Part shown: positions 1-28,344 of the stretch, piece by piece
How the letters are laid out: each line of letters starts with the position of its first letter
How positions within the stretch are numbered: position 1 is the stretch's first letter
Assembly: GCA_964493715.1 (NCBI GenBank)
Contig: CAZBPC010000039.1
Coordinates: 1 to 28,344, forward strand
DNA from: an uncultured archaeon
GTDB lineage: Archaea > Asgardarchaeota > Lokiarchaeia > Sigyniarchaeales > SOKP01
DNA length: 28,344 nt
Direction: 5' to 3'
Position numbers and translations under genes: made by a program
Notes under the pieces: model-generated
Database searches by the model: none
Told to the model about the DNA's origin: nothing
Seen by the model: only the letters and a program-made list of their open reading frames with translations

Positions 1-649
1 TGAGTTGAAACACGTGAAACATTCCATAAGCTTGAAAAGGTCCCAAAATTGGTGCAGGTCTTATGATAGTTGTTTTTAAACCATAATTTTTGACATACTT
101 TTTTAACAAAAGCTCTTGTTCCATTTTAGTAATGCTATATTTATTTGGAGGGTTATAGGATTCCTTTTCATTTGCGGGAATTGGATATCCATTCTTGTTT
201 TTTTGATATATCGGTTCTCCATATACACCACACGTGCTCCAATGAATAAATCGTAAATTTGTTAAATCTTGAGTTTTTATTATCATATCAAGCAAATTTC
301 GCGTCCCCTCAACATTAATTTTGCGTAGTACGTCTAAACCCGCGAAATAATCATACAAGCTTGCAGTATGAAAGATGATATCAAAGTTTCTCTTTATCAA
401 TAAAGTTCTTATAGATTTTTGGTCAGTTAAATCAGCAGAAATGAGCGAAACTCTTTCATTATCAAATATCTCAGTCATATTTTTGAATCTACTGCTAAAG
501 ACAGTTTCCTTGGTCATTAAATCTGACCTTTTTTCAAGAGGTAAGTCAGATGCAATGATTTTCCAATCAGGTTTGGATTCTAAGATTTCTTTGATAAGGA
601 ATGTTCCCGTATGTCCTTTCGCACCATCAACTAGTACTAATTTACTCAT
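1..649 (-). CDS. NAD-dependent epimerase/dehydratase (extended SDR), 3' end beyond window start
   Basis: Not in the ORF track. Manual translation from ATG at 649 gives MSKLVLVDGAKGHTGTFL (GxxGxxG), FHTAS, INVEGTRNLL, STCGVYG and YSITK (YxxxK). Confidence 0.9.
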   Translation of the reverse strand, partial: MSKLVLVDGAKGHTGTFLIKEILESKPDWKIIASDLPLEKRSDLMTKETVFSSRFKNMTEIFDNERVSLISADLTDQKSIRTLLIKRNFDIIFHTASLYDYFAGLDVLRKINVEGTRNLLDMIIKTQDLTNLRFIHWSTCGVYGEPIYQKNKNGYPIPANEKESYNPPNKYSITKMEQELLLKKYVKNYGLKTTIIRPAPILGPFQAYGMFHVFQL

Positions 650-750
650 TTTCTAGTATAGATCAGATAATCCCAACTAATTAATATTCGGTTTTCTGGA
701 ATTTAGTTAAAAAGTATAATAGCAGACAGTATTAAGAACCCTATTTCACG

Positions 751-780
751 AAATATTATCGTAATATTACAATGATATTT
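751..780. promoter_or_regulatory. Imperfect 30-bp palindrome, candidate operator between the divergent SDR and RHH genes
   Basis: aaatattatc-GTAATATTAC-aatgatattt: 13 of 15 symmetric positions are complementary, with a perfect 10-bp core. Confidence 0.45.
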
Positions 781-842
781 TATTTAAAATTAGCTCCTAA
801 TATTTAAAAAACACAATTAGCTATTAATCAAGGTGATATTTA

Positions 843-998
843 ATTAAATTAATCACGTGTCATGTTCCAGAAGCCTATCTGAAGGGAATCGAAGATCTTG
901 TCAACATGAATTTATATCCAAATCGTTCTGAAGTTATAAGAGTTGCAATAAGAGACCTGCTTAAAATTGAACTAAGTACACTCCTAAGAAAGGAATAA
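843..998 (+). CDS. Small ribbon-helix-helix (CopG/CdrS-like) transcription regulator, 51 aa, probable ATT start
   Basis: Translation (M)KLITCHVPEAYLKGIEDLVNMNLYPNRSEVIRVAIRDLLKIELSTLLRKE shows the RHH beta-strand and YPNRSE.IR.AIR signature. AGGTGA at 831-836 lies 6 nt before ATT; in-frame TGA at 834-836; T-run follows the stop. Confidence 0.85.
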   Translation: MKLITCHVPEAYLKGIEDLVNMNLYPNRSEVIRVAIRDLLKIELSTLLRKE

Positions 999-1074
999 TT
1001 TATTTCTTTTTTTCTCTATTTTATATTATGGTAATATGCATGTTATTCAGTGGGTCATAAAGAGGGCTATTTGA

Positions 1075-2049
1075 ATGATAGAAATCTTATTTTGGCTCTT
1101 CATCTTTTTTGCAAGTTATCTTCTTATATATTTTTCAGTGGATTTTTTTCTGGATAATTTGAAGAATTTATGTTTAATCCTTAAAATCTCACCATTCGTG
1201 ATTGGCTTATTAGTTTTAGGTATTGACCCGGAGGAATCCATCGCTTCAATCTTAGCCGCAATTAATGGACTTCCATTTATCGCGGTAGGGAATGTCATGG
1301 GGAATTCAATCATTTCCTTAACTTTGTGTTTTGCGCTTCCTGCACTCTTTCACGATATCGATTTAAAATCAATTTCAAATTTTTATTTTATCATCATATA
1401 TAGTTGCTTAGCTGCTATTTTGTTGAGTTTTCTTTTCTGTTTCGGTTTGTTCATTTTTGGTATTATTACTCTAATTATATATTTAATATATTTGCTAAAT
1501 TCACTAAATATCCTATCCAAAAAGAGAAGAATAGATCTTATTGATATGAATGAATTGGAAGAACAGATTAGAAGCGGGAATAAGGAAATTAATATTAAGT
1601 TTAAACTTAAGAAAATTATTTATATAATACTGGCATTTTGCTTGATACTAGTAGGCGGAGAATTCCTAATACTTTCGGCAGAGAATATCATGGTTTTAAC
1701 GGGATTAAGTGAGGCATTTTTTGGCTTTATTATCATTGCATTTGTCACTAATGCAGAAGAAATAACCCTCATCTTCAAATCAATTAAGAAAAAAAGTGTT
1801 GAAATTGGAATGGGAGCCATGATTGGAAAAGTAATATGGAATTTATCCTTTACATATGGAATTAGCGGAATCATTGCGATGGTAATAAATTTAAGCATGA
1901 TATTGATAGTGAATTGGTTATTCCTATTTGGCTTGATAATTTTTTACCAGGTTAAATCTAGAACTCATTCATTAACAAGAATGGATGCAGTTATATTATT
2001 GATAATTTTCATTGGATTTATTATCCTCACCACTCTTATTACAATTTAA
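1075..2049 (+). CDS. Sodium/calcium exchanger (CaCA, YrbG-like) membrane protein
   Basis: About 10 TM helices in two repeats, with divergent alpha-repeat motifs GIDPEE...VGNVMGNSI and VTNAEE...MGAMIGKVIWN. Confidence 0.8.
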   Translation: MIEILFWLFIFFASYLLIYFSVDFFLDNLKNLCLILKISPFVIGLLVLGIDPEESIASILAAINGLPFIAVGNVMGNSIISLTLCFALPALFHDIDLKSISNFYFIIIYSCLAAILLSFLFCFGLFIFGIITLIIYLIYLLNSLNILSKKRRIDLIDMNELEEQIRSGNKEINIKFKLKKIIYIILAFCLILVGGEFLILSAENIMVLTGLSEAFFGFIIIAFVTNAEEITLIFKSIKKKSVEIGMGAMIGKVIWNLSFTYGISGIIAMVINLSMILIVNWLFLFGLIIFYQVKSRTHSLTRMDAVILLIIFIGFIILTTLITI

Positions 2050-2104
2050 AAAAGTTGGAAATTAATGTTCAATCTTTTTATGTAATTTCATATTTTCCTT
2101 AATT

Positions 2105-2974
2105 ATGGTTTATACTCATCAAGACTTTAATTATATTGACTCGCATGTTCATTTCTTTCCTCCTAAACTATTTAAAGCAATTTGGGACTTTTTTGAGAAG
2201 CCTGATGATGATGGAAATCCCCGTGGGTGGTCGATCAAATATAAGTTAGAAATTGGGGACTTAGTTGAATTTCTAAAATCTGAAAAAGTAATATCCTTTA
2301 CAACGTATAATTACGCTCACAAGAAAGGAATTTCTGAACAAATAAATGAATGGACCTATCAATTCTGTAAAAGTAATCCTGAAGCAATTGCTTTTGGATG
2401 TGTTTGGCCTGGTGATGATAAAAAACTCGAGTATGTTCAAAAAATTATTGATACATATAATTTTCAAGGGCTCAAATTGCAGTTATTAGTCCAAGATTTT
2501 TATCCGCTTGATGAGCGAATGTTTGAAATTTATAATTTCATATTAGATAAAGGAAAATGGATTAATATGCACTGTGGTACTGCTCCTTACTCCAATAAGT
2601 TCGTAGGTTTCAAACATTTTACTAAATTTATTGAAAAGTTTCCGGATATAAATATAATAGTTGCCCATTTTGGGGCATATGAACATGAGAAATTTTTTAA
2701 ATTAATGGATAAGCACGAAAATTTGTATTTGGATACTGCAATGGTGTTCATTCCGTTCAAATTATTTGAGAAGTGGAATCGAGATATAGATTATCCAGAT
2801 AGAGAGTTACTTATATCATATCAAGATCGTATTCTTTACGGGAGTGATTTTCCTAATATACCATATGATTATGAGGTTTCTACGAAAGGATTATTGGATT
2901 TAGACTTAGATAAAAGCATATATGAAAAGATTTTTAGTGAAAATGCCAGAAAAATATTTAATATATCCAAATAA
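2105..2974 (+). CDS. Amidohydrolase family (Amidohydro_2-type) metal-dependent hydrolase
   Basis: Motifs IDSHVH, GLKL, MHCG, IVAHFG, LYLDTA and ILYGSDFP. Confidence 0.88.
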   Translation: MVYTHQDFNYIDSHVHFFPPKLFKAIWDFFEKPDDDGNPRGWSIKYKLEIGDLVEFLKSEKVISFTTYNYAHKKGISEQINEWTYQFCKSNPEAIAFGCVWPGDDKKLEYVQKIIDTYNFQGLKLQLLVQDFYPLDERMFEIYNFILDKGKWINMHCGTAPYSNKFVGFKHFTKFIEKFPDINIIVAHFGAYEHEKFFKLMDKHENLYLDTAMVFIPFKLFEKWNRDIDYPDRELLISYQDRILYGSDFPNIPYDYEVSTKGLLDLDLDKSIYEKIFSENARKIFNISK

Positions 2975-2985
2975 GAATTCAGGAA

Positions 2986-3888
2986 TTACAATATTGATAA
3001 ACTGAGGGTCATAACAAACATGCCAGTAATTATCCCCAAAATGGATATGTGTTCGTTTCCTAGTGATCTTGAAGCAGGTAATAGCTCATCCAATGAGATA
3101 TAGATCATTACACCAGCAACGATAGCAAGCATCGCACTTAATAAAAATGGGGTGATAAAGGGAGTTAGTACTATCCACGTAATAACGGCGCCTAAAGGTT
3201 CGCTCATCCCTGAAAGAAATGACCACTTAAACGCTTTTTTTTTACTTCCTGTACATGCATAGATAGGTATGGCTACGGCAATTCCCTCAGGAATATTGTG
3301 AAGTGCTATGGCTACCGCCAGAATAAACCCTAATTCAATTCTGGATATTGTTCCAATGTAGGTTGTCATTCCCTCAGGAAAGTTATGAATGAAGATTCCT
3401 AAAAATGTAAACATTGAGGTCTTTACTAGATTGATTTCAGATTTGCGACCACGCCCATCGTGAGGTTCAATTCCCGATCCATCTCTTGGTCCTAGACGAC
3501 GACCCCGTCGAAATCTATGCCTTTCATCTTTGGTTTTTTTATGATACAGGACATGGTGTGGATGAGGTTTGCAAGTTCCATTAACATTCATTAACATTTC
3601 TATTGAATCTTCGAACTCGTATTCATGAGAGACGAATACATCAATACCGAACATGATTAACATCCCCAAAAATAAAAATAGGGAACCTTCTAATAATCCT
3701 ATAGATTTAATGCTTTCTTGTAGTAATTCAACAAACGCTATCAGGATCATAACTCCTGCTGAAAATCCCATAATAAACGAAATGAATATTGGATTAGGTT
3801 TTTTCATAAAGAAAGCGACGAAGCTTCCTATTGTTGTTGATAAACCAGCTAATAAACTTAACAAAAGAGCAAGAATATAGGTTTCCAA
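2986..3888 (-). CDS. zupT: ZIP family divalent metal transporter (ZupT/GufA), TTG start
   Basis: Motifs GFSAGVM, IHNFPEG, IALHNIPEGIAVA, LSGMSEP and GVMIYISLDELLP; His/Arg-rich cytoplasmic loop. Confidence 0.92.
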   Translation of the reverse strand: METYILALLLSLLAGLSTTIGSFVAFFMKKPNPIFISFIMGFSAGVMILIAFVELLQESIKSIGLLEGSLFLFLGMLIMFGIDVFVSHEYEFEDSIEMLMNVNGTCKPHPHHVLYHKKTKDERHRFRRGRRLGPRDGSGIEPHDGRGRKSEINLVKTSMFTFLGIFIHNFPEGMTTYIGTISRIELGFILAVAIALHNIPEGIAVAIPIYACTGSKKKAFKWSFLSGMSEPLGAVITWIVLTPFITPFLLSAMLAIVAGVMIYISLDELLPASRSLGNEHISILGIITGMFVMTLSLSIL

Positions 3889-3934
3889 TTCATATTCTCC
3901 AAATTAGTTAATTTAGTAAAATTTAAAAATTATT

Positions 3935-3953
3935 AATTTAGACGATCCTAATT
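3935..3953. promoter_or_regulatory. Candidate DtxR/MntR-type metal-repressor box upstream of zupT
   Basis: aatTTAG-ACGATC-CTAAtt (TTAG-N6-CTAA), about 20-40 nt downstream of a minus-strand TTTATAT box at ~3972-3979. Confidence 0.45.
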
Positions 3954-4178
3954 AAATATTAGTTTTCAATAAATATAAAGATTTAGAAACATCAAAATAA
4001 TAAAATTAAGTTTTGATTTGACTAGTTTAAACATTAAAAATTATGTATGAGGAAAAATGATTAATCTAAAATAGAGAAAACTAAATTCAAACGAAATCTA
4101 TTAATATTTATAATACTAATTACTATAAATATGGAAATTCATTTTCTTAAATAAATTTATACTCCAAATATTAATATT

Positions 4179-5207
4179 ATGAAAGATTTAACCGAAATAG
4201 ATAAGCTCTTCTTTTTTGAAAAACACTTCTTTACTCTTGATGGATTGTGGATGATAGAGGCTGAGAAAAAGACGGATTGGGGCACCGCTTTAGAAATAGA
4301 TTTAAAAGTCTGGCTTAAGTTATTAAAAATTATATTTAAGAGACTTAAAAAATACCTCAATATTCTTGGAAATGATTTAATTGACTTACTTGAGATTCTC
4401 ACTTTTAGATGGACAGTAGAAGGTTGGAAATATGAGATCAGGAATGTGGATTCTAACAATGTATACATCAGCGTGAGAAGTTGTCCTTACAAATCCGCAA
4501 TGGACAGAAATCCTGAAAGGCATGATAAAATACCATTAATTTGCAATAATATGTGCAAGCCATTTTATCAAGAGATAGTCAAGGTTTTTAATCCTTTAAT
4601 ATCGTTAAAGAGGACTAAATTTATGGGTTTTAAAGCTGATGAATGCGATTTTCATTTTTCTATACCACCAACTCAAAATATTGATCAGGAGAAACTAAAG
4701 GAGAGGGTTCTAGATAAAAAAATACGGGATATAGATAAACTCTTCTATTTTGAGAAACATTTTCGTACTTTAGACGGATTATGGGTAATTGAAACTGAAA
4801 ATGAGATTGATTTTAATACCGCGTTGGATTTGGATATAATTGTATGGCAACGATTATATTCAATTATATTTCGGCGAGTAATTAAGTATCTAAAAATAAA
4901 TGACAATTCCCTTGAGGACTTAATTTCAATTCTTTCTTTTATTTGGAACTGCGAGGGAAATTTGCATGAAATTGTAAGACATAATAAGGAGGAAGTCCAA
5001 ATCAACATAACCGAGTGCCCCTATATCGACGCAATGAGGAGGAATCCTGAGAGACTCGATAAAATTGCTTCGATTTGCAAAGATATGTGCGTTCCTTATC
5101 TTGATCCTGTTATACAAGAATTTAATGAAAATATTAAGATAAAAAGAAATCAGTTTATGGGACTTGGAGATAATACTTGCGATTTCCATTTAACATTAAA
5201 AGAGTGA
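4179..5207 (+). CDS. Protein of two tandem DUF6125/V4R-like Cys-containing domains
   Basis: Internal duplication: IDKLFFFEKHFFTLDGLW / IDKLFYFEKHFRTLDGLW; CPYKSAMDRNPER / CPYIDAMRRNPER; CNNMCKP / CKDMCVP; CDFH twice. Confidence 0.75.
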   Translation: MKDLTEIDKLFFFEKHFFTLDGLWMIEAEKKTDWGTALEIDLKVWLKLLKIIFKRLKKYLNILGNDLIDLLEILTFRWTVEGWKYEIRNVDSNNVYISVRSCPYKSAMDRNPERHDKIPLICNNMCKPFYQEIVKVFNPLISLKRTKFMGFKADECDFHFSIPPTQNIDQEKLKERVLDKKIRDIDKLFYFEKHFRTLDGLWVIETENEIDFNTALDLDIIVWQRLYSIIFRRVIKYLKINDNSLEDLISILSFIWNCEGNLHEIVRHNKEEVQINITECPYIDAMRRNPERLDKIASICKDMCVPYLDPVIQEFNENIKIKRNQFMGLGDNTCDFHLTLKE

Positions 5208-5218
5208 GATGTTAAAAC

Positions 5219-7144
5219 CTAACAGCGAGGTGATCGTTTAATCCTTGTCCAACCTTGATCTAAAATGTAGTCATAATCTTTTTCATAAACACTATTAAAA
5301 TAAGAAATGTGTTCAGTTACAGTTGATAAAATTAATTCCTGTTCAGTTTTAGAAATAGAATAAATTTGAAATATGAGTTTATCCAATTCTCGTGTTGCAT
5401 AATGAGTGGTATCATCAAATTTCGCACCAGTTTGAGCTAAATAGTTTGAAATAAAATCAACTCGTTCGGATATCTCTTCTTTTATATCTTCTCCAGTTTT
5501 TTTAACTGGAAAATGTCGAATCATGTATTGATTTAAATTAATGGTAGTATCTTTTTGGTTATTTATTCCATATATACAATAAAATTGCATTAACGCTGAA
5601 TTTATTATTCCACAAAGATATTTCAATTCAGTTACATTTTCATTAAGTATCGAATATATTGAGGAAGTAAAACATACTTTCTTTTCAGTATAAATTGCTT
5701 GAGGAATAACATTATTATGCTTTATTAATAACTTGTGGTCATTATAATATTCATAATTTCTCCCTTTTAGGGTCTGAGGGCTAATTAATTCAAGATCAAA
5801 GGATTTTTTTGGTTTTATTGAATAATAATCAAAATCATCTTTTGCATTAATGAATAAACAAGTACCATTAGGATTATCTTTAACTATATGTCTGATCTCC
5901 TCCAATCCCTTGTCTTCTTCTCCTCGAATGAAATGTGGGAAATCAAGCGAATTTATATAGTTCAGATCTCCAATATCCTCAATCTTATTAATTAAATCTA
6001 GAACTTCATGATTTGTTTTAATCCGGATTCTGTTTAATTGTAGAGTTTCATTTTTGCATGAAGGGCAATATTTTTCTTTCGTATATGTATAAATCTTTTT
6101 TGATTTATTACTCGATGGACAGTCTGAACTTAGACAAATTCTTAATTCATCGAATGATTGGTTATTATATGTAATGATTTTATGATTTGGATAATCTAAG
6201 ACTTCTAAATTCTTTAGTTCTTTACCTTGATTTTGATAAATTAAGACTTGAGTTTCATTAGTCGCTTTCTTAAATAGGTTTGGACCAATGTCAATAATTT
6301 TTAGTAAATTTGCTTTTGATAAGAGAAGATTTCTAAATCTAACGTATCCTTGTCGTAACAAAAAACTTTTAGGCACTAAAAACCCAATCATTCCATTACT
6401 CCAATTTAATGCTTTCAAAATGAATAAACAATAGATATCATTAACAAAAACATTTTCATCACCTAATTTTTGCTTTAATGATTTGTTTAATATATTCCCA
6501 TAAGGGGGGTTCCCAACTAAAAGATCAAAATTCAAGGATGGAGGATCTTTAATGACATCTCTAACAGTAATATGAGACTCTAAAATAGAAATCAAATTAA
6601 GTAAATTTATTGATTTTTCTTCTGATAATCTTCGAAGCAATTTTAAAATGCAAAGTTTAAGGAAATAGTCATTTATATCATACCCATATATATTTTCAAT
6701 AATCCTCCTTTTGAAAGCCTCAAGTTCATCTCTAGTGCAAATATCTTCGAAGAGAGAAAAGATTATATCAATATAACTTAGAAGAAATACGCCTGAACCA
6801 CATGATGGATCACAAATCATCGTTTTATTCACTAAATTTAAAATAGATTTATATTCATTCTGAGTTAATGATTTAATTTCTGCTAAATTGGTTAAATTCA
6901 TTTTTTCAATTCTAGAATTAATGAATTCCGTGAGAGTTTGGGATATAATATAGTCAGCAATGTATTTTTGTGTAAAAAATACACCTTCATTTTTTCGTTT
7001 ATTATAATTTTGTAAAAAGATAAGCTCGATCTTATCAATTTGTTTTAAATTTTCATTTAAAATTACATTATTATCCGATCTTAAAGCTTTTCGGACAGAA
7101 CCATATAATTCAGAGAGAGACCGATTATTCGCCACATTCAACAT
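5219..7144 (-). CDS. N6-adenine DNA methyltransferase (TaqI/Eco57I-like gamma class), no adjacent endonuclease
   Basis: Motifs GVFFTQ, CDPSCGSGVFL (motif I), YGYDIN, LVGNPPYG (motif IV), GFLVPKSFL; TaqI-C-like YLCGIINS...LNQYMIRHFPV. Confidence 0.88.
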   Translation of the reverse strand: MLNVANNRSLSELYGSVRKALRSDNNVILNENLKQIDKIELIFLQNYNKRKNEGVFFTQKYIADYIISQTLTEFINSRIEKMNLTNLAEIKSLTQNEYKSILNLVNKTMICDPSCGSGVFLLSYIDIIFSLFEDICTRDELEAFKRRIIENIYGYDINDYFLKLCILKLLRRLSEEKSINLLNLISILESHITVRDVIKDPPSLNFDLLVGNPPYGNILNKSLKQKLGDENVFVNDIYCLFILKALNWSNGMIGFLVPKSFLLRQGYVRFRNLLLSKANLLKIIDIGPNLFKKATNETQVLIYQNQGKELKNLEVLDYPNHKIITYNNQSFDELRICLSSDCPSSNKSKKIYTYTKEKYCPSCKNETLQLNRIRIKTNHEVLDLINKIEDIGDLNYINSLDFPHFIRGEEDKGLEEIRHIVKDNPNGTCLFINAKDDFDYYSIKPKKSFDLELISPQTLKGRNYEYYNDHKLLIKHNNVIPQAIYTEKKVCFTSSIYSILNENVTELKYLCGIINSALMQFYCIYGINNQKDTTINLNQYMIRHFPVKKTGEDIKEEISERVDFISNYLAQTGAKFDDTTHYATRELDKLIFQIYSISKTEQELILSTVTEHISYFNSVYEKDYDYILDQGWTRIKRSPRC

Positions 7145-7223
7145 TTTAATGAGTAATTAAGCGACAGATTAATTGATATATTCTTTAGGTTTTTATAGGT
7201 AATATTATTTTATATATTAGAAG

Positions 7224-7718
7224 ATGACGGATAATCAAGAAGAAGATTATTATGGAGTTGCTCCAATAAAGCCAATTATTAAAAAAATGAAGAAAGATTA
7301 TGATAAAGATCCTAAAGGGTGGAGCGTAGTTGGATCTACTGATGATCACGGTAATTCAGATACAGTAATACTTAAAAATCCTAATAGTTTTTGGTTGAAA
7401 TCAAAAATGCTTAGTCCTTATTCAGCCTTATCCATGGGTTCAGTTATTAAAAATATTGATAAAGAAATTGATGATAGTATTGGGATCAAAAGAGAATTGT
7501 CTCCTAATGAGATGCTTCGATTATTCGGCATGGTAGTTCCTATTAAACCGGATAAGAATATTATCGCTACTGGAATCGAAAGATTTTCTCAAAATCAAGG
7601 AGATATCTTGAAAAAAGTAATATATGAGCAAAATCCTAATTTAGATTATCAACTTGCAAAAAGAATCGATGAAGAGTTTACTAAAAAATATCCACAGCGA
7701 AAAAATTTGTATATTTAA
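7224..7718 (+). CDS. Hypothetical protein (164 aa)
   Basis: ATG ORF with protein-like composition filling an intergenic slot; no family recognised. Confidence 0.75.
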   Translation: MTDNQEEDYYGVAPIKPIIKKMKKDYDKDPKGWSVVGSTDDHGNSDTVILKNPNSFWLKSKMLSPYSALSMGSVIKNIDKEIDDSIGIKRELSPNEMLRLFGMVVPIKPDKNIIATGIERFSQNQGDILKKVIYEQNPNLDYQLAKRIDEEFTKKYPQRKNLYI

Positions 7719-7744
7719 AGATAAAAGGTAATAGTAAATAAGGA

Positions 7745-8164
7745 CTATATTTTCCCTTTTAAAGTATCAATTTCTTCTTTTCCTTTAATAATGGGTAAAT
7801 TTGAAGAATAATTTGATGAATTTGTAATTAATTCAGCAATGAGAGCGATGATTTTTTCTGGACCGGATTTATTTTCAAGTGTTTTTGCAAAATCTTTAAT
7901 CAAGAGGACTTTTAAATCATCTACGTAGAAAGAAACGCCCTTTTCGACTTCTTCCATTAGGAATTGAAAAGATAATTCTGCTGATCTTTCAGTTTTTGCT
8001 AACGGTTCATTTGGATCTTCAAAGGTATATGATATTTCTGTCCAACGTGCTCCACTTGAATCAACGGGCACCATTCCAAAAATATAATCACTTGTATGCA
8101 ACCATATCGGAGTTCCATTATCATAAGAAGCATCAATAATAGCTTTCATTTCTTCACTCATCAT
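7745..8164 (-). CDS. Hypothetical protein (139 aa)
   Basis: ATG ORF preceded by AGTGA; protein-like composition; no family recognised. Confidence 0.75.
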   Translation of the reverse strand: MMSEEMKAIIDASYDNGTPIWLHTSDYIFGMVPVDSSGARWTEISYTFEDPNEPLAKTERSAELSFQFLMEEVEKGVSFYVDDLKVLLIKDFAKTLENKSGPEKIIALIAELITNSSNYSSNLPIIKGKEEIDTLKGKI

Positions 8165-8291
8165 AAATCACTTTTTTAATTTGTTAATTTTGCTTTTCGT
8201 GCAATAATTATGAAAACAATTTTATTTTAATCTTATCTTTTCTATTCATTTAAAAATGAACGATTAGTAACATAAAAAATTAATTCGAATC

Positions 8292-9077
8292 ATGAGACAA
8301 CTAAATTACGATGAATTATGTTCTGATATTCAGTCTTGGATCAAACTATATGTACGTTCAGCAGGAGCAAAAGGAGTAGTAGTTGGGTTAAGTGGGGGAA
8401 TCGATAGCGCTGTCACTGCTGCACTTTCGGTCAATGCAGTTGGGAAAAGAAATGTGATTACTGTTGGATTACCATGTGAGTCCATGAATAAAGATTTAGA
8501 AGATGCAAAATTAGTAGCAGAGTCATTAGGGGTTCGATTTTATACTGTAGATCTCTCTTCGACATATAAGGAACTCTTAGGTTCTCTTCCTTCACAAATT
8601 GAAAAAAAAAAAATTTCATTATCAAATATCAAACCAAGATTGAGAATGTTAACTTTGTACTTTATAGCTCAATCAATGGGATATATTGTTGGTGGCACGG
8701 GAAACAGAACCGAGATTGCAATTGGTTATTTCACGAAATATGGTGATATAGAATTACTTAACGTATTTCTACACTAAGGTGGTGTGGATATTGAACCAAT
8801 TGGAATGCTTTATAAAAGAGAAGTAAGAGAGATCGCCAAAATTTTGAAGATCCCCGATAGAATTATTATGAGAGTGCCGAGTGCTGGACTTTGGCCAGAT
8901 CAGACCGATGAAGGTGAAATTGGGTTAACCTACGATGAGCTAGATGAAATCATATATAGAATCGATCACATTTTAACTCTCGATAATTTAAACAATGAAA
9001 ACGTTGAAAAAGTTAAAAATATGATGAAACTTGCTGAACATAAGCAAAAAATGCCACCTTCTTTCAATATCATATAA
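8292..9077 (+). CDS. nadE: NH3-dependent NAD+ synthetase, join(8292..8747,8778..9077), 251 aa after removing a 30-nt intron
   Basis: GLSGGIDS, NIKPRLRM, GTGNRTE and GYFTKYGD in exon 1; GGVDIEPIGMLYK and PSAGLWPDQTDEGEIG in exon 2. Removing 8748-8777 restores TKYGDGGVD. Confidence 0.9.
8748..8777 (+). other. Bulge-helix-bulge (BHB) mRNA intron in nadE, 30 nt, ending in an in-frame TAA
   Basis: Central helix GGUG (8742-45)/CACU (8772-75); 3-nt bulges AUA (8746-48) and AAG (8776-78); intron stem 8749-57/8763-71; exon-exon stems flank it. Cutting after the second nt of each bulge gives exactly the excision predicted from protein homology. Confidence 0.88.
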
Positions 9078-9091
9078 AGAACTATCACAAA

Positions 9092-10495
9092 TTATAAACT
9101 AGAAATTAATCTTCTTATTGTAGTAATACGATTTGTGATTTGTAGTAGTTTTGTTTTTATCTCATCATTCTTTTGTTTATAATGCGAATCGGCAATTGAA
9201 CCCTTGTCATAACTCGCTTCTAAGTCTTTAGAACTTTTTTCAACTGCATATCTTTTTCCTTCCAGAGCAATCAATTCTTGGTAAAGGTCATCTTTATCAA
9301 TGGGTAAACTCTCAGCTGTTTCTACATGATTGAAATCTACAAAGGAATTAATTTGAGGTTGTTCAGTATTTTTAATTTCTATTACTTCAATAGGTTTAAC
9401 TTCTTTTTTTTCAGTAATTTTTGGAGACTGCTTTTCCTTTTTTGATACAACTTGTGGAATTTCTCCAACATGTGAGAGAACATCAAACAAATCCTTCCCA
9501 CTTGATTTGATTGATTCAGTTTCCACTTCTTCTACACTCATGCTTCTAATTTTAGGAGGTTCAACAGAAAAGGGTTGAATATTTTTATCCTCAGTTTTTT
9601 GTACTACTTCAAGAGGTTTACTATCTACCTCACTTACTATAGGCGTTATTTTTCTCTTTTCTGTAATGATTGGTACGTCTATAGTCTCCTCTATTACTGC
9701 AGTTTTAATTTCTGGTTTTTTTTGGACTTTTTTAATTGGGATGGGCGTTAAATCATTATCAAAAGAATTCCTTCCTATCAAACCTTCTGGTTTTGCAGGA
9801 ATAGGAGTAAGATTTTTGACCTCTGCTTTTTTTGGTGGAATTTGAACTTCTTTGATTTCTTCTTTTAGAAGAATCGGAGGAATAGATGAATCTACTTGAC
9901 TTTCAGAATGAAAGTTGATTTTTTTTATAACGGGAATTTTAATTATAGGAGGAGCTAGTGTCGAGGTTTTGGGAGTAATCATCTGAACTTTCTTCTTCTT
10001 TGAAATCCGATTTAATGTTTCGCTTTTCTTATCTAATTCTTTCTTTAATCCGTCAATCGTATCTTTTAGACTATCAATCTCGCCTTTAAATCGTTGAGAA
10101 ACTTCACTAACAATATCATTAACATCTAATTTGGAAGAAGCCTGTGAAAGTTCGCTTAATTCTTCTACTTGCAAGTCATTTACTTCTGTCCGTTCGGATT
10201 TTTGATCCTTATCTGCTAAATCAGGAAAGTTTAGAAATACTTTAATATCTTCTGGCATTGTGGTTTCTGTGAACCAAGAATCTAATGTATCCCATTTTTC
10301 GAGTTTATCTTTTATCACTTCAATAAGATCTTTTTGTTTAGGGGAATCCAGAAAATCTGAGATACTATTGAATAATAAGATTAATTGCTTCCTAGCGTCG
10401 ATTTCTTCATCTGGTGTTGGTTCCCTTTCTGTAAGAGCAAAAAAAATCTCTTTAATCGATGCTAATGACTCCTGAAATTTTTCATCTTCGGTCAT
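9092..10495 (-). CDS. Hypothetical protein: helical N-terminus, coiled coil, long Pro/Lys/Glu-rich linker, helical C-terminal domain
   Basis: 467-aa ORF; coiled coil EIDSLKDTIDGLKKELDKK; repeated LTPIP/ITPI motifs. Confidence 0.8.
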   Translation of the reverse strand: MTEDEKFQESLASIKEIFFALTEREPTPDEEIDARKQLILLFNSISDFLDSPKQKDLIEVIKDKLEKWDTLDSWFTETTMPEDIKVFLNFPDLADKDQKSERTEVNDLQVEELSELSQASSKLDVNDIVSEVSQRFKGEIDSLKDTIDGLKKELDKKSETLNRISKKKKVQMITPKTSTLAPPIIKIPVIKKINFHSESQVDSSIPPILLKEEIKEVQIPPKKAEVKNLTPIPAKPEGLIGRNSFDNDLTPIPIKKVQKKPEIKTAVIEETIDVPIITEKRKITPIVSEVDSKPLEVVQKTEDKNIQPFSVEPPKIRSMSVEEVETESIKSSGKDLFDVLSHVGEIPQVVSKKEKQSPKITEKKEVKPIEVIEIKNTEQPQINSFVDFNHVETAESLPIDKDDLYQELIALEGKRYAVEKSSKDLEASYDKGSIADSHYKQKNDEIKTKLLQITNRITTIRRLISSL

Positions 10496-10761
10496 CGAGA
10501 TTAGTTAAGAAGTTATTATTATTTTGTGTAATTTAATTCTATTTAAGAATTTAATAACATTTTACTAATTTATTTTTATGTAATATCCTCAATAAATCTA
10601 TTCACTATCCACTCCAAGATAGAAATGATACTCAAAAAATAAACTGAAACATTCTTGGAATGACTCGAAAAATTATTGATAAAATTAATAAAGTTCAAAT
10701 TTTACAATGGATTAATCAATCATATTAGATATATTGAATAAAAAACTAAGGTGTATATCAG

Positions 10762-11154
10762 ATTAGCAGAGCCGAGAAATGGGCTATTATTCATCTATTC
10801 AGCTCATATAATAATACCATAGTGACCGCAACCGATTTGAGTGGTGGCGAGACCTTCGCAAAATGCACTGGTGGAATGGTTGTAAAAGCAAGTAGAGATG
10901 AATCCAATCCGTATGCTGCGATGCAATGCGGATTTAGAGTAGCAAACGACATACGCGATAAGGGCATCACAGGTGTTCACATTAAGGTAAGGGCTCCAGG
11001 AGGAAACAAGAATACAACCCCTGGACCAGGAGCACAAGCATGCATAAGAGCACTTGCCCGTTCGGGCTTGAAAATCGGGCGTATAGAAGAAGTAACACCA
11101 AGATCTCACGACCACTGTCGCCGTAAGGGCGGTCATAGGGGACGACGTGTTTAA
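10762..11154 (+). CDS. rps11: 30S ribosomal protein uS11, 130 aa, probable ATT start
   Basis: The conserved N-terminus [17 protein letters not shown] lies upstream of the track's GTG (10822). TPGPGAQA and [11 protein letters not shown] present. In-frame TAA at 10747-49, AAGGTG at 10748-53, ATT at 10762. Confidence 0.93.
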
Positions 11155-11408
11155 AGAGCTTTTTTTATTATCTAATCTTTAGTTTAGCGGATATATCTCT
11201 TTGATTAAATTCTGTTCTCATCTCGCCATAAAAGTGCCAATCTTTCGAATTAAGCGTAAACGTAAACAGAAAAAATTATTACCGGTGGGAAGGAATGTAT
11301 TTGCGATTTTATCAAATTTAAACTCGGGAATGTTGGTTAACTTTTCATTTGTTTGTGGCTCAAATTTTTATTATTTCTGCTCTGAAATTTTCGAGGTTTG
11401 ATATTTTC

Positions 11409-11440
11409 TTGATATTAAAATCTTAAGATTTCAACATCAA
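11409..11440. repeat. Imperfect 32-bp palindrome upstream of the TA module
   Basis: ttgatattaAAATCTTAAGATTTcaacatcaa: 14 of 16 symmetric positions are complementary, with a perfect 14-bp core at 11418-11431. Confidence 0.55.
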
Positions 11441-11502
11441 TGGTGAGTTTCGATACATGTAATATCTCTATCCTCATCAAAAATATTAATATAGAAGAGA
11501 AG

Positions 11503-11524
11503 CTTTGTATACTAGTATACAAAG
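11503..11524. promoter_or_regulatory. Perfect 22-bp palindrome, probable antitoxin autoregulatory operator
   Basis: CTTTGTATACTAGTATACAAAG is its own reverse complement and contains two GTATAC hexamers. It lies between an AT-rich TATA-like stretch (~11482-93) and the SD at 11531. Confidence 0.7.
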
Positions 11525-11541
11525 AAAAAAAGGTGATTTTC

Positions 11542-11817
11542 ATTAGCACCGTACGAGTTGATAAGAGACATCTAAAATTATTGGATAAATTGATTTCACA
11601 TTTAACTTTAAGAGGAAAAAAAATAAGTAAAAAGGATCTTATTGCCAAATTGATTGAAGAGGCAATGACTGCAGAAGGTCTTGAAGAGAATGAATCCCCA
11701 GACTCAATAATCGATGATTATGCATGGAAAGGATTGGATAATGTTTTTGAGTTAGGTATTAAAGATTTATCAGAAAAAGTTGATGAAGTTTTATATCAAA
11801 TTAACGAGGAAGAATAG
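11542..11817 (+). CDS. Putative VapB-type antitoxin (RHH-like N-terminus, acidic C-terminus), 91 aa, probable ATT start
   Basis: (M)STVRVDKRHLKLLDKL...SKKDLIAKLIEEA; C-terminal DLSEKVDEVLY; abuts a PIN toxin; AGGTGA at 11531-36 lies 5 nt before ATT. In-frame GTG at 11533 and ATG at 11440 are alternatives. Confidence 0.72.
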   Translation: MSTVRVDKRHLKLLDKLISHLTLRGKKISKKDLIAKLIEEAMTAEGLEENESPDSIIDDYAWKGLDNVFELGIKDLSEKVDEVLYQINEEE

Positions 11818-12228
11818 ATGGTTGTTTTTTTAGATACGGGATTTATCTTAGCAGTTAAGAATAGGGATGATAAGAACTTTGAAATTGCTCAATCTTTGAT
11901 GAGACGGTTTCTAAAAAATGAATTTGGGGAAATTATTACCTCTACATTAGTATTTAATGAATTAGTAACTTTAGCGTTAGTAAGAATAAAACGTCCTGAT
12001 TTTGCGATAGAGATAGGTAACTATATTTTAAAAAGTAGAAAGATAAAATTGCTAAGTCTTACTGATGATGACTTTAAGAATTCTTGGGAGATATTTCAAA
12101 AATATAAGGAAAAAAGATTATCCTTTACCGATAGTTCCATTTTAACTCATTGCAAGCGACTAAACTGTAATTTTTTAGCTACTTTTGATAAGCATTTTAA
12201 AGGTTTAATACACTCGAATTTAAGTTAA
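11818..12228 (+). CDS. vapC: PIN-domain VapC toxin
   Basis: Motifs VFLDTGF, VFNELVT, LSFTDSS and LATFDKHF; starts immediately after the upstream stop codon. Confidence 0.9.
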   Translation: MVVFLDTGFILAVKNRDDKNFEIAQSLMRRFLKNEFGEIITSTLVFNELVTLALVRIKRPDFAIEIGNYILKSRKIKLLSLTDDDFKNSWEIFQKYKEKRLSFTDSSILTHCKRLNCNFLATFDKHFKGLIHSNLS

Positions 12229-12331
12229 ACTCAACGTGCCTTTTTAAGTAGTGAACACATATAGAAATAAATTACTATAATGTATTAGGATTTTCTTAAT
12301 GTTTTAACGTTTTAATCTTCAAGTTGCTCTC

Positions 12332-12508
12332 TTACTTGACGTTTTTATTCAGATTTTTAGACTTCCATGACTTCAAGTAGCTCTCGAAGGAATCGGCAGG
12401 TAACCCTATGGAGTTAATACGCCTTAATTCCCTGGGCTTACTTTTCTTTTTTTCGGAAATGTTTTTGAAACTATTTTCCCAATCATAATATGAACAAGGT
12501 TTTTCCAT
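12332..12508 (-). CDS. Candidate small basic protein (58 aa), below the ORF-track cutoff
   Basis: MEKPCSYYDWENSFKNISEKKKSKPRELRRINSIGLPADSFESYLKSWKSKNLNKNVK; TTTATTA about 25-30 nt upstream of the ATG (leaderless geometry). Confidence 0.4.
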   Translation of the reverse strand: MEKPCSYYDWENSFKNISEKKKSKPRELRRINSIGLPADSFESYLKSWKSKNLNKNVK

Positions 12509-12789
12509 GATGAAAGAAGAGAAAGTTGACCTAATAAATTGCAGGAGTGTTTTAGATTAGAGAATTTTCGATAGCTTTTTTCTGTGTAAAAAGATTGGAT
12601 AAGTCGGATTTTAGTCGATATAATAAGAGGAAGAAAGTAAAAGATAATGAGAATATATAGACAAACGCCTTGATCTTTCTTTTTTGATTTATATATAATC
12701 TTAATTGGAAATGAGATAATGAATAGAGCAAGATAGAATAAAAGATCTTAAATTCTTTAAGTAAAAAAGAATATACGGATGAAAGATGT

Positions 12790-13299
12790 TTAATTCTTTG
12801 ATATTTCTTTTATTTGCGCGAATGGACTACTTGGAGCATATCTTATAAGATTTTCTTCATCTAATTTTACGATATAAGAAGGAGCGTTGATTAATTTATC
12901 TCCGATTGCGACATGTTTGTGAATTATCCTTTGTCGGGCTTCATATACCGTTTTAGTTAGACCTTTTTCAAACACGAGAGTTTGAAGCCTTCTCTTCAAG
13001 ATATCATCTACAGTGAGAAGAAGAACATCTTCAAATTGAGCTTCGGAACCAATAACACCGAGACGGTTTAATGTTCTGATTAGTTCTTGTTGAACTTTTT
13101 TTGCTTTTTCTTGTGGTAAGGATCTAGACTCACGTGCAATTTTTCTCCAATTACCCAAGACTGACCTCATCTTCCAGAATTCACGCTTATTTCGCAGACC
13201 ATACTTTCCGATAAATTCTAATTCTTCGGTAATTCGTTCCTTTTCAAAAGGATGTTTTGGTTTTTTGAACTTTTTCTTTAGACGACGTGGATCTCCCAT
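12790..13299 (-). CDS. rps4: 30S ribosomal protein uS4
   Basis: MGDPRR, YGLRNKRE, ILKRRLQTLV and ARQRIIHKHV; AGGTGA 6 nt upstream of the ATG. Confidence 0.97.
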   Translation of the reverse strand: MGDPRRLKKKFKKPKHPFEKERITEELEFIGKYGLRNKREFWKMRSVLGNWRKIARESRSLPQEKAKKVQQELIRTLNRLGVIGSEAQFEDVLLLTVDDILKRRLQTLVFEKGLTKTVYEARQRIIHKHVAIGDKLINAPSYIVKLDEENLIRYAPSSPFAQIKEISKN

Positions 13300-13309
13300 G
13301 ATATTTCAC

Positions 13310-13795
13310 CTAAGGTTGGCCTCTCTTTTTCCGCACGACTCCAATTACTAAGCCATGGCGGCCAGTGCTTTTAGTTCTTTGACCTCTTACTTTTAATTTA
13401 TTATGATGTCGAACACCTTTATAACTTCTTATTCGTTTCATGCGATCGATGTCTTGTTTTGTTTGTAAATCAAGAGAATTACCTAAAATATGTTTATCTT
13501 CACCAGTTCTCAAATCTTTTTTCCGATTAACCATCCAATATGGTATTCCGTTTTCAATTGGTTTCATCATGATTTCTTCAAGCTTATTGAGATCTTTCTC
13601 GGGTAAGGCGCCCATCCTCATTTGAGGGTCAATTTCAGCAATCCTTACTATAGCTTGAGCTAATCTTCTACCGACTCCACGAATTTGAGTTAACCCATAT
13701 TCTACTAGGGCATTTCCATCTATTTGAGAACGTAGATTTCTGAAGAAGATCTTTTCTCGAAAGTGTTTTGGTCTAAATGCAGGTAAAATACTCAT
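13310..13795 (-). CDS. rps13: 30S ribosomal protein uS13
   Basis: LTQIRGVGRR, IPYWMVNRKKD and SYKGVRH...KVRGQRTKSTGR. Confidence 0.97.
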   Translation of the reverse strand: MSILPAFRPKHFREKIFFRNLRSQIDGNALVEYGLTQIRGVGRRLAQAIVRIAEIDPQMRMGALPEKDLNKLEEIMMKPIENGIPYWMVNRKKDLRTGEDKHILGNSLDLQTKQDIDRMKRIRSYKGVRHHNKLKVRGQRTKSTGRHGLVIGVVRKKRGQP

Positions 13796-13912
13796 TATAA
13801 ATTCAATCTTAAATTTAATATTAATCTTTTTAATGTGAAATTTAATATTAATTTTGTGGTTTTTAGCACATACACATTGTAAAAAGCTACTATTAAAACA
13901 AAGAATCTAAAC

Positions 13913-13931
13913 AAATGTTAACTTAACATTT
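13913..13931. repeat. Perfect 9-bp inverted repeat between the frhB-like gene and rps13
   Basis: AAATGTTAA-C-TTAACATTT. Confidence 0.5.
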
Positions 13932-13960
13932 AAAAGTCAACAACAGCAGAAAATTAGGGA

Positions 13961-15442
13961 TTAATAGCTTGGAAATCGATGATTTTTTTTTCTTTTTTCA
14001 TCCACGTGTTTATGACAGTTAACTTTTTTCGATCTTGCTGCTTTTTGGAGCATTGATAATCCCGGTTTGACCTTATTAAAGTTTACTGATTCAATAATAT
14101 CGTTAGCAACTAACTCTTCATAAAGTTTTTTTCCTTCGGGAGTTCGTATTATTACTGTATTCCAACCTGAAGGAGAACCTATTGACCCTATAGAAATATC
14201 AGCTGATTCAGAAGTAAGATCATAGCAAACTTTGCAATCGTGTCTAGCCAAGTGAGTGATTTCTTTTATAGGAACTGAAAATTCATTTCCATCATTGGTA
14301 TAAATGAAGAAATTACCCTTATTAATATCAGTTTTACTCACATCTGATTCATTTGCATTAACTAAATTACATATTTTCAAAAACCCATCTTCATAAGAAA
14401 AAGATTCCATGCAGAAGATACCAATTCGATAAACAGGCTTGGAGAATTCGAATTTGCATAACTTGGATTTTAATAGGGCCTGCATCTGGCATGGAACTCC
14501 GACTATGGCATAGTTTTCATTTATAAGTTTCTTAGCATTTAATAAGCTTAAATTTGGGTTATTCACATATTTTGTTCCTGCTGAAATTAGGACGTCTTCC
14601 TTTGACCCTAACATAAAAGGCATAGGTCTCCAAGGATCTTCGCTCATTGTTGCTCCTAATGCCATGGTAATTTGTTGACTATTAAATAAATAATAAAGAC
14701 AGCTACTAGCGATACCTCCATCTTGGCAAACGCTCTTAATATCTGAAATTTTTGTTCGGGCTGAAAAGATATCGATATAAGGTCCAAATTGACCATGATA
14801 CTCAACTTCATTGCATTGCGTTTGCTCCATATGCATACTCATTGTCGGTAAAAATGTTCTAGGACAGATATAATAACAAAGTCCACATCTTATACAATAA
14901 TCATCATCAACTTTTCCGATACCATTAATAATCTCAATACAATTAACAGGGCATATCCCTGCGCACATCCCGCATCCAGAACATATATTTGCGTCGAATA
15001 TTACTTGAACAGGTTCATAAACAGTCTTTCCAGGAATTATAGAATTTATTTTTATATTAAAATCAACTAAATTACTAAAACTTGAATTTTCATTATCAGT
15101 ATCTATTTTATCATTTATATCCTCAATAATCACTAATTTTTCATGTTTCAATAATGTTAAAAGAGTTAAAATGGTCTTCAAATCAACCTTTTTATTTATC
15201 GTGAATGTTTTTAAATCTTCAAGATTACTTTCAGATTTTTTTTTTAAGAAAGCTAGTAATTCGAATTTTAATTGTTCAAAATCAAACATATCGAAAAACA
15301 GGGCATGATATTGATCTTCATTGTAAACGCCTGCTTTCAAAATATCCTCTTTTCCGTCAATCAAAGCTCGAATCCTAAATGAGTCTAAACTTTCAGCCAC
15401 ATTTTTTAAAAATTCCCATGTTAATGATTTTTCAGAATTCAT
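13961..15442 (-). CDS. Coenzyme F420 hydrogenase/dehydrogenase beta-subunit (FrhB-like) with a 2[4Fe-4S] ferredoxin domain and ~140-aa N-terminal extension
   Basis: CSGCGMCAGICP and CIRCGLCYYICP; QDGG, AGTKY, VGVPCQ, IGIFCMESF, CKVCYD and ADISIGSIGSPSGW. Confidence 0.88.
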   Translation of the reverse strand: MNSEKSLTWEFLKNVAESLDSFRIRALIDGKEDILKAGVYNEDQYHALFFDMFDFEQLKFELLAFLKKKSESNLEDLKTFTINKKVDLKTILTLLTLLKHEKLVIIEDINDKIDTDNENSSFSNLVDFNIKINSIIPGKTVYEPVQVIFDANICSGCGMCAGICPVNCIEIINGIGKVDDDYCIRCGLCYYICPRTFLPTMSMHMEQTQCNEVEYHGQFGPYIDIFSARTKISDIKSVCQDGGIASSCLYYLFNSQQITMALGATMSEDPWRPMPFMLGSKEDVLISAGTKYVNNPNLSLLNAKKLINENYAIVGVPCQMQALLKSKLCKFEFSKPVYRIGIFCMESFSYEDGFLKICNLVNANESDVSKTDINKGNFFIYTNDGNEFSVPIKEITHLARHDCKVCYDLTSESADISIGSIGSPSGWNTVIIRTPEGKKLYEELVANDIIESVNFNKVKPGLSMLQKAARSKKVNCHKHVDEKRKKNHRFPSY

Positions 15443-15490
15443 GATAATAATTTTATTTTAAATTACTGATCCGAATACCCGCGCTTAGGG

Positions 15491-15534
15491 TAAGTTACCT
15501 TTCAACTATAATTTTTTTGAAAGGCTCATTCTAC
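15491..15534 (-). promoter_or_regulatory. Candidate SECIS-like element at the mvhD stop / 3' UTR
   Basis: mRNA GUAG-A-AUGA-GCCUUUCAA-[AAAAAUUAUAG]-UUGAAAGGU-AAC-UUAC: AUGA, a 9-bp helix and an A-rich apical loop. The 3' side has AA where the eukaryotic consensus has GA. Confidence 0.55.
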
Positions 15535-15956
15535 TTCGGGTTTAATTTATATTTTGGCAAGGGAGGCAATGCACGGACTTTACTAGTTATATCTTCTACT
15601 GAAGCCACAAACTTTTCTACTTCTGCAGCAGCACAGAAATACTGTTGAATCCTATCTTCATTTATTCCAATATGATTAAACAGATTTTTTAGAAATATGA
15701 CGTGTTTATTAGTATTCATATTAGCTCTACCATAATCACATTCATCCTCATGGCATGATATTATTGCTACTCCGTCTGCACCTCGTAGAAAACTATCCAT
15801 TATCAAATGAATCCCAATTCTTCCAGTACATCTTACACGAATCAAATGAAAGTCAGTTGAATATTTTTTACGAGTCGTTCCAGTCAAATCAGCAACAGAA
15901 TAGCCTCACTTTTCACAACCAAATGCTATAATCTTTCTTTCTTTAGTAGTATCCAT
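15531..15956 (-). CDS. mvhD: Hydrogenase [2Fe-2S] delta subunit MvhD/VhuD, selenoprotein (UGA at 15906-15908, codon 17), 141 aa
   Basis: MDTTKERKIIAFGCEK*GYSVADLTG matches the MvhD CxxC-x-Y-xx-AD motif; also IRVRCTGRI, GADGV and CHEDECDY. Alternative ATG at 15965. Confidence 0.9.
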
Positions 15957-15975
15957 CTTAATCATAACTATAAGT

Positions 15976-17973
15976 TTATTCTTGGATTTTTTCTTGAGAT
16001 GCACTCATCATTGAGATAAAGGATTCTGTAATTCCCCTTATTTCTTCTTCAAATTGAGAATCCCTGTAATATATGAGATCGATTGCTCTAGCAGGACATG
16101 AGGTAACACAAGCTCCACACCCTTTACATTTTAATTCATCTACTACTGCTATTTGATCGTCATTTACATTAATTGCATCAAAATCACAAATCTTCTCACA
16201 TCTGTGACATCCTACACAGATTGTATTATCTACTTCTGCGATGATTAATTCTTGTCTTAAAACATCATTTGACAGTAGAGTTGCCGCTTTGCTAGCTGCT
16301 CCCAAAGCTGAAGTTACTGAATATGGTATGTTCTTGGGACCTGCCGCACACCCACAGATATAAATGCCATTATTTTTTGTTTCAACAGGTTTTAAACACC
16401 CATGAACTTCTGATAAAAAGCCATTTGGGCCCCTACTAAGACCCATTATTTCAGAAAGTTCAATAGTACCTTGAGAAGGGATTATTCCAGTCGATAAGAC
16501 AACAAGATCAAAATCCATGCTCATAACTTCGCTTTCCATTGTTGTATCAAAATATAAACGCATCGTACCATTATCATTTAATTTAATATCTCCAGGTTTA
16601 CCTTTGATAAAAATAATATTTTGACCACGTATATTTCTATAATATTCCTCATTCCCTTTATCCCAAGTTCTAATATCAATATAAAATATAGTAATATTCG
16701 TGGTGGGATATTCTTGTTTTAATAATTGAGCATTCTTCAGGGCAACATTACAGCACACCGCACTGCAATAAGAATTTCCTCTTAAAGTCCTTGATCCAAC
16801 ACATTGTATCATCGCAATATTTTTGGGCGTTTTTCCATCTGATATTCGGTACACATGTCCGCTCGTTGGACCTATAGGGCTTAGCATTCTTTCCAATTCA
16901 AGTTGAGTGATTACATCTGGATATAAACCATACTTGTATTCATTTGTTTTGAGTATTGGATATTCTTCCCACCCTGTAGCAACAATTACCGCACCAACTT
17001 TAATTTCAATTTGTTGTTCTCCTTGATCAAATGCTATTGCTTCAGCTGGACAAATACGTTCACAATTCTTACAATCAATGCATACAGACTTATCCAGAAC
17101 GGCAAATTTCGGAACAGCTTGTGGAAAGGGGATATATATAGCATTTCTCTCTCCAATTCCTCTATTAAATTCATCTGGTATATTTATAGGACATTTCGTG
17201 GTACATAATCCACATCCAGTGCATTTTTGTTCATCGACATATCTAGGATTTTTTCTGACTTTCACGAGAAATTCGCCTGTCACCCCAGTAAATTGGATAA
17301 TATCAGAATACGTCATTAATGTAATATTTGGGTGTTTGGATGCATTTACCATAATGGGAGCTAATACTCAGATACCACAATCATCGGTTGGAAATATTCT
17401 ATCAAGTTGAGCCATTTTTCCTCCAATTGTAGGGGATTTTTCAACTAAGTATACTTCAATTCCTTGATTTGCTAAATCTAATGCTGCATTCATTCCCGCT
17501 ATACCCGCTCCTATCACAAGAGCAGTTTTTGTTATTGGTATTTCTTTACGGGGGATTATTTCTAATTGTCTTGCTCTATTTATCCCTGCTAATAATAATC
17601 TTTTGGCTTTCTCAGTTGCTACGATTTTATCTCCTTGATGTACAAATGAACAATGCTCTCGAATATTTACCATTTCAAAATAATATGGGCTCAAACCAGC
17701 TTCAATCAAGACCGATCTGTAAGTATCTTCATGAATTTTCGGAGTACAAGCTGCTACTACCACTCGATTTAGGTCTAATTCTATGATATCATTTTTAATA
17801 GATTGTTGTCCAGGATCACTGCAAGTAAATTTGTTTATCCTTGCAATCACAACATTAGGTAATAGTTCCGCATAATCTCGTATGGATAAACAATCAATGT
17901 GCATTCCAATATTTACGCCTCACTCGCATACATAAACTCCAATTCTTGGTTCATTGGTCTGTTTCTCAGACAT
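15976..17973 (-). CDS. hdrA: Heterodisulfide reductase subunit A, selenoprotein with two in-frame UGA (codons 18 and 202), 665 aa
   Basis: One reading frame from ATG 17973 (AGGTGA 5 nt upstream): RIGVYVCE*GVNI (TGA 17920-22) and FPTDDCGI*VLAP (TGA 17368-70). Also VIGAGIAG, CTGCGLC, QCVGSR, YCSAVCC and a C-terminal ferredoxin. Confidence 0.93.
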
Positions 17974-18200
17974 TGTTTTCACCTTACTGAAGTATCACCT
18001 TATTATGCATTTTCATTTTTTGATCTTAAGTTGTGAAGTGTGAGAATTAATTTATTTTTTCTGTTTAATTTCAACAATCCTCAGATCCTTTTCGGCACTA
18101 TAATGATCAATAAAAATATTTTGCAAATAGTGTTTTATTCAAAAATATCTAAATCGAATCCGACCAAGTTTTTTATTTTAAACATTATTATCAAAATTAT

Positions 18201-18386
18201 ATGTTGACGAACGATAAAAATAACAAAGAAGAGTTTGCAAAAAAATTCATGGAAGAAGAAGGCTTAAAAGGAAAAGCAAAACGAATTAAAATAATTCAAA
18301 TTATAAACTCAGTCGGTTTTGATAAGCGAATGATAAAAGTAGCCCTTCAAAGGTCAACTATTGATGAAAGAATTAAACACGAGTAA
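18201..18386 (+). CDS. Small hypothetical protein (61 aa)
   Basis: ATG ORF with charged, protein-like sequence upstream of serS. Confidence 0.6.
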   Translation: MLTNDKNNKEEFAKKFMEEEGLKGKAKRIKIIQIINSVGFDKRMIKVALQRSTIDERIKHE

Positions 18387-18478
18387 GTTTTCGATTATTA
18401 AGATATTTCTAAAAATAATTCAAAATGAATTTAAGACATTAATAATTAATACTTTCATCAAAACAAGAGGACATTACC

Positions 18479-19783
18479 TTGCTTGATATAGAATTATTTC
18501 GAAGTAATTTAAACGAAATTATCGAATCAGAAAAAAAAAGATTTAAAGATCCTTCGAATGCTAAAATGGTAATAGAATACGACGTCAAATGGAGAGAGGT
18601 ATTACAGAATCTGGAAGAACTTAAAAAACAGAGAAATAAGCTATCTGCACAAATAGGAAAATTCACTAAATCTGGAGAGAAGGAGAAAGCTGAAAAAATA
18701 AAACATCAATCTAAGGAAATTAAAGAGAAATTAGACGGTTTAGAAAAGTCAAAGGACACATTTTATGAATTAAGAGAAAAATTTAGATATAAAGTGGGCA
18801 ATATTTTACATAAATCAGTACCGGTGGGTGAAAGTGAAGAAAGTAATGAGATTATTTCTATCAAGGGTGATATACCTAATTTTAAATTCAAACCCAAATC
18901 ACATGTAGATTTGGTTGAATTAATTGACGGTGTAGATACGAAAAAAGCAGCAGAAATCGTGGGTTCTAGATTTTTTTATTTGAAAGGTGATCTCGTTTTG
19001 TTAAACTTTGCTCTAATGAGATTTGCGTTAGATAAGCTAATCAGTAAAGGATTCACTCCCATATGGACACCTTTCTTTGTAAAATATGAAATAATTAAAG
19101 CAGCAGCAGAATTAGCAGATTTTGAAGAGCAATTGTATAAAATTCAAGGGGAAGACTTGTATTTGATTGCTACCTCTGAACAATCACTAGCAGGTTATCA
19201 TTATGATGAAATTATTGAATCTGAAAGGTTACCGATTAAGTATGCAGGAACTTCAACGTGTTTTAGGCGAGAAGCAGGGTCACATGGAAAAGATACGTTA
19301 GGTATATTTAGGGTTCATCAATTTGAGAAAGTAGAACAATTTGTTTTATGCAAACCAGAAGAATCTTGGGGTGTTTTTGAAGAATTAATTAGTAATGCTG
19401 AAGAAATTTATAGTGATTTGAAAATTCCTTATCGAATTGTGAATATAGCATCAGGAGAATTAAATGATAATGCCGCTAAGAAATATGATCTCGAATGTAT
19501 TTTTCCAGCATCGGGAAAATATCGTGAACTAGTATCTTGCAGCAACTGTACAGACTATCAAGCAAGAAAGCTAAAGATTAGAATGGGAAAGGTTGGTACC
19601 CAACAAGAAAAAGAGATATTACACACTTTAAATTGTACAACAATCGCTACGGAGCGTACAATTTGTTGTATATTAGAGAATTATCAAAATGAGGATCATT
19701 CAATTACAATTCCAGATGTTCTCCAAAAATATATGAATGGAAAAAAAAAAATTGCACCAGTATCTCCATCAAAAAACAATTAA
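18479..19783 (+). CDS. serS: Serine--tRNA ligase (type 1), TTG start
   Basis: MLDIELFR, N-terminal coiled-coil arm, LIATSEQ, CFRREAGSHG, RVHQFEKVEQF and ELVSCSNCTDYQAR. Confidence 0.97.
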   Translation: MLDIELFRSNLNEIIESEKKRFKDPSNAKMVIEYDVKWREVLQNLEELKKQRNKLSAQIGKFTKSGEKEKAEKIKHQSKEIKEKLDGLEKSKDTFYELREKFRYKVGNILHKSVPVGESEESNEIISIKGDIPNFKFKPKSHVDLVELIDGVDTKKAAEIVGSRFFYLKGDLVLLNFALMRFALDKLISKGFTPIWTPFFVKYEIIKAAAELADFEEQLYKIQGEDLYLIATSEQSLAGYHYDEIIESERLPIKYAGTSTCFRREAGSHGKDTLGIFRVHQFEKVEQFVLCKPEESWGVFEELISNAEEIYSDLKIPYRIVNIASGELNDNAAKKYDLECIFPASGKYRELVSCSNCTDYQARKLKIRMGKVGTQQEKEILHTLNCTTIATERTICCILENYQNEDHSITIPDVLQKYMNGKKKIAPVSPSKNN

Positions 19784-19806
19784 TATAAATAAACCTAAAT
19801 ATAATC

Positions 19807-21039
19807 ATGATCGAAGTATCTTTAGACGAATTTGAGGTTTTTTATAAAGAAAAACTTGATAATTTATTCTTTAAAGTAAAAAGAGCAGTGACCAAATTAC
19901 TAGAGGAAGTTAAAACAAATTTAATTGAAATAAAAGTGTGTATGGATCATTTTATCGAAGCTGGAGAGGAACGAATTGAGGATAAGGCTCAAAGATCAGT
20001 ACATTTCTTTTCTGATAAAATAAGGAAGGAAATTGATGAAATTCAGATTCCAGAAGAAGAAATGAATTTCGATAAGATCTCTATTTTATTAAATTCACTC
20101 ACTAAACTATTTACAAGTATTAATGAAATTGCACGAAAATCATTACCAAAGTTTCAAAAAGAAGTGCAAGCTGAAATTAAAGAACTAAACTATATCACTC
20201 GGAAATTAGGAAAAAAGAAAGGCACGTTAGATGTATTCATGAGTAAAAAGTATGGTGATCTAAAAGAAGCTGAAGGATTGCTCAAAAAGATGCCTAAAAT
20301 ATTTACATTAAGGGAAAACATTGAGCATTCAAAAGAAGATCTTGATGCATTTGAAAAAGAATTAGAGGAACGAAATAAAAATCAAGAAAATTTAACTGAA
20401 CAATTAATTATTTTGGAAAAAAATGATCTCTTGAAAGAATTAGAAGAACATAGGGATTCTTTATTTAAATTACGAATGAAAATCAATGATAAGCTAGGGT
20501 TCAAGAAATCGCTAAAGAAGATGAAATTTGAGCTGGAAAAGGGTACGATTCATGTGCCAAATGTTGATTTAACCTATATAAAAGACTTTCTTAAAGACTC
20601 AATCACAACCTTGAGTAATGAGACAAAAGATCTCACCCGATTTTCCAGTTTATTGATTCAGCTACGACATATTTTAGAAGAAAATAAATTAAATCTTAAA
20701 ACCGAAACAAAAGAGAAGACTATTGAACAAATTAATCAGATCTTTGAAGAAAAAGAAATATATCAGGACATTGAAGAACTTAAAGAACTGAATCAAACCA
20801 TAAGAGAATTAGAAGAAAAGATTAAAGCTGCAGGTATAGCTTCACAGTTGGAGGATCTCAAAAACCAAATTTCAATTAATACTGTAAAATTGGAACACCT
20901 ACAAAATGATATTGAGAGAAAAAATAAAGATTATTTAAGAAATTTAAATTTTCTGAAAGATGAAAGAGAAGATTTTCAACAATTAGTAAGTAATGTTATT
21001 GGTGAAGAAGTAAAAGTTCTTATAACGTTTTCTTTTTAA
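19807..21039 (+). CDS. Hypothetical coiled-coil protein (410 aa)
   Basis: Long ORF with E/K/L-rich heptad patterns; no catalytic motif seen. Confidence 0.8.
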   Translation: MIEVSLDEFEVFYKEKLDNLFFKVKRAVTKLLEEVKTNLIEIKVCMDHFIEAGEERIEDKAQRSVHFFSDKIRKEIDEIQIPEEEMNFDKISILLNSLTKLFTSINEIARKSLPKFQKEVQAEIKELNYITRKLGKKKGTLDVFMSKKYGDLKEAEGLLKKMPKIFTLRENIEHSKEDLDAFEKELEERNKNQENLTEQLIILEKNDLLKELEEHRDSLFKLRMKINDKLGFKKSLKKMKFELEKGTIHVPNVDLTYIKDFLKDSITTLSNETKDLTRFSSLLIQLRHILEENKLNLKTETKEKTIEQINQIFEEKEIYQDIEELKELNQTIRELEEKIKAAGIASQLEDLKNQISINTVKLEHLQNDIERKNKDYLRNLNFLKDEREDFQQLVSNVIGEEVKVLITFSF

Positions 21040-21776
21040 CAATTGGGTTTTTTAGTCCTCTTTATTTCTAGCTTTCTGTTATCTAGAGAGTTTTTTTTAG
21101 TAATCTCTAAATTAATATTCTTTTTGAGGAAGCTATAAGTCTCGCTCTTGACAAGATTAAAAGCTTTCAAATACTCATAAGCTAACATCAAGTCGTGTTT
21201 TATATCTATATCAAATCCAGCTCTAAAAGAATCATATATAGCAGTTTTTAATCCACGACTATCAGCTTCATTTAATAATGCAATTAGAGATGGTGTTGAG
21301 GGATGAGAGAAATAAGTTGGAATAATCCCCGGCGGATTTCTACCCAATATTGAGATTCCTGCTGAAATTATCGCGGGGCATATAACTAATTGATTTTGCT
21401 TGATTAGATTTACTATCTCCCTTAGATTTTTTGGAGTAATTAATATGAGATCTGAAAATATGAGTATTGTATTCTTAGCGTGATAATCTTGAATTGCAAC
21501 AGAGTTAATGTCTTGTAAGATATCATCAAAACATTTTTCTATCGCACTAATATTTTCTTTTATTGGAATAAATCCTTGTTCTTCTGTCAAATCTAATATT
21601 TCAGAGCTATTACAATATACAAGAGTCTTTATCTGTAATTTTGTTCGCGATATTTTAGAAAATAAATCCTTTAACATTGCAATCGTGAGATTAATTAATT
21701 GCTCTCGAGAGAATATGCCTTCTAATCGGGATTTAGTTTTAGAAAGTGGTGCTACTGGGATTAATAAAATACTCAT
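21036..21776 (-). CDS. cofC: 2-phospho-L-lactate / PEP guanylyltransferase (F420 biosynthesis)
   Basis: LIPVAPLSKTKSRL, AMLKD, IFSDLILI and FDIDIKHDL match CofC motifs in divergent form. Confidence 0.72.
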   Translation of the reverse strand: MSILLIPVAPLSKTKSRLEGIFSREQLINLTIAMLKDLFSKISRTKLQIKTLVYCNSSEILDLTEEQGFIPIKENISAIEKCFDDILQDINSVAIQDYHAKNTILIFSDLILITPKNLREIVNLIKQNQLVICPAIISAGISILGRNPPGIIPTYFSHPSTPSLIALLNEADSRGLKTAIYDSFRAGFDIDIKHDLMLAYEYLKAFNLVKSETYSFLKKNINLEITKKNSLDNRKLEIKRTKKPNC

Positions 21777-21873
21777 TTTTATGATGTGTTAGATTGATAT
21801 TTGAAAGCGATGTGACAATGAGAATAATAAAAAATCATGTAATAAATAGTTTGATTTAATTCCAAGATTGAGT

Positions 21874-22437
21874 TTATTTTATCCCTTCCAAGATTTTTAT
21901 GGCTAATAATTCAAACGCTTTATTGACATTCATATCTTTTTTAGCAGAAGTTTCGATGTATTCAACCCCATATTTTGCTGTGAATTTTTTTCCTTCTTGT
22001 TCGGAAACTTTCCGTACTGCTGATTTATCCAATTTATTTCCTATAATTACGAAAGGAACATCACCACTGAGTTCCTTCAATTTTGATATCCAAAATTCTA
22101 AATTATCAAATGATTTTTTGTTTGAAATATCAAATATGACCATAGCTCCAAGAGCTTGGATAAAATAATATTCATTAGCAAATAGTTTGTCTGTTTGTCC
22201 ACCTATATCCCAAAAGTAGAGTTTAAATCCTTTTTCGTAAATATCACTTTCTAATTCAGGGTTTTTAAATTTTAACTTGCTGAGTATTTTACTTAGATCA
22301 ATTTCTTTTATAAGGAAGTTGGCACCAATGGTTTGATGATAATCTTCGCTAAAATTACCATCCACATATCGAGATAATAAACTGGTCTTCCCTACTCCTG
22401 GTTGACCACAAAATACTACTTTTCCCCGATATGAAAT
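21874..22437 (-). CDS. Rab/Ras-like small GTPase, 187 aa, probable ATT start
   Basis: The P-loop KVVFCGQPGVGKTS lies upstream of the track's start (22365). Also TIGANF, WDIGGQ, GNKLD and ETSAK. In-frame TGA at 22441-43, GGGGTG at 22444-49, ATT at 22437-35. Confidence 0.9.
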   Translation of the reverse strand: MSYRGKVVFCGQPGVGKTSLLSRYVDGNFSEDYHQTIGANFLIKEIDLSKILSKLKFKNPELESDIYEKGFKLYFWDIGGQTDKLFANEYYFIQALGAMVIFDISNKKSFDNLEFWISKLKELSGDVPFVIIGNKLDKSAVRKVSEQEGKKFTAKYGVEYIETSAKKDMNVNKAFELLAIKILEGIK

Positions 22438-22514
22438 TTGTCACACCCCAGATTAATATTATTTAACATTATTACGTTCAATTTAAACTTTTAATTTTTT
22501 TATATGATTTTGGA

Positions 22515-23378
22515 TCATGGGTACGGAATTTTTTTTGGTGTCAACATAATTTCTTTGGTTTCAGAACTGATAAAATGTCTAAACAAATGTTCATAACCTG
22601 CTATCTGATTTCGCTTGCCATTTTCCAACCACAGCCCAGAGGTGTATTCTGGAGCTTCTTTTACTTGATCTAATGTCGTGAGTAGAAATTCATCATCAAC
22701 TATAAGCAATCCAAAAGGAATAACATTATCACCTTCTATGGAATGGACCTTAATTGATACTTTTAATAATTTTTTAATTTCACCTTTCAAAAAGTCATAA
22801 TATTTTAATGCAATAACAATTTGGACATTTGTTGCGAATTTTTTTTTCCACAGTTCTTTTAGGATCCACTCATAGCCCCCTAATTCTTCCATTAGCAAAT
22901 CTGGGGTTATGATAAAGAAAATTCGATTTTTTGCCGAGGTGATTAATTCTTTGATCTTTTTTCTTATTTTCTCTCTACTATCCAAAGACCATACACGAGG
23001 TTCAGATTCGTCTTGTTCAATTTCTAATTCTACTATCGCTTTTTCGATATCCAAACTCAGATCAATTTTACTCTTATAATCTGAACGGATTGATTTAAAA
23101 ATTGTTTCAATAGGTATAGCTTGATAATTAGCTCCTCTTTTGACAGGTTCTTTCTGGATGAATCCTTTTTCAATCAATCTATTTAAACTATCGTATACTC
23201 GGGCACGATCCACATTTGAAAACTTAGCAATGTCAGCGGGGCTTAAGATTTTATATTTTGCAAGAGTTAATAAAACCTTAGAATCATTTTTAGTAAATCC
23301 TAAATCCTGTAGTGAATCTTCTATTTCAGGCTCCGTGAATTTTTCATTTTTGTTTTCCGAATTCAAAAATTCAATCAA
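22515..23378 (-). CDS. TrmB family transcriptional regulator (exact start uncertain)
   Basis: LQDLGFTKNDSKV, IAKFSNVDRARVYDSLNRLIEKGFI (wHTH); C-terminal effector domain LITSAKNRI...LLIVDD. Confidence 0.88.
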   Translation of the reverse strand: MIEFLNSENKNEKFTEPEIEDSLQDLGFTKNDSKVLLTLAKYKILSPADIAKFSNVDRARVYDSLNRLIEKGFIQKEPVKRGANYQAIPIETIFKSIRSDYKSKIDLSLDIEKAIVELEIEQDESEPRVWSLDSREKIRKKIKELITSAKNRIFFIITPDLLMEELGGYEWILKELWKKKFATNVQIVIALKYYDFLKGEIKKLLKVSIKVHSIEGDNVIPFGLLIVDDEFLLTTLDQVKEAPEYTSGLWLENGKRNQIAGYEHLFRHFISSETKEIMLTPKKIPYP

Positions 23379-23944
23379 ACCCTCATAATTTATTTCTATC
23401 TATCTTATCAAATATTTAATATTTTAATGTTTATTTTTAAAAAAAATAGAAAAAAATTCATTTTGAAGTTAGAATAAAGATCTCAGGCGAAAAGACTCAT
23501 TTTTTGACCTTAATAAATGTAAAACTATATTATCTTAGAGATCTTATTTCGGAAAAAAATTTCTGAAATCGTTCAAGCTAACATAGATATACTTTCTATT
23601 AACACATTTTTTGAGTTTTACAAGTTGCGATAAGGTTAATATTTTTTTGATTAACATAAATTTTAATCGATCTTCCTAATTGAAATAATAATTGAGTAAA
23701 ATGCTTACATCAGAAAAATTTTATTTATCATTTAATAAAAAATAAAAAATTATTTTATTAGTGGTATTTTGTCGGTCTTAGTAGTTTTAGTACATTTCAG
23801 ATCTAAAAAATTCAATCAAATAGATCTCCAATAACCACTATTTCGAACCATAACATTTATATAATAGAAATTCGTAGTTATTATTAATTATAAATCTATA
23901 TTATAAGAGTATTATTTCAATAAATTGTGGAGGAATAAATAAAA

Positions 23945-24199
23945 ATGGCTAAAAAGAGCGCTCCTGCTAAAAAAGCTCCTGCAAAAAAAGCAAAATCTGA
24001 AACTTATATCGCAAAAGCTCCTATTCGAAGGTTGATGAAAAAAGAAGGAGCAGATTTAGTAGCTGCTGCAGCATTAGATAAATTGATTGAATTTCTTGAA
24101 GCTAAAGCAGCAGACGCAACAAAAGATGCGCATAAAATTTGTAAGAATGATAAGCGCAAGAGAATTTCTGCTGCAGATATCAGAAATGCAACACGATAA
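23945..24199 (+). CDS. Archaeal histone with a Lys-rich N-terminal tail
   Basis: Histone fold IAKAPIRRLMKKEGA...KRKRISAADI; tail MAKKSAPAKKAPAKKAKS; GGAGG SD upstream and a T-run after the stop. Confidence 0.92.
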   Translation: MAKKSAPAKKAPAKKAKSETYIAKAPIRRLMKKEGADLVAAAALDKLIEFLEAKAADATKDAHKICKNDKRKRISAADIRNATR

Positions 24200-24217
24200 T
24201 TAACTAATATTCGCTAC

Positions 24218-24236
24218 TTTTTTTTTAATTTTATTT
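24218..24236 (+). terminator. Oligo-T terminator of the histone gene
   Basis: T-rich tract starting about 19 nt after the stop codon. Confidence 0.5.
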
Positions 24237-24264
24237 TACAGAATTAATATTCGTTAAGATACTT

Positions 24265-24786
24265 CTAAAAATTTTCATAAAAACTCTTAGTAAGGAATTT
24301 TTCAATGTTAGTTATCAACTTTTTTCTAACTGATTCAAAACCTTCAGGTAATACCCTTGTTTTTCCAACAATATCAATATACCCTAATTCTGCAGTATAA
24401 CGAGGAACAACATGAAAATGCAAGTGATCAATGCTTGCTCCTGCAATTTTTCCTTGGTTCATACCTATATTATATCCAATAGGATGATATAATTCATCTA
24501 ATAACAATTGCACTCCTTGAATAGTACGCGAAATATGAATAATTTCTTCCTTAGAAAGATCTTTAAAGTTCAAAAGATGACGATTAGGAATAACCATTAA
24601 ATGACCTGGATTATATGGATAGAGATTTAATGATATGAAAAGTAGATCATCATGATAAATTTTCAGTAAAACAACTCGATCATCATCATCCCTTACACCG
24701 CATAAAATGCAATCGATCTTCGGTCGTGATTTGCCTTGAACATAATCTAATTTCCCTAAAGCTTGCAACCAATCTTTAAAAACCAT
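24265..24786 (-). CDS. HIT family nucleotide hydrolase/phosphorylase
   Basis: CILC, LNLYPYNPGHLMVIP, GYNIGMNQG and HLHFHVVPR (HxHxH). Confidence 0.92.
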   Translation of the reverse strand: MVFKDWLQALGKLDYVQGKSRPKIDCILCGVRDDDDRVVLLKIYHDDLLFISLNLYPYNPGHLMVIPNRHLLNFKDLSKEEIIHISRTIQGVQLLLDELYHPIGYNIGMNQGKIAGASIDHLHFHVVPRYTAELGYIDIVGKTRVLPEGFESVRKKLITNIEKFLTKSFYENF

Positions 24787-24810
24787 AATAATCTTACGTT
24801 AATTATTTTA

Positions 24811-25359
24811 TTAGGAATATAATGGATAATTCGAACTTGAGTCAAAATCCTTAGTCTTCATTACATCTTCTATCTTAATTTTATCGATACAATACTCGGA
24901 TAAGATCATACTGCTATATACCATAGCGTCAAATACCCTACGAATACTCATAAAGAATGTATTTTTAGTAAGAGAATCATTTTTTGAAAGGAAAATTTGA
25001 TCTGAGATTTCATACCGATGGTTCTGAATATCTATTCGATACAAAACATCTTTTAATAAAAAATGTTTACGTATATCCATAAAAAATTGCATTTTTTTTG
25101 GTGCTTCTAATGAATCAAGCGCTTCAACATGAGGAGGTGGAATTTGAGTTCCAGCTGAAAGTATTAGCAAGTCTTTATTTTTTGGCATGAAGACCACCAT
25201 TCCTTTTCCTATAGGTCGACCGAGAGGATCTCTCCCGGGAGGATAGATAAACTGAAATCCAAATTCTATTTTAGCATCTGAAATTTTATTAGGTTGTAAA
25301 TTTTCATCCGAAAGGTATTCGAGAATTAGAAATTTTAAATTATTTTCTTTTTCTGACAT
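24811..25359 (-). CDS. Hypothetical protein, DUF2299-like
   Basis: Long ORF; ILEYLSDE...PPHVEAL...FFMDIR pattern recalls archaeal DUF2299. Confidence 0.6.
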   Translation of the reverse strand: MSEKENNLKFLILEYLSDENLQPNKISDAKIEFGFQFIYPPGRDPLGRPIGKGMVVFMPKNKDLLILSAGTQIPPPHVEALDSLEAPKKMQFFMDIRKHFLLKDVLYRIDIQNHRYEISDQIFLSKNDSLTKNTFFMSIRRVFDAMVYSSMILSEYCIDKIKIEDVMKTKDFDSSSNYPLYS

Positions 25360-25454
25360 TATGCTCTAATAATATAAATTTAAGGCTATTTATTTTTGTT
25401 TGCAAAATAATGCTAGAAGAAGGTTTAATTGTTATAAAAATAACGAAAAATAAT

Positions 25455-25811
25455 TTAATATTTACCCTTGGGTCGTGATTGAGGTTTGATTCCTGCATCT
25501 TTCAGTTTTTGAATATTGAGTTTCAATTCTTCTACTGGAGTGCAATACGTTATTTCTCTTTTCTCATAATCCACAAAAATTTTCCCTACAATCCCTAATC
25601 CCATTAATTCGTTGTTATTTCCTAAGAAAGTATGGTCAATATCTATTTTTATAGCTTTAGTACCATCACTAAGTTCAACTAACTGTGGTTGACATGCTGT
25701 ATATCCCAAACCTCTCGCTTGAAGTAAATAAGTCATAAGAGCATAATCTAATTCATCACTAATCTCTCCCCTTTCCTGGAGAACTTTAGCAATAATCGGT
25801 GTATTAGACAT
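25455..25811 (-). CDS. Hypothetical protein (118 aa)
   Basis: ATG ORF with AAGGT upstream; no family recognised. Confidence 0.72.
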   Translation of the reverse strand: MSNTPIIAKVLQERGEISDELDYALMTYLLQARGLGYTACQPQLVELSDGTKAIKIDIDHTFLGNNNELMGLGIVGKIFVDYEKREITYCTPVEELKLNIQKLKDAGIKPQSRPKGKY

Positions 25812-25925
25812 TCTCTCTTACCTTTCGATTTATTTTAGAATAAAAAAAAATCCTTTATTTTCGATTTAATTCATAATCTAAGATGTGAGAGGTAACGTTA
25901 TAACAATCATCACTATAATATTATC

Positions 25926-26177
25926 TCAATCTTCAATTTGTACTCGATCTACACTGTGTAAGGCACAATTCATATCTTCTAATTTGTCTCTAATTGTATC
26001 CAAACCTACTTTTTCAGAGCATTTAATATTCAAGAAGATTGAAGTAGTTTTTTGATCGATTTCATCAGTTTTAATCTGAACAAAAGATACTCCGGGTATT
26101 TCTTTCAATGCTAATGCTAGATCCCAGTTTGAAGGATTATGTGGTTTTAAAATGTCGAGGTCGAACTCTACCTGCAT
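25926..26177 (-). CDS. DUF211 family protein
   Basis: LDILKPHNP N-terminal motif and ALHSVD C-terminal motif. Confidence 0.78.
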   Translation of the reverse strand: MQVEFDLDILKPHNPSNWDLALALKEIPGVSFVQIKTDEIDQKTTSIFLNIKCSEKVGLDTIRDKLEDMNCALHSVDRVQIED

Positions 26178-26274
26178 TATTTAAATTTAAACCTATTTTA
26201 TATTAAATTTGTGATTTTTAACTAAAACCTATGTCAATAATAGTCTGAATATTATTTATAATTTCTCCTAATTT

Positions 26275-26961
26275 TTAGATTAGATTTTTAATAGCATTTA
26301 TTAATTGGAGCGGAATTTCTTCTTGTTTAATTATTTTTTCGGCTTTTTGAAACAATTCTCTATTTAAATAAGTAGGAATTCTTGTTTCTAAAGCTATTGA
26401 ATGAGCCCCTACATTAAGGGCAGCTTCTATATCTTTACTTGTATCCCCAATTACTAGAATTTCATTGCAATCAATATTAAGTAGTTTACAAATATAATTT
26501 AGATGATCTGGGTGAGGTTTGAGATTGGTTATATCATCACGTCCTGCAATCACATCAAAGTAATCAATAATTGCTACTGTTTCAAGAGAAATTACTGCAT
26601 TATTATGTGTATTGTAAGTGAATATTGCTTGTTTGAGATTTTTTTCTTTAGCAAAATCTAATACTTTTTCGATTCCTTCTATCAATGATGCATGTATCGC
26701 CGCTTCATATTCAACTTCTATAACAACTTTATTAACTAATTTTAAAATTTTTTCAATTTTATTTTCAGGAATCCCGTATTCATCATAAAGAATTTTCGAT
26801 ATTCTAATAATATCTAATATGGGTAAAGTAATTGATAATTCCTTTTTAGGTATTCCGTAATCAGTTAAAATTTTAATGGCCTTTCTTCGAGCTTTTATAG
26901 AGTTAATTTTAAAGTGGATCAATGTGCCATCTAAATCCCAAACTAGAGCTTTTATTGACAT
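26275..26961 (-). CDS. HAD-superfamily hydrolase (phosphoglycolate phosphatase-like)
   Basis: WDLDGTL, KPHPD and IGDTSKDIEAA. Confidence 0.9.
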   Translation of the reverse strand: MSIKALVWDLDGTLIHFKINSIKARRKAIKILTDYGIPKKELSITLPILDIIRISKILYDEYGIPENKIEKILKLVNKVVIEVEYEAAIHASLIEGIEKVLDFAKEKNLKQAIFTYNTHNNAVISLETVAIIDYFDVIAGRDDITNLKPHPDHLNYICKLLNIDCNEILVIGDTSKDIEAALNVGAHSIALETRIPTYLNRELFQKAEKIIKQEEIPLQLINAIKNLI

Positions 26962-26970
26962 AGGTACTAT

Positions 26971-27543
26971 CTAATACTCTAAATCTGAATAAATTGGTCC
27001 TTTTGATGTAAGAATTGATTTTTTCAGTATTACCCGATCCACTGTAAAGGGTCCAAAATTGCTAGTTTTATTCTCATTAATGATATTCTTTAGAGAATTT
27101 AGGTTTTTAAAATCTATCTTTTCTTTTCTCAATCTTCCAATAGTTAAATGGGGTTCAAATTTAGTTCTTTTATCTTTTGGAACTTGAAAATGTGTGTACA
27201 ACCCTTCTTCTATTTTTTCCTTGATGTCTTGAATAAATTGAATATCCCCTTCCATCTTGATCCATAACACGGTAAATTTATTAAATTGACCAACACCTTT
27301 TAGAGAATAATCTAATTTGTGGTCTTTAAACATCCTTAAATTGATTTCATCGTTTAGAAAAGTATATATTTGAGAAGCTAGCTCTTCCGTGACATTTCCA
27401 AGAAATTTGATTGTCAAATGAAGGTTTTCTGGTTTTACTAACTTAATTCTTGGTTGATTTTGCTGTAACCGCGCGGAAAATGATTTGATTTTTTCAATAG
27501 TAATTCTATTATTTAACTCAATTGCTATAAATGATCTAATCAT
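26971..27543 (-). CDS. thpR: RNA 2',3'-cyclic phosphodiesterase (2H phosphoesterase, LigT-like)
   Basis: RSFIAIEL, two HxT motifs (NLHLTIKFLG, PHLTIGR) and SILTSKGPIY. Confidence 0.92.
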   Translation of the reverse strand: MIRSFIAIELNNRITIEKIKSFSARLQQNQPRIKLVKPENLHLTIKFLGNVTEELASQIYTFLNDEINLRMFKDHKLDYSLKGVGQFNKFTVLWIKMEGDIQFIQDIKEKIEEGLYTHFQVPKDKRTKFEPHLTIGRLRKEKIDFKNLNSLKNIINENKTSNFGPFTVDRVILKKSILTSKGPIYSDLEY

Positions 27544-27573
27544 GATAGGTTCTAAAAAATTGTTTGAAATATC

Positions 27574-28344
27574 TTACCTTTTAATTTTTCCCGGTAGATA
27601 GAAATCGTATTTTTTCTTGAAGAGTTTAGTTTTAAGGTACCTGTCAATTTTCCTAGCATTTTGGAAAATAACCCAAATCATCTTATCGTTTTTATAATAT
27701 TTTTGGACTTCTTCAAACGTAATAGGGTTCATATTGAACTCACTTGCTTCTCCCTTAAAAAATTTGTTTACTTGGTTAATTATCCCTGGAATAAGCTCGG
27801 GTCTTTGTTCTTTAAAGAAGTTAGCGATTAAATCAATAGTTACCAGCCGCCAATCATAATAGCGATCAACAACCTCTTCCAGAAAGGCCGCTTTTACGAG
27901 AAATCTCAAAAAGGACGGAGTGCTTTTTAAAAATAATTTTGCGTCCATCGCTTCTATACCATTTTTTCTGAACATTGGTGTAGAAGTATCGAAGTAAATT
28001 AATTTTGTATTCTCTTCGATTTTTGGGTTATTTGGATTGTATCCAATAACAGCAAAGTTGGAAATTTGGCCATCTAATCCTAAATCTATCGTTTCGTGAT
28101 TTTTATTATAAAGCCATACTTTTTTCATCTCTCTCATCGCCAGTACAATCAGAGTGTTGATGTCTTTAGCATTTAATTCATGAATTATTCGATTTCCTAC
28201 CGATTCTGAAGAGATTTTTTCTTGAACGCAATAAAATTTTATCTTATCTTCTTCGTCCTTAAACCAGGCTACGTCGTACTCAGGAAGAGTTAATCCCACT
28301 TCATTAATTAAAATTCTGTTATATTCATTATAAGCCCAGATATG
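27574..28344 (-). CDS. Hypothetical protein (DUF6206-like), 5' end beyond window
   Basis: The frame stays open from the track's GTG (28299) to the window edge (HIWAYNEYNRILINEV). Motifs GLDGQISNF and YFDTSTP. Confidence 0.65.
   Translation of the reverse strand, partial: HIWAYNEYNRILINEVGLTLPEYDVAWFKDEEDKIKFYCVQEKISSESVGNRIIHELNAKDINTLIVLAMREMKKVWLYNKNHETIDLGLDGQISNFAVIGYNPNNPKIEENTKLIYFDTSTPMFRKNGIEAMDAKLFLKSTPSFLRFLVKAAFLEEVVDRYYDWRLVTIDLIANFFKEQRPELIPGIINQVNKFFKGEASEFNMNPITFEEVQKYYKNDKMIWVIFQNARKIDRYLKTKLFKKKYDFYLPGKIKR

Follow-up and report, generated by a model that had tools for sequence, protein, structure and literature searches.

Probable Shine–Dalgarno-guided initiation at AUU, AUA and AUC codons in a Loki-type Asgard archaeon

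Introduction

Can a strong Shine–Dalgarno (SD) box allow ordinary archaeal genes to start at AUU? The window analysed here, a stretch of 28,344 nucleotides from an uncultured archaeon of the Promethearchaeota (Loki-type Asgards), raises this question with four genes that present an ATT codon behind such a box.

NCBI table 11 lists ATT, ATC and ATA as rare starts. Initiation at AUU, AUA and AUC is otherwise familiar from mitochondria and Mollicutes (NCBI tables 2, 4 and 5), where the code or tRNA modification has changed, as with the mitochondrial f5C34, a modified wobble base of the initiator tRNA. Like the organism studied here, these have AT-rich genomes accepting all three codons.

For E. 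coli, one source confirms AUU starts for infC and pcnB only, and puts initiation at AUA, AUC and AUU at 1-2% of that at AUG (10.1101/063800). The infC gene has an SD-led AUU start through which it is autoregulated (PMC4705826). N-terminomics of Deinococcus deserti reportedly revealed more non-canonical starts than annotated (PMC2830850); D. deserti is a bacterium, and the likeness is that of a prokaryote with non-canonical starts. We found no description of an AUU, AUA and AUC start habit for the present lineage in the literature searched.

Four ATT-led genes in the window

Hereafter, ATH stands for ATT, ATA or ATC, and canonical for ATG, GTG or TTG. The 3' end of the 16S rRNA (from contig C23) is GGATCACCTCC, to which the AGGTGA box of the first gene is complementary. 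The features concerned are given below; the SD boxes of the antitoxin and GTPase genes and the two comparators were read from the sequence.

831..836, plus strand, SD box AGGTGA of the RHH gene; TGA 834-836 within it is the in-frame stop
843..998, plus strand, RHH (CopG-type) regulator gene; start ATT 843-845, 51 codons and stop
10749..10754, plus strand, SD box AGGTGT of rps11; 5-nt SD match, aligned spacing 7
10762..11154, plus strand, ribosomal protein S11 gene; start ATT 10762-10764, 130 codons
11503..11524, no strand assigned, palindrome CTTTGTATACTAGTATACAAAG 5' of the antitoxin gene; putative operator
11531..11536, plus strand, SD box AGGTGA of the antitoxin gene
11542..11817, plus strand, antitoxin gene; start ATT 11542-11544, adjoining a PIN-like ORF at 11818-12228
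13297..13311, minus strand, comparator rps4, AGGTGA-6nt-ATG
17971..17984, minus strand, comparator hdrA, AGGTGA-5nt-ATG
21874..22437, minus strand, Ras/Rab-like small GTPase gene; start ATT 22437-22435, 187 codons
22443..22448, minus strand, SD box GGGTGT of the GTPase gene

The earlier note had placed these four ATT codons behind GGTG-type SD boxes and had likened their spacing to that of two ATG-started genes. We found all four as described, at 6 nt from the box for RHH, 7 nt for rps11 and 5 nt for both the antitoxin and the GTPase, together with the comparators rps4 (13311-13297) and hdrA (17984-17971). Ser is the second residue in three of the four, as had been remarked. The locus anatomy and Pfam domain positions also bear out the claim that, for RHH, rps11 and the GTPase, an in-frame stop lies upstream and no canonical codon precedes the conserved sequence. 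Besides the stop within the RHH box, TAA 10747-10749 lies 5 codons 5' of the rps11 ATT, and TGA 22443-22441 lies 2 codons 5' of that of the GTPase. In these three of the four genes the Pfam domain starts 5' of the first canonical codon: RHH_1 spans residues 4-41 (profile positions 2-38 of 39) and the first such codon, 21 codons past the ATT, is already inside it; Ribosomal_S11 spans residues 9-126 (profile positions 2-110) and includes the first such codon, 20 codons past the ATT; Ras spans residues 6-183 (profile positions 1-161), and the first canonical start, GTG 22365, comes 24 codons in, 3' of the P-loop.

The antitoxin differs in having canonical codons in frame between the upstream stop and the conserved N-terminus, namely GTG 11533 (within the SD box) and ATG 11440, as the earlier note implies, and it gave no Pfam match. 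Its orthologues share the N-terminus M-S-T-[IV]-R, and their aligned codons read ATA AGT ACC in two genomes (G005 and G016), ATG AGT ACG in a third (G006) and ATG at five loci of other families. The palindrome upstream, whose core TGTATACTAGTATACA is retained in G005 and reads TGTATATTAGTATACA in G006, is likely to act as an operator.

The comparison with orthologous codons suggested by the earlier note was informative for every gene, as all four window ATTs align with ATG in other species. At the RHH start, the genus genomes (G000 included) carry ATT in 3, ATA in 7 and TTG in 3, and five genomes of other families carry ATG. At the GTPase start, ATT is present in 9 genomes of the genus, ATA in 2 and ATG in 6. 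Contigs of other runs vary at position 22442, with C>A on the plus strand; read along the gene, the TGA thereby becomes TTA, in keeping with the relatives' called GTPases beginning [M/V]LQISYRGK. The rps11 codon aligns with ATG at 10 and TTG at 1 of 11 same-genus loci, and near-identical public S11 proteins start MSRVEKW or MSRDEKW.

Other ATH-led genes

A Pfam run on 10 ATH-led ORFs placed the domain start 5' of the first canonical codon in seven (RHH, S11, the window GTPase, PorA, AtpD, TrmB and a GTPase of contig C16). For NifU the ATT aligns beside Pfam profile position 2, and for DeoC the result is neutral on the start codon. AtpD has ATT at 10 of 16 same-genus loci, ATG at 3 and an unclear codon at 3; it has ATA in G000, and ATG or GTG at 9 loci of other families. 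Within the order, ATG, ATT and ATA interchange freely at orthologous starts. For PorA, all relatives examined have canonical codons at the aligned position. The ATTs of rps11 and PorA are species-specific, since relatives carry ATG, TTG or GTG there; they are recent, and could be mildly harmful rather than in any sense used.

A genome-wide excess at SD-appropriate spacing

A genome-wide tally of the codons behind SD boxes, the check proposed in the earlier note, revealed an ATH excess specific to spacing. With SD matches of at least 5 nt, aligned spacings of 5-7 yielded 200 canonical, 62 ATH and 116 other codons, against 42 ATH and 297 other codons at spacings of 12-16 (odds ratio 3.8, p 3e-9). 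This corresponds to about 46 starts in excess. ATG itself peaks at aligned spacings of 4-7, a range that includes the 5-7 of the ATH excess. The genome holds 74 ATH candidates, of which 34 are ATT, 28 ATA and 12 ATC. When GGTG at 5-8 nt was considered, 237 sites comprised ATG 60, GTG 10, TTG 19, ATT 26, ATC 9 and ATA 23, with AAT 0, TAT 2 and TTT 5 as comparison codons. In 14 of the 58 ATH sites led by GGTG, a canonical codon follows 1 or 2 codons further on, and the ATH is probably spacer rather than start. CTG and ACG show no enrichment (4 and 4 at spacings 5-7, 2 and 3 at 12-16), so the tolerance is specific to the third position.

The second residue follows the same trend, with Ser after 14 of the 74 ATH candidates and 31 of 196 SD-led canonical starts, whereas internal ATH codons are followed by Ser in 1178 of 15856 cases (p 0.001). 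The 40 ORFs whose first canonical codon comes 10-34 codons after the ATH were judged by eye and are excluded from the counts. An EM model of start sites, in which the weight of each start codon was left free, proved too noisy to serve as a count, attributing 4.9% to ATT, 1.4% to ATC and 1.2% to ATA, with TTT, TCT and TCA at about 2% each.

The excess recurs in two genomes of the same genus (775 kb), with an odds ratio of 3.6 and p 0.01, in G024 (odds ratio 3.0, p 0.019) and in G026 (odds ratio 6.4, p 0.002), tests that are not independent because these genomes are kin. Its size varies with the definition of the SD. With GGTG alone, G026 offered 3 ATH against 22 canonical codons and seemed to lack the habit, a result reversed by the wider definition; we therefore claim no genus limit. 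As a negative control, the equally AT-rich Clostridium acetobutylicum plasmid pSOL1 (GC 31%) showed no ATH excess (25 canonical, 1 ATH and 14 other codons on-spacing against 5 ATH and 27 others away from it, giving an odds ratio of 0.39 with p 0.92), so AT-richness alone is insufficient.

Homology-defined N-termini, the alignment of orthologous ATG and ATH codons across as many as 17 species within the genus, the spacing excess, the negative control and the independent assemblies together support near-cognate initiation. On these sequence grounds, the four window genes and some 50-150 others of this 3.7-Mb genome very probably start at AUU, AUA or AUC. The SD would pair with the 16S 3' end (GGAGGUGAUCC) and set the small subunit, the AUH codon then sitting 5-7 nt past the A of GGUGA, a spacing observed to be that of AUG. 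The initiator Met-tRNA would pair with the first two bases with a tolerated mismatch at the third, and the strong SD may compensate for the weak codon. The earlier proposal of routine SD-guided AUU initiation thus holds for its SD-guided, near-cognate part. It does not hold for AUU alone, as AUA and AUC are used to about the same degree, and "routinely" amounts to about one in five of the starts with a strong SD and to a few percent of all genes.

A conserved weak start on the aIF1 gene

The gene for aIF1, a fidelity factor, itself bears a conserved weak start. It begins with ATT in 13 of 13 same-genus genomes and with ATT (45) or ATC (3) in 48 of 48 related species, where the in-frame stop is followed by no canonical codon. 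Elsewhere the start is ATA (genus g5) or TTG (genus g2), and ATG in the GC-richer family f4. No conserved RNA structure was detected around the SD and ATT, the sole hairpin being weak and within the coding sequence, and in the protein alignment no clade-specific change stood out at invariant columns. An exact look-up of this genome's aIF1 in a public collection returned neither the ATT form nor a 56-aa TTG form. Some aIF1 genes are already annotated from ATT by NCBI; many pipelines truncate the protein or extend it through a TGA misread as Trp.

Alternative explanations

The most serious alternative, which we nevertheless consider unlikely, is a special decoding device in place of relaxed proofreading: either the wobble base of the initiator tRNA is modified or altered, or the initiator accepts Ile and places it first. 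It would suit the joint enrichment of AUU, AUA and AUC to the exclusion of CTG and ACG. Nothing positive speaks for it, however: canonical starts still form the majority (200 versus 62), and since close species exchange ATG and ATH at one and the same start position, no new tRNA is needed. Among the 26-27 tRNAs of this genome, ARAGORN with and without introns, the Rfam tRNA model and two motif searches found no tRNA-Met or CAT anticodon; ARAGORN found no initiator tRNA in 1.6 Mb of relatives either, so that the assembly is uninformative in this respect.

Very improbable is a use of AUH codons in re-initiation only, with low codon stringency after the end of an upstream gene, instead of in free SD-led initiation. 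The atpD gene would fit, as it begins 2-3 codons past the stop codon of atpB, itself located within GAGGTGTAA. Against this, rps11 follows about 265 nt without a same-strand ORF, spacers of about 185 nt and 78 nt precede the RHH and GTPase genes, and upstream of the aIF1 genes lies a conserved AT-rich block, with no gene end.

Still less credible is the idea that the true starts are the next canonical codons, or that the genes are decaying, the ATH codons being meaningless. Public gene calls do choose such starts: as the earlier note expected of gene callers, public collections carry S11 only as a 110-aa GTG form and the GTPase only as a 163-aa form, without the ATT forms. These starts would nonetheless deprive the GTPase of its P-loop, the RHH protein of half its fold and S11 of its first strand. 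The residues skipped in the GTPase are kept across the genus (for example SYRGKV..CG), and neither the spacing-specific excess nor a second-residue bias like that of real N-termini would be expected.

A consensus or sequencing error converting ATG to ATT can practically be dismissed: the comparison with other runs relies on contigs, but ATT, ATA and ATC are all present, matching ATH codons turn up in independent genomes of up to 48 species, and a contig of an independent run is identical over 10860-12272 (0 differences). Of the window ATTs, only that at 11542 is positively covered by an identical contig; the 40 of 725 variants listed from contigs of other runs include none at three of the ATT starts.

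Discussion

Near-cognate initiation behind a strong SD resembles the infC and pcnB cases in the AUU codon led by an SD and in a fidelity-factor gene that is itself weakly started. Those are two genes, whereas here dozens of ordinary genes are involved, with AUA and AUC as well. The factor is also a different one, since aIF1 has the SUI1 fold and is unrelated to IF3, and a feedback through its start codon is a proposal only. Eukaryotic eIF1 is reported to be autoregulated by way of the poor sequence context around its AUG; the two homologous SUI1-family factors would then limit their own synthesis by a weak context (eIF1) and a weak codon (here).

In vitro, Sulfolobus solfataricus 30S subunits bind AUG and AUU mRNAs without aIF1 and AUG mRNAs only with it (PMC4705826; PMC6237735). 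The factor belongs to the same family as the product of the ATT-started gene described here. That work concerned a crenarchaeon and model mRNAs, and reports neither natural AUU-led archaeal genes nor an AUU on the aIF1 gene.

The AUU or AUC on the aIF1 gene could feed back on start-codon stringency, as the AUU of infC does in bacteria. More tentatively, and with the balance of probability somewhat against it, aIF1 of Loki-type Asgards may limit itself through this start and so set a permissive stringency, with a few percent of genes running on AUU, AUA or AUC and responding jointly to aIF1. If true, this would add to IF3 in bacteria and eIF1 in eukaryotes a third, independent example of feedback by a fidelity factor, and one from the archaea most closely related to eukaryotes.

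The genes named as running on these codons in such a scheme are GTPases, regulators, V-ATPase D, oxidoreductases and S11.

ATH starts behind a ribosome binding site lead common gene finders to shorten proteins, and truncated calls skew family searches, trees and structure predictions. Ideas on how eukaryotes arose draw on Asgard proteomes predicted from metagenomes, which currently store a GTPase without its P-loop and an S11 without its first strand. Loki-type archaea are now cultured. The proposed routine third-position mismatch and the conserved AUU of aIF1 make start-codon stringency directly testable in this lineage, where the set of weakly started genes could be co-tuned.

Four genes that probably begin at ATT

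Four genes of the window almost certainly start at ATT, each ATT lying at the position first reported and behind a GGTG-type Shine-Dalgarno (SD) box. The window is the entire contig C39 of the source genome, an assembly of 3.68 Mb in 160 contigs with 31% GC, rated 100% complete with 3.85% contamination. Relatives retrieved via the initiation factor aIF1 are named as Promethearchaeota and Promethearchaeia, the Loki-type Asgard archaea.

Start regions of the four genes
SD 831-836 (AGGTGA), 6 nt, ATT 843, plus strand: RHH regulator; in-frame stop 3 codons upstream
SD 10749-10754 (AGGTGT), 7 nt, ATT 10762, plus strand: rps11 (S11); in-frame stop 5 codons upstream
SD 11531-11536 (AGGTGA), 5 nt, ATT 11542, plus strand: antitoxin
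SD 22448-22443 (GGGTGT), 5 nt, ATT 22437, minus strand: Ras/Rab-like GTPase; in-frame stop 2 codons upstream

The 16S rRNA 3' end of this genome, GGATCACCTCC, is complementary to all four boxes. Their spacing is that of the ATG genes named in the earlier note, rps4 (AGGTGA-6nt-ATG) and hdrA (AGGTGA-5nt-ATG), and the stops ahead of the RHH, rps11 and GTPase codons fall within the range of 2-5 codons that it had given. The antitoxin frame also holds canonical alternatives (ATG, GTG or TTG), namely a GTG at 11533 within the SD and an ATG at 11440. Closely preceding this SD is a 22-nt palindrome (11503-11524), kept in same-genus orthologues, likely the autoregulation operator of the antitoxin/PIN-toxin pair.

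Counted from ATT, the Pfam domains span residues 4-41 (RHH_1), 9-126 (Ribosomal_S11) and 6-183 (Ras), and the first ATG, GTG or TTG lies 21, 20 and 24 codons in, respectively, so that with a canonical start the RHH protein would lose half of its fold, S11 its first strand and the GTPase its P-loop. Orthologues carry ATG, TTG or an ATH codon (ATT, ATA or ATC) at the aligned start of all four genes. The ATT-AGC of rps11 aligns in 11 same-genus loci with ATG (10) or TTG (1) followed by AGT, and with ATG in 11/11 loci of other families; near-identical public proteins have the N-termini MSRVEKW and MSRDEKW. The antitoxin starts with ATA-AGT-ACC in two relatives (G005, G016), ATG-AGT-ACG in a third (G006) and ATG in five other-family loci, M-S-T-[IV]-R being common to all orthologues compared. 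For the RHH regulator, the genus including the source genome has ATT 3, ATA 7 and TTG 3, a count that leaves out two further loci with unaligned N-termini, and other families have ATG in 5. GTPase starts in the genus are ATT 9, ATA 2 and ATG 6, one further locus being cut off at a contig end. On these alignments, homology defines the N-termini of the four genes at their ATT codons.

Relatives have no stop between the GTPase gene and the GTG within the SD, and their pipeline-called proteins begin [M/V]LQISYRGK; in the source genome a TGA separates that GTG from the gene. Other salt-marsh runs have A instead of C at window position 22442 (plus strand), so that this TGA reads TTA and the frame extends to the GTG. 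Since the GTPase is intact with either triplet, the comparison points to ATT as the working start.

A genome-wide excess at Shine-Dalgarno spacing

We collected codons located downstream of an in-frame stop, without an intervening canonical codon, and with at least 100 open codons after them. With GGTG 5-8 nt upstream (237 sites), these were ATG 60, GTG 10, TTG 19, ATT 26, ATC 9 and ATA 23, and among non-start triplets AAT 0, TAT 2, TTT 5 and AAA 16; with GGTG 13-19 nt upstream (200 sites), ATT/ATC/ATA numbered 8/2/12. A canonical codon stands one or two codons later in 14 of the 58 GGTG-led ATH sites, which are probably spacer. A stricter test measured aligned spacing, demanded a match of at least 5 nt to GGAGGTGATCC and left out sites with a canonical codon among the following 3. 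It gave 200 canonical, 62 ATH and 116 other codons at spacing 5-7, and 42 ATH and 297 other at spacing 12-16 (odds ratio for ATH 3.8, p 3e-9). The ATH excess, about 46, amounts to 19% of SD-led starts. AT-rich control triplets were not enriched at spacing 5-7 against off-spacing (AAT 8/21, TTT 9/20, TTA 5/15), and neither were CTG and ACG in this genome. The negative control, the SD-rich plasmid pSOL1 of Clostridium acetobutylicum (192 kb, 31% GC), had no ATH excess, with 25 canonical, 1 ATH and 14 other codons at spacing and 5 ATH and 27 other off-spacing (odds ratio 0.39, p 0.92).

The genome-wide ATT enrichment that the earlier note had set as a check is therefore present, with a clean control. 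The idea of an AUU habit stood as far as AUU is concerned, but not for AUU alone, since the 74 candidates at spacing 4-8 comprise 34 ATT, 28 ATA and 12 ATC and all three Ile-type codons are used. Serine as second residue, noticed at the ATT starts, is real among ATH candidates (14/74, against 1178/15856 after internal ATH codons; p 0.001) but not ATT-specific: with 31/196 SD-led canonical starts alike, it marks N-termini in this genome generally.

How many genes

Such an SD precedes just 196 of the 2013 clear canonical starts (9.7%), which makes the SD-based ATH count a floor. For an SD-independent sample, we took ORFs of at least 150 codons (n=2662), found the first canonical codon at least 35 codons in for 66, and sampled 20 of these. 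A Pfam domain begins upstream of that codon in seven: two GTPases (contigs C16 and C30), GDPD, a succinyl-CoA-synthetase-type ATP-grasp, a Fer4/CCG protein, an IorA-type POR_N and a TPP_enzyme_C protein. An eighth has its P-loop at residues 41-48 and its first canonical codon only at 105. A plausible ATH with SD or partial SD was found in all of these eight except the TPP_enzyme_C protein. That ORF, a 2-oxoacid:ferredoxin oxidoreductase beta-type gene (contig C53, minus strand, offset 20392; domain from residue 41), lacks any canonical or ATH codon in the stretch from the upstream TGA to its Cys motif, and could be a case of frameshift, assembly indel or ACG start; an out-of-frame ATG overlaps the TGA.

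With canonical codons accounting for 4.2% of those in coding sequence, about 22% of ATH-led genes would have none in their first 35 codons, which with the 20-ORF sample yields roughly 100 or more ATH-led genes. A rough range is 50-150, or 2-5%. Further well-defined cases are NifU (start ATT-TAT-AGT, Pfam profile position 2 at residue 2), PorA, AtpD and TrmB.

Persistence and turnover among relatives

The AtpD start is ATA in the source genome, ATT 10, ATG 3 and unclear 3 in 16 same-genus loci, and ATG 8 and GTG 1 in other families; the ten ATT loci indicate that an ATH start can persist across many species. The aligned PorA start in relatives is ATG 7, GTG 6, TTG 3 and unclear 1, and a 9-nt difference from the closest relative leaves ATT at SD spacing in the source genome, a comparison that shows turnover of this start. 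The spacing excess recurs in small samples from kindred genomes: the odds ratio is 3.6 for two of the same genus (775 kb; p 0.01), 3.0 for the relative G024 (p 0.019) and 6.4 for G026, a member of another family (p 0.002). A GGTG-only test had suggested absence of the excess in G026, a result overturned by the test with an SD match of at least 5 nt. From these sequences we conclude that, among the genomes examined, the ATH start habit spans at least the order.

The start of the aIF1 gene

The gene of aIF1, the SUI1-family factor that proofreads start codons, lies at L169:1459-1791 on the minus strand (contig C23, about 30187-30519), with ATT at L169 1791-1789. In the source genome and 12 other same-genus genomes it reads ...AGGTTGTGA AAA AAG AGT ATT AAA GAC..., with an in-frame stop (TGA in the source genome) 3 codons before ATT and no canonical codon ahead of the Cys knuckle. 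Inspection of aIF1, which the earlier note had advised, thus revealed that its own gene starts at ATT (45) or ATC (3) in 48/48 of the closest of 80 loci in genomes of named species; ATG prevails among the more distant of the 80, from Asgard and other archaea. Within the order the aligned codon is ATA in genus g5, TTG in genus g2, and ATG in G029 and the GC-richer family f4. Across 41 distinct sequences the AGGT(T)GTGA box and AT[T/C]AAA are invariant, the 9-nt spacer varies and an AT-rich block about 70 nt upstream is conserved; structure prediction gave no conserved RNA fold near the start.

According to a review (PMC4705826), Sulfolobus aIF1 causes the 30S complex to reject an AUU mRNA, and the AUU of bacterial infC serves feedback. 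The parallel is close, a weak start codon standing on a fidelity-factor gene in both, and by analogy aIF1 may be autoregulated via its weak start.

Public annotation

As had been expected of gene callers, S11 and the GTPase of this genome are publicly stored in truncated form, and the ATT-led forms are absent from the collection. Among 13 public aIF1 proteins of relatives, 4 are truncated (70-91 aa) and 3 (P0022, P0025, P0029) begin MW..., an upstream TTG-TGA having been read as Met-Trp, which implies that some pipeline annotated these AT-rich contigs under a code with TGA=Trp. Another five, NCBI entries under the name 'stress response translation initiation inhibitor YciH', have the N-terminus MKDD[DE]IC and so start at the ATT; the NCBI pipeline therefore already uses ATT in places, without comment. 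No description of AUH starts in Asgard archaea, or of AUU on an archaeal aIF1 gene, was found in a search of largely open-access literature.

Possible selenocysteine genes

The hdrA frame (window 15976-17973, minus strand) appears to cross two in-frame TGA codons, likely selenocysteine sites. With TGA as U its N-terminus reads MSEKQTNEPRIGVYVCEUGVNIG, and the second TGA is at codon 202, beside the ORF 15976-17352. A tRNA-Sec gene is present on contig C26. A SelD-like ORF begins SCKLSSDQLNELL immediately after a stop codon, which may itself be a selenocysteine codon, the gene extending further upstream.

Implications

SD-guided near-cognate initiation at AUH is supported in this lineage, with AUA and AUC added to the AUU first proposed. 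The AUH codons would be read by Met-tRNAi, and a strong SD would offset the weak codon. No more than 26-27 tRNA genes could be detected in the source genome despite its 100% completeness rating, many with introns and none of them tRNA-Met. AUH use, by its scale and its presence on aIF1 within the archaea closest to eukaryotes, merits experimental follow-up.

What the first reader, a model, noticed from the sequence alone, without database searches (positions are those of the whole stretch)
8719..8802. Bulge-helix-bulge intron inside the NAD+ synthetase (nadE) mRNA
Seen: the two apparent nadE ORFs are in the same frame, separated by a 30-nt insert (ATAGAATTACTTAACGTATTTCTACACTAA, 8748-8777) inside the conserved GYFTKYGD^GGVD motif. 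The RNA folds into a BHB: 4-bp helix GGUG/CACU, opposite 3-nt bulges AUA and AAG, and an intron stem with 8 of 9 pairs and a UUAAC loop. Exon-exon pairing closes it: UAU/GUG (weak), UUCAC/GUGGA, and a perfect 9-bp CAAUUGGUU (8719-27)/AACCAAUUG (8794-8802). Established: the archaeal tRNA-splicing endonuclease EndA cuts after the second nucleotide of each bulge. Those two cuts (AU^A, AA^G) remove exactly the 30 nt that protein homology requires. BHB mRNA introns are known in few archaeal genes (cbf5 is the classic case). Inference: this is mRNA splicing of a metabolic gene in an Asgard-type archaeon, which pipelines would call a pseudogene. I cannot verify whether it has been reported.
Basis: partly seen in the sequence, partly recalled or inferred. 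Interest (0 to 1): 0.93.

Follow-up and report, generated by a model that had tools for sequence, protein, structure and literature searches.

The report
Spliced mini-intron inside archaeal nadE gene

Summary
nadE (8292-9077, +) is interrupted by 30 nt (8748-8777) carrying an in-frame TAA. Pfam places the two pieces at NAD_synthase profile positions 3-144 and 144-242.

- The same 30-nt insert sits at the same site in 7 of 112 family genomes with a nadE match, in 5 genera.
- The proposed pairs hold in 92.4% of cells against 26-43% in slid controls. Eight pairs changed on both sides.
- Both exons are under purifying selection.
- Two EndA homologues and one RtcB gene are present.
- The same genome holds more mini-introns of the same build: in leuS, in its only rtcB (29 nt, frame restored by the predicted cuts), in a thiolase gene and in an EF-2-like gene.
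- Perfect-stem hits peak at 30 nt: six at 30, one at 29, none at 28 or 31-36.

No RNA data could be found, so splicing itself is inferred. My searches found no report of BHB introns in Asgard coding genes. Best reading: an EndA/RtcB-spliced mRNA intron, confidence 0.85, high interest.

The parts
8292..8747 (+). nadE exon 1 (152 codons, ATG start, PP-loop SGGIDS, ends ...KYGD)
   Evidence: ORF list; PF02540 profile 3-144, E 1.4e-43
8748..8777 (+). 30-nt BHB mini-intron, in frame, ending in TAA
   Evidence: tblastn exon mapping gives a gap of exactly 30 nt in 7 loci and 0 nt in 67. DNA contigs of 4 runs bridge it.
8778..9077 (+). nadE exon 2 (99 codons plus stop, begins GGVD...)
   Evidence: PF02540 profile 144-242, E 1.8e-25. 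dN/dS 0.145 in the closest intron-bearing pair.
8742..8745 (+). 5' strand (exon) of the central 4-bp helix, GGUG; pairs with 8772-8775
   Evidence: All 28 cells paired in 7 sequences. Pair 33-62 of alignment A1 is U-A in 6 and C-G in 1.
8746..8748 (+). 5' bulge AUA; predicted cut between 8747 and 8748
   Evidence: read; cut position fits the homology junction
8749..8771 (+). intron hairpin h': 9-position stem (8 pairs, one U-U) with loop UUAAC at 8758-8762
   Evidence: Four of the nine pairs show changes on both sides across 7 species.
8772..8775 (+). 3' strand (intron) of the central helix, CACU
8776..8778 (+). 3' bulge AAG; predicted cut between 8777 and 8778
   Evidence: MFE and RNAalifold instead pair A8776 with U8741.
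8739..8741 (+). exon-side helix h, UAU, pairing with GUG 8779-8781 (U-G, A-U, U-G; weak)
   Evidence: 90.5% of cells paired; the middle pair is broken in 2 of 7.
8730..8734 (+). second exon-exon helix UUCAC with GUGGA 8784-8788
   Evidence: 97.1% of cells paired; C-G in G000 against U-A in 5 others, through synonymous changes
8719..8727 (+). outer exon-exon helix CAAUUGGUU with AACCAAUUG 8794-8802
   Evidence: 93.7% paired, 2 pairs changed on both sides. 9/9 pairs in 4 of 7 intron-bearing genes against 3 of 67 intronless ones.

Best explanation
The 30 nt at 8748-8777 are a bulge-helix-bulge intron in the nadE pre-mRNA.

Proposed mechanism:
1. Exon and intron fold so that exon GGUG pairs with intron CACU.
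2. This helix is flanked on opposite strands by the bulges AUA and AAG. It is closed on one side by the intron hairpin and on the other by three exon-exon helices.
3. The archaeal splicing endonuclease cuts inside both bulges, after 8747 and after 8777. The genome has two EndA homologues, probably a catalytic alpha and a structural beta subunit.
4. The RNA ligase RtcB joins the exons. The 30-nt piece is released, probably as a circle.
5. The mature mRNA encodes a complete 251-residue NH3-type NAD+ synthetase with the KYGD / GGVD motif restored. Unspliced mRNA would give only a 161-residue fragment.

Shown by computation: the anatomy, the coincidence of cuts and homology junction, conservation with covariation, selection on both exons, and the presence of the enzyme genes.

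Inferred: cleavage and ligation in the cell, their timing relative to translation, and the fate of the intron.

The intron is one member of a set of about 30-nt introns with one fixed build: 1 + 9-nt arm + 5-nt loop + 9-nt arm + 4 + 2. This set also interrupts leuS, rtcB, a thiolase gene and an EF-2-like gene of this genome.
For: 1. Register. Pfam puts the break at profile position 144/144. tblastn gives a gap of exactly 30 nt in 7 loci and 0 in 67, out of 74 mapped of 76 tried. The BHB cuts remove exactly that stretch. Only 16 of 200,000 intron shuffles reach this structure in this register.

2. Conservation. Of 133 family genomes, 112 have a nadE match. Seven of these, in 5 genera (G000, G016, G073, G075, G080, G098, G106), carry a 30-nt insert with stop codon(s) at the same site.

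3. Covariation.
- 92.4% of 210 cells are paired, against 26.2-42.9% when partners are slid.
- 8 pairs changed on both sides; 0 of 500 shuffles reach the observed values.
- RNAalifold finds the same helices on its own.
- In G073 the exon glycine codon is GGC instead of GGU, and the intron partner is G instead of A.

4. Closest pair. G098 and G106 have exon dS 0.34 and 0.96. Their introns differ at 4 of the 5 loop positions and at none of the other 25.

5. Selection. dN/dS is 0.25 for exon 1 and 0.145 for exon 2 in that pair. It is 0.08-0.30 in the other pairs that could be computed, which are saturated.

6. Exon-exon pairing is higher in intron-bearing genes (mean 16.0 of 17 positions) than in 67 intronless ones (13.0).

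7. Enzymes. Two PF01974 matches lie above the cut-off. One rtcB gene is present. PMC5829648 (passages) reports the (alpha-beta)2 EndA with the L1 loop in Asgard archaea. It links the (alpha-beta)2 type and such loop inserts to broad substrate specificity.

8. Sister cases in the same genome, using the same cut rule.
- leuS: 30 nt, profile 4-46 then 48-135.
- rtcB: 29 nt, profile 1-46 then 48-426. The frame is restored only by the predicted cuts.
- Thiolase C-terminal domain: 30 nt, phase 2, profile 14-49 then 52-143.
- EF-2-like gene: 30 nt and 31 nt.
- Perfect-stem hits by length: six at 30 nt, one at 29 nt, none at 28 or 31-36 nt.
- The rtcB intron recurs in 5 of 159 class genomes, in 3 genera.

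9. The insert is present in DNA contigs of 4 runs from 4 studies.
Against: - The exon-side helix next to the 3' bulge is weak: U-G, A-U, U-G. Its middle pair is broken in 2 of 7 species. The strict hBHBh' definition, at least two Watson-Crick pairs in each outer helix (PMC7714728 footnote), is therefore not met on the exon side.
- MFE and RNAalifold prefer a 5-bp central helix with a 2-nt 3' bulge. The strict 3-4-3 drawing is 5.8 kcal/mol less stable in the model.
- A generic genome-wide scan for BHB plus ORF merging gave 1744 hits, against 1837 and 1800 in offset controls. The motif alone is therefore common by chance and proves nothing.
- The genome has a second NAD synthase match at a contig end (C68), so nadE need not be essential.
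- One relative (G101) has a plain in-frame TAA 11 codons upstream of the site, so nadE can decay in this family.
- The intron is patchy: 7 of 112 genomes.
Confidence: 0.85

Rival explanations
1. nadE is a pseudogene. A 30-nt insertion with a stop codon killed the gene. The hairpin is a remnant of the inserted element, and NAD is made by the second, glutamine-type synthase.
For: - In-frame TAA.
- A second NAD_synthase match lies at C68:17967-18698.
- G101 shows a nonsense codon in nadE.
- The insert is absent from 105 of 112 family genomes with a nadE match.
Against: - The insert persists with intact flanking reading frames in 7 species of 5 genera.
- dN/dS of the downstream exon is 0.145 in the closest pair.
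- Stem and central helix are kept by compensatory changes while the loop drifts.
- The same build of insert sits in the only rtcB gene of a genome rich in tRNA introns (13 of the 27 tRNA genes that ARAGORN finds), in leuS and in an EF-2-like gene.
Confidence: 0.05
2. The insert is removed from the RNA, but not by EndA and RtcB. It could be cut by another nuclease and ligase pair, or by a self-cleaving activity that recognises the hairpin.
For: - No enzyme assay exists.
- The exon-side helix h is weaker than the canonical definition.
- Eight of the nine 5' exons seen here end in A followed by a pyrimidine (the ninth, the relaxed thiolase intron, ends A-A). No such sequence preference is known to me for EndA (recalled).
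Against: - The 4-bp helix with two opposed bulges and cuts after the second bulge nucleotide predicts the junction in nadE of 7 genomes, and in leuS, rtcB, the thiolase gene and the EF-2-like gene. This includes phase 1 and phase 2 cases.
- 30 nt is far too short for a group I or group II ribozyme.
- Rfam finds nothing in the window.
Confidence: 0.05
3. The gene is expressed as two polypeptides, 161 aa and about 97 aa, that assemble into an active enzyme. That would make it a naturally split NadE.
For: G000 has a GTG at 8784, two codons into the second piece.
Against: - That GTG is GTA or GTT in the other six intron-bearing genes, so no start codon is conserved.
- The break lies inside the conserved KYGD / GGVD motif.
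- The model does not explain the conserved RNA pairing, nor the 29-nt and 31-nt frame-shifting cases in rtcB and the EF-2-like gene.
Confidence: 0.03
4. Ribosomes hop over the 30 nt (programmed translational bypassing), as in phage T4 gene 60 or the short inserts in the mitochondrial genes of one yeast. Both examples are recalled, not looked up.
For: Short inserts with a hairpin and a stop codon occur inside several coding genes of one genome.
Against: - Bypassing needs matching take-off and landing codons. Here the codon before the insert is GAT and the last triplet of the insert is TAA or TAG.
- No landing match exists in rtcB either.
- Part of the conserved pairing is between exon and intron in BHB geometry, which bypassing does not require.
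Confidence: 0.02

Closest known systems
BHB intron in the cbf5 pre-mRNA of Crenarchaeota (Watanabe 2002; Yokobori 2009, PMC2738675: abstract and Background section read)
   Same: - A short intron inside a protein-coding gene.
- BHB-like structure cut by EndA.
- Hosts with hetero-oligomeric EndA.
- Patchy distribution explained there by gain and loss.
- Gene callers mis-predict the gene.
   Different: - Other gene (NAD+ synthetase) and other phylum (Asgard).
- The cbf5 gene of this genome is uninterrupted.
- Here the intron is one of at least six in five genes of one genome, all about 30 nt with one fixed build.
- The gene tree rejects a single clade of intron-bearing genes (p-AU 0.00015).
BHB introns of archaeal tRNA genes, very frequent in some Asgard archaea (PMC11291895, passages; bioRxiv 10.64898/2026.10.13.758758, abstract)
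   Same: - Same motif and presumably the same enzymes.
- This genome is also rich in tRNA introns: 13 of the 27 tRNA genes that ARAGORN finds.
   Different: - The substrate is an mRNA, and splicing must restore a reading frame.
- The exon side is closed by pairing between coding sequences. This constrains synonymous sites.
EndA-processed BHB element in the 5' UTR of HVO_1309 mRNA, Haloferax volcanii (PMC7714728, passages)
   Same: An mRNA is a natural EndA substrate.
   Different: That element lies in the untranslated leader, not in the coding sequence. It occurs in a euryarchaeon with a different EndA type.
Unconventional splicing of HAC1/XBP1 mRNA by IRE1 and a tRNA ligase in eukaryotes (named in PMC13149111, passages; details recalled)
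   Same: A short intron is removed from a coding mRNA by a protein endonuclease at paired stem-loops. The exons are joined by the tRNA ligase (RtcB in animals), and this changes the reading frame read by the ribosome.
   Different: - A different nuclease (IRE1), which is regulated by stress.
- No BHB motif.
- No homology is implied.

Membership tests
Archaeal bulge-helix-bulge intron (EndA/RtcB spliced) | Central helix of 4 base pairs | tested here: met
   8742-8745 pairs with 8772-8775. All cells are paired in 7 species, with one compensatory U-A to C-G change.
Archaeal bulge-helix-bulge intron (EndA/RtcB spliced) | Two 3-nt bulges on opposite strands flanking that helix, with the splice sites inside them | tested here: met
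   AUA 8746-8748 and AAG 8776-8778. Caveat: energy models add a U8741-A8776 pair and draw a 2-nt 3' bulge. Definition taken from PMC7714728.
Archaeal bulge-helix-bulge intron (EndA/RtcB spliced) | Intron-side outer helix h' with at least 2 Watson-Crick pairs | tested here: met
   8 of 9 pairs in G000; 85.7% of cells paired; 4 pairs with changes on both sides.
Archaeal bulge-helix-bulge intron (EndA/RtcB spliced) | Exon-side outer helix h with at least 2 Watson-Crick pairs (strict hBHBh') | tested here: not met
   U-G, A-U, U-G gives one Watson-Crick pair and two wobble pairs. The middle pair is broken in G073 and G080. Two further exon-exon helices follow (5 bp and 9 bp). The motif is therefore of the relaxed class, which hetero-oligomeric EndA is reported to accept (PMC5829648, PMC7714728).
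Archaeal bulge-helix-bulge intron (EndA/RtcB spliced) | Removal at the predicted cuts gives the functional product | tested here: met
   Pfam profile 3-144 then 144-242. The gap is exactly 30 nt in 7 loci against 0 nt in 67 intronless orthologues.
Archaeal bulge-helix-bulge intron (EndA/RtcB spliced) | Host encodes the splicing endonuclease and the RtcB ligase | tested here: met
   Two PF01974 matches, 102.1 and 68.2 bits. One ORF (L001) keeps the Tyr/His/Lys positions and the other (L002) lacks the His (read; the triad itself is recalled). One rtcB gene, itself split by a 29-nt insert.
Archaeal bulge-helix-bulge intron (EndA/RtcB spliced) | Spliced RNA, excised intron or in vitro cleavage observed | not testable with these tools
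NH3-dependent NAD+ synthetase NadE (PF02540) | Full-length match to the family profile, including the PP-loop SGGxDS | tested here: met
   Profile 3-242 of 242, 238 bits against a cut-off of 21, when read through with X at the stop. SGGIDS is present in exon 1.
Group I / group II self-splicing intron | Ribozyme core of hundreds of nucleotides | tested here: not met
   The insert is 30 nt. No Rfam family reaches its gathering score in the window.
Translational bypass element | Matching take-off and landing codons at the two ends of the skipped stretch | tested here: not met
   GAT lies before the insert; TAA or TAG is the last triplet of the insert in all 7 genes.

The most novel reading that the evidence does not exclude
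The nadE intron belongs to a still-active class of uniform 30-nt mini-introns that colonise conserved motifs of many protein-coding genes in this Asgard family. They insert after an A-pyrimidine dinucleotide, mostly an Asp codon. They move between species by short recombination tracts or a homing-like process. They also sit in the ligase gene rtcB itself, so that the splicing machinery gates its own synthesis and that of translation and metabolic enzymes. That would be an intron-rich coding genome, processed by protein enzymes, in the closest prokaryotic relatives of eukaryotes.
Probability: 0.35. Interest if true: 0.95.

Novelty: new variant of a known kind. Interest (0 to 1): 0.85.

Why it matters
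Up to 2020, the reviewed literature names one archaeal coding-sequence intron of this type, cbf5 in Crenarchaeota, plus one 5'-UTR element (PMC7714728).

Here an Asgard archaeon carries such introns in at least five genes:
- a metabolic gene, nadE;
- an aminoacyl-tRNA synthetase, leuS;
- an EF-2-like GTPase;
- a thiolase;
- the RNA ligase rtcB, which must join the exons.

If confirmed at the RNA level, four things follow.
1. Protein-enzyme splicing of mRNAs is a regular part of gene expression in a lineage close to the eukaryotic stem. This bears on how interrupted genes and the separation of RNA processing from translation arose.
2. Gene callers will score such genes as pseudogenes or fragments. 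That distorts metabolic reconstructions and completeness estimates for Asgard genomes.
3. Synonymous sites of the flanking exons are constrained by RNA pairing.
4. The patchy spread of a conserved intron across genera offers a system for asking how BHB introns arrive. A recent preprint on Asgard tRNA introns calls this question open (abstract).

Tried and rejected
RNA evidence. The look-up of sequencing runs listed 24 runs, none on record as RNA: no RNA holder listed. Junction reads could therefore not be sought.

Generic scan. A strict hBHBh' motif plus merging of two ORFs of at least 50 codons, intron length 10-200 nt, over the whole genome gave 1744 hits. Controls with the 3' partner offset by +5 and -4 gave 1837 and 1800. 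No length bin or score class was enriched. I first read this as 'no further introns'. That was wrong, because chance hits swamp the few real ones.

Second scan. Its offset controls (1115 and 3231 hits against 2637) are not comparable, since the offset changes the stem geometry. I do not use them.

Relaxed scan. The scan gave 177 hits, mostly noise. Part of its printout was cut, and only lengths 29-31 were reprinted.

Candidates without support:
- C28:34412-34441, GTPase-like. The downstream piece has no Pfam hit.
- C129:2124-2151.
- C10:8171-8199.

Candidates with partial support only:
- C145:299-328. Thiolase_N positions 3-52 at 19.7 bits, below the cut-off; the downstream piece has no hit.
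- C53:2033-2062. Only the downstream piece hits TPP_enzyme_C.

Thiolase gene on C28. The first break (A|B) could not be resolved into an intron.

Relaxed DNA pattern. It matched 17 of 159 genomes. Six are nadE. I read 7 of the other 11 places and found them to be unrelated genes. L047-L050 were not read; their matched strings resemble L046.

Other checks:
- G147's match is not nadE.
- G154's longer nadE match is a protein insertion elsewhere.
- cbf5 of this genome has no interruption.
- Single origin as one clade of the gene tree is rejected.

Literature. Eight searches found no paper on BHB introns in Asgard protein-coding genes. They combined bulge-helix-bulge or BHB, mRNA, intron, Asgard, Lokiarchae, cbf5, protein-coding, splicing endonuclease and RtcB. 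Subscription journals and supplementary files were not searchable, so prior description elsewhere cannot be excluded.

I could not see how public annotations call the two nadE pieces.
Full report
**What is in the sequence**

The window is the whole contig C39 of a 3.68-Mb genome in 160 contigs, 31% G+C.

- An ATG-started ORF at 8292-8777 and the same frame from 8778 to the stop at 9075-9077 together encode an NH3-type NAD+ synthetase.
- Pfam NAD_synthase matches profile 3-144 in the first piece (E 1.4e-43) and 144-242 in the second (E 1.8e-25).
- Read through with X at the stop, it matches 3-242 (E 1.1e-70).
- So exactly 30 nt, 8748-8777, are extra. They lie between the codons for KYGD and GGVD and end in TAA.
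- The insert is not an assembly artefact. Contigs of four public runs from four studies, none flagged as a possible source, cross it without gap or joint.

**The structure**

- Exon GGUG 8742-8745 pairs with intron CACU 8772-8775.
- The two 3-nt bulges are 8746-8748 and 8776-8778.
- The intron hairpin has 8 of 9 pairs and a 5-nt loop.
- Three exon-exon helices of 3, 5 and 9 bp close the motif.
- The MFE fold of 8715-8806 (-26.6 kcal/mol, z -4.72) contains all these helices.
- It adds one pair, U8741-A8776, so the 3' bulge is drawn with two nucleotides. The strict 3-4-3 drawing scores -20.8 kcal/mol.
- With the borders fixed by protein homology, only 16 of 200,000 shuffles of the insert give a full central helix and at least 8 of 9 stem pairs.
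- Within 15 nt of the 5' site, one other register passes looser criteria (8746/8779). It would break the frame.

**Comparative evidence**

Distribution:
- In the family of this genome, 133 genomes were searched and 112 have a nadE match. Seven carry stop codons inside a match that is 27-33 nt longer than usual.
- Exon mapping by tblastn used 76 fetched loci. 74 mapped; two long glutamine-type genes did not.
- The gap was exactly 30 nt in those seven and 0 nt in the other 67.
- The seven are G000 and G016 (genus g1), G073 (g21), G075 (g22), G080 (g23), G098 and G106 (g28).

Pairing across the seven (alignment A1):
- Eight pairs changed on both sides, and no shuffle of 500 reaches the observed values.
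- RNAalifold predicts the same helices without being told.
- The most telling change is in G073. The exon glycine codon is GGC instead of GGU, and the intron partner is G instead of A.

Selection:
- The closest pair, G098 and G106, has exon dS of 0.34 and 0.96. Their introns differ at 4 of the 5 loop positions and at none of the other 25.
- In that pair dN/dS is 0.25 for exon 1 and 0.145 for exon 2. The downstream piece is therefore still translated.
- Exon-exon pairing is stronger in the seven intron-bearing genes than in 67 intronless ones: 16.0 against 13.0 of 17 positions. The 9-bp helix is perfect in 4 of 7 against 3 of 67. Kinship among the genes limits the weight of this contrast.

**The enzymes**

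- The genome has two matches to the tRNA intron endonuclease domain, both above the curated cut-off.
- One ORF keeps the Tyr, His and Lys that I recall as the catalytic triad. The other lacks the His. This fits a catalytic and a structural subunit.
- PMC5829648 (passages) reports the (alpha-beta)2 enzyme with the L1 loop insert in Asgard archaea. It links that enzyme type and such loop inserts to broad substrate specificity.
- There is one rtcB gene.

**More introns of the same build**

A generic scan for BHB motifs that merge two ORFs was no richer than its offset controls, so the motif by itself is not evidence. A scan tuned to the nadE build was informative. That build is one nucleotide, a 9-nt arm, a 5-nt loop, a 9-nt arm, 4 nt pairing with the exon, and 2 nt.

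Among hits with a perfect stem, six are 30 nt long, one is 29 nt, and none is 28 or 31-36 nt.

| Gene | Place | Intron | Profile before and after the break |
|---|---|---|---|
| leuS | C44:26027-26056 | 30 nt | tRNA-synt_1g 4-46, 48-135 |
| rtcB | C2:12136-12164 | 29 nt | RtcB 1-46, 48-426 |
| Thiolase C-terminal domain | C28:23007-23036 | 30 nt, phase 2 | Thiolase_C_1 14-49, 52-143 |

- In rtcB the two pieces lie in different frames, and only the predicted cuts restore the frame.
- An EF-2-like gene on C76 has a 30-nt intron. GTP_EFTU matches 9-176 with one TAA inside, and the third piece starts at profile position 48.
- The same gene has a 31-nt, frame-shifting, relaxed BHB insert between the codons for AHID and HGKTT.
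- The thiolase gene has a further 30-nt relaxed case and one break that I could not resolve.
- Three more candidates remain unvalidated.
- The rtcB intron recurs, nearly unchanged and always 29 nt, in 5 of 159 genomes of the class, in three genera.
- The introns of different genes share the build but not the sequence. Eight of nine 5' exons end in A followed by a pyrimidine.

**History**

- The seven nadE introns are clearly homologous: same length, shared stem ends and shared central helix.
- On the NadE protein tree the intron label needs five changes, and at least three are forced by well-supported branches.
- The AU test rejects a single clade (p 0.00015).
- G000's gene does not sit with the 26-row clade of its own genus. 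It sits, weakly supported, with intron-bearing genes of three other genera.
- In G016, identity to its intronless sisters drops from 0.82-0.98 to 0.62-0.68 in the 60 nt after the junction. There, identity to intron-bearing alleles is 0.72-0.82.
- This fits transfer of the intron together with a short exon tract. Selection for pairing could do the same, and repeated loss is not excluded.

**What it is, and rivals**

The best reading is an mRNA intron removed by EndA and RtcB (confidence 0.85).

- A dead gene is contradicted by selection on exon 2 and on the stem.
- A two-polypeptide enzyme is contradicted by the lack of a conserved start codon and by the frame-shifting sister cases.
- Ribosomal bypassing is contradicted by the lack of matching take-off and landing codons.
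- Removal by other enzymes cannot be excluded without a bench test.

Weak points of the best reading:
- the wobble-rich exon-side helix, which fails the strict hBHBh' definition;
- the energy models' preference for a 2-nt 3' bulge;
- no RNA data.

**Taxon**

Two same-genus genomes are public records titled 'Candidatus Hodarchaeota archaeon' and 'Promethearchaeia archaeon'. Their nadE flanks are identical to those of G032 and G002. The organism is therefore an Asgard archaeon. I did not settle its class.

**Novelty**

- Passages of PMC7714728 (2020) say that, besides tRNA and rRNA, a BHB intron had been reported only in the crenarchaeal cbf5 mRNA. That paper itself adds a 5'-UTR element in Haloferax.
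- The reference list of a 2025 paper on these endonucleases still cites only the cbf5 papers for pre-mRNA splicing.
- Papers on intron-rich Asgard genomes treat tRNA genes only.
- Eight full-text searches found no report of such introns in Asgard coding genes. Supplements and subscription journals were out of reach.
- I rate it a new variant of a known kind. The enzymology is the same, but the lineage and genes are new, there are several introns per genome, the build is a uniform 30 nt, the spread is lateral-looking, and the ligase gene itself is a host.

Noticed in passing
G000 contig C2:12136-12164 (-), loci L098/L105/L113: The only rtcB gene of the genome is split by a 29-nt BHB-type insert, so its two pieces lie in different frames (RtcB profile 1-46 and 48-426). 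The ligase needed for splicing would itself depend on splicing. The same 29-nt insert occurs in G001, G082, G089 and G091.
   Followed up: partly
G000 contigs C44:26027-26056 (+); C28:23007-23036 (+) and L100 2209-2238; C76 (-), L108 2411-2440 and about 2533-2563: Further mini-introns of about 30 nt lie in leuS, in a thiolase gene (two, plus one unresolved break) and in an EF-2-like GTPase gene (two, one of them inside the P-loop codons). All sit inside highly conserved protein motifs.
   Followed up: partly
G000 C145:299-328 (-), C53:2033-2062 (-), C28:34412-34441 (+): Three more 30-nt hits have perfect 9-bp stems: a second thiolase-like gene, a 2-oxoacid:ferredoxin oxidoreductase beta-like gene, and a gene with a GTPase-like motif. 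Pfam continuity across the break is weak or absent.
   Followed up: partly
all validated introns: Eight of nine 5' exons end in A plus a pyrimidine, six of them in an Asp codon GAY. The 3' bulge begins A-A, A-G or U-A. The introns share a fixed build but no sequence. I have no explanation for the site preference.
   Followed up: no
window 10750-11154 (+): A ribosomal protein uS11-like frame (family named from recalled motifs, no family search) is open from 10750. It has no in-frame ATG, GTG or TTG before its conserved N-terminal motif; the first is GTG at 10822, inside that motif. A GTG at 10751 lies in another frame. This could be an unusual start codon, a frame change or another small interruption.
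   Followed up: no
G075:C143:3570-4040 (-), locus L042; also G077:C29:192-656: A partial second nadE-like copy (query residues 1-158, 47% identity, one TAG inside) lies directly upstream of the intron-bearing nadE of G075.
   Followed up: no
G101:C28:217319-218074, locus L085: nadE of this relative has an in-frame TAA 11 codons upstream of the intron site and no insert. It is a nonsense change or a sequencing error.
   Followed up: no
G000 whole genome: ARAGORN finds only 27 tRNA genes in a genome scored 100% complete, and 13 of them have introns, several at non-canonical positions. Many tRNA genes are probably hidden by introns.
   Followed up: no
G000 C68:17967-18698 (-), locus L034: A second NAD synthase match runs into the contig end. 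Its counterparts in relatives are frames of about 550 residues (glutamine-dependent type), so the genome probably has two routes to NAD.
   Followed up: no
window 8711-8987 in runs X3, X4, X6: A co-occurring strain differs at 8711, 8715, 8967, 8971 and 8987 but at no position of 8719-8802, the stretch that forms the BHB and its closing helices.
   Followed up: no
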